Below are positions 1 to 64,000 of a stretch of DNA of 64,000 bases, piece by piece. The notes below the pieces were generated by a model that saw nothing but the letters and a program-made list of their open reading frames with translations, did not search any database and was not told the DNA's origin. This DNA is from Nibricoccus sp. (GTDB lineage Bacteria; Verrucomicrobiota; Verrucomicrobiia; Opitutales; Opitutaceae), in contig JASGHG010000001.1 in the NCBI GenBank assembly GCA_047602425.1, positions 4,192,001 through 4,256,000 on the forward strand, in the 5' to 3' direction. Made by a program: the position numbers and the translations under genes. The first letter of the stretch is position 1. Each line of letters begins with the position of its first letter.

Positions 1-3000
1 CCGCGAAGCCTGCGATCTGCTCGATGGACGCCGCATGAAAAACTGCGAACTTGTGCCGCTTTTCGGCCGCCTTTCCAACTCCGAGCAGCAACGCGTTTTT
101 GCCCCGACGCAACGGCGGAAGATCGTCGTTGCAACCAACATTGCCGAAACTTCGCTGACGATTCCCGGCATTCGTTTCGTCGTCGATACGGGCCTCGCGC
201 GCGTGAGCCGCTACGCCCAGCAATCGCGCACGCGCCGCCTGCCGATTGAGGAAATTGCACAGTCGAGCGCCGACCAGCGCAAAGGCCGCAGCGGCCGCGT
301 GGCGGAGGGCGTGTGCATCCGCCTGTATTCAGAAAAAGACTTCAACGAACGCCCGCGCTTCGCCCAACCCGAAATTCAGCGCGCCAACCTCGCCGACGTC
401 ATCCTGCGCATGAAGGCCTTCGGCCTTGGCGACATCGAGCGGTTCCCCTTTATCAACATGCCCGCGACGAAGGCGATCCGGGCGGGCTATGCGTTGCTGG
501 AGGAGTTGGGGGCGATTGAAAACCAGAAGCCGGAAGCCGGAGGCCGGATGCCAGATGTCGGAAGTCAGAGGTCGGAGGTCGGAAGCCAGAAGCCAGAAGC
601 CAGAGGCCAGAAAAGAGAGGATGACGCCGCAGCAACTTCTGAAATCCGCGGTCCGGCTTCTGGCCTCCGACCTCTGGCTTCTGTTCTGACGCCTCTCGGC
701 CGGGAACTCGCCCGCTTGCCCGTCGATCCGACCGTGGGACGCATGATCTTGCAGGCGCGGACGGAAAAATGCCTCCGTGAAGTCATGGTAATCGCGGCCG
801 GTCTTTCGATTCAGGATCCGCGGGAGCGTCCGCTCGACGCTCGCGAAAAAGCCGATGCGGCGCATCGCAAGTTTTCTCATCCCGACTCGGATTTTCTTGC
901 GCTGCTCAACATCTGGGACGCGTTTCACGACGAATTCGAAACGATGTCGCAGGCGAAGCTGCGTCGTTTCTGTCGCGATCATTTTCTCAGTTACACGCGC
1001 ATGCGCGAATGGCGCGATATTCACAGCCAGCTGATGGATGTCTTGGAGGAGCGTGAGGGCTTCAAGTTGACCTCTGCGTTTCACGGGTTGAAACCCGAAC
1101 AGATCACGCCCGACAAGGAAGCCTTTGGCACGCCGCCTTACCGCGCGATCCATCGGTCGATTCTGGCGGGCTTGCTCGGCAACATCGCCACGCGCGACGA
1201 CGAAAACGGCGGGTACAAGGCAACCAATGACCGTCGCGTGGTGATATTTCCCGGTTCGGTGTTGTTTCCGAAGGACGAGCAGAAGAAGAAGCCCTCCTAC
1301 GCCAAGGCTACGGAGGGCGGGGCTCGCGACAAGCGCTCGCCCCGCTGGATCATGGCGGCGGAGATCATGGAGACGTCGCGGCTTTATGCACGGACGTGTG
1401 CGCGGCTCGATCCGCTCTGGGTGCTCGATCTGGCCGAGCACTTGGTGAAAGTTTCGCACAGCGAGCCGTTCTGGAACGAAGCAGGCGGTCGCGTGCTGGT
1501 GAAACAAAAGACGCGACTTTACGGTTTGGAGCTGGAGACACGTTCGGTCGGCTTCGGGAAAATCGACCCGGTTCAGGCGACGGAGATTTTTATTCGCGAA
1601 GCGCTCGTGAATGACACGATCACGTGGCCCTTCGATTTTCTGACGCACAACCGCGAGGTCCGCGCTAAGATTGAAAATCTGCTCACCCGCGCCCGTGACA
1701 GCAGCTACATGAATCTCGACGAAGGTGTGTACCGGTTTTATGCGGAACGATTGCTGCCGGAAGTTGGAGCGCGACCTCCGGGCACGCCTTCGCAAGGCGT
1801 CAGCTCTGTTGCCGAACTCGTCGATCTTGTGCGCGAACGCAAAGGCGCGGAACCGCGTTTCCTGATGATGGAGCCGGACGATCTGCGCGACCCGGAGGAG
1901 TTGCAGCACGATGTCGAAGCATTTCCCGAAGCCTTGCCGCTCGAAAATCGCGCGGTGCCCATCGCCTACGCCTACAAACCCGGTCAGGCGGACGACGGTG
2001 TGACGCTCGAAGTGCGCGTGCGCGAGGCGAATTTGCTCGCGCCGGCATCACTCGACTGGGCGGTGCCCGGGCATTTGGAGGCGAAAGTCGAACACTACCT
2101 GCGTGCCATGCCGAAAGAGTTACGCCGCGCTTTCATGCCCTTGGCGGAAACGGCAAAGAGTCTGGCGGCGCAGTTGGCGCAACGCGACCGGCTCACGGGC
2201 CGCCGGGAAAATTTGACCGAAGCGTTGGCTACGCAGTTGGCGGAGCGTTTTCAGATTCGAGTCGACCCCGCACTTTGGAACGAAAAACCGTTGCCGGACC
2301 ACTTGCGCGTGCGCGTGCGGGTGCTCGACGACGAAGGAGTGGAAATATGCGCCAGCCGCGAACTGACGGAAATTCAAACGGCACTGGCCACGCGACAACG
2401 CGAAGTCAGCGCGAACGTCGCCCATGAAGATCCGCAGGCTTGGCGCGCAGCACGTTCGCGCTGGGAAAAGGCACCGCAGACGACGTGGGTTTTCGGTGAC
2501 GTGCCGGAGCGCGTCCCCGTCGGCGAACAGGCGGGCGTGCCGGTTTTTGCGTTTCCCGGGCTCAAAGCCGAAGGGGAGGGCGTCGCATTGCGCTTGTTCC
2601 GCCAGCCCGAGGAAGCCGCGAAGGCGACGCAACTCGGACTGGAGCGGTTGATCGAATTGCAGCTGCGCTACGAACTGGCGTGGATGCAAAAAGACCTGAA
2701 GGCAATGCGCGATCTCGGCACGCTCACGGCCACGCTCGCGCCGATCAATGAAATGATGGAGCAAGCCTATGGTTCGGTACGTCGGTGGATTTGCACGCGT
2801 CCTGTCGCTCCGCTCAGCGCGGCTGTTTTTGAAGCAACGCTCGCCCGCGCCAAAGCCGACCTGCGCGGCTTCGTGCCGCGGCTCATGGACTTGTTGAAGG
2901 ATATTCTGACATTGCGGCAGGCGTTGCTCGTGCATCCGCATCTGTATCGCGGACAGGGCCCGGAACTGGCGACCTTGTTGGGGCCGGATTTTCTTGCGAC

Positions 3001-3439
3001 GACTCCGTATGAACAGCTGGCGCATTTCCCGCGGTATTTGAAAGCGATGCGCTTGCGCGCGGACCGCTGGCGCCAGAACCCGGCAAAAGACGAGGAACGC
3101 GCCAAACAACTCGCGCCGTACATGAAAGCCGCGAACGAACTGCGCACGCGTGCGGGCGCCGAGGCGTTTTTTTGGATGGTGCAGGAGTTTCGGGTGAGTC
3201 TGTTTGCGCAGGAACTTGGCACCGCCGAAGCGGTTTCGGCGGTAAAATTGGACCGCGTTTTGGCCGATATAAGAGCCGGACGCATCTCGGAAACCACGAC
3301 GGAAGCGGCGAAAAATATTGAGCAAAAGACGTCACCGACGGCCCAGCCGAAGCCGATTGTATCGACGCCGGTGCCCACGAAGAAGACGGGACCGCTGAAG
3401 AGCCTGGGCTCGCTCGATGCCTTGTTTAGGAAGACATAA
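1..3439 (+). CDS. hrpA: ATP-dependent RNA helicase HrpA (5' end outside window)
   Basis: Frame is open from position 2. DEAH helicase motifs ATNIAETSLTIPGI, QRKGRSGR, GVCIRLYSE and LARLPVDP; HrpA C-terminal ELRVSLFAQELGT-like motif (QEFRVSLFAQELGT). Confidence 0.95.
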   Translation, partial: REACDLLDGRRMKNCELVPLFGRLSNSEQQRVFAPTQRRKIVVATNIAETSLTIPGIRFVVDTGLARVSRYAQQSRTRRLPIEEIAQSSADQRKGRSGRVAEGVCIRLYSEKDFNERPRFAQPEIQRANLADVILRMKAFGLGDIERFPFINMPATKAIRAGYALLEELGAIENQKPEAGGRMPDVGSQRSEVGSQKPEARGQKREDDAAATSEIRGPASGLRPLASVLTPLGRELARLPVDPTVGRMILQARTEKCLREVMVIAAGLSIQDPRERPLDAREKADAAHRKFSHPDSDFLALLNIWDAFHDEFETMSQAKLRRFCRDHFLSYTRMREWRDIHSQLMDVLEEREGFKLTSAFHGLKPEQITPDKEAFGTPPYRAIHRSILAGLLGNIATRDDENGGYKATNDRRVVIFPGSVLFPKDEQKKKPSYAKATEGGARDKRSPRWIMAAEIMETSRLYARTCARLDPLWVLDLAEHLVKVSHSEPFWNEAGGRVLVKQKTRLYGLELETRSVGFGKIDPVQATEIFIREALVNDTITWPFDFLTHNREVRAKIENLLTRARDSSYMNLDEGVYRFYAERLLPEVGARPPGTPSQGVSSVAELVDLVRERKGAEPRFLMMEPDDLRDPEELQHDVEAFPEALPLENRAVPIAYAYKPGQADDGVTLEVRVREANLLAPASLDWAVPGHLEAKVEHYLRAMPKELRRAFMPLAETAKSLAAQLAQRDRLTGRRENLTEALATQLAERFQIRVDPALWNEKPLPDHLRVRVRVLDDEGVEICASRELTEIQTALATRQREVSANVAHEDPQAWRAARSRWEKAPQTTWVFGDVPERVPVGEQAGVPVFAFPGLKAEGEGVALRLFRQPEEAAKATQLGLERLIELQLRYELAWMQKDLKAMRDLGTLTATLAPINEMMEQAYGSVRRWICTRPVAPLSAAVFEATLARAKADLRGFVPRLMDLLKDILTLRQALLVHPHLYRGQGPELATLLGPDFLATTPYEQLAHFPRYLKAMRLRADRWRQNPAKDEERAKQLAPYMKAANELRTRAGAEAFFWMVQEFRVSLFAQELGTAEAVSAVKLDRVLADIRAGRISETTTEAAKNIEQKTSPTAQPKPIVSTPVPTKKTGPLKSLGSLDALFRKT
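523..684. repeat. In-frame inverted heptamer array (consensus YCRGADG) inside hrpA
   Basis: 13 heptamers at 523-613 (CCAGAAG CCGGAAG CCGGAGG CCGGATG ...), a short spacer, then about 7 reverse-complement heptamers at 636-684 (CTTCTGG CCTCCGA CCTCTGG ...). Confidence 0.9.
1291..1318. repeat. Palindromic element in frame in hrpA (encodes PSYAKATEG)
   Basis: GCCCTCC-TAC-GCCAAGGC-TAC-GGAGGGC, an imperfect palindrome. Confidence 0.7.
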
Positions 3440-3535
3440 GCGGGATTAACAGTTGAGATTAGAAGGCGAAATTAGGGGTTGTAGGCGCAGCGAATTCGTG
3501 GAAAATACCCGACAGTTAATTGACCCCTTCTTCCC

Positions 3536-3985
3536 ATGAACACCCCGATTGCAGTTTTGTTAAGTCATAAGGGAAATGCCGTGTTTTCCGTGACGGGCCG
3601 CGACACCGTGGCCGAGGCGGTTTGCGAGATGAGCAACCGTAATGTTGGATCTGTTGTTGTGTTAGAAAATGGCGAGTTGATTGGCCTGTTGACCGAGCGC
3701 GACGTGCTGACGCGGGTCGTGGCGGCGGGCCGGCAGCCGGATCTCACCTGTGTGGCCGACGTCATGACGCGCCACCCAATCATCGCTTCCCCGCGGGCGA
3801 CGGTGGAGGAAGTCATGAGCCTCTTCACCGAAAAACGCTGTCGTCAAATCCCAGTCGTCGACGAGGACTCGGGGCGCATGGTCGGCTTGATCTCGATCGG
3901 CGATGTGACGCGGTGGCTGGTCGAATCGCAGCGCAACGAAGTTCACCACTTGCGGCAGTACATCTCGGGTGGAATCAGCGGTTGA
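3536..3985 (+). CDS. CBS domain-containing protein
   Basis: Tandem CBS motifs (NVGSVVV...GLLTERD; VGLISIGDV). Confidence 0.9.
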   Translation: MNTPIAVLLSHKGNAVFSVTGRDTVAEAVCEMSNRNVGSVVVLENGELIGLLTERDVLTRVVAAGRQPDLTCVADVMTRHPIIASPRATVEEVMSLFTEKRCRQIPVVDEDSGRMVGLISIGDVTRWLVESQRNEVHHLRQYISGGISG

Positions 3986-4018
3986 GAAATCGCTTCCCCG
4001 CGCATTTGCGTTGGTATG

Positions 4019-4054
4019 AGGCCGGCGGATTTTTCCCGTCGGCCTGATTTTTTT
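4019..4054 (+). terminator. Rho-independent terminator
   Basis: AGGCCGGCGG/CCGTCGGCCT stem followed by a T tract, after the CBS gene. Confidence 0.7.
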
Positions 4055-4125
4055 CGCAGTTCGTTCACCATAAAAAACTGGCGTGGGAGCGTACTTTGCC
4101 TGCAAATGCCGCAACACTGCCGCTT

Positions 4126-4542
4126 ATGAACCTCGAAACCGCCAACCAACACATCAAAGCCTGCCGCGACCGCATGGACGTGCTCTATCAGAAGCCTGTC
4201 TTTGACGAATGGGTTGTGTTGAGCGTGATGCAGGGCAAGGCGGAGATCCGGGCGTATACCGGCCCACGCGCCGAAAAATTCAAGGCCGATCTGCACCGCG
4301 ATTCGGCGCCCTTGATGTCCCAAATGCAGGGCAATTATTACAGCGTCGGCGATTTCGAGTTCGTGGACAACGCCGGGGGCTCGCGCTATGACGCCTGTAT
4401 CCGCCTCGGACATACGCTCTATCTCCTCTGCAATAATACCTATGGCACGCTCGCCGCGCTCAGGGCGGATCCGCGTTGGCGCGAGGCGCAAAAACCCTTC
4501 GTGGATCTCACGGAAAAATTCCGCGCCGACCCCCTGGTCTGA
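4126..4542 (+). CDS. Hypothetical protein
   Basis: ORF from ATG 4126 (MNLETANQH) with host-like codon usage; no family recognised. Confidence 0.7.
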   Translation: MNLETANQHIKACRDRMDVLYQKPVFDEWVVLSVMQGKAEIRAYTGPRAEKFKADLHRDSAPLMSQMQGNYYSVGDFEFVDNAGGSRYDACIRLGHTLYLLCNNTYGTLAALRADPRWREAQKPFVDLTEKFRADPLV

Positions 4543-4551
4543 TAATCTGTC

Positions 4552-4627
4552 TCTTTATCTTTCGTCTTTCTCTTTTCTTCTGAAAACATGGGGAGAAAGA
4601 GGAAAGGGAAAGATAAAGAATAAAGAT
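4552..4627. repeat. Inverted 6/7-mer repeat arms (TCTTTM / KAAAGA) between convergent genes
   Basis: TCTTTATCTTTCGTCTTTCTC ... GAGAAAGAGGAAAGGGAAAGATAAAGAATAAAGAT. Confidence 0.7.
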
Positions 4628-4629
4628 CC

Positions 4630-5676
4630 TTACGCCCAAACATCCAGGCCGGCGATAACGAACCAGCCGTAAGCGGCCATGAGCAGCCAGCCGGCCCAGT
4701 GCGGCAGGCGACCGAGCGTGGCGATGACGAGGAAATGCAGTGCGGTCGCCGCGAGCAGGATCACGATGCCTGCACCAAAAAAGCCGGGCAGCGGAATTGG
4801 TTTAAATAGCGCATACAAGCCGACGCAGAGCGGAATGCAGATGTGTCCATCGCCGAGCTGCGACGAATAGACGATGTCCGCGCGACGTTTCCAACCGTAG
4901 TAAACCGCGAGCAGGGCGTTGGGCAGCACCATGAGCCAGCCGCTGAGCCAGCCGAGATTTTTTGCGCTGATGAAACCGGTTTTTTGGGCGGCGAGCCAGG
5001 TCATGAGCCAATCAAGGCTGATGTAAAGAAAAACGGCGCCGATCAAAAGTGCACCCAGATCCATGAAGAAGAAGGGAGAAAACGATTTTTTCTGACGGAC
5101 ATTGTGCTTCAGCACGTCGAAGACTTGGAAACACTGCCAGAACAGGAAAAGGCCCACGAGCACGAGGCCGTCGCCGAAATCGAGAAATCCATCCTGACCG
5201 AGAGCCCAGACCGCGCCGGAGAAAAACGCGACCGCAGCCATGGTCAGGAAGAGCGAGAGGCGGCTGAGACGTTGCTCGGTTTCGGCTTTTTCGAGTTTGG
5301 CGATGGCGGCCTTCTTGGGTTTCTTGCCTTTGCCTCCTTCGCCTGAGCCGGCGGAGACCGGGGAAAGGTTGAGGCCCCAAATCAGCGCCGGAATGGCGAG
5401 GACAAAGGTGAGATTGGTCGCGTTGTTGACGAGGCAGTTGGTCATCACCTCGATCGACTGGCCCTTGGATTGCAGGAGAATGAAGACGAAGATCAGGTTG
5501 CCCAGGCCGGAACAATACGGCATCACCAAAGTGCCAAGCGCGGTGCCTTCCAGGCCATGGTCGAGAAGCGCATTGAGCCGCCAGATCATCAGCAGCGATG
5601 CGCCGATAAAAAGCACGGAGAAGGTCAGCGGGTTGGCGAGCCCGAGCGCTTCGATGGCCTCAACAATGTTATTCAC
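4630..5676 (-). CDS. CaCA (Na+/Ca2+ exchanger)-fold membrane protein, divergent
   Basis: About 10 TM segments in two halves with alpha-repeat-like regions. GTG start at 5676 overlaps the upstream TGA (GTGA). Confidence 0.7.
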   Translation of the reverse strand: MNNIVEAIEALGLANPLTFSVLFIGASLLMIWRLNALLDHGLEGTALGTLVMPYCSGLGNLIFVFILLQSKGQSIEVMTNCLVNNATNLTFVLAIPALIWGLNLSPVSAGSGEGGKGKKPKKAAIAKLEKAETEQRLSRLSLFLTMAAVAFFSGAVWALGQDGFLDFGDGLVLVGLFLFWQCFQVFDVLKHNVRQKKSFSPFFFMDLGALLIGAVFLYISLDWLMTWLAAQKTGFISAKNLGWLSGWLMVLPNALLAVYYGWKRRADIVYSSQLGDGHICIPLCVGLYALFKPIPLPGFFGAGIVILLAATALHFLVIATLGRLPHWAGWLLMAAYGWFVIAGLDVWA

Positions 5677-6491
5677 AGCGTACGTGAAGATAGGAGGGAG
5701 CGGGGCAGCGCAAGCCGCAAGTGTCCGCGGTTGCTCAGCAACCTCGCGGCAACGGCAAAGGTTTTGCCGAGCGATTGGCTGGTGAGGCTGGTTCGCCGCG
5801 GGCCGGCGATAACGACACGTCCCGCTCGCAACAGCAACGCGTGGGTGAAGGCAGGCGTAATTTCCTCGACGTGATGCGTGACGAGCACGAGCGATGGACA
5901 ACCGCGTTTTCGAGCCAGCCGCTCGATAAAGCCGAGAAAATGCTCGCGCGCGACCGGATCGAGGCCGGCGCACGGTTCGTCGAGGATGAGTAGTTCGGGT
6001 TTGGCCATGAGTGCGCGCGCAATGAGCACGCGCTGGCGTTCGCCCTGTGAGAGGCAGCCCCAGTCGCGCTCCGCCAGCCGGCTGAGACCGACGAGCGACA
6101 GCAGCCGCATGGCTTCGCGGGTGTCGGCACGGGTGATTTTGGCCCAGAGATCGAGTTGGGCAAATTTTCCGCTGATGACCGTTTCGATGACAGGTTCGGC
6201 GACGGGAATGGAGATTTGCAGCGAGGAGGAAACGAGCCCGATGCGTTCGCGCAGGTCGCGCCAATCGGTTTCCCCGTACACGCGGCCTAGCACGGCAATA
6301 TGGCCGGAGGAGGGCGTGAGGTAGCCGATCAAGGCGCGCAGAAGCGAAGTTTTGCCACTGCCGTTGGGACCGAGAATCACCCAATGCTGTTTACAGCCGA
6401 CCGTCCATGTAACAGCGTTCAGGATACGGGTCGAACCACGCACCACAGACAGGTTTTCAACGGACAGGACGGTTTGGCTTTGCTTTTTCAC
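5673..6491 (-). CDS. ABC transporter ATP-binding protein (ModF/iron-complex-like)
   Basis: Walker A GPNGSGKT, signature LSQGERQR, Walker B LLILDEP, H-loop VTHH. Start is GTG 6491 or ATG 6560. Confidence 0.9.
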   Translation of the reverse strand: MKKQSQTVLSVENLSVVRGSTRILNAVTWTVGCKQHWVILGPNGSGKTSLLRALIGYLTPSSGHIAVLGRVYGETDWRDLRERIGLVSSSLQISIPVAEPVIETVISGKFAQLDLWAKITRADTREAMRLLSLVGLSRLAERDWGCLSQGERQRVLIARALMAKPELLILDEPCAGLDPVAREHFLGFIERLARKRGCPSLVLVTHHVEEITPAFTHALLLRAGRVVIAGPRRTSLTSQSLGKTFAVAARLLSNRGHLRLALPRSLLSSRTL

Positions 6492-6613
6492 GAAGAATTC
6501 AGACTCGCTGGACAGGATGCGCTGGTCAATCGCGCCATCGTGCCTAACGTAGGTCTTCAATTGTCTGCATTTTAGCCGATTAGAAACCTAGCCTTTTTCA
6601 CTGCCACCTGCCG

Positions 6614-7789
6614 ATGCGTCTGTTCGTTCAGTTTTGCGTAATACTCGCCCTCGCGCTTCCGCTGCGCGCGGTGGAGTTTACCGTGCTGGTGTACAACGTC
6701 GAAAACTTGACCGCAGCCGACGGGCGTTCGCTTTCCGAGGACTACGCCGCGAAACGGTATTCGACGAGCCATCTTCTCACCAAGATGAACAACATCGCGA
6801 AGGTCGCCGCCCAATTTAACAACGGCGAGGGGCCCGACATCATCCTTTTTCAGGAAGTCGAAAGGGACTTCCAGCGCGATCAGTACCTTTTCGATCACGC
6901 GGGAATGCTGAAACATTTTGAAGACATGACGATCGAGCAAATGCTCGGTCACTACAATGCGAGGGAGATCGCGATGATTCCGGTCGAGGGACTTTTATTG
7001 AAAACGTTTTATGATCGCGGACTCCGCGGTTATCGCGTGGCCGCTTCTGATGACGCGGTTCAAACGAAGGAGCGCCGCCACATCGCTCACATCAATATCG
7101 TCTTTTCACGTTTCCCAATCGGTGCGGTCCACAGCTACATCGTGCCGGACATGCCGGCTTTGCTGGAGGTGCAGGTGCAGATCGGGCCGCATCCGCTTTA
7201 TCTTTTCAACAACCATTGGAAAGGTGACGCAATGGGTGCCTCGTCCGAAGAGGCTCGCGTGGACGCGGCGAAAGTTTTGCGCGATCGCATGAGTGAAATC
7301 TTCAGCGTCGACCCCAACGCGGACCTGATCCTTGCCGGTACTTTCAACTGTTTTTACAACCAAGGTCCGCGCTTTCGTTATGACAAAATCGCGCTGACCG
7401 ACGTGCTGGGCTCGCAAGGCGACAAACGCGCGCTCCGCAACCAGGCCGAACTCTACAATCTCTGGTACGAACTGCCGTCATCGCAGCGCGGCAGCGAGAA
7501 ATATCACGGTGTATGGAGCACCTTCATGCACATGCTCGTTTCGCGCGGGCTGTATGACTTTCGCGGCGTGCAATATGTCGATGGTTCGTTTGGCGTGGGA
7601 GAATTCCCCGGCCTCAACGCCGACGAACGCGGCGAACCGATCGGTTGGGACTATTCAGGCCTGAAGGGTTCGGGTTTTTCCACGCATTTCCCGCTTTATG
7701 CGAAATTCGTCACCGTGCGCCGAAACCGCCCGGACGTTTTTATGAATCTCAACCCGCCCAAATTCGACAAGGACGGCGTGAGAAAATAG
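6614..7789 (+). CDS. Secreted endonuclease/exonuclease/phosphatase (EEP) family protein, possibly inactive
   Basis: Signal peptide; YNVENL, DIILFQE and NHWK motifs; GTFN and STH in place of GDFN and SDH. Confidence 0.8.
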   Translation: MRLFVQFCVILALALPLRAVEFTVLVYNVENLTAADGRSLSEDYAAKRYSTSHLLTKMNNIAKVAAQFNNGEGPDIILFQEVERDFQRDQYLFDHAGMLKHFEDMTIEQMLGHYNAREIAMIPVEGLLLKTFYDRGLRGYRVAASDDAVQTKERRHIAHINIVFSRFPIGAVHSYIVPDMPALLEVQVQIGPHPLYLFNNHWKGDAMGASSEEARVDAAKVLRDRMSEIFSVDPNADLILAGTFNCFYNQGPRFRYDKIALTDVLGSQGDKRALRNQAELYNLWYELPSSQRGSEKYHGVWSTFMHMLVSRGLYDFRGVQYVDGSFGVGEFPGLNADERGEPIGWDYSGLKGSGFSTHFPLYAKFVTVRRNRPDVFMNLNPPKFDKDGVRK

Positions 7790-7803
7790 CGGTAGCGGGC
7801 GGC

Positions 7804-8565
7804 TTAGGATTCTGTAGAATCGTTTGCGTAGATGGCATGAAGGTCGTTGATGTAGGTTTTTATCCCTTCAGCGTAAGATCTATCGAAACGGGAGTATCCC
7901 CAGTGATCTTTTGTCCGAACTAGAATTTGAAACCGATCCACGTCCAGCTCGATCTGAGTCCATTTTTCACCCTGAAACTCCAAGACGTAATGGGTAGAAA
8001 AACGGGTGTTAGATTTCATTTTGGCGTATTCTTTTTCGAGCGTTTCTTCGGGCTCGATCCATTCAGTGACTTCATCGTCCCTCAGTGCGTTTCCGATGAG
8101 TTCATAAAGAAACTTTCGCGCAAATATATCCGAGGTGTTTGTCTTTTTCTGAATCAGAAATCCTTCATGTAGTTCGTCCCAAAGAATGCCGGCGAGTCGA
8201 GGTTCGACCGGGCCGGTTGCATCTACGGTCAGTATTTGAATTCTTGAGGCGCCAAGAATTGTATCCAAAAATAACAATACAGGGATGTCCTCCTGAAAAG
8301 GCGAAAGAGCAAAGAGGTGGCAGCCCCCACACATGAAGGGGTGGGGCAAACTCAAAGACGGTATTTCGTAAGCTATCTTTTTTAGCTTCGGCTCACATTG
8401 CTGCTGAAAGCGCTGTAATTTACTGCAGAGCCGGTCATTCCACTGTGCGCTTAGCGTCTCAGCCATATTCGCGAACTTCATTGGTTCGGTGGCTGCGCAG
8501 GTGGAAATACAGCCAAAGGCTAGCAGGAAAAGGGTGAAGCGTGGGGCGATGAATTTGCCGCTCAT
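7804..8565 (-). CDS. Hypothetical exported protein, AT-richer than flanks
   Basis: 253-aa ORF with a hydrophobic N-terminus; visibly lower GC. Confidence 0.65.
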   Translation of the reverse strand: MSGKFIAPRFTLFLLAFGCISTCAATEPMKFANMAETLSAQWNDRLCSKLQRFQQQCEPKLKKIAYEIPSLSLPHPFMCGGCHLFALSPFQEDIPVLLFLDTILGASRIQILTVDATGPVEPRLAGILWDELHEGFLIQKKTNTSDIFARKFLYELIGNALRDDEVTEWIEPEETLEKEYAKMKSNTRFSTHYVLEFQGEKWTQIELDVDRFQILVRTKDHWGYSRFDRSYAEGIKTYINDLHAIYANDSTES

Positions 8566-8616
8566 TTAAACTGATAACGCCGTTGGGCCGGTTTTATTAA
8601 TCAGAAAGCCGAAGAA

Positions 8617-9396
8617 TCAGAAATCGGAGGAGTATTTTTTCAGGCCGGTCAGTTGGGCGAGGACACGCAGGACGAAAAGCGGGTTGTTTTTGAAGTAGCG
8701 CGGGCCGAGGCGGCGTGGTTCTGCGCACAGGCGCCAAACCCATTCGAAACCGCTACGTTGAATCCAACGGGGCGCTTGCCTAACGCGTCCGGAAAGAAAA
8801 TCGAAGGCTGCGCCAACGCCGAGCATTACGGGTACCGCCAATCGCTCAGAGTATTCCGCCATGAATGCCTCTTGTTTAGGCGTGCTCAGGCCGACCCAGA
8901 AAAAACTGGGGCGGAGCGTGCGTATTCGTTTTTCCAACTCGTCGGCTTCTTGCGCCGTAAGTGGCCGGAAGGGCGGAGTCTCCGTGCCGACAATTTTCAA
9001 GCCAAGAAACCGCGCGCTCAAACTGGCGGCGAGTGCATCGGCTGTGCCCGGGCCGCCGCCGTAGAAAAAATGCGTGAGCTCGGTGCCGGCGGTCACGCGG
9101 CAGACTTCAAGCACGAGATCGGGTCCATAGACGCGGCTGGTGGATTTGTGACCGGCACGTTTGCCTAACCAAACCAAAGGCATCCCATCAGGCGTGGTGA
9201 GGAAGGAACGATTGAGTCGCTCAAGATGGGCAGGATCACGTTGCGCGCACGACACGCTGTTGACGTCGCAAAAGCAGATATATTTCGCTGAGCCAGAATT
9301 CTCGCGGGCGGCGGAAATCACAAGGTCGCGCGCGAGCGGCAAATCGAGGGCATGCACGCCGACACCGAGGACATTGAAGCGTGGAGGGGAGGGCAT
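8617..9396 (-). CDS. WecB/TagA/CpsF family glycosyltransferase
   Basis: PDGMPLVW, RVYGPDL, VGLSTPKQE, GVGAAFDF and RRLGPRY motifs. Confidence 0.93.
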   Translation of the reverse strand: MPSPPRFNVLGVGVHALDLPLARDLVISAARENSGSAKYICFCDVNSVSCAQRDPAHLERLNRSFLTTPDGMPLVWLGKRAGHKSTSRVYGPDLVLEVCRVTAGTELTHFFYGGGPGTADALAASLSARFLGLKIVGTETPPFRPLTAQEADELEKRIRTLRPSFFWVGLSTPKQEAFMAEYSERLAVPVMLGVGAAFDFLSGRVRQAPRWIQRSGFEWVWRLCAEPRRLGPRYFKNNPLFVLRVLAQLTGLKKYSSDF

Positions 9397-9544
9397 GGTT
9401 GCGGCTTGGTGGAAAACGTTTGGCTGGATTCCCGTATGGTTGCAACTCCTCGGCAACAATGACGCCGCAAATCTTAACCTCTATGCACGACCAAAATCTT
9501 GCACCGCCTGTTCACGACAGTTTGCATGGCGGGGCATGCACCCA

Positions 9545-11077
9545 ATGAAATTCTATCCGCTTCTCGCGGTGCTTCTGGTGGCAGGACTGAAGCAACCGCA
9601 TTCCCTCTATTCCGCTGAGTCCAAGGATTCGGCCCCGCTTGTCTCCGCGACCGAGCGCAGCCCGCACTTCGCAGCGGTCAACAAACATCTGGAGCTCGGC
9701 GGCGAGCTCTTCGGCTACGCCGACGTCGACGGCGATCTGCAACTTTTCGCCACGCAGCTGCGGCGAATGGCGGACAGCATTGCCGAAACCCAGCCCATGG
9801 CTGGCGCAATGCTCCAGCAGGATTTTGGGAAGATCTTCGACGACCTCGGCCTGACTGATGTGAAGGCAATTGGCCTGAGTTCAGTGCGCGATGGCGCTGT
9901 AGGCTATCGAAATCGTGCGTTTTTCTACACACCAACCGGAAGACACGGGCTGTTGTCGGTCCTTGGTGGTTCGGCAGCTCCTTATGTGCACACCAAACTC
10001 GCACCGGCCAACGCCGATTTTTATGCGGAGGGAGAAGTTGATCTGCCTTCGGCCTACAAGGCGATCCGCGCTGTCTTGGTGCGCGTTGGCGGCGAGATGA
10101 CGGCTGCGATGGTCGACAATCAGCTGAAAAAAAGCGGCGCCGAGGCGGGCGTTTCCGCTTTGGACGTCATCCAGAGCCTGAAGGGCCGAAGCGTGTTGGT
10201 GCTGCGCCTCGATGCAGAGAAAAACGTCGCTCTGCCCACGCCCCAGCCAATCAATATCCCCGCGTTTTCGCTTTTGCTCCGCATCGACGGACTTGGCGCA
10301 ACGCTGGAAAAACTCCTGACCAGCGTGCCTCTTTTCGAGGTGAAACAGGAAGGTTCGCTGAAAACATTCACGCTGCAAATGCCACTGCCGATCGAAGGGC
10401 TTCAGCCCGTGCTGGCCATCGAAAATGGAGCTTTGTTTCTGGCGACTAGTCCGGCGTTTTTAAAGGAATGCCGTGAGCAGAAGGCCGGGCTTGAACAGAG
10501 TAAGGAATTTCAGCAGGCGCTGGGGCAAGTGGGACGCGAGGGCAATGGCCTGGCCTACATCAGCCCGAAGTTTTTCTCGCGTTTGCGCCACCTCGGAGCG
10601 ATCAACCCTGAAGCCGCTCCTGAAGCGAAACGTGTTTTCGCCATGCTCACTGACAACATTCCGGACATCAAACAACCGCTCGTCACGGCTCGCATCAATT
10701 TGCCCGACGGCATTCTTGTTCGCTCAGTTTCGACCCGTACGCTCAAGCCAACTTTGGCGGCTGTTGCGGTTTATAATCCCGTCACGCTCGGCGTGATCGC
10801 GGCGATGGCGATTCCGGCGTTTCAAAAAACAAAAGCGGCGTCGCAAGAGAAGACTGTGCAGAACAATCTCCGTCAGTTCGCGGCCGCCGCCCAGCAGTTC
10901 ATGCTGGAGAACGCGAAGAACGAAGCGAAGTACACGGACATCGTTGGCCCCGACAAAATTATTCCCGAGTTGAAACCGGTACTGGGCGAAGACTATACGA
11001 CGCTCGTGTTGAAAGACGGCGACGCTTCGATTTCCGTCACCACGGCGGACGGCAAGGAAATCAAACTCGACCTGTAA
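9545..11077 (+). CDS. Exported hypothetical protein with C-terminal pilin-like segment
   Basis: Signal peptide at 9545 (alternative ATG 9536). C-terminal GVIAAMAIPAFQK...NNLRQ resembles a type IV pilin alpha-1 helix. Confidence 0.75.
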   Translation: MKFYPLLAVLLVAGLKQPHSLYSAESKDSAPLVSATERSPHFAAVNKHLELGGELFGYADVDGDLQLFATQLRRMADSIAETQPMAGAMLQQDFGKIFDDLGLTDVKAIGLSSVRDGAVGYRNRAFFYTPTGRHGLLSVLGGSAAPYVHTKLAPANADFYAEGEVDLPSAYKAIRAVLVRVGGEMTAAMVDNQLKKSGAEAGVSALDVIQSLKGRSVLVLRLDAEKNVALPTPQPINIPAFSLLLRIDGLGATLEKLLTSVPLFEVKQEGSLKTFTLQMPLPIEGLQPVLAIENGALFLATSPAFLKECREQKAGLEQSKEFQQALGQVGREGNGLAYISPKFFSRLRHLGAINPEAAPEAKRVFAMLTDNIPDIKQPLVTARINLPDGILVRSVSTRTLKPTLAAVAVYNPVTLGVIAAMAIPAFQKTKAASQEKTVQNNLRQFAAAAQQFMLENAKNEAKYTDIVGPDKIIPELKPVLGEDYTTLVLKDGDASISVTTADGKEIKLDL

Positions 11078-11725
11078 TCAGCCGGCGAAACGTTTGATCA
11101 GCTCGCCGAGCGTAAGTTCGGCGAGCGAACTGGCGACGAGGTCGGCCTGCGCGAAGTCGTGGTGGCGGGTGCAATTGTTCGGCACGGCCACGGCGCGCAG
11201 TCCGGCGCGTTTCGCGGCGATAACGCCGGCCTTGGAATCTTCAAAGGCGACGGCTTCGCCGGGCGGGATTCCGAGCGCGTCGATCACGGCGCGGTAAACG
11301 TCGGGTTCAGGTTTTCCGCGTGCGACATCGTCACGACAACGCGTGGTGGCGAAATATTCGAAAAGCCCAAGGCGTTGCAGATGACCGTCGACATGGCGGT
11401 GCGAAGAGTTGGAGGCGACGGCGAGTTTGAGACCCAGTTGGGTGGCCTCATCGAGACGTTCGCGAACGCCGGGTAACAAAGGCTGCTGGCGCGTGATCGC
11501 GCGGGTGAGAGTGCGGTGTTCGTCCTCGAGTTGTTGGCGATCAAAATGGGTGGGGAAGACGTGCCAAGGATCAAAGTCATGGTCGACTTCGCCAATCAGA
11601 TCGAGGGCCTGACGATGATCGCAGAGCAATCCGGCGCGGGTGTGCAGTTGCGCCCACGCCTCAATGATGGGCGATTCGGTGTCGAGGATCAGGCCGTCGA
11701 AATCGAAGATGAAAGCTCGAATCAT
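11078..11725 (-). CDS. HAD-IA family hydrolase
   Basis: FDFDGLILDTE, KPEPD and FEDS motifs. Confidence 0.92.
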   Translation of the reverse strand: MIRAFIFDFDGLILDTESPIIEAWAQLHTRAGLLCDHRQALDLIGEVDHDFDPWHVFPTHFDRQQLEDEHRTLTRAITRQQPLLPGVRERLDEATQLGLKLAVASNSSHRHVDGHLQRLGLFEYFATTRCRDDVARGKPEPDVYRAVIDALGIPPGEAVAFEDSKAGVIAAKRAGLRAVAVPNNCTRHHDFAQADLVASSLAELTLGELIKRFAG

Positions 11726-11879
11726 GGTGTGCCTCCATCATCGGCCGATGGCGGGCGGTTGCACAAAACAAAATCGCGGCCGTCGTTGCCTTAAAGGCGC
11801 AAATCATCACCGTCTTTCACCAAGGTACGGCGACATTGCTTTGTGGCTGTACTGGTTAAGAATTTCAAACATTGCCTGT

Positions 11880-13760
11880 ATGAAAACACCTCTGTGCCTC
11901 GCCCTCTCGCTCGCCACCGTTGTTTCCGCGACCGCCAAGCCCGAGACAAATAAACGCGCTGAAATTCCCGCCCAATACAAATGGGATTACACGCCGATTT
12001 TCGCCAATTGGGATGCCTGGGAAGAAGGGCTCAAGCAGATGCAAGCCAAGATGGACGCCTATGCGGCATTGAAAGGTACATTGGCGAAAGGCCCGGAGGC
12101 GTTGCTGCATGCGTTCAAATTGAGCGACGAGATCGGCCAGCTGCAGTATCGGGTTTATGGGTACACGTCGCTCCAACGCGACACCGATACACGCGACAAC
12201 GCCATGAATGCCCGCCTTCAACGCGTACAGACTATTTTCGCCCGTTTCGGCACGGCTACGGCATGGTTTACGCCCGAACTACTCACGATTCCACAATCCA
12301 AGGTGGAGAAATGGATCGCCGATACGCCCGCGCTGGCGCCGTACCGTTTTCCCATTCTGGAAACCTTTCGCCAGGCGAAACACGTGCTCGACGAAAAAGG
12401 CGAACGCCTGCTTTCCCTTGCGTCACAGCTGGGCCAATCGCCCGCCGCCACTTTTAGTGAACTGAGCACCAGCGACATCAAGTTTCCAAAAATCAAACTG
12501 ACTGACGGTCGCGAAGTCACGCTCACGCCCGGCGTTTACCAGCAAATTCTCAACACCGAGCCGAACCAGGTTGACCGCGCCAAGGCTTGGGAGGCCTATT
12601 ACCAAACGTATGCGGCCAACATCAACACCTACGCCTCGCTCTACAACGGCGTGTTGCAACGCGATTGGTATCAGGCCCAGGCGCGCAATTTCTCGACCAC
12701 GCTTGAAGCCTCCCTCGATCACAACGCCATTCCCGCGTCGGTTGTCGAAACCCTCGTTTCCGTCACGCGTGCCGGCGCCGGACCGCTCCAGCGCTATGCA
12801 AAATTGCGCAAGAAACTCCTCGGGTTGGAAACCTATCATATCTACGACAACTTTGCCCCGATTTTCCAAGTGAACATGAAAGTTCCTTACGAGGAAGGCG
12901 CGAAACTGGTGCTGGATTCCGTCGCGCCGCTTGGCAACGACTACGTCGAGAAATACAAAAAATTCGTCACCGGCGGCCGCGTTGATGTCTACGAAAACGA
13001 AGGAAAGCGCAGCGGTGCCTATTGCGACAGCGTATATGGCGTCGGTCCGTATTTGTTGCTCAACTACACCGATACGCTCGACGACGTATTCACCTTTGCC
13101 CACGAAGGCGGTCACGCCATGCATACGGTGCTTTCGTTCGAAACGCAGCCGTTCGCCACGGCAGATTATACGATCTTCGTCGCCGAGGTGGCTTCAACGA
13201 CCAACGAACGTTTCCTTTTGAACAAGCTTCTCGAACAAACGACCGACCCGAAAGAGCGCTTTGTGCTGCTGCAAAACGCGGTCGACGCGATTGTGAGCAC
13301 CTATTACACTCAGGTGCTCTTCGCCGACTACGAGTTGCAAGCGCACAAGCTGGTTGAGCAGGGCCAATCGATCACGGCCGAGGTATTGAATAATATTTAT
13401 CTGAAGTTACTGCGCGACTACTACGGCGAGGCCGTGACGGTCGACGACCTCTATAAGGTGACATGGGCGCGCATACCGCATTTCTACCAATCGCCGTATT
13501 ATGTTTATCAATACGCGACCTGCTTTGCTTCCTCGGCCAAGCTGGTGAAGGCGATGACGACCGGTGACGCGGCCTCCCGCAAGGCGGCGACCGAGCGTTA
13601 TCTCACCCTCTTGCGCAGCGGCGGCAATGACCACCCCATGGAGCAGCTGCGCAAAGCCGGCGTCGATCTGAGCCAGCGTGAAACCATCCAGGCTGTTATC
13701 GACCAGATGGACGAACTTGTGACGCGGCTCGAAGCCGAGGCGGCGAAGATTAAAAAGTGA
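11880..13760 (+). CDS. pepF: Oligoendopeptidase F (M3B) with signal peptide
   Basis: KRSGAY, HEGGH zinc motif, AEVAST and WARIPHFY...YVYQYAT. Confidence 0.93.
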   Translation: MKTPLCLALSLATVVSATAKPETNKRAEIPAQYKWDYTPIFANWDAWEEGLKQMQAKMDAYAALKGTLAKGPEALLHAFKLSDEIGQLQYRVYGYTSLQRDTDTRDNAMNARLQRVQTIFARFGTATAWFTPELLTIPQSKVEKWIADTPALAPYRFPILETFRQAKHVLDEKGERLLSLASQLGQSPAATFSELSTSDIKFPKIKLTDGREVTLTPGVYQQILNTEPNQVDRAKAWEAYYQTYAANINTYASLYNGVLQRDWYQAQARNFSTTLEASLDHNAIPASVVETLVSVTRAGAGPLQRYAKLRKKLLGLETYHIYDNFAPIFQVNMKVPYEEGAKLVLDSVAPLGNDYVEKYKKFVTGGRVDVYENEGKRSGAYCDSVYGVGPYLLLNYTDTLDDVFTFAHEGGHAMHTVLSFETQPFATADYTIFVAEVASTTNERFLLNKLLEQTTDPKERFVLLQNAVDAIVSTYYTQVLFADYELQAHKLVEQGQSITAEVLNNIYLKLLRDYYGEAVTVDDLYKVTWARIPHFYQSPYYVYQYATCFASSAKLVKAMTTGDAASRKAATERYLTLLRSGGNDHPMEQLRKAGVDLSQRETIQAVIDQMDELVTRLEAEAAKIKK

Positions 13761-13811
13761 GGCCGGAGGCGCGATATTTGCATCTCGTGGTTGTGGTGCA
13801 CTGAGCCCATT

Positions 13812-13877
13812 CGGCCGACGTGGAAGTCGGCCCTCCACGCAGGCGGTTTCCTGGAGGGCGGAGTTCCACCTCCGCCG
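13812..13877. repeat. REP-like hairpin doublet between convergent pepF and corA
   Basis: CGGCCGACGTGGAAGTCGGCCCTCCA and TGGAGGGCGGAGTTCCACCTCCGCCG, inverted and 14 bp apart. Confidence 0.8.
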
Positions 13878-13884
13878 ATTTCTT

Positions 13885-14856
13885 CTACAGCCACTTTCGC
13901 CGGCGCATGAACACGTAGGTGGCGAAGGTGCCAAAGAGCGTGAGGCCGAAAGCCAGCGGATAGCCTCCGGCCCAGCCGAGTTCGTGCATGTTCTGATAGT
14001 TCATGCCGAACCAGCCGCCAATCAATAAGGCGGGAAAAGTGAGCGCGGTGATGGCGGTGAGCACGCGAATGCCTGCGTTCGCCACGCTGCTGGACTTGTT
14101 CAGGTAAATGCGGAACGAAATAATGAGCTGTTCGGCCCAAGCCTGGGTTTGCGTTTCGAAACGGCCAAGCTCTTCCGCGAGATCGCGGAGGTAGGGCGTG
14201 ATTGCGCTTCGGATGAAATAGTTTTTCCCCTGGGCGAGTTCGGCGGCGATTTCGCGTTGCGGACGCACGAGCTGACGAAGGCGCGACAGTTGTTTGCGCA
14301 AGGCAACAACCTTGGGAAAGAGCTCATCAGCCGAAATCTCGTGCAACACTCCATCTTCAACATGGTCGATCTCACGACGCACGGCTTCGAGCGCGGGTTT
14401 GTAGGCTTCGACCATCCGGTCCAGGATGGCGTGGGCGAAGCGATCCGGACCGCGCACCAACGTCCCTTGATTGCGCAGGTAGTGATCGTGCGTGGCGGTG
14501 ATGGCTGCGAGCGGTTGTTTGTGAAAGGTGACGAGGTAATTTTTCCCGAGGAACAGATCGAGCTCGATGGTTTTGAAATCGTCTTCGCCGGCTGCGGCGA
14601 TGGCGTGCATGACGAGATAGATGTGTTCGTCGTAGGATTCGAGCTTTGGAAACGGATTGTCGCTGACGCAGTCCTCGATGGCCAGTGGATGGAAGGCAAA
14701 AAGCTTTTCGAGGATCTGCTTCGTCTCGTCGTCAGTGGGGGCGGAGAGGTCGACCCAAAGCATGGTATTTGGTTCGGCTCGCAGCATGATCAATTCGTCG
14801 GGAGAGGGATCCTGGGCGACGAGCTTGTGATCGCGGTAGACGAGCGTAGTGATCAT
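13885..14856 (-). CDS. corA: CorA family Mg2+/Co2+ transporter
   Basis: FHPLAIED, PKLE, two C-terminal TM helices with GMN (FGMNYQNMHEL). Confidence 0.9.
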   Translation of the reverse strand: MITTLVYRDHKLVAQDPSPDELIMLRAEPNTMLWVDLSAPTDDETKQILEKLFAFHPLAIEDCVSDNPFPKLESYDEHIYLVMHAIAAAGEDDFKTIELDLFLGKNYLVTFHKQPLAAITATHDHYLRNQGTLVRGPDRFAHAILDRMVEAYKPALEAVRREIDHVEDGVLHEISADELFPKVVALRKQLSRLRQLVRPQREIAAELAQGKNYFIRSAITPYLRDLAEELGRFETQTQAWAEQLIISFRIYLNKSSSVANAGIRVLTAITALTFPALLIGGWFGMNYQNMHELGWAGGYPLAFGLTLFGTFATYVFMRRRKWL

Positions 14857-14881
14857 GGCGGACGCGATAGGGAACCGGTGA

Positions 14882-15850
14882 TTAGATCCAGCGGCGCTTT
14901 TTGCACCACCACCACATGGCGGCCGTGCTGAGCACCATGACCACGAGTGCAATGGGGTAGCCGTATGCGGATTTGAGCTCGGGCATGTGTTCGAAATTCA
15001 TGCCGTACCAGGTGCCGATGATGGTCGCGGGCAGGGTAAGGGCGGTGAGGGCGGTCAGCGCCTTGATGCCTTCGTTGGCCTGAAAGTCGGATTTGCTCAG
15101 ATAGAGATCGAAGGAGATAAGAAGCTGGTCGGCATAGGACGACGCCATTTCGTCGATGCGGAGGAGTTCGTCGCGCAAGTCGCGAAAATAGGGCAGCATG
15201 ATGGCGCGAACGTGTTTGTTTTCGCCATGGGCGAGTCGGTTCACGACGTCGCGTTGCGGGCGGACGATTTGGCGGAGATTATTGATGTCGCTGCGGACGT
15301 GGAGGAGTTTTGAAATGAGGCTTTCGTCGGCCTTGGTAAGGACAACCTCCTCGATTTCCTCCAGTTCGGCGCGGAGCTCGTCGAGCACGGGTTTGTAATT
15401 GTCGACGAGCAGGTCGAGCACGCTATGGGCGAGGCGATCGGGACCGCGAGCCACGACACCGGTGGCCTTGGCGCAGCGGTCGAGCGCGGATTGCACGGAC
15501 CGAAGCGGCTTGCGATGGAAGGTGACGAGAAAATCCTTGCCGAGAAAGAGATCGAGTTCGGTGGTGTTGAACTTTTCGGTGCGGGTAAAATCGACGGCGT
15601 GGGTGACCATGAAGAGATGGTCGTCGTAGTCTTCGATTTTCGGAAGGGAACTGGGAGTGACGCAGTCCTCGATTTCGAGGGGGTGAAACTGGAAAACGCC
15701 TTCGAGAATGGTTTTTATTTCTTCGGGTGTTGGGTCATCGAGGTCCACCCACAGCATGAGACCCTTGTCGGCGCGCACGAGCCGGAGAGCTTCGACTTCG
15801 AGGTCGCGGCCGACAGCTTTTCCTTCACTGAAAACAAAAGAGTGAATCAT
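14882..15850 (-). CDS. corA: CorA family Mg2+/Co2+ transporter
   Basis: FHPLEIED and YGMNFEHMPEL. Confidence 0.92.
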   Translation of the reverse strand: MIHSFVFSEGKAVGRDLEVEALRLVRADKGLMLWVDLDDPTPEEIKTILEGVFQFHPLEIEDCVTPSSLPKIEDYDDHLFMVTHAVDFTRTEKFNTTELDLFLGKDFLVTFHRKPLRSVQSALDRCAKATGVVARGPDRLAHSVLDLLVDNYKPVLDELRAELEEIEEVVLTKADESLISKLLHVRSDINNLRQIVRPQRDVVNRLAHGENKHVRAIMLPYFRDLRDELLRIDEMASSYADQLLISFDLYLSKSDFQANEGIKALTALTALTLPATIIGTWYGMNFEHMPELKSAYGYPIALVVMVLSTAAMWWWCKKRRWI

Positions 15851-15984
15851 GGGTGAGGATCGGTCTGGGTTTCACGATTGCCGAGAGTCGCGCGGCGGCA
15901 AGCCCAAGGTGCCTGGTTCGTCGGTTTTCCTCTTTCGTTGGAAACGGCTGGAGTTGAAGGCGAGCATGGGTTTGTTTTCTGCGC

Positions 15985-18070
15985 ATGAAAACAAAACGCT
16001 TGTTTCAACGGCTGGTAGGATTGGCGCTGGGCATTTTTGCAATAAACTCGGTGAGGGCGGACGAAGGCATGTGGTTGCTCAACGCGCCGCCAATGCAAAC
16101 CTTGAAGGACCGGTACGGGTTTGAGCCGACGCCTGCATGGCTTGAGCATGTGCAGAAGTCCGCCGTACGTTTTAATAGCGGTGGTTCGGGTTCCTTCGTT
16201 TCGCCGGACGGGTTGATCGTCACGAACCATCACGTCGGGCAGGACGATTTGCAGAAGTTGAGCGATGAAAAAAATAATTACGTGCGCGACGGTTTTCGCG
16301 CCAAGACGCGAGCCGAGGAAATTCGTTGCGTCGACCTGGAGTTGAACGTGCTGATGTCGATCGACGACGTGACTGCACGCGTAAACGCAGCGGTAAAACC
16401 GGGACTGAACGCGGCGGAGGCTTTTGCCGCACGACGCGCCATCAAGGCTGAGATTGAAAAGGAATCGTTGGATAAAACCGGGCTGCGAAGCGACGTGGTT
16501 ACTCTTTATCAAGGCGCGCAGTACCATCTGTATCGATTTAAGAAATACACCGACGTGCGCCTGGTCTTCGCGCCGGAGCAGCAGGCGGCGTTTTTCGGCG
16601 GCGATCCGGATAATTTCGAATATCCGCGTTATGACTTGGATTTTTGCCTGTTTCGCGCCTACGAGAATGGCAAACCCGCCAGGATCGAGCACTATTTGAA
16701 ATGGAGCGAAAAAGGCGCGACGGAAGACGAACTGGTTTTTGTGGTGGGACATCCTGGTTCGACCAGCCGGCTTTTCACTTACGCCGAGCTTGCCGACGCG
16801 CGCGATCGCCGCACGCCGAAGGCCTTGGAATGGCTCAAGGCGCAGGAGGTTTTGATGCTGAGTTATAGCGCACGCAGCACCGAAAACGCCCGTCGGGCTC
16901 ACGATCTATTGTTTAGCTACCAGAATTCTCGCAAAGCTCTCGACGGCCAGCTGGCCGGGCTGCTCGATCCAAAGGTCTTCGAACGCAAACGAGCCGAAGA
17001 AGAGCGTCTGAAAAAACTCGCTGACGAACGGCCGGAGTTTGCCGATGTGCGGACGGCCTGGGATGCAATTGCGACGGCGCAAAAAACCATCGCGACTACT
17101 TCGGCGCAGTTCAACCTGCTCGAACGTTTTGCCGACCGTGGCAGCACGCTGTTTTCGATCGCGCGCGCGCTTTATCGCTCTGCGGCGGAAAAAGCCAAGC
17201 CGAGTGGCCAGCGGCTGCGCGAGTATCGCGATTCGAATCGGGCATCCTTCGAACTCGCGCTGTTTTCCGACGAACCGATCTACGACGATCTCGAACAATT
17301 GCGGCTGGAGGCGTATCTGGTGATGTTGGCGACACAGCTGGGTGCCGACGACCCGCTGGTACAGGCCGCGCTGGGAGGCAAGTCGCCGCGCGAACGTGCC
17401 GCCGAACTGGTCAGTGGAACCAAAATCAAGGATGTTGCCACGCGCAAGCAGTTGTACGCTCTCGATGAAGCCGCGATGGCAAAGGCGGTCGCGAGCGACG
17501 CATTGCTTGGGCTTGCGCAGACAATTGATGCGGACCGCGCGAAGTGCACGCAAAGCCATCGAGGAATTGAACGAGGTGAAGGAGCAGGCGCAGGCGAAAA
17601 TCTCGCGTGTGCGTTACGCACTCGACGGCAGCCGGATTTATCCGGACGCCACCTTTACGCTCCGCATGGCGTTTGGAACAATCAAAGGATACGATGAAAA
17701 CGGGCAGCGAGTGGCTCCGTTTACAATGTTGGCAGGGATGTACGCGCGTTCGGCAGCACACGAAGGGAAAGCTCCTTTTGATTTACCGGCGCGCTGGCAT
17801 GCTCAAAAGAACAAAGTTGGTCCGATCACGCCGATGAATTTTGTGAGCACGTGCGACATCATTGGCGGCAACTCGGGCAGTCCGACCCTGAACCGGGCCG
17901 GTGAATTCGTTGGCATTATTTTCGACGGAAACATCCAGTCGCTCGTTGCGGATTTTGCCTATACCGACAAACAGGCAAGGGCCGTCTCCGTGGATGCGCG
18001 AATTATCATCGAGGCTCTGCGAAATGTCTACGGCGCGGGCGAAATCGCAGACGAGTTGTTGGGGAAATGA
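15985..18070 (+). pseudogene. S46 family dipeptidyl peptidase, split by a 1-bp frameshift near 17534 (possibly a sequence error)
   Basis: The N-terminal part has DEGMW and TNHH; the C-terminal frame has YPDATFTLR and DIIGGNSGSP. One extra C in GCG GAC C GCG CGA joins the frames. Confidence 0.85.
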
Positions 18071-18082
18071 ACGAACCGTTTC

Positions 18083-18216
18083 ACAGAAGGTAATGCAAAA
18101 ACGAAGATGTGATGGTTATTCGATACTTGGTTGGCAGAACTTGGGTCTATCCGCCGAGAAAAGTGAAAGATGAACCGCGAAAACGTGAGTCTCTCGTTAT
18201 CTTGGTTGCCTTCTGT
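18083..18216. repeat. Inverted 9-mer-type repeat arms flanking a unique interior
   Basis: ACAGAAGGTAA (18083) versus TTGCCTTCTGT (18206-18216), 10/11 match, with decayed extra units. Confidence 0.6.
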
Positions 18217-18235
18217 TACGTTTAAATTGGAAGGC

Positions 18236-18266
18236 AAAACCGCCGTCCCACGAGGGGGGCGGCGGT
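18236..18266 (-). terminator. Rho-independent terminator
   Basis: Minus-strand stem-loop ACCGCCGCCC/GGGACGGCGGT running into a short U tract. Confidence 0.7.
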
Positions 18267-18442
18267 ATCGTTAGCGGGCGGTTGGCCCGTTTTTGCGGTC
18301 GTTAGACTGCGTTGTTCTGTTTACGGGAGAACTCTAACAAGATCAAACTGGCTGGATCGCGAAGTCAGTCAACTGTCCAGACTGTGTTCGCATGAGTTAT
18401 TAGAACATTGAAACGTGCGTTCGGAAGCTAGGCGCTCTTATG

Positions 18443-19213
18443 TCAAAGCCGGCGGTAATCGCCGCGGCTGAAATATTTTTCGAGCCAGATGTAGGCGCAG
18501 ATAAAAAAATAACGGCTGCCCATTTCCTTGATCTTAAGTTTGGCTACGCCGTGCTTGCGGTTCTTCCACGAAATGGGGGCGACCGCCCACGAATAGCCGC
18601 GCACGATGGCCTTGAGCGGAAGCTCGACCGTGAGGTTGAAATGCGGCGAGAGCAGGGGACGGCAACCGTCGATCACTGTGCGGCGGTAGGCCTTAAACGC
18701 GTTGGTGGTGTCGTTGAGGCCGTGGCGAAACCCGAGCCGGACAAGGAAATTGGCGAGACGGTTAACACGAAGCTTGAGCCACGGATAGTCGACGACCTGA
18801 CTGCCTTTCATGAAACGACTACCGAAGGCGCATTCGTAGCCTTGGTCATTGAGGAGACGCCAATAGGTGATCGCGTCGGCCGGTGAATCGGAGGCATCCG
18901 CCATCATGATGACACAGGCGTCGCCCCTCATGGCATTGAGGCCGAAGATGATCGCGCGGCCGAAGCCATGAGGGCCGGGATTTTGCACCGGTGCCAAAGT
19001 CGGAATTTCGGCCTTGAGCGATTGTAGTACGGACCAGGTTTTGTCCGAACTGCCGTCGTCGATCACGACGATCTCATGGGGAATGTTGACGGCGGTGAAC
19101 GCGGAGTGGATTTCCCGCAGCGTTTCCGGAAGCGATTCCTCCTCGTCGCGGGCCGGAATGATCACCGAATAGAGCGAGAGTGTGCCTGGCGGATGTTTTG
19201 GCGGTGGCTGCAT
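18443..19213 (-). CDS. GT2 glycosyltransferase (polyprenol-phosphate sugar synthase, DPM1-like)
   Basis: VIIPARDEE, IDDGSSD, MADASD, GSRF and DTTNAFKAYR. Confidence 0.9.
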   Translation of the reverse strand: MQPPPKHPPGTLSLYSVIIPARDEEESLPETLREIHSAFTAVNIPHEIVVIDDGSSDKTWSVLQSLKAEIPTLAPVQNPGPHGFGRAIIFGLNAMRGDACVIMMADASDSPADAITYWRLLNDQGYECAFGSRFMKGSQVVDYPWLKLRVNRLANFLVRLGFRHGLNDTTNAFKAYRRTVIDGCRPLLSPHFNLTVELPLKAIVRGYSWAVAPISWKNRKHGVAKLKIKEMGSRYFFICAYIWLEKYFSRGDYRRL

Positions 19214-19228
19214 GATCGGTTAAGAAGG

Positions 19229-20299
19229 TCAGCGCGGGGCGGAAAGGTCGAGCCAGTTTGAATTTGCGGCGGCATGCGCGGCGATCTCCGAAAGAATCGC
19301 ATCTGTGTTGGTCTGCGGATGCCAACCCCAGATACGGGCAGCCTTGGCGGAATCGAGAATCATCCAGGGGATGTCGAAGGGACGGGGTGTGTTGTCGGTG
19401 GCGATAGGGTTGGGACCAAATTTCGCATCGCACCAATCGGTCAACTGGCGAAGCGAGCGGGCGGAAGCGGTACCGCCGGAGCAATTGACGATCCGGTCGT
19501 CAACCGGAAGGCGTGGCGAGACGAATTGCTTTTCGAGGAGCGGCAGCAAATCGCGCGGGTGCAGACAGTCGCGGACTTGATAACCATGCCCTCCGAAACC
19601 GATGTATTTGAGCGGTCGGCGGCGCAGGTGACTGTTGATCCAGTAGGCAAAAATGCCCTGATCGGCCCGACCGAACTGGCCGGCACCAGCAAGGACGCCG
19701 CACCGGTTGATGAAGACAGGCAAATTGAACGTTTCGCCGTATTCGAGCGCGAGCGCTTCGGATGCGAGTTTGGTCGCGCCGTAAAGCGAGACGGGAGCTT
19801 GCGTGCTGAAAGTTTCGTCTACCCCGGCGGCGGTCAGCCCGGGGGGCAGACTGCGCGTCGTCGATGATGGACAAAAGGCATGGGCGACGGCGTCGACCGC
19901 GAGATTGGCAAGTGGTGGAATTGAGTAGACCCGGCTGGTGCTGAGCAGGATGAAACCAGCGCGGTGTTGCTTGCAATATTCCAGCATATTGATCGTGCCG
20001 ACGAGGTTGTGATCGAGCAATTCGCGAGAACTTGTTTTGCCGTCTACACCGGCGAGCACGCTGGGATTGGCGGCGGCATCGATGACAAAATCACTGGCGG
20101 GCAAGGACTCCATAGCAGCGATGTCACGCAAATCGGCGGTGAGGACTTTTGCGCCGAGTTTCTGCAAAGGCTCGCGGTTGGTTTCGCTGCCGGGACGGAT
20201 GTAGTTATCGAAACCGATGACTTGATGTCCACGTGCGATAAGCTCACGGGCCAGGGCGCTGCCCACGAAACCGCAGATGCCTGTGATGAGGATACGCAT
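19229..20299 (-). CDS. NAD-dependent epimerase/dehydratase (CDP-paratose 2-epimerase-like)
   Basis: TGICGFVG, YGATK and QVRDCLH; extended SDR fold. Confidence 0.88.
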   Translation of the reverse strand: MRILITGICGFVGSALARELIARGHQVIGFDNYIRPGSETNREPLQKLGAKVLTADLRDIAAMESLPASDFVIDAAANPSVLAGVDGKTSSRELLDHNLVGTINMLEYCKQHRAGFILLSTSRVYSIPPLANLAVDAVAHAFCPSSTTRSLPPGLTAAGVDETFSTQAPVSLYGATKLASEALALEYGETFNLPVFINRCGVLAGAGQFGRADQGIFAYWINSHLRRRPLKYIGFGGHGYQVRDCLHPRDLLPLLEKQFVSPRLPVDDRIVNCSGGTASARSLRQLTDWCDAKFGPNPIATDNTPRPFDIPWMILDSAKAARIWGWHPQTNTDAILSEIAAHAAANSNWLDLSAPR

Positions 20300-20321
20300 G
20301 AGATCGAGAGAAGGACAGTTA

Positions 20322-20470
20322 CACAGAGGGCACGAGAGGAGGAGCGGAGGTCACGGAGAAAGTGAGCCCACGTTGGATTTTTTGCATCCCGAAGCCCACA
20401 GCTGGCGTGGGGACGCTCGAATTGGGAAAGCGCCTCTCGGCCCTCGGTATTTCTCCCTGTGTTCTCTGTG
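20322..20470. repeat. Inverted CACAGAG-type repeat arms with a unique interior
   Basis: Four CACRGAG-like units per arm, with the same 9-12-9 spacing on both arms. Confidence 0.75.
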
Positions 20471-20488
20471 CAACCATTCCGAAAATTT

Positions 20489-21550
20489 TCATGCCTTTGG
20501 GCGGTTTTTCCACGCGTCGACGATTTGGCGGATGGTTTCTTCGAGCGATTGGGTGATGTCCCACGACGGATAATGGGTGCGCATTTTACGGAGGTCGGAA
20601 TAGTAGCAGATGTGGTCCCCAATGCGGTTCTGGTCGACGTAGGTAAAAACCTGGGGCTTGCCGGTGAATTTTTCGGCGATCTTGAAGGCTTCAAGAATCG
20701 ACGTGCTGTTGGCCTTGCCGCCGCCGAGATTGTAGACCTCACCGACACGCGGGGCGCCAACGAATGCGGCCATGAAACGGGCGACGTCGAGCGAGTGAAT
20801 GTTGTCGCGCACCTGTTTGCCCTTGTAACCGAAAACCTTGTACTCGCGGCCTTCGAGGTTACACTTTACGAGATAGCTGAGGAAGCCGTGGAGCTCGACG
20901 CCAGAATGGTTCGGGCCGGTGAGGCAACCGCCGCGCAGGCAGCAGGTCGGCAAATTGAAATAGCGGCCGTATTCCTGAACCATGACGTCAGCGGCGACTT
21001 TTGAGGCGCCGAAGAGTGAGTGCTTGGATTGGTCGATGGTGAAAGTTTCGGCGATGCCGTTTTCGTAAGCCGGATCGGCGTAGTCCCAACGGGTGGGAAG
21101 CTCCCGCAGCGCGATGGCATTGGGCGCATCGCCGTAAACTTTATTCGTGCTCATGTGCACGAACGGCGACTCGGGGCAGGCCTGACGGGCGGCTTCAAGG
21201 AGATTAAGCGTGCCCACGGCGTTGGTGTCGAAATCGTCGAACGGAATCGCGGCGGCGCGATCGTGCGAAGGCTGGGCCGCGGTGTGAACGATAGCGGCGG
21301 GTTTAAGCTGTTTAACCAGTGCGAGGACTCCCGCGCGGTCACGAATATCGAGCTCGTGATGTTGAAATCCCGGAAGATCCTTGATGAGGCGTTGCTGGTT
21401 CCAGCGTGTATCGCCTTGAGCACCGAAAAACACGGCACGCTGATTATTGTCGACACCGTGGACGGTGTAACCGAGCTCCCGCGCGAAATACACACAGACT
21501 TCGGATCCGATTAGTCCGGATGAACCAGTGACAAGGAGAATTTTGGACAT
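20489..21550 (-). CDS. NAD-dependent epimerase/dehydratase (CDP-paratose 2-epimerase-like)
   Basis: [29 protein letters not shown] and YNLGGG. Confidence 0.9.
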
Positions 21551-21577
21551 GAGTTGGCGTTGAGAAGACGAACCGTT

Positions 21578-23449
21578 CTATGGCAACGTGGGCTTTCGTC
21601 TACCCAAGAGCGGAAAGACGGTCAACGCGATGCTGATAAAAAAGAAAAGAGAAGCGGCGGCACGCAGCCAAGGAGCGACCGCGATGGCTCGGAAGGCGAG
21701 CAGGCTGAGGCGAGCCCACTCCGCTGGATTGGAGAAAGTGACGGTTCGGTCTTGATCGCAATGAGCAATCACGCGGAAAGGTTTGCCGGGATTTTTTATC
21801 CAAGCGATGCGGCGGCGTCCATTGGACTCAAAGGCGTGGTTTGTTATCGGTAGCTTTTGGCCCTCGCTGGTTTCTATGAAAAGTTCGCCATTTTTCAGGC
21901 CTGATGAGAGCGGAAGTTCAAACCTGAGATAAGGATATTGGCTTTGGAGGGGCAAGCTGACGAAGGTGCATGCCGGGAGGTTTGGCTTGGAGGAAATGCT
22001 CCATAGGGTGTCGGTATTGGTTTGGGTGGGGATTTTGTTGGCAAAATCGAAACCCGTCGTGCGAGAAGGGTCCGGAACGAGGGCGATTTTTTTGCGGACC
22101 GAGGCGGGAAGTATTTCCACCAACCGTGGCGAGCTTAGGACTTTTTCCAATCGCTCCGGCAGATAGTGCGGCAGTTCGGTCCACGGTTGCGCAGTCGAGA
22201 GCGAGACGGTTTTGCCTGAGACATAATTTTGGATGGTGGCCTCACGATTTGCATTCAATGAACCGAGAGCCTGAAGATGGCTTACGTAGAATACTTTAGT
22301 CGCAACGGAAAGCTCGCGACGAAGCGTGGCGAACCAAAGAACTGAAAGAAACGCGCAGACAATCAGCACGAATTTATTCAGCTGTTTTGAGACCGAAAAA
22401 ATCCACAACCAGGAAAGCAAACCGGCCAGTAAAAGGACACTCAGCGTATCGAAATACCTTGGAGAAAGGCCATTTTGCTCACCGCCGCGCGCATATGCCA
22501 GTAACACTATTTGCACGCTCCACCAAACCGAGATTCCGACGATCAAAGTGGCGAGTCTGTCGGTCATTTTTCCGACCCACCATCGCAGCGTTACGATGAA
22601 TACAGGGGCGAGGAAGAGTCCGGCAGACAACGCGAGCCGGAAATTGGTTTTGGTCACGCGGGTCGGCCAGGAAGCGAGGGCCAGCAGCGATTGAAAAAAA
22701 TTCTCCCAAGAATGGGCGCGCAGGGTTTCATGAATCGGCACGGAAGCCCGCAAAAAAAATCCGGCGACCACAACCAACGCGCACCACCCAAGGCCGGCCC
22801 ACTCCAATGCCGAGGGTTTGCGGCGGTCGACGAAGAGCCGCATAACGGTGATGAGCATGACCACTAGCGAGGAGGTGAAGCCGGAGGCCATCGCGAAAAG
22901 CCCGGCTGCTCCGGCAAGATGGCCAAGGTACCAGCCCAAGCTGCCGGGTCGGCACAACGTGGCGCCGGCAATATTCCACCCAGAGAACAACAAGATGAAA
23001 TAAAACTGGGACTGAAAGGCGGCCAGTGTGTTTTCCGCGTAAATAGGCAGGCTCAGAAGTGCGGCGGTGCCGACGGCGAAAAGGATGAGCGGGATTGAGG
23101 AGAGCCAGCGCGCCAGAAAGGCGACGAAGGCGGCGACAAGCGCGGCATGGAAAAGGGCGTTGACCACCGTTTGCAGGCGCGCGTCCCATTGGTCGTTCAA
23201 CGCGAGGAGGTCGAGGGAAAGGGCCCGCGTGAACACGATGCGGTGTTCGTTATGAGCGGTGAAGAAATCAGCGGGAGAAAGCCGGTTTTCCAACCAGGGA
23301 ACGTAGATATCGCGCGCCTCACCGTCCCATTGGTCGGCGAAGGGAAGGTCGGTACCGTAGTCTGCAATTAAGGTAAACTTCGTGCCAACCAGCCAAAAAA
23401 ACAATGCGATGCAAAGCCAGAACGCAGGGCGGCGAAGCAAATTAGGCAT
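21578..23449 (-). CDS. Multi-pass membrane protein, GT-C-like
   Basis: About 11-13 TM segments; N-terminal periplasmic loop DLPFADQWD...HNEHR; adjacent to the sugar genes. Confidence 0.7.
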   Translation of the reverse strand: MPNLLRRPAFWLCIALFFWLVGTKFTLIADYGTDLPFADQWDGEARDIYVPWLENRLSPADFFTAHNEHRIVFTRALSLDLLALNDQWDARLQTVVNALFHAALVAAFVAFLARWLSSIPLILFAVGTAALLSLPIYAENTLAAFQSQFYFILLFSGWNIAGATLCRPGSLGWYLGHLAGAAGLFAMASGFTSSLVVMLITVMRLFVDRRKPSALEWAGLGWCALVVVAGFFLRASVPIHETLRAHSWENFFQSLLALASWPTRVTKTNFRLALSAGLFLAPVFIVTLRWWVGKMTDRLATLIVGISVWWSVQIVLLAYARGGEQNGLSPRYFDTLSVLLLAGLLSWLWIFSVSKQLNKFVLIVCAFLSVLWFATLRRELSVATKVFYVSHLQALGSLNANREATIQNYVSGKTVSLSTAQPWTELPHYLPERLEKVLSSPRLVEILPASVRKKIALVPDPSRTTGFDFANKIPTQTNTDTLWSISSKPNLPACTFVSLPLQSQYPYLRFELPLSSGLKNGELFIETSEGQKLPITNHAFESNGRRRIAWIKNPGKPFRVIAHCDQDRTVTFSNPAEWARLSLLAFRAIAVAPWLRAAASLFFFISIALTVFPLLGRRKPTLP

Positions 23450-23769
23450 GATATTTGGTTAAACAGGAGCCGGATTCGTCGGATGGCAACGAGTGCACGT
23501 GGATGGTTGCGGAGAATAGCCGCAGTTGGCCGAGACCTGAACCGCACAGAAAGGTTCGCACAAAGTGACGCCGGTCCTTGAAATCGATCGGTTTGGACGA
23601 ACCGGTACCAAAGACGATTTTTGCCATGAAGGCTAGAAAGGAGGAAAAACCGCCGTTGTAAACCTTGGCGTGGAATGGGGCGTTAGCGCACGGAACCGGT
23701 AAAGAACGCCAAGAACTGTTGCTTCCTTGAACGTTGAAGGAATGCCCAAGCAGGTTCAGCGCATGCAAA

Positions 23770-25380
23770 CTAGTCTTCGATCGTGATCTGCTTGTAGGAG
23801 TACTGGTCGAGGAGGTTGGGATAGAGTCCTTTGACTTTGGGATTCAGAGCGAAGGGACGGGTGTAGTGATAGATTGGAATGATGGGGCACTCGTCGACCA
23901 AAATGGCATCCATTTTTTGGTAGATTTCAAAGCGTTCGGTTTCATCTTTTGCGGCAAGCGAGGCCTTGTAAAGTCGATCGTACTCGGCGTTGGACCAACC
24001 CGTTTGGTTGTTGCCGTTCCATGAGGTCCAAATTTCGAGGAACGTATTGGGATCGACGTAGTCGGCCACCCAGCCAGCGCGAGCCATCTGATAATTGAGC
24101 GTGATTTGCGAGTCCTGATAGACAGTCCACTCCTGATTCTGGAGATTGATTTCGACGCCGAGCTGGGTGCGCCACATGGCTTGCACAGCCTCGGCAATTG
24201 CGCGGTGGCCATCGTGCGTATTGTACAGTAGCGTGATAGGTGGAAAGCCTTTGCCGCCGGGATAGCCGGCTTCTGCGAGGAGGCGCTTCGCTTCGGTGAG
24301 TTCACCGTCTAGTTTGGCGCGCGGCGTGTACCCCGCGGTGCCGGGATAGCTCAGGGCGTAGGCAGGGATCTGTCCGGCACGCGTGACATTTTTCACCAGC
24401 GACTCACGATTGACGGCGAGGGCGAGGGCCTTGCGCACGCGTTTGTCGTTAAGCGGTGGTTTGGTAACGTTGCAGCGGTAGAAATAAACAGCGAGGAGCG
24501 GGCCGGTTTGAAAGGCTTCCGGATATTTCTTCCGGTAGACATCGATTTTCGAGATCGGGAGTTCGTTGGTTTTGTCGAGCTGACCGGAACGGAACATGCG
24601 TTCCTCGTTATTGAGATCCTCGGTGGCGTGGAATTCGATGGCATCGAGCTTGATGTTTGCGGCATCCCAGTAGTTTGGGTTGCGGACGACGACGAGTTTT
24701 TGGTTCGGCAACCATTCCGAGAGCATGAAGGGACCGCTGCAGACGAACCGGCCTGGCTTGGTCCAGTCGGTATTGCGCGAATCGAGGGGGCCATATTTTT
24801 CAATAACCTTGGTCGGTATCGCGAACCATGCATAGTGGCATGCGATGATTTTGAGGAGGAACGGAGTGGGATGGACGAGGCGGACCTCCAACGTAAGAGG
24901 GTCGATAGCCTTGAAGCCGACTTGGGAAAAATCCTTGATATCGCCTTTATAGTACGCGAGGGCGCCTTCGACGTAGTCGTAGAGCATATTGGCATACTCG
25001 GATGCGAGCGCGGAAGTGAGCATGCGCTTGTATGATTGGACGAAATCGTCGGCGGTGAGAGGCGCGCCATCGGACCACTTCAGGCCAGGACGCAGGTGAA
25101 AAGTGTAGACGAGGCCGTCGGCGGAAATATCCCACTTGTGCGCAAGGCCGGGGACGGGATGGAGATCTTTCGGATCTATTGTGACGAGGCCTTCAAAAAG
25201 GGACGTCAGAATGTGGTGTTCAGGGACACCGCTGACCGCATGAGGATCGATACCTTTGGGCTCGGTGCCGTTGCCGATGCGAAAAACCATCGGGGGCTTG
25301 GCGAGGGCGACGGTGGAAAGAAAAGCGAGTAAGAGCGAGCAGAGGACGGAACGGATTGGCATGCGAGAAAAGTCGAGCAT
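23770..25380 (-). CDS. Peptide ABC transporter substrate-binding protein (OppA-like)
   Basis: NGTEPKGIDP, LFEGLV, PGLAHKWDISADGLVYTFHLR and NPNYWD. Start is 25380 or 25362. Confidence 0.92.
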   Translation of the reverse strand: MLDFSRMPIRSVLCSLLLAFLSTVALAKPPMVFRIGNGTEPKGIDPHAVSGVPEHHILTSLFEGLVTIDPKDLHPVPGLAHKWDISADGLVYTFHLRPGLKWSDGAPLTADDFVQSYKRMLTSALASEYANMLYDYVEGALAYYKGDIKDFSQVGFKAIDPLTLEVRLVHPTPFLLKIIACHYAWFAIPTKVIEKYGPLDSRNTDWTKPGRFVCSGPFMLSEWLPNQKLVVVRNPNYWDAANIKLDAIEFHATEDLNNEERMFRSGQLDKTNELPISKIDVYRKKYPEAFQTGPLLAVYFYRCNVTKPPLNDKRVRKALALAVNRESLVKNVTRAGQIPAYALSYPGTAGYTPRAKLDGELTEAKRLLAEAGYPGGKGFPPITLLYNTHDGHRAIAEAVQAMWRTQLGVEINLQNQEWTVYQDSQITLNYQMARAGWVADYVDPNTFLEIWTSWNGNNQTGWSNAEYDRLYKASLAAKDETERFEIYQKMDAILVDECPIIPIYHYTRPFALNPKVKGLYPNLLDQYSYKQITIED

Positions 25381-25402
25381 AAGGCGCGCCGCGGCAAATG
25401 AA

Positions 25403-27067
25403 TCACTTGTTTTCCAAGTACACGTATTTGTAGGGGTGGTGGTCCAAAAGCGTGGGGTGCCAGCCTTTGACCGAGGGCTGAAGCAGGAAAACGTGCGTGT
25501 AGTGGTAAATGGGTATGAACGGAGCATCGTCGAGAACGAGCGCCTCGGCTTTCTGAAAGAGGGCGTCGCGGGTGGCTGAGTTACTGGTTCGGGCGGCTTC
25601 GAAAAGAAGTTGATCGAAGAGCGGATTTTTCCAACCGGTGAAATTGTTGCCACTATCGGAAGTCCAGATGCTGAGGAAGCTGAGGGGATCAATCGTATCG
25701 CCGATCCAGACGGAACGTAGAATTTGGAACGAGCCAGTGGTTCGGACTGCGAGCATGCTGCCATTTTCCTGGTTGCTCAGGCGGACTTCGAGGCCGAGTT
25801 CGCGGCGCCACATTTCCTGAATGGACTCGGCAACGGCGCGATGGCTTTCGGACGTGTTGAAAAGAAGTTCGATGGGCGGGGCGCCCTTGCCGCCGGGATA
25901 GCCTGCTTCAGTGAGGAGTGCGCGCGCGGCGTCGGCATCGGTCGGGATTTGAGTGGCAGGTGTATAGCCCGCGGTGCCGGGAGGAACGAATGCGCGCGCG
26001 GGAATCTGGCCGGCACGGAGGATTTTGTTGACGATGGCATCGCGATCTACGGCAAGCGAAAGGGCGCGACGCACGCGTCGGTCATTGAGGAAGGGGCGGT
26101 TGACGTTGATGCGGTAGAACTCGGTGCCGAGGAGCGTGTCGACGCGCAGGCGGCGTTGAGGATCGTCTCTCCACACATCGGCTTTGCCGGGTGGCAACGA
26201 CTCGGTGACATGCAACTGGTCGGAACGGAAGGCGCGCTCCTCGGTCTCGCGGCTTTCGCCGGCGTGGAGGTGGATTTCCTTCAGGCGAACGGTTGCGGCA
26301 TCCCAATAGAACGGCGACTTCACGAGGATCATCCGCTGGTTGAGATTCCATTCCTTGAGGGTGAAGGGGCCGTTGGAGACGATGTTGCCGGGCTTGGTCC
26401 ACGTATTGGCGCGGTCGTGCAGCGGACCATGTTTTTCGATGGTCGGCGTGTGCACCGGCATGAACGGAGCGAGCGTGAGGAGCGACAGAAAATTGCGCTC
26501 GGTGTGTTCGAGTTTGATCTGGAGAGTATGGGCATCGATTGCGGAAACGCCGACTTGGGAGAAATCGGCGAGTTTACCTTTATGAAAAGGTTCGGCTTGT
26601 TCGATGACGTAGAGCAAGCTCGCATAGTGCGCGCCGAGCGGGGCGGTGAGAATACGTTTGAAGGAGGCGACAAAATCCTGGGCCGTGACAGGTTCGCCGT
26701 TGGACCATTTGGCATTGGCGCGGAGGTGAAAAATGTAGCGCAGGCCGTCGGGAGAGATGTCCCAACTCTCGGCGACGCCGGGCACGGGGTGCAGGTCGAC
26801 GGGATCCTCGGTGACGAGCCCTTCGAATAGCGCATGGAGTGCGGCGTAATCGTTGGCTACGGTCGATAGTTGGGGATCGAGCTGCGAGATGTCGGGGCTG
26901 ATACCACGATGGAGAATTTGCTCGCGATTGCCGCGCTGGACAGGTGTCTCGCGCGGGGAGCAGGCGGCGAAGAGAAGAAGGGCTGAAAGGCTGAAGAGCT
27001 GAAGGGCGGATGCCAGAGGTCGGAAGCCGGAGGCCAGATGCCGGAGAATAGCGGGCTGGCGGAGCAC
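25403..27067 (-). CDS. Peptide ABC transporter substrate-binding lipoprotein (OppA-like); frame open to 27403
   Basis: PGVAESWDISPDGLRYIFHLR and a FAAC lipobox. Candidate in-frame starts are GTG 27067, ATG 27271 and ATG 27403. Confidence 0.88.
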   Translation of the reverse strand: MLRQPAILRHLASGFRPLASALQLFSLSALLLFAACSPRETPVQRGNREQILHRGISPDISQLDPQLSTVANDYAALHALFEGLVTEDPVDLHPVPGVAESWDISPDGLRYIFHLRANAKWSNGEPVTAQDFVASFKRILTAPLGAHYASLLYVIEQAEPFHKGKLADFSQVGVSAIDAHTLQIKLEHTERNFLSLLTLAPFMPVHTPTIEKHGPLHDRANTWTKPGNIVSNGPFTLKEWNLNQRMILVKSPFYWDAATVRLKEIHLHAGESRETEERAFRSDQLHVTESLPPGKADVWRDDPQRRLRVDTLLGTEFYRINVNRPFLNDRRVRRALSLAVDRDAIVNKILRAGQIPARAFVPPGTAGYTPATQIPTDADAARALLTEAGYPGGKGAPPIELLFNTSESHRAVAESIQEMWRRELGLEVRLSNQENGSMLAVRTTGSFQILRSVWIGDTIDPLSFLSIWTSDSGNNFTGWKNPLFDQLLFEAARTSNSATRDALFQKAEALVLDDAPFIPIYHYTHVFLLQPSVKGWHPTLLDHHPYKYVYLENK

Positions 27068-27380
27068 GGTAGTGCGGAGGTGGTGAGCCGCGCGGTTTGC
27101 GTCAAGCGGCTCGCCCGAAGCGAAGCGGAGGGTTGTCGTAGCGGGCGCCCTCTGGGCGCGACGACAACAAAGGCTGAAGAGCTGAAGGGCGGATGCCAGA
27201 GGTCGGAAGCCGGAGGCCAGATGCCGGAAGCCGGAAATCGGAAGTCGGAAGTCGGAAGACTGGCGGAGCATGGTGGCGCGGAGCTGACGAGCCATGCGGT
27301 TTGCGTCATGGGGCTTGCTTAAGGCGAAACTTTCTTCGGCACGACGATGGCAAAGATGGAAAGGCTGAAGGGCCGAGAGG
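26986..27380. repeat. Tandemly duplicated promoter/start/signal-peptide unit with 7- and 8-mer repeats
   Basis: A 60-bp identical repeat at 26986-27045 and 27169-27228. A second homologous block at 27056-27114 and 27260-27318. A partial third copy near 27359. Confidence 0.9.
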
Positions 27381-27412
27381 AGACGGCGGAGGCGGACAGG
27401 CATGGGCGGAGA

Positions 27413-27892
27413 TTACTTTTTTTCGATCAAGCAGACGGCGTGCGCGGCGATGGCGAGGCCGCGGCCGATTTCGTCGATGCCTTCATTGGTCGTGGCTTTG
27501 AGGCCAATGCACTCGATGGGCAGGCCGGTGGAGGCGGCGAGGGCGGACTTCATTGCAGCAAGTTGCGGATAGATTTTTGGTTTTTCGGCAATGAGTGACG
27601 CGTCGATGTTGACGGGAGCGAAGCGTCGCTCGCGGAGAGCAGCGATCACGCGCTGGAGCAAGATCTGCGAATCGATATTTTTGTAGGCGGGATCGTGGTT
27701 TGGGAAAAAATGTCCGATGTCCGGAAGCCCCGCTGCACCGAGAAGTGCATCGCAAATGGCGTGGGTGAGGCAATCAGCGTCGGAATGGCCTTCGAGGCCG
27801 TAATCGACGTCGAATTTCACGCCGCCCAGGATCATGGGGCGTCCGCTGACGATGCGGTGAATATCGTAGCCGTGGCCGATGCGAAAGTTCAT
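27413..27892 (-). CDS. ispF: 2-C-methyl-D-erythritol 2,4-cyclodiphosphate synthase
   Basis: RIGHGYDIH, GHSDAD, DIGHFFP and KATTNE. Confidence 0.97.
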   Translation of the reverse strand: MNFRIGHGYDIHRIVSGRPMILGGVKFDVDYGLEGHSDADCLTHAICDALLGAAGLPDIGHFFPNHDPAYKNIDSQILLQRVIAALRERRFAPVNIDASLIAEKPKIYPQLAAMKSALAASTGLPIECIGLKATTNEGIDEIGRGLAIAAHAVCLIEKK

Positions 27893-27924
27893 GCGGAAGA
27901 TGCGGAGGCGGAGAATTTTTTAAC

Positions 27925-27949
27925 CACGGATTTCACGGATGACACGGAT
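27925..27949. repeat. 9-mer repeat arm (CACGGAT x3) between ispD and ispF
   Basis: AACCACGGATTTCACGGATGACACGGAT. Confidence 0.8.
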
Positions 27950-27994
27950 GGAAAGGCGTCCCGCTTCCTTGCGACGTGTTAGGGATCACGCGCC

Positions 27995-28672
27995 CTACCT
28001 CTGCGGATTCGCGAGCAGAAACTCCAAATACGCAAGGTCGGCCGGAGTGGTCAGCTTGGGGTTCGCGGTCGCGTTTTCGAGGAGGGCGACCGGGTGGTTG
28101 AGCAACTCGACGGCCGCGGCGTCGTCGGTGATGGAAAGTTCTTTTTCAACCACGCGGGCATAGGCGCGAGTGATGAGTTCTCGGGTAAAAACCTGCGGTG
28201 TCTCCATCGCCCAAAGATGTTCGCGATCGACGGTCTTGAGATGGCCGTTGCCAGAGTGCTGCTTTATGGTGTCGGTGACACGATGGGCCAGCACGGCGGC
28301 ATTCTCAATCTGGACGATTTTTAGGAGCGCAACGAGTTGTTCGGCTTTGATGAGTGGCCGGGCGCAGTCATGAATAAAAACATGGCCGATATCGGACGGC
28401 AGCGCCTCGAGGGCGTTGGCGACCGAGTGCTGGCGTTCGCGGCCGCCTTTCACGAAGACGGAGGGCGTGGGCGCATAGGCGGACAGTTCGGTCATCTGGC
28501 GCTGATCGCGGTAGACGATGGCGTAGAAATCGGCGACCCCGCTTTCGAGAAATGCGGCGACAGAATGCGCGAAGACGGGTTTGTCGGCGAGCGGGGCGAG
28601 CACCTTGTCGGTGACGAGGCCCTGCATGCGGCGCCCGCTACCGGCGGCGAGGAGAATGGCGGCGTTTCTCAT
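27995..28672 (-). CDS. ispD: 2-C-methyl-D-erythritol 4-phosphate cytidylyltransferase
   Basis: LAAGSGRRM, GGRERQHSV, IHDCARP, ETPQ and KLTTPADL. Confidence 0.96.
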   Translation of the reverse strand: MRNAAILLAAGSGRRMQGLVTDKVLAPLADKPVFAHSVAAFLESGVADFYAIVYRDQRQMTELSAYAPTPSVFVKGGRERQHSVANALEALPSDIGHVFIHDCARPLIKAEQLVALLKIVQIENAAVLAHRVTDTIKQHSGNGHLKTVDREHLWAMETPQVFTRELITRAYARVVEKELSITDDAAAVELLNHPVALLENATANPKLTTPADLAYLEFLLANPQR

Positions 28673-28693
28673 GGGGTATTTGAGGAAATTGGC

Positions 28694-29395
28694 TCAGGCT
28701 TTCAGTTCGGCAAGGATGGCGCGCGCAGCGGCGGCGGGGTCCTTGGCTTTGAGAATGGGACGTCCGACAACGATGTAGCTTGCGCCGGCGGCGGCGGCTT
28801 CGGCGGGGCTCAGAACGCGTTTCTGGTCGTCGGAAGTCGGGTCGTTGGCGGGACGTATGCCGGGTGTGATGAGTTTGACCCCCGGATTCAGGATGAATTG
28901 GCGCCGGAGTGCGGCGACTTCGAGCGGCGAGCAGACGAGTCCGTTGAGGCCGGAGTCGACGGCGAGGTGCGCGAGGCGTGCGACTTGGGCGTCGGGTGTG
29001 TTGGTGACGCCGACTTCGCGCAGGCCCAGAGCGTCGAACGAAGTGAGCACCGTGACACCAAGAAGAAGCAGATCGGGTTTGGTGGCTTGCTGGGCTTCCT
29101 TGGCGGCGGTCATCATTTCACGTCCGCCGCTCGTGTGCAGTGTCAGCATGCCAATGGGGAGCGGCGCAAGGGATTCGATGGCTTTGGCGACGGTATTGGG
29201 AATGTCGTGGAGCTTGAGATCGAGGAAGATGTTGAAACCATCGTCGGCAATGGACTTCACGTAATCGGGACCATAGGCAGTGAACATTTGGAGGCCGATT
29301 TTAACCCAGCGAAGATTGCCGCGTAGTTGGCGGAGGATCGGAGCGGCTTGTTCGCGAGTGGGGACGTCGAGGGCGAGGATGAGATCGCAAGGCAT
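28694..29395 (-). CDS. pyrF: Orotidine 5'-phosphate decarboxylase
   Basis: LALD, FLDLKLHDIPNTV, TPGIR, DDQKR and VVGRPI. Confidence 0.97.
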   Translation of the reverse strand: MPCDLILALDVPTREQAAPILRQLRGNLRWVKIGLQMFTAYGPDYVKSIADDGFNIFLDLKLHDIPNTVAKAIESLAPLPIGMLTLHTSGGREMMTAAKEAQQATKPDLLLLGVTVLTSFDALGLREVGVTNTPDAQVARLAHLAVDSGLNGLVCSPLEVAALRRQFILNPGVKLITPGIRPANDPTSDDQKRVLSPAEAAAAGASYIVVGRPILKAKDPAAAARAILAELKA

Positions 29396-29639
29396 AATAT
29401 TATCCACGTACTGCACACCTAAATGCGGCGGAGCGGAAGAAGAAAAACAGGGTGGGGAACGGCGGAAAACTCGTAACGTTTAATTTTTCAACGCTGAACA
29501 TGCCAGTTGTGGACGAAGTAGCGAAGCCATCGAGATGGCAAAGAAGCGGGAATGCGGCGGATTTCCGGGGTGGCACGGCGCGAAGACGTCGTGATTTTAG
29601 CGCTTTTCAAAGGTAGGGCGGGCGGCGCAAAGTGGCGAC

Positions 29640-30530
29640 GTGTCTCCTGTCGTCATTTTTTCACCGGCCAAACTGAACCTCCTCCTCGCGATCACTGGGC
29701 GGCGTGCGGACGGTTTTCACGATTTGGTGTCGGTTGTGGCGCCGGTGAAATTTGGCGACACATTGCAAGCCCACGCGACCGACGACGGCAAGTTCACGCT
29801 TGAGTGCAACGATCCAGCGGTGCCGTTGGACGACACGAACCTCATTTTACGCGCGGCGAAGCTGTTTCGAGAAGCTGCGGCCCTGCCGACCGAGCGCGGC
29901 GTGCGTTTCAAATTGGATAAACGAATCCCCATGGGGGCGGGCCTCGGCGGGGGGAGCAGCAATGCGGTGGCGGCCTTGCAGGCATTGAACCAACTTGCTC
30001 CAAAGCCGCTCGCGAAGGATGTGCTGCTAAATTTGGCGGTAAAACTTGGATCGGATTGCGCGTTATTTTTGCATGCGGCTCCTGTGGTCATACGAGGCCG
30101 GGGCGAAAACGTGGAGCGATTGCCGTCTTCAGCGGCTGCGCGTTTGAGCGGGCGGCGCGTGATGATTTTCAAGCCGGGTTTTGGGATCGCGACGGCTTGG
30201 GCCTACGGTCGGATGGCGGCGGGCGCGCCGGGAAGTTATCTAGCGCCGAACGAAGCAGAGGCAAAACTGGCGCATTGGATTTCATCGGGAGATTCAGCGG
30301 AAACTCTTCTCTTCAACAACATGGAGCGACCGGCGTTTGCCAAATACATCGCGTTGCCCGCGCTGCTGGAAAAATTGCGCACTGAATTCAGCCTCGCGGT
30401 GGCGATGAGCGGAAGTGGGAGCGCCTGTTTTGCATTGTTGCGGGAAAACACGCCATTGGACGCGGTGGTCAAATGCGTGCGTGAAGCGTGGGGCATGCAT
30501 ACTTTCATTCTGGATACAGAAATCGTTTGA
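29640..30530 (+). CDS. ispE: 4-diphosphocytidyl-2-C-methyl-D-erythritol kinase
   Basis: PAKLNL, KRIPMGAGLGGGSSNA and MSGSGS. Confidence 0.96.
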   Translation: MSPVVIFSPAKLNLLLAITGRRADGFHDLVSVVAPVKFGDTLQAHATDDGKFTLECNDPAVPLDDTNLILRAAKLFREAAALPTERGVRFKLDKRIPMGAGLGGGSSNAVAALQALNQLAPKPLAKDVLLNLAVKLGSDCALFLHAAPVVIRGRGENVERLPSSAAARLSGRRVMIFKPGFGIATAWAYGRMAAGAPGSYLAPNEAEAKLAHWISSGDSAETLLFNNMERPAFAKYIALPALLEKLRTEFSLAVAMSGSGSACFALLRENTPLDAVVKCVREAWGMHTFILDTEIV

Positions 30531-30604
30531 CCAAATACGGCGGTAACAGGTTATCCTCAAGCGCGGCCGGTAGTTGCTAATCGCGCCGCACCCAAAACAA
30601 CTTC

Positions 30605-32368
30605 ATGGAATCTCGTTCGCAAAATGAAGTCATCATCGAAGGCATCTCCGCGTCCCAAGGGATCGCCTACGGCCCAATCTTCCTGTACATCCAAAGCGAT
30701 GTAGAAATTCCTTCCTACGAAGTTGCGCCGGACAAACGCATCGACGAGATCGCCCGTTTCGAGCACGCCTTGCTCATCACCCGCCAGCAGATCCAAAAGA
30801 TCCAAGACGAGGTAGAAAAAAATCTAGGGCCTGAAGAAGCGCGCATTTTCGACGCGCATTTGCTCGTGATCGAAGACCAGGCGTTGATCACGGAAACGAT
30901 TCGCGACTTCGAAAATACAGGCATCAACATCGAAACCTGTTTCAACAACGTCTCGCAGCGCTACATCAAGGCCTTCGACGAGATTGACGACGAATATCTC
31001 CGCGAACGCGCTGGCGATATCCGCGACGTCGCCCAGCGCGTGTTGAATAACCTTCTCGGTCAGGCCGGACAGAATCTCAGCAAACTCGCGGACAAACGCG
31101 TCGTCATCGCCAACGACATCACGCCGTCCGATGCCGCCACGATCGACCGCCGCCAGTGCATCGCGATCGTCACGGACTCGGGTAGCAAGACGAGTCACGC
31201 GGTCATTGTTGCGCGCTCAATGAAAGTCCCCGCGGTCGTCGGTACACGCGATCTTTCCAAACGCATCAAGAGTGGCGATTGGGCGCTCGTCGACGGCTAC
31301 GAGGGTGTGATCATTCTCAATCCGGACGAGCAGACGCTCTTCCGCTACGGCAAGATCCAATTGCAGAAGCGCAACTTCGAACAGCGCCTGATGGAGGCCG
31401 GCCGCCTGCCTGCCGTCACGCTCGACGGAGCCAATGTCATCCTTCGCGCCAATATCGAGAAATCCGATGAAGTGGCGGGCGTGAAAGAATATCTCGCCGA
31501 CGGTGTCGGTCTTTTCCGCTCCGAATTTTTATATCTCAACCTCAACCGTGTGCCGACCGAGGAAGAGCAATTTCAGTCGTTCAAGACGGTGGCTGAAAAC
31601 CTTGCGCCTTCGACCGTGATCATCCGCACGCTCGATCTTGGTGGCGATAAGCCGATGGCGGGTAATCCCGAACTCTTTCCGCAAGAGTCGAACCCCTTTC
31701 TCGGTTTTCGCGCGATCCGCTTTTGCCTCGAACATCGCGAACTGTTCAAGGACCAGCTCCGCGCCATCCTCCGAGCCAGCGCCTTCGGCAAAATCAAGCT
31801 GATGTACCCGATGATCAGTGGTTCGGAAGAACTGGCCCGGGCCAACGTCATGCTCAACGAATGCCGCGAGGAACTGCGAAAAAAAGGGGTGGCCTTCGAC
31901 GAGAAAATGCCGATCGGCGCAATGATCGAAATCCCCAGCGCCGCTTACACCGCCGACATCCTCGCCAAGGAATGCGATTTTTTCAGCATCGGAACCAACG
32001 ACTTGATTCAATACATGCTGGCGATCGACCGGGTGAACGACCGCATCGCGCATCTTTACGAGCCAACGCATCCGGCGATCATTCGCACCATCAAGCGCAT
32101 TGTCGACGAAGCGCGTAAGCAGAAAATTCCGGTCAGTGTGTGCGGTGAAATGGCGGGCGACCCGATTTACGCGCCACTGCTGCTCGGTCTAGGCGTCGAC
32201 GAATTAAGCATGGCGCCGCCGCTGTTGCCCGCCGTGAAGTTTCTCGTGCGCGCGATGAAAATGGACGAAGCCCGCAAACTCGCGGAAAAGGCCCTGGGCA
32301 TGGGCTCGCCGAAAGAAATTTATTCTCTCTTCGATAATTTCTGCCGCGACCGCGTGAAGGGCATGTAA
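30605..32368 (+). CDS. ptsI: PEP-protein phosphotransferase (PTS enzyme I)
   Basis: TSHAVI phospho-His, GVGLFRSEF, RTLDLGGDK, SIGTNDL and CGEMAGD. Confidence 0.95.
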   Translation: MESRSQNEVIIEGISASQGIAYGPIFLYIQSDVEIPSYEVAPDKRIDEIARFEHALLITRQQIQKIQDEVEKNLGPEEARIFDAHLLVIEDQALITETIRDFENTGINIETCFNNVSQRYIKAFDEIDDEYLRERAGDIRDVAQRVLNNLLGQAGQNLSKLADKRVVIANDITPSDAATIDRRQCIAIVTDSGSKTSHAVIVARSMKVPAVVGTRDLSKRIKSGDWALVDGYEGVIILNPDEQTLFRYGKIQLQKRNFEQRLMEAGRLPAVTLDGANVILRANIEKSDEVAGVKEYLADGVGLFRSEFLYLNLNRVPTEEEQFQSFKTVAENLAPSTVIIRTLDLGGDKPMAGNPELFPQESNPFLGFRAIRFCLEHRELFKDQLRAILRASAFGKIKLMYPMISGSEELARANVMLNECREELRKKGVAFDEKMPIGAMIEIPSAAYTADILAKECDFFSIGTNDLIQYMLAIDRVNDRIAHLYEPTHPAIIRTIKRIVDEARKQKIPVSVCGEMAGDPIYAPLLLGLGVDELSMAPPLLPAVKFLVRAMKMDEARKLAEKALGMGSPKEIYSLFDNFCRDRVKGM

Positions 32369-32463
32369 GCGGAGGTCTTTGTTGACCTGCTTGGCCCTAT
32401 GATGGCTGGGCTTACAACGATCCAGCGTATACCGCTAAATGTCCGGGCTATCCGAAGGAAACC

Positions 32464-34521
<2,058 letters not shown>

Positions 34522-34741
34522 CCTCCGTATTGCGTAAGAAATGATGGATTATCATGATGCGTGGGTGGCGAACCAGGCCATGTGAGAGGCGTTGATGGCG
34601 AAAAAATGAGGGCATGACAATCCACGTCATGCATCGGCCGATTCATGCAATTTTTTAGCAGAAATGTCGGAGCGTCAACAACGCGGCCCGTTTCCAAATG
34701 CCCGCAGAACTCACTGTTGCGGTGCTTCTTGTTGAGAAACC

Positions 34742-36916
34742 TTAAGCAGCGTGAGCGCTGTTAGGCGAAGAACCAAGAACAGCGCGGAGGCGACGTCCGA
34801 GCTCTTCGATTTGGTAAGGCTTCGGAAGAAATTCAGGCTGACCGTGGGCATTGAGCTCGCGGCGCATGTCAGGCGTGATGTTTCCGCTGATGATGATGAC
34901 CTTGGCGTCAGGTCGGAGGCGTCGAAGGGTCTTGTAGACGTCGAGGCCGTTGAGCTGAGGCAGATTCAAATCGAGAAGAACGGCGTGGATCGTGGACGGC
35001 TCGCTCAGCAACACGTCGACCGCGCGGGCGCCGTCGCCGGCGGTGAGAACCTTGTATCCGCGAGGTTCGAGAATGGTCCGGAGAAGTTCGCGCAGGCTGC
35101 TCTCGTCTTCGACGACAAGAATTGTCTCGGTGCCGCTTGGAAATTCGCCTGAGGGCAAAGACGCGTGGTCGGCCTGAGCGGCGGTCTTCGGTACTTCCAG
35201 CGGCAGATAAACCTGAAACGCGCTGCCCTGGCCCACGACGCTTTCCACATCGAGAAATCCGCGATGATTGAGAATGATGCCGTAGACGACGGCGAGACCG
35301 AGCCCGGTGCCGCCGGAGTTTTGTTTGGTGGTGAAAAATGGTTCGAAAATACGGGCCCGGACGTGGGGGGGCATGCCGCAGCCGGTATCGGAAACTTTAA
35401 TACAAACGTAGGGCCGGCCGGAGTCGCCGCCGAGATGGGCGATGGAAGCGCCATCGACCTTGGAGGTGGAAATGGCGATCAAGCCCCCGCCGGGCATGGC
35501 GTCGCGGGCATTGACGCACAGGTTCATGATAACCTGTTGCAACTGGTTTGGGTCCGCCCAGATGGCGGGAAGCGTTTCGTCGAGTTCGAGATTGAACGAA
35601 ACGGTGCGCGGAAAGGTCTCGGCGCACATGCGACCGAGGTCCTTGATGTGCTGGTTGAGCGGGACGGACTTGAAAGTGGCCTCGGTCTTGCGGCTGAAGG
35701 TGAGAATCTGGCGGACCAGGCCGATGGCGCGCTGCGCGGCATTGTGGATTTCCCGCAGGTGACGGGCCTGTGCCTCGTCGGCCGCTCCGCGACCAAGGGC
35801 GATCTCGGTAAAACCATTGATGATCGCCAAAACATTGTTGAAATCGTGCGCGATACCGCCGGCCAGGGTGCCGAGGCTTTCCATTTTCTGCGCCTGGCGG
35901 AGCTGGTCCTCCAGTTTTTTTCGCTCGGTGATGTCCTCCCGCATGCTGAGAAGATGCGTGATCTCGTCGGCGTGGTTGCGGATGGGGGAAACCTGGACGA
36001 ATTCCCAGAGCGTACGCCCATCTTTGCAGCGCGTGCAGAGTTCGCCGCTCCATTTTTTGCCGGTGGCGATGGTTTGTTCGAATTCGCGGAAGGATTCCTC
36101 GCTGGCGTGTCCTTCACGCAGCACTGGAATTTCTTTTTCGAAAATTTCCTCAAGCGTATAACCGGTCGATTGGGTGAAACGCGGATTCACGTATTGCACG
36201 CGACCGTCGGGTGTCGTCACGACGATGGAAAAAGGGGACTGATCGACGGCGTTGGCGAGCTTGTGATAATGTTCTTCGGCGAGACGGCGTTTGGTGACAT
36301 CGCGGCCGACGGCGCGGTAGGCGACGATGCTGCCCTCGGGATTTCGCACGGCGGTTTCCTCCCACGAAAGCCAGCGCCAGCCCTGTGCGGTTTGCCAGCG
36401 ATGTTCGTGCGAGGTGCGATACGGCGGACGCTCGATACGCTTCGTCGCGGCGCTCCAATCAGGGAGATCGTCCGGATGGAGCAAGGAGGTCGGAGTGCGT
36501 CCAGCCCACGCGGGCCGTGGAATACCGAACTTGCGGGCAAAGGCTTCGTTGACCGCGAGGATGCGACCTTCGGGACTGCGCACGAGAACGAGTTCCACGC
36601 TATGCGCCCACGGGCTCACCAAATCCTCATGCTCGCCTGAGGCGTAGTCGATCAGAAGGAGAGTGACGATGAAGCTATGGGGCTGGCGTTTTTTTCGAAA
36701 GACCGGTTGTTCGCGGGCGGAAAGGCCCATCAATTCGAGAGAGCCAATTTCGCTGAAGGGACGTCCGATCAGTTCAGCCGTCGGCTGGCCAAGCAAGGCG
36801 GCGGCGCGCGGCGTGAGTTCGGAGATCCGGCGCTTGGAATCGAGCACGAGCACAGCTTCTTCCGTGGCGGCGGATGCGGCGGTCGAAGAAGTGGGTAGTT
36901 GAGTGCTGGCTGTCAC
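34742..36916 (-). CDS. PAS-domain hybrid histidine kinase (CckA-like)
   Basis: PAS repeats, QAQKMESLGTLAGGIAHDFNN, NARDAM and a C-terminal receiver domain. Confidence 0.92.
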   Translation of the reverse strand: MTASTQLPTSSTAASAATEEAVLVLDSKRRISELTPRAAALLGQPTAELIGRPFSEIGSLELMGLSAREQPVFRKKRQPHSFIVTLLLIDYASGEHEDLVSPWAHSVELVLVRSPEGRILAVNEAFARKFGIPRPAWAGRTPTSLLHPDDLPDWSAATKRIERPPYRTSHEHRWQTAQGWRWLSWEETAVRNPEGSIVAYRAVGRDVTKRRLAEEHYHKLANAVDQSPFSIVVTTPDGRVQYVNPRFTQSTGYTLEEIFEKEIPVLREGHASEESFREFEQTIATGKKWSGELCTRCKDGRTLWEFVQVSPIRNHADEITHLLSMREDITERKKLEDQLRQAQKMESLGTLAGGIAHDFNNVLAIINGFTEIALGRGAADEAQARHLREIHNAAQRAIGLVRQILTFSRKTEATFKSVPLNQHIKDLGRMCAETFPRTVSFNLELDETLPAIWADPNQLQQVIMNLCVNARDAMPGGGLIAISTSKVDGASIAHLGGDSGRPYVCIKVSDTGCGMPPHVRARIFEPFFTTKQNSGGTGLGLAVVYGIILNHRGFLDVESVVGQGSAFQVYLPLEVPKTAAQADHASLPSGEFPSGTETILVVEDESSLRELLRTILEPRGYKVLTAGDGARAVDVLLSEPSTIHAVLLDLNLPQLNGLDVYKTLRRLRPDAKVIIISGNITPDMRRELNAHGQPEFLPKPYQIEELGRRLRAVLGSSPNSAHAA

Positions 36917-37004
36917 GAGGCGAGGAAGATCTGGATAAACGCATTTGCGACGGATCGAGGTGATTCGTCGTCAAACACGAAAAGAACGGAAAGGTTTTTC
37001 CAAC

Positions 37005-37937
37005 TCACACCAAACCGCTCAACACGGTGGGCAAACGTTGCACACTGTTCGAGAGGGCGGCACGAGCGAGCCGGGTTTCTTTTTCGCCGGTCCCGTAGAG
37101 AATCTTCCAACCGGGAAGTTCGAGCCAGGCGTCATCGGCAATGGGCGCGACTTTTTCGAAACCGCCGGGAATGCCCGCGTAGCGCACGAGTTGGTCGGCG
37201 ACCTGAACAGCCGCGGCGTAGAACGAATGGTTGGGGGCGTTCTCCGGGTCGTTATGATAATAAACGGCGTCGGTGATTTCTGCGGAAAGCTGGTGACGTT
37301 GCAAATAGTAGCCGCCGATGCGCGCATGATCCCAACCGATGAGCTCGCGTTCCAGGGCGCAGACTTCGGCGATGTTGTGGAAAGAGGTTTCGACGATCTT
37401 GGCGAATTCCTCGGGAAAGGCGGAAGCCATGACGACTTTGCCGACGTTGTGAAGCAGGCCGATGATGTAGTCGGTATCGTCGTCGATGAGAAGCGTGGTG
37501 GTGGCGAGAATCTCGCGAGTCATGATGGCCGAACCAATCGAATGCTTCCAAAGGTCCTTCCAGGGAAGGCGGACGCTGGTGCGATTGATCTTTTCGAGTT
37601 CCTCGATGACGGGCGTCGCCATCGAAAGTTCGCGAATTTGGCGCAGACCGAGATAAAAAACGGCTTCCTCAATGTTATTCACCTTGGCGGTGAGGCCGAA
37701 GTACACGGAATTGACCATGCGCAGCAGACGTGCGGTCAGCGAAGGGTCCCGGCGGATGATCTCGGCGATTTGGGAATTGTAGCTTTGCTCGGAGTTGACC
37801 AGTCCGGCGAGGGCGCGATTGATGCTCTGCAACGACGCCAGTTTCGGGCACGCGTCGATCTTCCGTGTGATTTCAGAATCGGAGTAAGTACGGCGAGTGG
37901 ACAAGGGCGTATGGTCTGGTGGACTGGTCGGAGGCAT
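37005..37937 (-). CDS. HDOD domain protein
   Basis: DPSLTARLLRMVNS, WKHS, GLLHNVGK and DHARIG. Confidence 0.92.
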   Translation of the reverse strand: MPPTSPPDHTPLSTRRTYSDSEITRKIDACPKLASLQSINRALAGLVNSEQSYNSQIAEIIRRDPSLTARLLRMVNSVYFGLTAKVNNIEEAVFYLGLRQIRELSMATPVIEELEKINRTSVRLPWKDLWKHSIGSAIMTREILATTTLLIDDDTDYIIGLLHNVGKVVMASAFPEEFAKIVETSFHNIAEVCALERELIGWDHARIGGYYLQRHQLSAEITDAVYYHNDPENAPNHSFYAAAVQVADQLVRYAGIPGGFEKVAPIADDAWLELPGWKILYGTGEKETRLARAALSNSVQRLPTVLSGLV

Positions 37938-38180
37938 GATTACGAATCAAGCCCGCCCGCGAACACCAGTGACGGCATAAAGCGCGTGCAGACGTGACTC
38001 TTGTTCATTCCTATCGGCGCTGTCTTGGCAAAGTTTAGGGGTTTTCATACCCCGGATTCGGGAAGATTCTTGGGTAAAGGTTGAAAAGGAAGTCTCACTC
38101 GGCCGCCGGGGCATTGCAGATTGAAATCACTGGCGTCCAAAAAGCTGAAATAGTGGAGGCTTTGTTTGCGGTAATGGAAT

Positions 38181-38793
38181 TTAGGTACGAGTTGCGCGCG
38201 GCCGGGTGGGCAGGCGGGGTGGCGCGGCGATGTTCATCGATTCGAGTTGCGGGATAATGTGTTCGTCGTAGCACGTGGGGCAAACGGAGTGAGTAAATTC
38301 ACTTCCGGTTCGAGCCGCCATGTACTGTTCGATGCGCTGCCAATAATCGACGTCTTTGCGTACACTTTTACAGTACGAGCAAATCGGCACCAAGCCCTGC
38401 AATTCGCGAATATGGGCCGCGCTGTCGAGAATGCGCTTGGCCACATGCAGTCGAATCCGAAGTTCACGCAAGTTAACGGGCTTTTGCAGAAAATCGTCCA
38501 CGCCCGCGTCGATCGCGGCGTCTTCGTTTTCCTTCGAGGCATCGTGTGGCGTGTAGATGATGAAATACACATAGTCTACTTTGCGTGCACGCACCCAGCG
38601 GCACAGCTCAAGGCCGGACTGATCGGGCATCATCCAATCGCACACGATCACTCGGATATCGGACGTCGCCGTGATCACGCGGCGAGGCCTCGTCGACGCT
38701 TTCCGCGATTTCGGAAACGAGCCCAAGCGTAGCCAGCGAAGCCTCCATATAAAGGCGCGCGAGCGGATCGTTTTCGATGAGCAGGACTTTCAT
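38181..38793 (-). pseudogene. Response regulator with C-terminal CxxC..CxxC domain, 1-bp frameshift near 38686 (possibly a sequence error)
   Basis: MKVLLIEND lies in one frame; IVCDWMMP and ICSYCK...HSVCPTC lie in the next. There is an extra base in GAG GCC T CGC. Confidence 0.82.
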
Positions 38794-38953
38794 GAGAACA
38801 ACGCAGCGAGGGAAGACGCGGCGAAGCGGGGCGTTAATGTAAATAATTTGCGAAAAAAAGGCTGCGCGCAAGACTTTTCCAAGCCATTAAGCCGAAAAAA
38901 GTAGGAAAAGGCTTCGTAGGACGCGCGACACCGTTTGGTCGGTTTTATGGCCC

Positions 38954-40393
38954 TCAGCTGCCTTTAAGCACGTGGTAATTCGCCATCGAAATGCCGCTTA
39001 ACATCGCGCCGACGATTCCGAGAAAACCTTGGTCGGTACCGCAAAGATAAACATTGGCCAGTGCGGTTCGACCTTGGCGGTTTTTGAAGGGCGAACCGTA
39101 AATAGCGCCGGCGAGATGACCCGTGAATTTTGTGATCGTGCGCGGCGTAAACATGTCAGTCGTCAGCGTGGCCTCCGCGAGGGTATCGGCCGCAGGAACC
39201 GGGGGCAGGAAACGCTGGGCGCTGGCCGTGATCGCTTCGTACCAGCGTTGTTTGTCGGCGCGGTAAACGTCTTCGGACAGCTTCGCCCAGAGATCGTAGT
39301 TCGCGAGGCACGTACAGCGAAAAAGTCCCTCGGGCAGACGCTGGCCGTCTGGATACGCGAAATTGTTCGGCAGACAAATCACGCCGCTGCGCAGATCGAC
39401 TTGCGTGGCCGGACGCTCATAAGCGAAGCGTGGCGAATCGTTGAAAAAAACGATCGTATCATCGCCCCACCCAAGCTCGGCGGGTTGGCGGTCGAGAACC
39501 GTTATGGTTTCGACGTAGGAAAGTTTCCCCGCTTTGGCTGGAAGCGCGCCGGGGACTTCGTGGTCAACCTCGATCAGTCGTTCCGTCTCCGGGCCGCCGA
39601 TCGAACTGATGACATGGTCAGCGGTGATTTCCGAACCATCATCGAGCACCAGGGCGGCGGCGCGTCCTTCGCGGGCGACGATTCTTTTCACACCGCATTT
39701 CATCCGGCGTTCACCACCCGCGGCGCGATATTTATCGGTGAGCACGCGGAGGATTACACGCACGCCGTCGAGCGGCCGGGCGAACCCTTCCAGAAAGAGC
39801 GCCTTGAACATGATCACGAACTGGCCGAACTCCATATCGTGTTCCTCTGCGCTGCCGTAGTACATCAGCGGGCAGAAAAGCATGTCCTCGAGCAACGCGT
39901 CGCTGATGTGTTGGCGAACGGTTTTTCGCGCGGAAACCGGCGTGGCATCGAGCGAGACGTCGTCGTAGGTTTTAATCGCAGCGACGAGGCGGCGAAAGCC
40001 ATCGATTTGCGCGGGGAATTTTGTGGCGACTTCGCTTTCGAGCACCGAGAAATCGTTGGTGAAGGTGAGTGAGGTTTCTCCACGCGGCCCAAAGGCGATA
40101 CGCGAACGTTTTTGTTCGCAGAGCGCAAATTCATCGCGGTCGATGCGAAGTTGGCGGAGGAGTTTGGTGAGAGGCGTGCCTTTGACTCCGGCGCGCACGA
40201 AGTTGGTCATCGCGTGCAGACCGACATCGTATTTGCGTCCGGCGATCGAGTAGAAACCGTTGAGTCCACCGACGGCGTTGTGACGCTCGAAAATGCACAC
40301 GCGCTTGCCAAAGTGCGCGAGCCTTATGCCGGCCGCGAGGCCGGACATGCCCGCGCCGATGATGGCGACGTCGTAGTGCGATTGGGAATTCAC
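38954..40393 (-). CDS. Phytoene desaturase-like NAD(P)/FAD oxidoreductase
   Basis: IIGAGMSGL Rossmann motif, GAIYG and C-terminal LCGTDQGFLGIVGAMLSG. Confidence 0.88.
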   Translation of the reverse strand: MNSQSHYDVAIIGAGMSGLAAGIRLAHFGKRVCIFERHNAVGGLNGFYSIAGRKYDVGLHAMTNFVRAGVKGTPLTKLLRQLRIDRDEFALCEQKRSRIAFGPRGETSLTFTNDFSVLESEVATKFPAQIDGFRRLVAAIKTYDDVSLDATPVSARKTVRQHISDALLEDMLFCPLMYYGSAEEHDMEFGQFVIMFKALFLEGFARPLDGVRVILRVLTDKYRAAGGERRMKCGVKRIVAREGRAAALVLDDGSEITADHVISSIGGPETERLIEVDHEVPGALPAKAGKLSYVETITVLDRQPAELGWGDDTIVFFNDSPRFAYERPATQVDLRSGVICLPNNFAYPDGQRLPEGLFRCTCLANYDLWAKLSEDVYRADKQRWYEAITASAQRFLPPVPAADTLAEATLTTDMFTPRTITKFTGHLAGAIYGSPFKNRQGRTALANVYLCGTDQGFLGIVGAMLSGISMANYHVLKGS

Positions 40394-40411
40394 GGGATGA
40401 CTAATCTGGGG

Positions 40412-40556
40412 CTCAGGAACTCTGGAACGGAATGGGGAACCGCTAATTTGCGCTAATGTACGCTAATTTTCGGAGATGATTTCTAACCACGGATTGCGCG
40501 GATGGGCACGGATGGGAAACCGGATTGAGGGTAGGGACGGACCGCCGGGCCGTCCG
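40412..40556. repeat. Stack of four different repeat families
   Basis: CTCAGGAACTCTGGAA; CGCTAAT x3 (period 10); CRCGGAT x3; REP-like GTAGGGACGGACCGCCGGGCCGTCC. Confidence 0.8.
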
Positions 40557-40565
40557 TGAACGACA

Positions 40566-41945
40566 TTATTTTTTCAACGGCTCCAGTTTGTAGCCATCTT
40601 TGCCGTCGAGCATCGACCAGCCGGCGGCCGTGAGTTCGGCGCGGAGGGTGTCGGCGGCTTTGAAGTCTTTTGCTTTTTTTGCTGCCCAGCGTTTTTCGGC
40701 GAGAGCGGTAACTTCGGCGGGGACTTCAGCTTTCGGGGCGGCAGAAGTATTGAGATCCAGGCCGAGCGCGAACAACGCCTGATCGAAGGAGGCGAGGTCC
40801 GTTTCTTCCTCGTGGCGATTGACGATAGAGAAGAGTTCGCCAAGGGCCGCGGGCGTGTTGAGGTCGTCCTGAAGGGCGGTGATGACCGGGCCGAAAGCGT
40901 TCCGCGTCACACCCGACGTTGGCAAGGTCGCGCGGTAGGCGCGAAGCGTGGCGAGCGCCTTTTCCGCGGCGTGCAGTGTATCGAACGTGAAACTAAGCTG
41001 CTTTCGGGGATGGCCGGCAAGAAGGGCGTAGCGGAGGGCCATCGGGGAGAAACCTTTGGCCTTAATGTCGTCCAGCGTGTAGAGGTTGCCGAGCGACTTG
41101 GACATTTTTTTCCCATCCACGAGGAGGTGCTCGCTATGATACCAATGACGGACGAAGGGCTTGCCGTTGCAGCACTCGCTTTGGGCGATCTCATTCTCAT
41201 GGTGTGGAAAGAGCAAATCGACACCGCCCGAATGAAGATCGATCGTTTCGCCGAGGTGCTTTTTAATCATGGCGCTGCACTCAATATGCCAGCCCGGACG
41301 GCCGCGGCCCCACGGGCTGTCCCAGCCGTTTGCACCATCTTCGGATTTCCAAGCCTTCCAGAGCGCAAAGTCGGATCCGTCCTCTTTTTCGTCCGCGTCC
41401 ACCGCCTGCGATTTATGAGACAGGGCCGAACCAAGCTGGAGATCGCGTTCCTTAATCCGCGAGAGGCGGCCGTAGTTTTCGAACGACGACACTTTAAAAT
41501 ACACCGATCCATCCGGTGCACGATAAGCGTTTCCCTTCTTCATGAGCACGTCGATCATGTCGACCTGTTCGGGAATATGGCCGGTGGCGGTTGGTTCGCA
41601 ATCGGGCGTGAGCGGCAGGCAGTTGAGCGCGGCGCAATCGGCGTGAAATTTATTGGTCCACTGTGTGGTGACTTCAGTGAGCGAACGGCCTTCGTCGCGA
41701 GCGCGCTTGATCGTTTTGTCGTCCACATCGGTCAAATTGCGGACGTATTTCACTTTGTTCTCGCCGAATTCGAGAATGAGCAAACGGCGAAGCACGTCGT
41801 TGACGACGAAAGTCCGAAAATTGCCGATATGCCCCGCAGCATACACGGTGAGACCGCAATTATAGAAACGGAAAACGCCGTCCTGATGCGAGGGCGCGAG
41901 AATCTTGGGCTGGCGGGTTAACGAATCGAAGAGCGTGATGGGCAT
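40566..41945 (-). CDS. cysS: Cysteine--tRNA ligase
   Basis: HIGN, TDVDDK, DFALWK, GRPGWHIECS, FPHHENE and KMSKS. Confidence 0.98.
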   Translation of the reverse strand: MPITLFDSLTRQPKILAPSHQDGVFRFYNCGLTVYAAGHIGNFRTFVVNDVLRRLLILEFGENKVKYVRNLTDVDDKTIKRARDEGRSLTEVTTQWTNKFHADCAALNCLPLTPDCEPTATGHIPEQVDMIDVLMKKGNAYRAPDGSVYFKVSSFENYGRLSRIKERDLQLGSALSHKSQAVDADEKEDGSDFALWKAWKSEDGANGWDSPWGRGRPGWHIECSAMIKKHLGETIDLHSGGVDLLFPHHENEIAQSECCNGKPFVRHWYHSEHLLVDGKKMSKSLGNLYTLDDIKAKGFSPMALRYALLAGHPRKQLSFTFDTLHAAEKALATLRAYRATLPTSGVTRNAFGPVITALQDDLNTPAALGELFSIVNRHEEETDLASFDQALFALGLDLNTSAAPKAEVPAEVTALAEKRWAAKKAKDFKAADTLRAELTAAGWSMLDGKDGYKLEPLKK

Positions 41946-42054
41946 GTTTTGTAACCGCTAATGAACATGAAAGGACGCAGACACGAGCGAGTTTTTTTTA
42001 TCGTCGGGGGAATCTCTGTTGATTGTCCCGGCAGGGATTGGCTTGGTTGGGTAC

Positions 42055-43140
42055 ATGCGAGTGAACCTGCGTTTTCTGATGATCTTCGGCTGCATGATGG
42101 GAAGTGCGACGGCAGCGCCGACATCGAACCCGTTTGTGCCAGAGTTCAGGTTTTCGGAGCCGTTCAGCGCCACGCGCTTGGCGGCCGAACGGGCAGGACT
42201 GGCCCTCGATGGTTTCGCAGCACCGGACAAGAGATCGGAACTGATCGCTGGCGACACGATCACGGCGATTGTGACGCTGACTGAAAGCAATTCGGCCACG
42301 CAATGGATCGTGCAATTGAAGGCGGTTGATTTGACGGCCAAGGAAAAACAGGCGCCGGCACTCAGCCAGTGGCGGCTCTACACGACAACCGGCCGGGAGT
42401 TCGATTTCGCCGGGAAACTTGCGGCTTTGGAAATTCGAATGATCGGACCGGCCAAATCGAATGCCCCAACCGATGAAAAAGCCGCGCAAGGGGCGAAAGA
42501 TCGAAAGGTCCGGATTCAGGTGAATTCAGAATACCTTCGCCTCGGTTTCGATCGAGCATGCAAGGCATGGTTGCGAGTGCAGCAGCTCAAGGCGCACGAT
42601 GCTCTTTTTCTAAAGGAGAATCACGGCTGGGCGTGTAACAGCAGGAAATTTACCGCAGAGGAATTGGTTAAGGGAAAAAGAGATGGCGAGTTGATGGGCC
42701 TGACGGAAACCGAAGAACGTGCGATGGCGGGCACTCTGCCGGCGTTAGTGGCTTTTTTCGGCATCGCGCTTCAGACTTCGGAATTGCGTGATGTGCTGCG
42801 CGAAGTGGCTGAAATACCTTGGTGGCAGTTGGTCAAACATGGAGGCGAGCCGCAGATCAATATGATGTTCCTGCCACAGTTTGGGCAGGGTTGGCCGCAG
42901 GTGTGGCGACTGCCGGCGGGAGAAGGCGCGTGGTATTTCCCGGTGATTTTTAATTTGTTCGACAAGCCCGCGGTGGCTTGTCGCTTGGCTGTCACGGAGC
43001 CGAAGCCGCCGTTGCTGACCAGCGCTGGCATTATCGGTGTCGCGGCGCAGCGGCCCGACGGGAAAGGACCACATTTGATGATTCAGGTGATCGCGACGCG
43101 AGGTGCTTCGGAGAATTTGGAAAAGATTAGCGTGAAATAA
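42055..43140 (+). CDS. Hypothetical exported protein
   Basis: Long ORF with a signal-peptide-like N-terminus (ATA-AP); start uncertain (42055/42061). Confidence 0.7.
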   Translation: MRVNLRFLMIFGCMMGSATAAPTSNPFVPEFRFSEPFSATRLAAERAGLALDGFAAPDKRSELIAGDTITAIVTLTESNSATQWIVQLKAVDLTAKEKQAPALSQWRLYTTTGREFDFAGKLAALEIRMIGPAKSNAPTDEKAAQGAKDRKVRIQVNSEYLRLGFDRACKAWLRVQQLKAHDALFLKENHGWACNSRKFTAEELVKGKRDGELMGLTETEERAMAGTLPALVAFFGIALQTSELRDVLREVAEIPWWQLVKHGGEPQINMMFLPQFGQGWPQVWRLPAGEGAWYFPVIFNLFDKPAVACRLAVTEPKPPLLTSAGIIGVAAQRPDGKGPHLMIQVIATRGASENLEKISVK

Positions 43141-43183
43141 CCCAAATTCGCGGTTTAATTCTGGATCACTTCTCCCTTCGACC

Positions 43184-44200
43184 ATGGCTGAAAAATTTAA
43201 ACTCGATCTACCTATTCGTCCCCGTCGTCTGCGTCGCACGGCAGCTGTGCGGTCGCTGGTGGAGGAAACGGTGCTGCGTCCGGCGAATTTTATTGCGCCG
43301 CTATTTGTGGTGGACGGCAAGGGTGCGCCGGAGCCGGTCGGCTCAATGCCTGGGGTGGTGCGTCTCAATATTGTCGATCTGGTCAAGGAATGTCGGGTGC
43401 TCGCCAAGCGTGGCGTTCCCGCCGTGGCTCTTTTTCCGAAACTAGATGCCAGCTACAAAGATGAGCGTGGCTCGGCGGCCCTGCACGAGAACACACTGAT
43501 TGTTCGCGCGGTGCAGGCGGTGAAAAAGGCGTTGCCCGAGATGGTGGTGATGACGGACATCGCGCTCGATCCTTACACGAGCCACGGCCATGACGGACTT
43601 CTGACGAAGGACGGTCATGATCTGGCCAACGACGAAACGGTCGAGGTGTTGATGAAAATGGCTGTGCTGCACGCGCAGGCTGGCGTGGATTTTGTCGCGC
43701 CGTCGGACATGATGGACGGACGAATCGGTGCGATTCGCGGAGCGCTCGACACCGCTGGTTTTTCCGAGACGGCGATCATGGCTTATTCGTCGAAATTTGC
43801 CTCGGCGTACTACGGTCCATTCCGCGATGCGGTGGGCACGATGAAGATCGGCAAGGTCGCCGGGCCTTCCGACAAGCGTACCTATCAACTCAATCCCGCC
43901 AATCGCCGTGAGGCGATCACCGAGGCCTTGCTCGACGAGGCGGAAGGCGCGGATGTGGTGATGGTGAAACCCGCAGGTCCATATCTCGACGTGATTCGCG
44001 ACGTGCGTGAAGCCACGCGAATGCCGATTGCGGCGTATCAGGTCTCAGGGGAGTACGCACAACTGCATGCTGCGGCCAAGATGGGGTGGCTCGATCTGCA
44101 GAAGACGCGCCTCGAATCGTTGCTCGCGATCAAGCGGGCCGGCGCCGATATGATTTTGACCTACTTCGCGAAGGACGTTGCGGCGGAGTTGAAGGGGTAA
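43184..44200 (+). CDS. hemB: Porphobilinogen synthase (Asp-rich, non-Zn type)
   Basis: RPRRLR, DIALDPYTSHGHDG, SDMMDGR, MVKPA and AYQVSGEY. Confidence 0.97.
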   Translation: MAEKFKLDLPIRPRRLRRTAAVRSLVEETVLRPANFIAPLFVVDGKGAPEPVGSMPGVVRLNIVDLVKECRVLAKRGVPAVALFPKLDASYKDERGSAALHENTLIVRAVQAVKKALPEMVVMTDIALDPYTSHGHDGLLTKDGHDLANDETVEVLMKMAVLHAQAGVDFVAPSDMMDGRIGAIRGALDTAGFSETAIMAYSSKFASAYYGPFRDAVGTMKIGKVAGPSDKRTYQLNPANRREAITEALLDEAEGADVVMVKPAGPYLDVIRDVREATRMPIAAYQVSGEYAQLHAAAKMGWLDLQKTRLESLLAIKRAGADMILTYFAKDVAAELKG

Positions 44201-44220
44201 TTTTTTTGGTGCGGATTTTT

Positions 44221-44407
44221 GCCACGGAGGGCACAGAGCTCCGACACAGAGTTCACAGAGGACCGAAGAGGTGTAGTTTCTGGCATCGTACCCGATCTTT
44301 GCGTCAGAGCTCCTTGCGTGGACTAACCGCCTCAACGGCCAGACCAACATACGCCAACCTTGCGTACTCCCGCCGCCTCTGTGTCAGAGCTCAGTGCACT
44401 CTGGGGC
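44221..44407. repeat. MITE-like element with 31-bp terminal inverted repeats built of CACAGAG units
   Basis: 44221-44251 versus the reverse complement of 44377-44407: 26/31 identical. Confidence 0.8.
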
Positions 44408-44414
44408 GAGAATA

Positions 44415-45017
44415 TCAGAATGCTGATTTCGGCACTTGGATGGAATCGCCTGGCATGAGGCGCGGATCTTCCATCGGCGATTTTTGGGCGAGATGGGCGT
44501 CAATCGGGTAGGCGACGCGATCACGCACGAGGTTGATCCGCGTTTCCTTCGCGTAGAGGCTGAAACCGCCGGCGGCTTGCACGGCTTTGGTTAGGGTCAG
44601 GTCAGGCGTCCAAACGATGCGACCGGGGCGGGTGACTTCGCCGCCAACGTAAACGAAGCGTTCGGTCACCGAGACAGCGACATCGACCGTGGTGTAGATT
44701 TTTTTCGAAACGTAGGTTTCGCGAATTTTCTGAGACAGACCGGCGGTGGTTGTGCCAGCCGCGGTGACAGGGCCGATGTAGGGAAGCGTGACGAGGCCTT
44801 GTTCGTCCACCTGCACGGAATTTGCCGTGGGATCGGGCACGCCTTGCAGCGTGATGACAAGCGTGTCTCCGGGGCGGAGATTGGCGACGGAGCTGGCTTC
44901 GGGCAGTTTGGGATTGCCGCGGGTGGACGTGGCGGTGTTGCAGCCGGTGATGAACGCGCAAACGAGTGCGCAGATCAACGCTAGGGGAAACAGTCGATAC
45001 CGGGCAACGTGATGCAT
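44415..45017 (-). CDS. Polysaccharide biosynthesis/export lipoprotein (Wza-like, SLBB)
   Basis: Lipobox ITGC, LRPGD, VYVGGEVTRPG and LMPGDSIQVP. Confidence 0.88.
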   Translation of the reverse strand: MHHVARYRLFPLALICALVCAFITGCNTATSTRGNPKLPEASSVANLRPGDTLVITLQGVPDPTANSVQVDEQGLVTLPYIGPVTAAGTTTAGLSQKIRETYVSKKIYTTVDVAVSVTERFVYVGGEVTRPGRIVWTPDLTLTKAVQAAGGFSLYAKETRINLVRDRVAYPIDAHLAQKSPMEDPRLMPGDSIQVPKSAF

Positions 45018-45059
45018 GTTACGAGGTCGAGTTGAGCCAAACCCCGGTTAAATGCAACG

Positions 45060-45868
45060 TCACCGTTTCTTTTTCGCGCTGCGTTTCGGACGTTCGTCTT
45101 CCTCTTCGTCCTCATCTTCTTCGTCGTCGTCATCCGAGTCGTCGTCATCATCGTCGTCATCGGAATCTTCGTCGTCGTCAGATTTTTCTTCGTCCTCGTC
45201 GTCTTTATCTTCGTCGTCTTCGTCCCACTTGAGGGACTCGTCGTTCTTGAGTTTTTCTTCCTCTTCTTCGTCGAGTTCGGGTAGGTCGTCGTCTTCGTCC
45301 TCGATTTCCTTGGCGGGCTGTTCTTCGTCGGTGTCCCAACCGGCGGGCACGTAGTCGAGGATGGAGGTGATTTCTTCGAAGGAATGCACGGCTTTGCCTT
45401 CGATAAAACTGGTGTTTTGGTCTTCGCGGAGTTCGTCCTCGACCTCGTCGACGGTCAGCTTCGATTCGAAATCGAAGAGGTCGTTGAGCATCTTAACGCG
45501 GAGGCGGGTGAGATGGTCGAGCAGGTCGGCGAAGGGCCATTTTCCTCGTCGATGACGTCGGGGAGGGCGAAAAGTTTTTCGTCGGATTCGAAGATGGAGT
45601 CTTTCACGCGCTTGAGGCGGACACGGCCTTCGCCGAGGTCTTTTTCAATGCGGAAAGGAATAAACGCGGCCTCCATGATGTCCTGGTCGAAGCCGTAATC
45701 GCGGAGGGGCTCGATCAATTCAAGCAGATGAGCGACCTGACGCGGGTCGATGATACTGAGTCCATCAACGTCCCAGCGCACGGAGTCGCTGACTTCGTTG
45801 ACCCACCAGTTATGATCTTCACCGAGACGAACGCTGCACCAGTCGAGGATATTGGAGGATTTGGCCAT
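45060..45868 (-). pseudogene. Hypothetical protein with a long acidic tail, 1-bp frameshift near 45536 (probably a sequence error)
   Basis: Adding one C in GGC CCT TC joins MAKSSNILDW... to (PF)ADLLDHLTRLRVKMLNDLFDF...DDEEDEDEEEDERPKRSAKKKR. Confidence 0.75.
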
Positions 45869-46173
45869 GTTGTTGCTTAACTTTCGGAGCAAAAGGCCCG
45901 GGATTAAGCGGAGTCAAACCGGTAAATTGAAAATCTTGCGACTTTCTTGTGTCTGGTCTCCACCAGTCGTCCGGGCCGAAAATTGAACGCGGAGCGTGTT
46001 GTCGGCTTTTCGAAAAACAAGCACAAAAATGCGGGAATCGTGCGGAAAGTAGCAGGATGCGCATTTTTGCCGCGGGGACGAACGGCGGATGGGGGCCTTT
46101 TGGCGGGGTTATGGTGCAAACCGTTCGCGGGACGCCTTGATTTCTTGCCGGGGGTTTTCCACTGTGGCGAGTC

Positions 46174-47247
46174 ATGGGCATGATTTACGAAAAAGTTTTG
46201 CGTCCCGCCTTCTTCTCGCTCGGACCCGAGCGGGCTCACGAACTCGCCATGCAGGCCATGTCTTTGCTCGGGCATGTCCGGCCGCTGTGCTGGGCGATGG
46301 AACAGTTTAACCAATTGCCTGCGTCGAGCATGAAGCCAATCGAGGCCTTTGGACTGAAATTCCCCAATGCTGTCGGTTTGGCCGCTGGTTTCGACAAGAA
46401 CGCTGAGGGCTGGACGGCGGCGGCGGCTCTGGGCTTTGGTCATATCGAAGTCGGCACGATTACGGCGCAAGGTCAGCCCGGTAATCCACAGCCGCGCGTG
46501 TTTCGTTATCCCAAGGAAGAAGCGGTGATCAACCGTATGGGTTTCAACAACGAAGGCGCGGATCGCGTGGCTGCGCGTTTCGCGAAGCTGCCGAAGCCGG
46601 GCGAACGCCGCATTCCCGTTGGCATCAATCTGGGCAAAACCAAGGTGACGCCGCTGGAAAAAGCCGTGGGCGACTACCTCGCGAGTTTTGAGCGACTGGC
46701 GGACTATGCGGATTATCTCGTCCTCAATGTCAGCAGCCCCAACACGCCCGATCTGCGCAAGCTTCAGGACGAGGATCGTCTGCGCGAACTCCTCGGCGCC
46801 ATCATGGACGCCAATCGCGCGCGCCTCGACGCCGGCCGCAGCCGGAAGCCTGTTCTCCTGAAAATCGCGCCGGATCTCACTTTCCCGCAGATCGACTCGG
46901 TTCTTGCCGCTATCAATGAGTTCGGTCTCGATGGTATCATTGCGACGAATACAACCCTTGCGCGCCCCGGTTTCTTCGCGACGGTCGATCAGGCTGGCGG
47001 CTTGAGCGGCAAGCCCGTGCGCAAGCGTTCGACCGAGATCATCAATTACATCGCGCGCGCGACACACGGAAAATTGCCGATCATCGGCGTGGGCGGCATT
47101 CATTGCGCGGCGGATGCCGGCGAAAAACTCGATGCGGGCGCCACGCTTGTCCAGATTTACACCGGCATGATTTATCGCGGTCCATTCTTCGCCAGGGATC
47201 TGGCCTGGGCGCTTAATGCGCGTCAGGATAAGGACTGGGTGCGGTAG
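46174..47247 (+). CDS. pyrD: Quinone-dependent dihydroorotate dehydrogenase
   Basis: GLAAGFDK, NRMGFNN, NVSSPNT, KIAPD and GGLSG. Confidence 0.97.
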   Translation: MGMIYEKVLRPAFFSLGPERAHELAMQAMSLLGHVRPLCWAMEQFNQLPASSMKPIEAFGLKFPNAVGLAAGFDKNAEGWTAAAALGFGHIEVGTITAQGQPGNPQPRVFRYPKEEAVINRMGFNNEGADRVAARFAKLPKPGERRIPVGINLGKTKVTPLEKAVGDYLASFERLADYADYLVLNVSSPNTPDLRKLQDEDRLRELLGAIMDANRARLDAGRSRKPVLLKIAPDLTFPQIDSVLAAINEFGLDGIIATNTTLARPGFFATVDQAGGLSGKPVRKRSTEIINYIARATHGKLPIIGVGGIHCAADAGEKLDAGATLVQIYTGMIYRGPFFARDLAWALNARQDKDWVR

Positions 47248-47253
47248 GTGAGG

Positions 47254-47325
47254 GTGGAGGCCAGAAGCCGGAAGCCAGGAGCCAGAAGCCGGAAGTTGGA
47301 GGACGGAGGCCGGAAATCGGAGTTC
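47254..47325. repeat. Heptamer array (YCRGARG), same family as the hrpA insert
   Basis: CCAGAAG CCGGAAG CCAGGAG CCAGAAG CCGGAAG TTGGAGG ACGGAGG CCGGAAA ..., starting just after the pyrD stop. Confidence 0.85.
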
Positions 47326-47347
47326 GGGCGCTGGTGTCGAAAAAGGA

Positions 47348-47373
47348 AAGGCCGGCGTGGAAGCCGGCCTTCA
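47348..47373. terminator. Hairpin between convergent genes; REP-family relative and likely terminator
   Basis: AAGGCCGGC-GTGGAA-GCCGGCCTT; same loop as the 13812 hairpin; U-rich tail on the minus strand. Confidence 0.65.
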
Positions 47374-47395
47374 GGGAAAGCGGTGAAGAAGCGGG

Positions 47396-47728
47396 TCAGG
47401 CTTTTTTCACGAAGCAGGCTTTGAGCGCCATGGGAGTGCCGTCGATTTTGCAATCGATTTCATGATCGCCGTCGACGAGGCGGATATTTTTCGCCTTGGT
47501 TCCGCCCTTAAGCACGCCAGAGCCGCCGCGCAGCTTGAGATCCTTGATGAGAACGACGGTATCGCCGTCGACCAGCACGTTGCCGTTGGCGTCTTTGACG
47601 ATGCGGGCTGTTTCGGTTTCGGCGGCGGCTTCCTTGGGCCATTCATGGCCGCACGTGGCGCACTCCCAGTGATCGGAATGGCTGAGCACGTCTTCGAGGG
47701 TACAGGCAGGACAGGCGGGAGGTTTCAT
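47396..47728 (-). CDS. YjdM/PhnA-type zinc-ribbon protein
   Basis: CPAC...CATCGHEW, KDANGNVLVDGD, IKDLK and DHEIDCK. Confidence 0.92.
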   Translation of the reverse strand: MKPPACPACTLEDVLSHSDHWECATCGHEWPKEAAAETETARIVKDANGNVLVDGDTVVLIKDLKLRGGSGVLKGGTKAKNIRLVDGDHEIDCKIDGTPMALKACFVKKA

Positions 47729-47797
47729 CGTGAGCTTTCGATAGTGTAGCCTGTCAAATTGCGCGGCCAGCGCCGTTCAGCGCAAGCGAGGATTTTC

Positions 47798-48748
47798 TCA
47801 GGGCTTGGCTGGAATTGGGCTTCGCAGCGTGGCAATCAACGTGGCGGGAACTTCGATGATCGTGCCGTGGCGAACACCGGCGGGAATTTTGATTTTATCG
47901 GTCACATCCTCCCACGTTTTAAAATCCTTCGTGCGAACGGCGCCGTAGTGTTTGTCGCGGTAGCAATCGTAGAAGACGACGAAATTGTCGCCGACCTTGA
48001 TGGCGGTGGGACCTTCGACCCAATCGCGGGTGAAGGGCGCCGAGAGGTCGGTGTAGGGACCGTCGATTTTATCCGACGAGGCGATGCGAAGGTGTTTTTT
48101 CACCGGCACCCGAGTCTCGTCTTTTACGATTAGGTGGAAACGTTGGTTGTCCTTGAGCAATGTGGCGTCGATGACATTGAACCCGGGCTCGTAGAAGAGA
48201 CGAGTGGGAGTGAAAGTGACGAAATCCTTCGTGGTGGTGGCATACACACGATGGTTGTAGCCTTTGTCCTCGGCGATCTGGGTTTCCGGGAATTTGCCAG
48301 TGACAGTGGTGGACCAAAAAATGAGGAAATGTTTTTTGTCCTCGTCATAGGCGATTTCGGGTGCCCAGCAATTGCGCGTGCCGGGTTCGTCGACCATGAC
48401 GGGCAAGGCTTTTTGTTCGGACCAGTTGATCAAATCCTTGGAAGAAGCATAGCCAATGGTTTTGCCTTCCCACGCGGTCGTCCAGACAAGGTGAAACGTG
48501 CCGTCGGGACCGCGGAGCAGGCAAGGATCGCGCATGAGTTTGGACTCGCCGACCCGCGGCGTAAGATAGCTTTTGCCGTCGTTGAGAGCCTCGTAGGTGT
48601 AGCCGTCAGCACCGGCGGCAAGGTGCAGGCCGTCCTCGCCGTTTTTTACGAAGTAAGCGAAAAGGTAGGCGGTGGCGGATGGTTCGGCTGCGATGAGGCG
48701 AAGGGAAAACGCGAAGGCGATAAAGGCGAGCAGCAGCGGCTTTTTCAT
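47798..48748 (-). CDS. Secreted glycoside hydrolase family 43-like protein
   Basis: Signal peptide; MRDP, WAPE, VIDAT and VEGP beta-propeller motifs. Confidence 0.85.
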   Translation of the reverse strand: MKKPLLLAFIAFAFSLRLIAAEPSATAYLFAYFVKNGEDGLHLAAGADGYTYEALNDGKSYLTPRVGESKLMRDPCLLRGPDGTFHLVWTTAWEGKTIGYASSKDLINWSEQKALPVMVDEPGTRNCWAPEIAYDEDKKHFLIFWSTTVTGKFPETQIAEDKGYNHRVYATTTKDFVTFTPTRLFYEPGFNVIDATLLKDNQRFHLIVKDETRVPVKKHLRIASSDKIDGPYTDLSAPFTRDWVEGPTAIKVGDNFVVFYDCYRDKHYGAVRTKDFKTWEDVTDKIKIPAGVRHGTIIEVPATLIATLRSPIPAKP

Positions 48749-48823
48749 GAAAGATGCTTAAAGGAAAAGCACTGGGTCGTGCCAATCACTTCGTAAGTTG
48801 ACCGTCGGATTTTTCGCGGAGCT

Positions 48824-51800
48824 TCAGGGCGTGGCCGAAACCGGGGCGGGCGGCGTGTTGCCGTTGAGAATAGTGTGAGGAAGGAGCTTGGTGATGACTT
48901 CGAAAAACTCCGCAACCCTGATCGGCTTGGCCAAATGGGCGTCCATCCCGGCGGCGAGACACCGTTCTTCATCGCCTTTGAGCGAATGGGCGGTGAGGGC
49001 GACGATGGTGATATGACGGCCCGAGATTTTTTCGAGATTGCGGATCTGGCGCGTGGCTTCGAGGCCGTCCATCACGGGCATTTGTACATCCATGAGGACG
49101 AGATCGAACGGCTCCTGTTGATAACGGCTCAAGGCTTCGGCGCCGTCGCGAGCGATGGTGACAGCGTGGCCGGCCTTGGCGACAAAGGTGCTGGCGACCT
49201 TCAGATTGACGGCGTTGTCATCGACGAGAAGGACGCGCAGGGGCGTCATGCGGGGAAAAGGAGAAGACGCATTGGCGGTTACCGATTTATCGATGGTTCC
49301 CCCTGCTTCACGGAAAAGTTGCAGGAAGGTCTCGCGGATCTTGGCTTTGATGAGCGGACGCCGCAGCATGGTTTTGAAGCCGAGGTTGCTGAAAAAATCG
49401 CGCTCACTGGGCGTAGGATGCGGTGCGTAAAGAATGGTGGTGGCCGCACGAATGACGCCAGCTTCGAGGAGTTGAGACGCTGTGCAGCGCGGATCGCCGT
49501 TCTTTGGATTGGGCACTTGGTTGTCGATCAACGCGAAGTCGAAGGCGGCCGACTGCGGTCCTGCTTTGGCGAGCGAAATCGCCTCGGCGGCGCTGGCGGC
49601 GGTGACGGGACGCAAGCCCCAGAGGGCGGTAGCGGTGCAAAGCGTTTCTCGCAACGTGGCGTTGCTAACGAGTAGAAGAACGGTGTGGCCCGAGAATTCC
49701 TGTGCGCGAGGGGGAACGACGGTCCCGGGGCAGGCGGGCGGGAGCGGCAGGATGCAATTAAAACAGCTGCCCTGACCGAGGGTACTTTCGACCCAAATGC
49801 GACCGCCCATGAGGTGTACGAGTTTCCTTGTGATGGCGAGGCCGAGGCCAGTGCCGCCAAAGCGGCGGGTGGTGGAGTTATCAACCTGCTCGAAAGACTC
49901 GAAGATGGCTTCGTGCCGGTCAGCCGGGATACCGATGCCGGTGTCACTCACGCTCAGGCGCACCGCGTGGTCGATCGTGGCGGATTCCTCCAAGGCGATG
50001 CGCAAGACGATTTCGCCATGTTCGGTGAATTTCCTGGCGTTGCTGAGCAGATTGACGAGCACCTGCGTGAAACGGGAACTATCGCCAATCACCATGGATG
50101 GAACCCGCGGATCGATTTGATAAATAAGCGCGATGTTTTTATCCGGCGAACCGGCTCCAATTGTTTCCAGTGCGCTTTCGACACAATGGATGAGGTCAAA
50201 ACGTTCAGAAGTGAGCGTATATTTGCCGGATTCGATTTTTGAAAAATCGAGAATGTCGTTGATGATTTTGAGTAACGACTCCGATGAAGAATGTGCGGTC
50301 TTAAGATAGTCTCGGACCTCAGGTTCTTTGGCCGCATCGAGCGCAAGTTCGGTCATCCCGATAATGCCATTCATCGGTGTGCGAATTTCGTGACTCATGT
50401 TGGCGAGGAACTGGCTTTTGGCCTTGTTGGCGGTTTCGGCGGCGTCTTTCGCGGCGGCGAGGTCGCGGGTGCGTTCTTCCACGAGGCAGGCGAGGCGTTC
50501 CTCGCGCAAGCGATGTCGCCGGATGCGCCATTTGTAGATAAGGACGAGCGTGCCGCACAGGCTCAACGGCACCGCGATCCAGAACCAAACAGTCTGATAA
50601 TAGTAGGGGCGTATCTCGAACTCGAGGGCGGCGACCTCCGTGTTCCAGTCGGAGTTGAGATGTTTGGCGGCGACTTCGAAGTGATAATGGCCGGCGGGAA
50701 GATTTGAGTAGATGGCCTCGCGACGGTTGCCCGCGAGCACCCATTCGCTGTTGAAACCCACCAAGCGGTAGCGGAAAGAAATTCGTTCCGGCGTCGAAAG
50801 GTTTGGCGCTGTGTAATGGATTTGAATCTCATGTTTTCCCGGCGGAAGTTTTGAAAATTCGGCGGGCGTAATGGGGCGGCGGGAAAGCAGGACGTCCTCG
50901 ATGAAGACGGTGATTTGAGTCGATTTTCTGCGTATGCGCTTAGGATCGACCTGAGCCATGCCGAGGCGCATGGGAAACCAGTGGGAATTATCCTGGGAGC
51001 GAAAAGCATTGGGCACACTGCCGACATTCGGGCCGCCGAGGCGAAGGCCGTCGGATTCGCTGATTAGTTCTGTCGTAGGGTTTTGTTTTTGACCCGCCAG
51101 CGCCGCCTTTGCCTCACTGAAAGGGAGGCGCACCACGCCTTGAGTGCAGGCGATCCACAGATTGTCGTGATCGGCGCTCAGGCCGAAAGCGCGGCCGGAT
51201 TCCTGCGAAGAGAGCGGCACAACCTCGACTTTTTTGTTGGCGACACGCCGCAGAATCGGGTCGAAAGCGCAGGTCACCCAGATGGTTCCTTCCTCGTCCT
51301 CGCACAGGCCCGCGATGTCGTTATCCGTATTGTCGGTTGGCGCGATCACTTGCTCCAACTTGCCATCGTTGAGCACGCCCAAGCCGCCTCCACGCGTGCC
51401 GATCCAGAGTCGGTTGGAGCGATCGACCAGAAGATGCCGGATGTTACGACTAAAATTTCCGAGCGGAACTTCGGCAAAATTTTGTCCATTCCAGCGAAGC
51501 AATCCCTTGGACAACATGCCGGCCCAGACCACGCCGTTTTTGTCCACCGCGACCGTTCTCACTCGTCCGGAGGAAAGACCGATGGAAGCATCTTCAATTT
51601 TTCCTTGGGCGATCGTACTCAAGCGCCCGTTGGGGTAGGCCACCCAGACGCGGCCTTCCTTGTCTTCGGCTAGGGAAGTAATGCTGTCTTCGTAAAGGCC
51701 GGCGCTGGTGCGATAGTTTTCGATATTGCCCTCGTGGAAACGTGCAATGCCGGCGCCGTTTGTGCCGAACCAAAGGGCACCGTCCCGAGTCTGGATCACA

Positions 51801-52837
51801 CACGTCGGGCTGCCATTCAAGCCTTCACGCCGCGTAATGGAGCCGGACTTAACGTCCTTGATTCGCATCAGACCGCGGCTATTTCCGCACCAGATATTGC
51901 CATCGTGATCCTCGAACAAGGAAATGATGTCCATCGGTTCCTCGCCGGTGATTGTCCGGAACGCTTCGAAGCGACCATTGGAAAAACGATAGAGACCGGC
52001 AGCGGTCCCCAGCCACAATTGTTTGTCGGTATCGACGAGGAGGGCCTGGATCGAATTGGTCGGGAGGCCGTTTGAAGTGTCAAAAAGCTGCTGCACTTTG
52101 CCGTCAAAAAAACGCGCCAGTCCGCGGGGTGTTCCCAACCAGACGCCACCTTCAACCGCAGGGGCCATGGCGAGTGCCCGATCATGGGGAATGCCGTTCT
52201 GTTTTTGGGTCAGCAAGAGGATCTGATCGCCTTTCAGTTCGATGATGCGCGCGCCAATGACCCAAACATTGCCGTTGCCGCATACTCCGATCTGCCGCAC
52301 GCCGGTGGGTCGCGTTTTTTCGGTGAAAGGTTGTTGGATGAATACGCCGTTTTTATAGCGCCAGAGCCGTTCAACCTGACCGATGAGAATTTCGTTTTCC
52401 GAAACGGCATAAATGCTGCGCACCGCCTGGGGCGAACCTTCCATGGGCAGGTTCATTCTTTGCCAGCTGCCGTGGTGAAATTTGGATATATGGCCAGTTT
52501 CGGTGCCAACCCAAAGCGCGCCGTCAGCGGTCACGCACAGAGCCGAGATCGAATTGCTTTCCAATTCTGGGATTTTATCGAGCGTGAAAAGTTTGAAATC
52601 GCGGCCGTCAAAACGCCCAAGCCCTTCGGGTGTACCGACCCAAAGAAATCCTTCAGGCGTCTGCGCCATGCAGCGCACGGTGTTGCTCGGCATTCCCGCC
52701 GCGGTGGACCATTCGTCGCTCGCGAATTGTGCGGGTGAACGCGAAGGATCCAAGGCATGGGCAAAGCTCACGACCGCCAATACCAGCGCAACGGCAACGA
52801 GCCGCCGGCATTCTCGTTTGTACAGGAAGATGGACAC
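48824..52837 (-). CDS. Hybrid sensor kinase with beta-propeller (Reg_prop) and Y_Y_Y periplasmic domain
   Basis: Repeated LWxGT/GLxR propeller motifs, [13 protein letters not shown], a TM helix, [10 protein letters not shown] and a receiver LMDVQMP. Confidence 0.93.
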
Positions 52838-52940
52838 GGAACTGGATGTTCATTCGGCACAAGACGAAAGAACTAAAATCCAGTCGGTGAAACCTGGCTG
52901 CGGATAAGTTTTTTAGGCGGTGGCGATTTGCTCCGCTAAT

Positions 52941-53550
52941 TCAGCTCGGGCTGGCGGGCGGAGCCAGGTGACCCTTGGCCACGGCTTCGGCAATCATCTG
53001 CGTCATATATTCCCATAGCGCAGTCGCTCCTTGACCAATGTGTTGGTTCCGCGCGATGACGCGGTCACTGGTCACGCCGTGGTTTCTCCAGGCAGCGCCT
53101 TCCGTCAGGCAGTTGAGCAACATCGGTTGAAAGCGATCGACGGCGGCGGCGAATTTCGCCTCAGGCGTCGCGCGGGCTTCAAATTCATCCCAGAGTGCTC
53201 GCAGTTCGCGAGTTTGATCCGCCGGTAACAGTCCAAAAATGCGATCGGACCGCGCGTGCTTCGCGTTCGTGCTGATCGGCCATGCGCGCGGTGTCGTAGG
53301 CAAAGGTGTCACCTGCGTCGATTTCCACGAGATCGTGGATGATGAGCATCTTGAGGACGCGGAGCACATCGATTGGTTGAACATTGCTGTGTTCGGCTAG
53401 GATGATGACGAGGAGCGTGAGATGCCAGGAGTGCTCGGCGTCATTTTCGCGGCGGCGGCTCTGTGAGACGAGCGTTTGCCGGAATATTTCCTTCATTTTA
53501 TCCGCTTCGACGATGAAACGGATTTGTTGGGCGAGGCGTTCGTTTGCCAT
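52941..53550 (-). pseudogene. HD domain hydrolase, 1-bp frameshift near 53249 (possibly a sequence error)
   Basis: ENDAEHSWH and IHDLVEIDAGD lie in one frame; DRIFGLLP...WDEFE...TPEAKFA lies in the next. There is an extra base in GCG G(T)CC GAT. Confidence 0.85.
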
Positions 53551-53622
53551 GGACCAGGTTGAAGAGCTGCTGGCAGCCTGGCGAGCGCGGAATATTGGAA
53601 TGCGGACGGCCCGCATGGATTT

Positions 53623-53994
53623 TCAGGCGCTGCGCCGGTACGCGACGAGATAGAACGGACTTCCGGCAGGGGCCGCGAAACGCGTGGGCACGGTCCCATC
53701 GAGCCCGAAGCAAATGCGCAGGCGGTCGCCGACGAGTTGATAGATCGAAGGAATGGTTCGGCCTTTGTTGGTGCCTTGTTTGCTGTGCAGTGTGATGGTG
53801 TGCACCTCGGCTGAGACATGCAGCGTGTAGCTGCCTGTATCGGTGATTTCCTCGCCGAAGTGAACGGCATAGGTGCCTGCGCCGAGGACCAATTGCATGC
53901 TGCACAACGCCAGTTCGGGCGCATGCTCGCCGGCAAGTTCGGCCTTGAAGGGCTGCCACGTGCCTTCGATCGGATCGGGCGTCATCAAAACCAT
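53623..53994 (-). CDS. TIGR03067-like domain protein
   Basis: IEGTW, IYQLVGDRLRICF and PTRF pattern. Confidence 0.75.
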   Translation of the reverse strand: MVLMTPDPIEGTWQPFKAELAGEHAPELALCSMQLVLGAGTYAVHFGEEITDTGSYTLHVSAEVHTITLHSKQGTNKGRTIPSIYQLVGDRLRICFGLDGTVPTRFAAPAGSPFYLVAYRRSA

Positions 53995-54045
53995 GCGGAA
54001 GAAAGAACCTGTCCACTGGCCGCCTGTTTGGTGCGGCCGGAGTGG

Positions 54046-55815
54046 TTATTTGAGGATCATGTCCTTCACCGTTTTGCCGGCGGGAATCATCGGCAGGACG
54101 TGCTCGGTATAAGGCACGATCACGTCGAGCAGGTAAGGGCCATTGTGGTCGAGCATTTCCTGGATTGCTTCGCGGAGTTCGCTCTTTTTGACGACACGAC
54201 GGCCTTTCACGCCGAAACCTTCGGCGATTTTGACGAAGTTGGGATACAGGCCGTCGATGTTTTCGGGGCCACCGATGTTGTTTTCGTCGCCGAGTATCGT
54301 GTTGCCGCGGACGCTGCCGTAAAAACGGTCTTCCCATTGCACCACCATGCCGAGGTGCTGGTTGTTGAGGATCATCGCTTTTGCGGCAATCTTCTCGATG
54401 GCGGCGGTGGCGAGTTCCTGGATGTTCATCATGAAGGAACCGTCGCCGTCGATGTCGATGACTTGGCGGTCCGGGCAAGCGACCTTGGCGCCGAGCGCGG
54501 CTGGATAACCGAAGCCCATCGCACCGAGGCCGAGTGAGCTGAGGTAGCGTCGCGACTTGTTGAAATCGTAGAACTGGGCGGCCCACATCTGATGCTGGCC
54601 GACGCCTGTGGCGATGATCGCGTCGCCCTTGGTCAACTCGTAGAGCATGCGGACAGCCTCCTGCGGGACAATGTGCTTGCTCGGTTCGTAGCTGAATGGG
54701 AAATCTTTTTTCCACTTGGCGATTTGTTCGTGCCAGGGCTGGGTGTCGGGTGCCTTGAATTTGGCGGTGGCGAGCAGTTTGTTCAGCCGGGCGAGCGCGT
54801 ATTTGACGTCGGAACAAATGGGGAATGCGACCCGCTTGTTTTTATTGTGCTCGGAAGCGTCGATGTCGATGTGGACGATTTTTGCGCCGACGGCGAATTT
54901 GCTAGTGTCGCCAGTGATGCGATCGTCGAAGCGCGCGGCAAGGCAGAGCACGAGGTCGGCCTGGTCGACCGCCCAGTTTCCGTACGCTGATCCATGCATG
55001 CCGAACCATTTCATGGAGAGAGGATGCGACTCAGGGAAGGCACCGACGCCCATCAGGGTGGTGGCGACAGGGATGTTGGTGGTCTCGGCAAATTTCCTCA
55101 GGTCGCCCATCGCTTCGGCGGAAATGATGCCGCCGCCAACATAGAGGACGGGACGCCTGGCCTCGGCGATGAGCGAAATGACTTTTTTCAATTCGTCATC
55201 GGTGGCGAAAAACTGTGGATTGGCGTAGGCGCTGCGGAACTGAACGCCTTCTGGAAACACGGGCGTGAAGCGTGCTTGTTGCACGTCCTTCGGAATATCG
55301 ATCACAACGGGGCCGGGCCGGCCGCTCCGCGCGAGGTGGAAGGCTTCCTTGAAGATGCGCGGCAGGTCATGCACGTTCATCACGAGGTAAGAGTGTTTCA
55401 CGATCGGCAGGGTCATGCCGAAGAAATCAGTCTCCTGAAACGCGCTTTTTCCGATGAATTTTGAAAAGACTTGGCCGGTGATCGCGACCATGGGGATCGA
55501 ATCCATGTAGGCGTCGGCGATGGCGGAAACGAGATTGGTGGCGCCGGGGCCGCTGGTGGCCATGCACACGCCAACGCGGCCTGAAGCGCGGGCGTAGCCT
55601 TCGGCGGCGAACGATCCACCTTGTTCGTGGCGGGGAAGAATGACGCGAATTTTATCGGTGCGTGCGAGTGCCTGATGCAGTTCCTGCGAGGCGCCGCCGG
55701 GATACGCAAAAATCACATCAACATCTTCGCGGATAAGGCACTGGACGACGGCGTCGGCACCTTTCATTTCCGTGACAGCGGGAGTTTTAGCGGTAGAGGC
55801 GGTGGCTTTTTTCAT
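54046..55815 (-). CDS. ilvB: Acetolactate synthase large subunit
   Basis: [24 protein letters not shown] and the TPP motif GDGSFMMN...NN. Confidence 0.96.
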
Positions 55816-55989
55816 GGATGTGACGGGCAAAAATGAAGGGCAATACAAAGCTCCGCCTCTCAGGAGAGGCAAGCGCGGAAACCGGATTTACCCGTAGTGA
55901 TTCAGTCCCCGTGCAACCGAAAGACCGAACTGTTGGTTTTGGCCCCTCTCCGCAGCCCTCCGGCAAACGTCTGCCAGCCTCGGAAGGTT

Positions 55990-56087
55990 TGTCATCCATT
56001 AAATGACAAAGGTCCGGTAAACCGACGAAATGACGCGTGGAGGCGAAGGTTGCGGGTATCTGAATGGTTGTCATTTAATAGATGACA
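55990..56087. promoter_or_regulatory. Two TGTCAT-N7-ATGACA palindromes upstream of ilvB
   Basis: 55990-56008 and 56069-56087; 18/19 identical as inverted copies. Confidence 0.65.
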
Positions 56088-56246
56088 TACCAGTTTGATA
56101 GGTACAATGGCATCTTTGATGCCGAGCGGGGTTTTGCGAGGGGCAAAAAAGAAACGCTGTGGATTGAGGGGGGTTGGCCACGGCGGTAAGTGGATGGGCA
56201 ATGTGATTGCGGTTGCACTTGGGCGGGGGGAGGCGGAGCCTGCGGC

Positions 56247-57035
56247 ATGCTGAAATTTTTGTTCATCGGTGACATTGTTGGGCGGCCGGGCCGCGAGATC
56301 GTGGTTGAGCGCCTGCGCCGACTAAGGTCTGAGCGCGGCATCGATCTTGTGATCGCCAACGCCGAGAATGCCGCTGCCGGATCGGGTGTGACCGGAGCGA
56401 TTGCGAAGGAGTTGCTGGCCTCCGGAGTGGATGCGATCACGCTGGGCGATCACGTATGGGACCAGAAAGGTTGGGAGAGTGAGATCAACAGTTTCGAACG
56501 AGTGTGCCGTCCGGCGAATCTACCCTCGGTGTGCCCGGGGAGGGATCATGTGGTCGTCGAGGCGAAAGGATTTCGTTTGGCGGTTTTTACGGTTTTGGGG
56601 CGTCAATATCTCGGCACGAAAGCGGATTGTCCTTTTCTTTGCGCCGACCGGATGCTCGGTCAACTCGATGGGCTTGCCGATGGCGCGATGGTAGAGATTC
56701 ACGCCGAGGCGACTTCAGAAAAGCAGGCATTGGGCTGGCACCTCGACGGGAGGTCGCTGGCGGTGCTCGGCACGCATACGCACGTGCCGACGGCCGATGC
56801 GGCAGTGCTGCCGAATGGCACGGCGTTCATGTGCGATGTGGGCATGACCGGTCCTTACGCGAGTGTGCTCGGTCGTGAAGTGAAGCCCGTGATCGGACGG
56901 TTTTTGGACGGCATGCCCCGGCGTTTCGAAATTGCCGAAAAGGACGTGCGCCTATCGGGTGCGTTGGTCGAGTTCGATCCAGAAACGCGCAAGGCCGTCA
57001 AATGCGAGTTGCTGGTGATCAGGCGGAATAATTGA
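56247..57035 (+). CDS. YmdB/TIGR00282 family metallophosphoesterase
   Basis: [30 protein letters not shown] and DVGMTG. Confidence 0.93.
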
Positions 57036-57166
57036 GCGCCAAGGCCTGAACCTAATCCATTTTACAGGAGGAAACAGGGAAGCCGAAAATCCCGCAGCGG
57101 CAAAGATGCTGCGCGTGCGCAACCCCTGTTGCCGGCCGACATTGCAGCCACCAGCTATGGCCTTGG

Positions 57167-58705
57167 TTACTGTCCGGCCAGATTGATGTTATAGCGTGGG
57201 AGGGAGCTGCCTTCGAGTTTGGCGAGGTCGGCGTAGGCGAAGCGGAGGTTCACCTTTGCCTGAAGCGCGTTGACGCGAGCGGCGTCGAGTTCGGCCTGGG
57301 ACTGTTGCACAAAACGGAAGGTGGAAAGGCCTGCTTCGTAACGGGCTTTTTCCTGCTCGAACTGTTTTTGGCTGAGCTCAAGCGCGAGGGCGGTGATGCG
57401 GACGTTTTCGAGACTGGTCTCGACGGCGCGGATGGCCGTGCGGACTTGGACGAGGATATTTTGCTCGATGAACTGAAGGCGCGTTTGTTCGCGGGTGAGA
57501 GCGATCTGGGCGTTGCGATACCGGGCGGATTCGGCGCGGAGTCCCCATGGCATGGTTACGGAAAGATCAAGCTGCCAGTTGTAGCCTTTGCCGTCCCAGA
57601 CGTTGGTGGAGGCGCGGGAGTACGAATTTTCCTTGCTGGCCTGTCCGACCTGACCCGTGAGATCGACCTGGGGGAGGCGGGCGTTTTTGGTGGTTTTGAC
57701 GTCGAGCTTGAATTGCTCGATGGCGAGGGTGGAGGAAAGAATGTCCGGTTGATTGTCGCGGGCGAGCTTGAAGGAACGATCGAAGGAAACGACGGGCGCG
57801 GCTTCCTCGCTGAAGCGAACCTGACCGGGCGGTTGATCGAATTCGAAACGGCCGATGAGCTGCATGAGCGCGTCTTCGCTGTTGCGTACGGTTTGGTTAG
57901 CGAGAACGAGATCGCGCTGGGCATTGGCGACGCCGACTTCGGATTGGAGGACTTCGAGATCCGTGGCGACGCCGGTGGCGCGACGGGCTCGGTTTTCTTC
58001 AAGGAGTTTCTGGGCGACCTCGAGGGAAAAACGGCGGACTTCGCGTTGTTCGCGGGCGAAGACGAGGTTGTAGTAAGCGGACTCGACGCTGCGCACAACG
58101 GTGAGCACGGTGCTCTTCAGGTCATAATTGGAACGACCGAGGCCAAGCTTGGCGCGTTCGATGGCGGCGCGATTTACGCCCGTGCCCGCACCTTTGAGCA
58201 GCGGCTGCCTGACGACGAGGCCGACGTTGCCGGTATAGGCTGGGTTGAGACCGGAGGACACGACGGGTTTGCGGTAGTTGCGGTCTAATACACCGGTGGC
58301 GGTGACGGTCGCGCCGGTGACGACCCTTTGAGCGACCGAAGCACGGGTGTCATCAGAAGTGCTTTTGGTGGAAAGGGAATTTTGAGAAGTCGTCGTGACG
58401 GCCCCGGTCACCGGATCGGTGGTGGTGATGATGGTCGTGTCCGGTGCGGTTTTGTTGAACGAGCGACTGGTTTCCAAGCTCAACGTCGGATCGTAGATGG
58501 CCTTGGCGATCTGAACGTCGTTGGCCGCGCTGTCAGTGGTGAGACGCTGGAGACTGACATCGAAATTCTTTTCGAGAGCGCGGGCCACGCACTCTTCGAG
58601 CGTGAGTGGAGCGGGATTATCGGCCGCTGCGGTCTGCGCGTGAATGACGGGCAGGAATGAAGCAAAAACGAGTGACAGGGTGGCGAGGCGCGAGAAGAAC
58701 GTCAT
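57167..58705 (-). CDS. TolC family outer-membrane protein
   Basis: Signal peptide, LTLEECVARALEKN, QPLLKG and two OEP-like repeats. Confidence 0.88.
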   Translation of the reverse strand: MTFFSRLATLSLVFASFLPVIHAQTAAADNPAPLTLEECVARALEKNFDVSLQRLTTDSAANDVQIAKAIYDPTLSLETSRSFNKTAPDTTIITTTDPVTGAVTTTSQNSLSTKSTSDDTRASVAQRVVTGATVTATGVLDRNYRKPVVSSGLNPAYTGNVGLVVRQPLLKGAGTGVNRAAIERAKLGLGRSNYDLKSTVLTVVRSVESAYYNLVFAREQREVRRFSLEVAQKLLEENRARRATGVATDLEVLQSEVGVANAQRDLVLANQTVRNSEDALMQLIGRFEFDQPPGQVRFSEEAAPVVSFDRSFKLARDNQPDILSSTLAIEQFKLDVKTTKNARLPQVDLTGQVGQASKENSYSRASTNVWDGKGYNWQLDLSVTMPWGLRAESARYRNAQIALTREQTRLQFIEQNILVQVRTAIRAVETSLENVRITALALELSQKQFEQEKARYEAGLSTFRFVQQSQAELDAARVNALQAKVNLRFAYADLAKLEGSSLPRYNINLAGQ

Positions 58706-58917
58706 GGATAAAGGAGGCACACGAGCTGGAGCTGAATAGAAAACACGGTGGATGTCGAAAAGTTACAGTTGTTTGCGGAGGGAATCGAGAATCGACCCGG
58801 GCGTTTCAACCATTTGCTATGACGCGGATGGTCATGAAAAGTTGCAACGCTTTCGCTGCCAAAGGGCGTAGTTCGGTCTCAAACGGCGGTGAATGCCGGT
58901 GGACGGTGGCGAGGCAC

Positions 58918-58947
58918 AAAAAAGGCGCGAGTTGAATCGCGCCTTTT
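58918..58947 (-). terminator. Rho-independent terminator
   Basis: AAAAGGCGCGA/TCGCGCCTTTT stem with a U tract on the minus strand. Confidence 0.8.
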
Positions 58948-58976
58948 CGAACTAATCAGAAGCGTTAAAGAGGACT

Positions 58977-60608
58977 TTACTTGCGGACGGCGGGAGCGCT
59001 TTTCGCGAGTTCTTTTTCGATAATTTCGTTCAGGTACTCGGCGCTGCTGCGCGCGGCGTTGGCGCGGGCCATTTGGGTTTGGAAGACCTTATATTGCGGA
59101 TTGGCCTCGGTGAGTTCGGGAACTTTTTTATCGGCGGCGTAAACGATCAAACCTTTGTCTGCCCCGACGGCCATTTCGGAAACGGCGCCTTTGTTGAGAT
59201 TTTGCAGCGCGCTGTAAGCGAGATAATCGAGGTCTTGTGGACGCTGGCGGAGGGTAAATGGCGCGAGGGTCTTGGACTCGACTTTGGTGGCGGCGGTGGC
59301 GCTGGAATTGGCGACGGCTTTCTCGAAGGTATCGCCGGCTTTGAGACGGGATTCGATCTGGGTACGAATGGCTTTGCCGAGTTCGACGAAACGTTTGCGT
59401 TTTTCCTGTTCGACGTAATCAGCGGTGACCTTGGCCTTCACTTCAGCAAGCTCCGGCTGGCGGGCGGGAATCATTTTGTCGAGGAAGAGGACCACGCCGC
59501 CAGTGCTCAGGCCGATCGCGTCGGAAATGGGACGCTCGGGAGTGAGCTTGAACGCGGCTTCAGCGGCATCGCGGCTGCGGCCGAGCTCAACCGGCGGTTC
59601 GTCGACGGAGAAAGGCGCGAGATCGCGGAGTTTGATTTTGTTGGCGACAAGGTATTCTTCGAACGCGGGTGTGCCGGGTTGCAGTTTTTTGTTGTCGAGG
59701 GCGAGGCTGAAGTCGGCCGCCGCTTTGGTGGCGAGGCGCGCAGCGCGTTCGACGCGGTAGGCGAGCTCAACCTGAAGGCGGGAAGACTCGAAATTAGGAG
59801 CAGGGGCAGGTTGTTTGGGATCGGCTTTGGGATCGGCCTTGGCGAAACGGGCGGGATTGGCGTCAAAGTAGGCTTTGAGTTCCGCTTCAGTAGCCGTGAC
59901 TTTGTCGAGATAGGCGGCGGCCGAGAAATCGGCAATGCGAACGCTGACCAGCGGGGGGATTTGGTAGTTCCCGGAAAAGTCGGCAAAGAATTTTGCAATG
60001 TCGGCGTCGGACGGCGTGATGGTCGGCGAAAAGGCTTTGTAATCGACGGTGGCAACGCCGAGGGTCCAGCTGGTTTCAGCGAGTTCGAGTTGTTTTTTGA
60101 CGTCCTGCGGCTGCACGAAACCGGGGCCTCCGAGAAGGGTGGCAACACGCTCGATGCGGAAATCGTCCTCGATGACGCGGCGGACCAGGGCTTCCTGGTT
60201 GCTCTTGCGGATGTCGGCTTGGAAGCGGTTGTAAGCGTTGGCGTCGAATTCGCCTTTTTCGTTGGCGAAGGCCGGAATGGTTTTCAGGTAATCCTTGAGC
60301 TCGGTGGCCGTCGGGCGCGGAAGATTGAGCTGGTTGGCGAGGGCGAGGGCACCTAAGCGGGCGAGGGGGTTCGTGTTTTCCTGACGGAGGAAACTGCTGA
60401 GTTGGGCTTCGCGCGCGATGGGCGCCATGTCGCTTTCGGAGGCGAGATTGTAGCCGAAAAAGGGGCGGCTCGAGATCCTCCGATCGGCGCGGCCGACTCC
60501 GGCTGATTGATTGTAGACGAGCACGAGTGGAACCGCCATCGCCAGCAGGACGAGCAGGAAGACGAGTTTGAAGTGCTGTTGGAAATATTTCTGAATCCAG
60601 GAAATCAT
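58977..60608 (-). CDS. SurA N-terminal/PpiD-like periplasmic chaperone
   Basis: MISWIQK plus a TM anchor; GEFDANAY and ELKAYFDAN PpiD-type motifs. Confidence 0.8.
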   Translation of the reverse strand: MISWIQKYFQQHFKLVFLLVLLAMAVPLVLVYNQSAGVGRADRRISSRPFFGYNLASESDMAPIAREAQLSSFLRQENTNPLARLGALALANQLNLPRPTATELKDYLKTIPAFANEKGEFDANAYNRFQADIRKSNQEALVRRVIEDDFRIERVATLLGGPGFVQPQDVKKQLELAETSWTLGVATVDYKAFSPTITPSDADIAKFFADFSGNYQIPPLVSVRIADFSAAAYLDKVTATEAELKAYFDANPARFAKADPKADPKQPAPAPNFESSRLQVELAYRVERAARLATKAAADFSLALDNKKLQPGTPAFEEYLVANKIKLRDLAPFSVDEPPVELGRSRDAAEAAFKLTPERPISDAIGLSTGGVVLFLDKMIPARQPELAEVKAKVTADYVEQEKRKRFVELGKAIRTQIESRLKAGDTFEKAVANSSATAATKVESKTLAPFTLRQRPQDLDYLAYSALQNLNKGAVSEMAVGADKGLIVYAADKKVPELTEANPQYKVFQTQMARANAARSSAEYLNEIIEKELAKSAPAVRK

Positions 60609-60621
60609 GGGGAAACTGGCG

Positions 60622-60649
60622 ACGCTAGGGCGGAGGCGGGGCCTGTCAA
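60622..60649 (-). promoter_or_regulatory. Putative sigma70 promoter
   Basis: TTGACA-N16-TAGCGT, ending 14 nt before ATG 60608. Confidence 0.55.
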
Positions 60650-60756
60650 TGGGGGAGTCACGCGAGTCGCACGCTATTTTTGAGCTGCCAGCCGGTTATT
60701 AGGCGGTTGCTTTGGAGGCAGGGCTTTGGTGGGGTTGGGGCCTACTTTTATATCCC

Positions 60757-61302
60757 ATGAAAAAATCGTTTCGTTTTGCACTGTCGTTGTTGCTGCTCGG
60801 ACTCTTCGTGTTGCCCGCAGGACTCTCCGCACGCGAAAAAAAGGATTACAAGGTGCAGGTGGTGATCGACCGCGGCTTGGAAGGAAAAACGCAGGATGAG
60901 CAAAATCAGCTTAACCAAGTCGGCGAACGGCTTGAAGCGTACGTGATCGAGATTTTTAAGGATAATGGCGTGACCGCCACGATGATTCCCTCTCGCGACA
61001 AGTTCGACCCCGCCGTCGCACCATATCTCTTGATCGTGAAAATGGTTCGCTACAACGCAGGCAGCAAAGCGACCCGCATGGTCGTTGGCTTTGGCGCGGG
61101 CGCCGCATCCCTCGACATTCATTACGAACTATTCGGTGCGGAAAAAGATCCATTGTTGACGAAGGACCATGGCCGCGGTTCATCCCGGGACTGGACTTAT
61201 GTTTGCAGGACGCTCGGCAAAGACATCTACAAGGACGTCGATGCCGCGATCTCGGCGAAGAAAGAGCCCTCCAAGCCAGCGCCCACGGAAAAGGCGAAGT
61301 AA
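60757..61302 (+). CDS. DUF4410-like exported protein
   Basis: Signal peptide; GSKATRMVVGFGAGA motif. Confidence 0.75.
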   Translation: MKKSFRFALSLLLLGLFVLPAGLSAREKKDYKVQVVIDRGLEGKTQDEQNQLNQVGERLEAYVIEIFKDNGVTATMIPSRDKFDPAVAPYLLIVKMVRYNAGSKATRMVVGFGAGAASLDIHYELFGAEKDPLLTKDHGRGSSRDWTYVCRTLGKDIYKDVDAAISAKKEPSKPAPTEKAK

Positions 61303-61360
61303 GCACGAGCTCGCAGCAAATCGTCGCTGGCGGTCCCGCGCATTCGCTTAACCGCCGAAT

Positions 61361-62773
61361 CTAGACGGTGCTCTTTCCATTATTGGAAGGATTTTCCGCG
61401 AAGAGCTGTTCCAGCGTGCGGGTGAAGAACGTTTCTTCTTCCTGCGACTTCAACGTGTCGTGATAACGGGTAAGCACGGGATCGAGACGGGCCAGGGCTT
61501 CGCCTGCCGGGTCCTCGCCGTGATGTTCGAAGCGATGCTTGAAATCCCCCAGCGTGATGCGATTGAGCGGTCTCGCGGGCTGGTAATGATAGTCCTGGGC
61601 ATTGGTTTCGGCGCCGGGAGGGACGAGGGTGACGAGTTGGAGATCGACCAAGCGGTTGAGACACTCGTTGAGAATCTGGGTGGGAACCTTGATCGTGCCT
61701 CCGAGCTGTGCGACACCGCATGGCGGGAGGCAGGCTTGGAAGCGGCGGGCGATGGTCAACAGCACCGCAAGAGTCAGTCGTTCCCGCGTCGCCTCGGTGA
61801 GATTTCCCCAGGCGGCCTGACTGTTGCGGAAATGGACGTTTTGCACCGCGTAACTGATCTGGCCGCCAACCAGAATGAAGAGCCAAAAAACATAGAGGCC
61901 GAACATCAGGATCATCGGCAGCGCCAGCGAACCGTATAAATTGCGTGTGAGATCGACGCGGCGCAGATAGAAGAACGCCAAGAAATTATTCGCAACGAGA
62001 AGCAGGGCCACGAGCAGAGCGCCGATCAGGGCCGCGCGCCAGAAGACTTGGGTGTTGGGAATGTATCGGTAAAACACCGTGAGGATCCCGATCAACAGGG
62101 CGATGGAAAACGCGGGCAGCGTCAAAGTGAGCAAGTCCGTCATGCCCGGCGTAAGGTGCAGGTTGTCGCGAAAAAATCCCACGAAGGCCGCCGTCGACAA
62201 CATGCCGACGGCTCCGAAAAACACCACTGCGCCGAGGGTCAGAATCGTCCAATAAAAAACGATGCGCGTCAGCCACGAGCGTCCGCGGCGCACGCCCCAG
62301 ATGTCGTTGAAGACTTGCTCCACCGACGTGAACAAAAGCAGCACGATGACGATGATCGACACGATACTGATGACGCCGCCGGCGGCGCTGTGACGTGTCG
62401 CGGCGATGAAGCTATTGATAAGATTGACGAGCTCAGGATTGACCGAGACTTGTTCGCTTTGGCCAACCTGCGGTGCGGCGAATTTCAGCAATTCGCCGAT
62501 TTTGTTGGAAACGAGATCCGAGTTATCCTTGCCCACGGCAAAGCCCGCGATGAGCGCTGCGAGCCCAATCACCGGTCCGATGCCGAGCAGAGTACTGAAA
62601 CTGAGTGCGGCGGCCCGGCTGGTGATCCGCGTTTCTCCCATGCCGGTGATCGTGATCGAAATCACACGAAGCACGGCGTAAATGCGTCCGCGCAACGACC
62701 GGTCGTTTAACAACGCGGGTTGCCAGATGTCGCGGGTATAGAGGGTGATGAGGCGGCGGAGTCTTTGGCGCAT
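61361..62773 (-). CDS. YihY/BrkB family membrane protein with C-terminal winged-helix-like extension
   Basis: RAAALSFSTLL, FNDIW, YRYIPNT and YGSLA. Confidence 0.9.
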   Translation of the reverse strand: MRQRLRRLITLYTRDIWQPALLNDRSLRGRIYAVLRVISITITGMGETRITSRAAALSFSTLLGIGPVIGLAALIAGFAVGKDNSDLVSNKIGELLKFAAPQVGQSEQVSVNPELVNLINSFIAATRHSAAGGVISIVSIIVIVLLLFTSVEQVFNDIWGVRRGRSWLTRIVFYWTILTLGAVVFFGAVGMLSTAAFVGFFRDNLHLTPGMTDLLTLTLPAFSIALLIGILTVFYRYIPNTQVFWRAALIGALLVALLLVANNFLAFFYLRRVDLTRNLYGSLALPMILMFGLYVFWLFILVGGQISYAVQNVHFRNSQAAWGNLTEATRERLTLAVLLTIARRFQACLPPCGVAQLGGTIKVPTQILNECLNRLVDLQLVTLVPPGAETNAQDYHYQPARPLNRITLGDFKHRFEHHGEDPAGEALARLDPVLTRYHDTLKSQEEETFFTRTLEQLFAENPSNNGKSTV

Positions 62774-62810
62774 CGTGCTCGAAAGAGGATGCCCGTCAAA
62801 ACGCACCGCG

Positions 62811-63593
62811 TCAACCGATCAACATGTAATAGGCAAAAGCCGACATGCCCACTAATCCGATGCCGGAAAAAAGAGCGAGGGAGATGTAGTTGACCACGAC
62901 GGTGCTGACATACAGGCCCACCGCTCCAGCAGTGATCGTGGCGATCGGCACAACCTCGCCTTGACACCAGAAGAGGATGCCGAGGAAGCCCACGCCCAGC
63001 GCGCAGCGAAAACGGACGACCGGGTAAAGGCTCATTTCGCCGAGGAAGAGCAAGACCATCAGCGCCAGATCAAAAATGCCGAAGTAAACAAACGGATTTG
63101 CGAGCAACGTCTGGTAATCGAAAGCAACGATCTCGGTGATCGAAGGCACGAGCAGACCGCTCATGCTGAAAAATAGCATCATGATGCACGCATAGCGGCC
63201 GATGCGCGCGGCGCGTTCCATGGAAATGGTTTTGTCGCGCTTGTCCTTGGTTTCGGCAGTGCGACCCTCGGCTGCGGCCAGCATGTCGTTCACGCTGAGA
63301 GGCGGAGCCAAATCGGCGGCGGCATTCACGGATTCGATGCGGTCCTTCGGCTTGATGGTGAGGACGCGTTTATCCGGGAAAACGACCGCTTTGAGGTCGG
63401 CGTTGGCGCCGATGGCGATCCATTGTTCTGTACCTGCCTCGTAGTACAGGGTCTGTTGGTCAACCTTGCCTGCTTCGGCGAGGGAGACGAGTTGCTCCTG
63501 AGTGAAAGGTCCGTGTGCCTCGGTTTCAGAAGCGTTTCGGATATAAAATTCCTGCGTGGCCATTGGCTTGGAGACTGGTTCGGGGTTGGGCAT
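62811..63593 (-). CDS. GYF_2 (DUF4339)-like domain membrane protein
   Basis: FYIR...HGPFTQEQL...W N-terminal motif plus about 5 TM segments. Confidence 0.75.
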   Translation of the reverse strand: MPNPEPVSKPMATQEFYIRNASETEAHGPFTQEQLVSLAEAGKVDQQTLYYEAGTEQWIAIGANADLKAVVFPDKRVLTIKPKDRIESVNAAADLAPPLSVNDMLAAAEGRTAETKDKRDKTISMERAARIGRYACIMMLFFSMSGLLVPSITEIVAFDYQTLLANPFVYFGIFDLALMVLLFLGEMSLYPVVRFRCALGVGFLGILFWCQGEVVPIATITAGAVGLYVSTVVVNYISLALFSGIGLVGMSAFAYYMLIG

Positions 63594-63679
63594 GCGGCAA
63601 GCGTATTGTCGCTCGCAGACAGGCGTGAACGCTCAGTGTACCATAGGTCTGCGCAGGAAAGTAAATTTTTATAAATCAG

Positions 63680-64000
63680 TTACATCCGCTGGAGCGTCCG
63701 CAAACCGAGCAAATGCAGTCCAGTTTCAAGAACGAGCAATGTGCGTGCGCACAACAGCAGGCGACGCGCACGAATCGGGAGATCGTCGACGAGGACTTTG
63801 TCGGCGTTGTTGAACGAGCTGTATTCCCCCGCGAGTTCAAAAAGGTAGAGACCGAGAAAATGCGGGCAAAGCGTATCGGTCGCCAAGCGCACGGCGTCGG
63901 GGAATTTGACGATTTTGTGGGCCAACGCGATCTCGGCTGGTGTCTCAAGGGAAGCGGCGGAGGCTTCGGAAGCCGCGTCGCCCGGCGTGGCGCCGGCCTT
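63680..64000 (-). CDS. argS: Arginine--tRNA ligase, C-terminal anticodon-binding domain (5' part outside window)
   Basis: PHFLGLYLFELA...RARRLLL...LETGLHLLGLRTLQRM terminal motif. Confidence 0.9.
   Translation of the reverse strand, partial: KAGATPGDAASEASAASLETPAEIALAHKIVKFPDAVRLATDTLCPHFLGLYLFELAGEYSSFNNADKVLVDDLPIRARRLLLCARTLLVLETGLHLLGLRTLQRM

What the first reader, a model, noticed from the sequence alone, without database searches (positions are those of the whole stretch)
523..57133. Dispersed system of short-period repeat arms with gene-relative polarity and no local enzyme
Seen: at least 11 loci carry degenerate tandem arms. Period 7 (YCRGADG) at 523, about 27010-27255 and 47254; period 8 (GCTGAARR) at 26981; period 9 (CACGGAT at 27925 and 40488, CACAGAG at 20322 and 44221, ACAGAAG/ACAGGAG at 18083 and 57064); period 10 (CGCTAAT at 40441 and 41953); period 6-7 at 4552. 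Read in the mRNA sense, the purine-rich arm follows stop codons (S46, hemB, the wza-like gene, pyrD, the ymdB-like gene, the 20489 epimerase). The pyrimidine-rich arm precedes or lies just after starts (ispF, cysS, the oxidoreductase, the 19229 epimerase, oppA). Only the 4552 family is reversed. Inference: these are footprints of non-autonomous elements spread by trans-acting enzymes, or sites for RNA-binding or processing factors. My unverified recollection is that similar 7-mer and 9-mer arms flank four-helix-bundle (23S rRNA intervening-sequence protein) and GxxExxY genes in other bacteria. Neither gene is in this window.
Basis: partly seen in the sequence, partly recalled or inferred. Interest (0 to 1): 0.85.

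Follow-up and report, generated by a model that had tools for sequence, protein, structure and literature searches.

The report
Repeat-armed mini-elements and their gene-less relatives
The short repeats scattered through this stretch are the mirror-image ends of several families of tiny selfish DNA elements; a few copies elsewhere in the genome carry a small nuclease or four-helix protein, while hundreds of gene-less copies and single ends sit between genes or even inside proteins.

Summary
The arms are real. Every locus named scores above shuffles except the 18083 arm alone, whose partner at 18190 does. The genome holds 488 such arms. They form 102 inward-facing pairs; 91 have short spacers and 8 enclose a gene. 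All 5 GxxExxY genes and 4 of 5 four-helix-bundle genes are bracketed by arm pairs, 6 of them of window families, so no enzyme is local but candidates exist in trans. Most of the 'polarity' is inverted-repeat geometry, though lone arms favour the start-proximal side (95 vs 42). Congeners show empty, filled and differently filled sites; 13 of 24 junctions are reused against 6% background. Heptamer arms enter protein loops in frame; 9/10-mer arms do not (27 vs 0). One congener spread an arm pair as an IS1380-ended MITE with 5-bp duplications. Heptamer polarity and heptamer-armed rRNA intervening sequences are published separately; I found no paper joining them. The scan noted such cassettes before on other DNA. 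How most copies move is not shown.

The parts
518..685 (+). 56-codon in-frame insert in a loop of the HrpA-type helicase: period-7 purine arm 523-613, 43-nt spacer, pyrimidine arm 657-684
   Evidence: loop is 5-11 aa in 7 of 15 parsed orthologous loops; fold z -5.6
4540..4628 (.). Period-6 gene-less hairpin, pyrimidine arm first (4540-4575), purine arm 4590-4628, between convergent genes
   Evidence: z -5.5; absent from G004
18077..18222 (.). Degenerate 9-mer (ACAGAAG type) gene-less pair right after the S46 stop; left arm weak, right arm 18190-18222
   Evidence: absent from G004
20316..20476 (.). 9-mer (CACAGAG/CACGAGAG type) gene-less pair filling the epimerase-epimerase junction
   Evidence: G004 junction short and armless
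26977..27047 (-). Period-8 and period-7 pyrimidine arms read in frame as the hydrophobic part of the OppA lipoprotein signal peptide (probable GTG start 27067, lipobox Cys codon 26962)
   Evidence: start choice is inference
27134..27378 (.). Duplicated copy of the 8+7 arms (27168-27258), a third period-8 arm (27351-27378) and a GTAG-type REP (about 27138) between ispF and oppA
27918..27952 (+). Lone CACGGAT-type arm; pyrimidine strand in mRNA sense, ending about 25 nt before the ispF start
   Evidence: 6-bp empty junction in G003 and G004, other arms in G001 and G007
40403..40515 (+). Stack of three lone arms of three families (CAGGAA type 40403, CGCTAAT type 40433, CACGGAT type 40481) before the oxidoreductase start; a GTAG REP follows at about 40531
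   Evidence: G001-G003 keep the full CAGGAA pair at this gene start
41948..41984 (+). Degenerate CGCTAAT-type left arm before the cysS start
   Evidence: present in G001-G004
42052..43140 (+). Gene of no known family lying between the 41948 and 43124 arms
   Evidence: no Pfam, NCBIfam or Atlas hit; present in G004, absent at this junction in G001-G003
43124..43160 (-). Degenerate CGCTAAT-type right arm before the hemB start, partner of 41948
44217..44411 (.). CACAGAG-type gene-less pair between convergent hemB and wza
   Evidence: z -3.8; other families fill this junction in G001-G004 and G007
47254..47323 (+). Lone period-7 purine arm just after the pyrD stop
   Evidence: not seen in G001, G003, G004, G007
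57058..57090 (+). Lone ACAGGAG-type purine arm after the ymdB stop

Best explanation
The arms are the termini of small selfish elements built as arm - interior - inverted arm, the mRNA-dwelling kin of the ORF-bearing intervening sequences of 23S rRNA. There are two classes. Heptamer-armed elements go with a four-helix-bundle (S23p/Avd-like) gene; 9/10-mer-armed elements go with a GxxExxY PD-(D/E)XK nuclease gene (association shown). A few copies per genome keep the gene; far more are gene-less pairs or single leftover arms (shown). They are gained lineage by lineage at the same operon junctions and protein loops (shown). In the transcript the arms pair into a long stem that folds the insert out and leaves the next start clear, so the host tolerates them (predicted fold; inferred). 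The cognate small protein, made from the few full copies, recognises its own arm type and promotes new insertions in trans by a route that leaves no target duplication, probably nick- or break-initiated copying at hairpin or arm DNA (inferred; the nuclease activity and the route are not shown). Later deletions leave single arms, and the start-proximal pyrimidine arm is spared more often because it abuts or forms the translation start region or the signal peptide (inferred). An IS1380 transposase can hijack a pair once its ends flank it (shown by structure in G002 and a few G000 copies).
For: 5 of 5 GxxExxY genes and 4 of 5 four-helix genes in G000 are bracketed by inward arms; families at 523, 18083, 27925, 40441 and 44221 match five of those cassettes. 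Of 77 scorable relatives of one four-helix protein from several phyla, 49 have the same heptamer family upstream in purine sense, 54 downstream in pyrimidine sense and 45 both; reverse orientation 2 and 0; shuffled 0. 28 of 34 GxxExxY loci score an inward arm family, and a 100/99 branch separates AT/AW-ending from AG-ending arms with one exception. GxxExxY keeps invariant D71, K83, Q95, Y99 and near-invariant E81, folds at pLDDT 94.5 and matches nuclease folds, best Cas4 Z 8.2, rmsd 4.3, 100 aligned. Empty versus filled: 36 of 55 orthologous rows at 19 sites are short. Junction reuse 13 of 24 versus 6.0% background, p 2e-10; 6 of 17 by a different family, p 3e-4. Orthologous arms are 90-100% identical while hemB fourfold sites are 45-72%. 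Published precedent: the Coxiella 23S IVS has a 28-bp terminal stem, GACAGAT heptamers before the S23p ORF, and RNase III cleavage (PMC4990558, passages).
Against: No step of movement was observed. No target duplication excess flanks the 108 G000 pairs. Arm type tracking the protein tree is also expected from simple linkage. 0 of 73 gene-less spacers show protein-level cargo remnants and 0 of 31 show DNA-level remnants, though the DNA test found only 16-19 of 100 positive controls. Spacers of one family are mostly unrelated (22 of 465 pairs z>4, control 8), which simple copying does not predict. Arms of one pair are no more complementary to each other than to other pairs in 7 of 8 families. 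Period-6 and period-8 families have no gene-bearing copy found in G000. 0 of 129 TAACTGA loci had a cassette gene nearby. The only copies with clear transposition marks were moved by IS1380, not by these proteins. Kin genomes are not independent, so the p-values overstate.
Confidence: 0.62

Rival explanations
1. The arms are host cis-signals (RNA hairpins, RNase III sites, terminators or translation enhancers in a genome poor in Shine-Dalgarno sites) kept by selection; the small genes merely shelter inside them.
For: Arms are conserved far beyond synonymous sites. The hemB|wza junction is occupied in 6 of 6 genomes by four families. Lone pyrimidine arms are favoured in mRNA sense, 58 vs 19 spacers for 9/10-mers. 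Only 334 of 3721 starts have an SD-like word. Regulatory roles were proposed for TAACTGA and Nostoc heptamers (PMC4679880; 10.1101/2022.06.06.494920; passages).
Against: Most sites are empty in some congeners; a needed signal would be kept. About 20 interchangeable families coexist, each tied to a protein clade. Heptamer arms also sit in mid-protein loops.
Confidence: 0.15
2. Gene-less pairs are ordinary MITEs spread by DDE transposases, with IS1380 as the model; the arms and small genes are passengers.
For: In G002, 17 elements of 162-177 bp have CCT...AGG ends and 5-bp duplications, 12 of 17 exact, average 91% identity among 16 compared; the ends match IS1380-family copies in that genome. 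Three G000 copies share such ends and spacers at 79-82%.
Against: Only 15 of 488 G000 arms exceed the 99th null percentile for that end (about 5 expected by chance; 5 stand clearly apart). No duplication excess overall. PF13701 was not found in G000 or G004. Gene-bearing cassettes show no such ends (read by eye).
Confidence: 0.1
3. Arms are written or copied onto new DNA one end at a time, so each pair is assembled in place around a captured fragment; a cargo gene is just one possible captured interior.
For: Near-uniform arms (39-nt consensus, 82-100% at most positions in 58 copies) surround mostly unrelated spacers of 16-116 nt. A gene of no known family lies between arms 41948 and 43124. Staggered arm orders occur (4290427).
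Against: Empty sites are too short to supply the spacers; spacers have no source elsewhere in the genome; orthologous spacers drift quickly (56-92%), which may suffice; a subfamily shares spacer starts.
Confidence: 0.08
4. Mutational origin: slippage expands short units and fold-back repair builds the inverted partner, with no dedicated enzyme.
For: Unit number varies widely (also in Coxiella strains); local duplications occur (27006/27189).
Against: Complex 25-39-nt arms recur at dozens of unrelated sites and in other genera; own-pair complementarity is not raised, as fold-back copying would predict; arm type follows protein clade.
Confidence: 0.05

Closest known systems
ORF-bearing intervening sequence of 23S rRNA (Coxiella burnetii; PMC4990558, passages read)
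   Same: About 430-560 nt, terminal inverted repeats forming a stem, a four-helix-bundle ORF in the loop, tandem heptamers (GACAGAT there, YCRGADG here) before the ORF, variable unit number.
   Different: Here the elements lie in mRNA junctions and protein loops, come in about 20 families, include a nuclease-bearing class, and are outnumbered by gene-less and single-arm copies. RNase III excision is untested.
GGGAATC heptamer repeats of Xanthomonas and Nostoc (PMC4692102, abstract and passages read)
   Same: Purine-rich strand within 50 bp after stops in sense or before starts in antisense; preference for co-oriented spacers; 70-75 convergent pairs per genome.
   Different: One family, read as G-quadruplex elements and reported as not associated with mobile elements; 'helix' does not occur in its main text.
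TAACTGA repeats of Beggiatoaceae (PMC4679880, abstract and passages read)
   Same: Short heptamer arrays, mostly just upstream of starts inside operons, few SD sites, patchy spread, mechanism open.
   Different: Almost no inverted pairs; no cargo gene proposed in the passages seen; my test found none near 129 such loci.
Rickettsia palindromic elements and intragenic REPs (as summarised in PMC3733652, passages read)
   Same: Palindromic DNA inserted in frame in housekeeping genes, including uvrA of Opitutus terrae.
   Different: Here the palindrome is built of tandem heptamers tied to a protein family, and the sister 9/10-mer class stays out of genes.
IS1380-family MITEs (end and duplication features of the family recalled, not from a call)
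   Same: Applies to the G002 derivative and a few G000 copies: CC...GG ends, 5-bp duplication, shared interior.
   Different: Not seen for the window's elements or for most pairs.
REP/RAYT (REPIN) systems
   Same: Many gene-less hairpins served by a few enzyme genes flanked by the same repeats; no target duplication (recalled).
   Different: Arms are tandem arrays, not short tagged palindromes, and the partner is not a HUH tyrosine transposase.

Membership tests
ORF-bearing rRNA intervening sequence | Located in a 23S rRNA helix | tested here: not met
   The cassettes lie between protein-coding genes; no Rfam match in the window
ORF-bearing rRNA intervening sequence | Terminal inverted repeats that close a stem around the ORF | tested here: met
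   Predicted folds z -3.6 to -6.5 for 3 of 3 cassettes folded
ORF-bearing rRNA intervening sequence | S23p / four-helix-bundle ORF | tested here: met
   Met for heptamer cassettes outside the window: PF05635, TIGR02436, PDB 2gsc E 6e-8; not for window copies
ORF-bearing rRNA intervening sequence | RNase III excision from the transcript | not testable with these tools
   No run was listed
IS1380-type MITE | Ends matching an IS1380 element plus short target duplication (G002 derivative) | tested here: met
IS1380-type MITE | Same features for the window's elements and most G000 pairs | tested here: not met
   No window arm among the top-scoring ends; no duplication excess in 108 pairs; old copies may have lost the signal
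REP/RAYT | RAYT gene flanked by the repeat | tested here: not met
   1 of 4 Y1_Tnp matches has an arm within 900 nt
GxxExxY cassette | PD-(D/E)XK fold with catalytic residues | tested here: met
   best Z 8.2 is modest; activity untested
Diversity-generating retroelement (Avd) | Avd above the curated cut-off | tested here: not met
   NF033474 39.6 bits versus cut-off 80 for the one protein that hit, of two tested
Rickettsia-type in-frame palindromic element | In-frame palindrome absent from orthologues | tested here: met
   hrpA loop; translation of the insert not shown
TAACTGA / GGGAATC orphan heptamers | Being arms of four-helix cassettes | tested here: inconclusive
   0 of 129 TAACTGA loci (73 of 131 loci longer than 900 nt) carry a cassette gene; only about 4% of G000 arms do; only 2 GGGAATC loci obtained

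The most novel reading that the evidence does not exclude
A class of bacterial mobile element with no transposase, integrase or reverse transcriptase of its own: a 110-130-residue four-helix pentamer or GxxExxY nuclease recognises a family-specific tandem-repeat arm and drives insertion of arm-bounded DNA at reused operon junctions and protein loops, with the two classes reading different target cues. The orphan heptamer repeats reported in Xanthomonas, Nostoc and Beggiatoaceae would be its single-arm debris, and the rRNA intervening sequences one special landing site.
Probability: 0.35. Interest if true: 0.9.

Novelty: new variant of a known kind. Interest (0 to 1): 0.7.

Why it matters
GxxExxY and four-helix-bundle proteins are widespread families of unknown function, and heptamer repeats near starts and stops have been reported for years without a mechanism. 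This genome ties them together and supplies matched reagents: nine protein-arm pairs with different arm sequences, so cognate versus non-cognate binding and cleavage can be tested directly. It also shows such DNA reshaping essential proteins, with 42 arms deep in coding genes and several signal peptides built from arms, and a sharp class difference in target choice that any mechanism must explain.

Tried and rejected
Rfam: 0 matches in the window. Promoter and terminator scan of 39000-48000: 1 and 19 sites versus 2.3 and 12.3 in shuffles, none the arm pairs themselves. Cargo remnants in spacers: none in 73 pairs; two weak four-helix hints beside lone arms at 609407 and 60343-60416, no better than the top shuffled score. 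Target duplications for 108 G000 pairs: no excess at k = 4-8. Spacer as pre-existing host spacer: rejected because empty sites are too short; faint likenesses at hrpA and after S46 were seen by eye and not tested. Spacer folding: mean z -0.42 over 52. DUF559 as a third cargo: one match, inside a 1586-aa frame. CACAGAG-type core in viral contigs: 0. Gene 42052-43140: no family. Foldseek gave no match at E <= 0.001 for GxxExxY; no close solved relative by sequence. Corrections: one search's reuse p-value used a miscount (14 of 26); the tally is 13 of 24, recomputed, after dropping 21 of 45 loci with no orthologous flank. The G001 hemB|wza rows were mis-oriented and are replaced. One search's profiles drifted and were replaced. 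One search's script stopped after L061, so L062-L069 were read only. Lone arms have the purine strand on the leading strand in 150 of 246; not followed up. Literature: ten searches found no paper joining these repeats to GxxExxY or four-helix genes outside rRNA; subscription journals are largely missing and no supplements were read.

Full report
Setting. The window is G000:C1:4192001-4256000 of a complete 5.16-Mb genome of 57% GC. The closest named relatives of one of its proteins are mostly Opitutaceae and other Verrucomicrobiota, so I treat it as Opitutales-like; this is inference. Genes were called with my own hexamer model (4107 genes), so some starts may be wrong. Names of genes flanking cassettes outside the window (pheS, gatA and so on) are my reading of their sequence, not a search result.

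Observation. All loci are present. Held-out whole-arm profiles score 17 window arms at p <= 0.02 against 100 shuffles; the 18077 arm alone fails. Five period-7 arms pass the genome-wide threshold. Six of the loci are inverted pairs, and the five of them folded close into long stems, z -1.9 to -5.6.

Census. Twenty patterns gave 488 arms at <= 5% FDR against two shuffled genomes; further families seen later are not in this count. There are 102 inward pairs within 1.5 kb: 91 with spacers of 2-144 nt, 8 enclosing a cassette gene, 3 enclosing other repeats. The period-6 family is reversed, with 6 outward and 0 inward pairs; a period-6 pyrimidine-first arm also precedes a four-helix gene in G039 (L106).

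Link to the small genes. The window has none, but the genome has five PF05635 and five PF13366 genes. All five GxxExxY genes and four of the five four-helix genes are closely bracketed by arms, purine arm upstream and pyrimidine arm downstream. The window's CACAGAG, ACAGAAG, CACGGAT, CGCTAAT and YCRGADG families each match one of these cassettes. The fifth four-helix gene has a heptamer arm inside its coding sequence. One GxxExxY copy lacks about 17 N-terminal residues. For relatives of the YCRGADG-flanked protein, 45 of 77 scorable loci (80 fetched) have that family on both sides and 58 on at least one; the reverse orientation occurs 2 and 0 times. For GxxExxY, 28 of 34 loci score an inward arm family (24 on both sides, 4 on one), and arm type clusters on the tree, 16 changes versus 22.1 shuffled. 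Linkage alone could give that clustering. The GxxExxY model has a nuclease fold, nearest Cas4 at a modest Z 8.2, with the catalytic residues conserved.

Polarity. The purine strand's 5' end faces the nearer gene in 311 of 385 intergenic arms, and in 138 of 198 lone arms. For pairs this is geometry. A real strand effect remains: lone arms between co-oriented genes are pyrimidine in mRNA sense in 95 of 137; by spacer, 58 versus 19 for 9/10-mers and 30 versus 17 (p 0.08) for heptamers. The same layout is published for GGGAATC heptamers (PMC4692102; abstract and passages) and TAACTGA (PMC4679880; abstract and passages).

Polymorphism and reuse. G004 lacks the hrpA, 4552, 18083, 20322, 27925 and oppA arms. 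At 19 G000 sites, 36 of 55 orthologous rows are short and many others carry a different family; G003 fills four of them with one heptamer family not found in G000. Of 45 arm loci from relatives, 21 had no orthologous flank; of the other 24, G000 has the same family at 7 and another at 6, against 6.0% of gene ends in general. One of the 24 maps to a non-syntenic match and two map to the same site. Where the same pair is inherited, arms are 90-100% identical, spacers 56-92%, and hemB fourfold sites 45-72%. The arms are therefore constrained or homogenised, not simply decaying.

Inside genes. 42 heptamer-class arms lie deep in long coding genes against 1 of the 9/10-mer class; at one shared threshold the counts are 27 mid-gene to 63 intergenic versus 0 to 153. 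Stop codons do not explain this, since 78-97% of frames through 9-mer arms are open. The hrpA loop is 5-11 aa in 7 of 15 parsed orthologues, carries YCRGADG arms in 6 (one weakly) and other long inserts in 2; 5 of 20 loci did not parse. The OppA signal peptide is encoded by period-7 and -8 arms here, period-8 arms in G003 and a 9-mer arm in G007; several other N-termini are built likewise.

How they move. Only one route left marks. G002 has a CGCTAAT pair wrapped in 16-bp ends with 5-bp duplications, 17 complete among 20 regions fetched, 12 exact. Its IS1380-family copies end in a matching sequence. G000 lacks that transposase match but has a few copies of the same build, three sharing spacers. 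The rest show no duplication excess and mostly unrelated spacers. So DDE transposition explains a minority. For the majority I infer action in trans by the cassette proteins, because arm type follows protein clade and arms stay uniform while spacers drift. This step is not shown.

Against. No cargo remnants were found in spacers, with a weak DNA-level test. Pairs are not self-matched. No cassette gene lay near 129 TAACTGA loci, although positive controls scored strongly. No expression data were available.

Known and new. The Coxiella 23S intervening sequence already has the stem, heptamers and four-helix ORF (PMC4990558; passages). In-frame palindromes are known (PMC3733652; passages). A Nostoc preprint proposes regulatory roles for heptamers (10.1101/2022.06.06.494920; passages). 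Ten searches found no paper joining the dispersed repeats to these genes. Earlier notes of this scan describe the cassettes and in-frame heptamer hairpins in other genomes; they are leads, and one pointed me to the Xanthomonas paper.

Verdict. Observation confirmed, interpretation partly supported. A new variant of the intervening-sequence kind, with a 35% chance of being a mobile-element class of its own. Interest 0.7.

Noticed in passing
window 15985-18070: The S46 peptidase gene appears split into two overlapping frames (15985-17697 and 17342-18070); the G004 orthologue seems to read through. Frameshift or sequencing error.
   Followed up: partly
window 42052-43140: Gene of about 360 aa with no family, lying between two old CGCTAAT-type arms; present in G004, absent at this junction in G001-G003 and G007.
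   Followed up: partly
window 40531 and 27138: Two GTAG-type REP palindromes; 43 and 4 copies genome-wide. A Y1_Tnp match at G000:4445547 sits among copies of the first type.
   Followed up: partly
window 40393-40566: cysS abuts the oxidoreductase only in G000; in G001-G003 and G007 an acyl-carrier-like gene precedes it (my reading). The rearrangement may have removed the partners of the three stacked arms.
   Followed up: partly
window 18234-18330: A stretch after the S46 element is nearly identical in G004 and has a GC-rich hairpin; possibly a small RNA or terminator. No Rfam match.
   Followed up: no
window 45060-45491: Asp/Glu-rich low-complexity ORF; gave a false period-6 hit.
   Followed up: yes
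G000:C1:3439630-3439784: Another repeat of 150-170 bp with about 32 blast hits genome-wide, none in the window; one copy follows a Y1_Tnp gene.
   Followed up: no
G000:C1:4665768-4666106: Four-helix gene with a heptamer palindrome inside its coding sequence and a C-terminal extension.
   Followed up: no
L041, L056: GxxExxY genes in relatives with arms facing outward from the gene, and L046 with same-sense arms on both sides.
   Followed up: no
L242 (G002:C3): A transposase-like frame of 426 codons sits inside one copy of the IS1380-ended element, splitting it.
   Followed up: no
L515, L529, L620: TAACTGA arrays as inward pairs around AT-rich spacers of 200-500 nt, the same layout as the gene-less pairs; L515 has no ORF of 60 aa or more inside.
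   Followed up: partly
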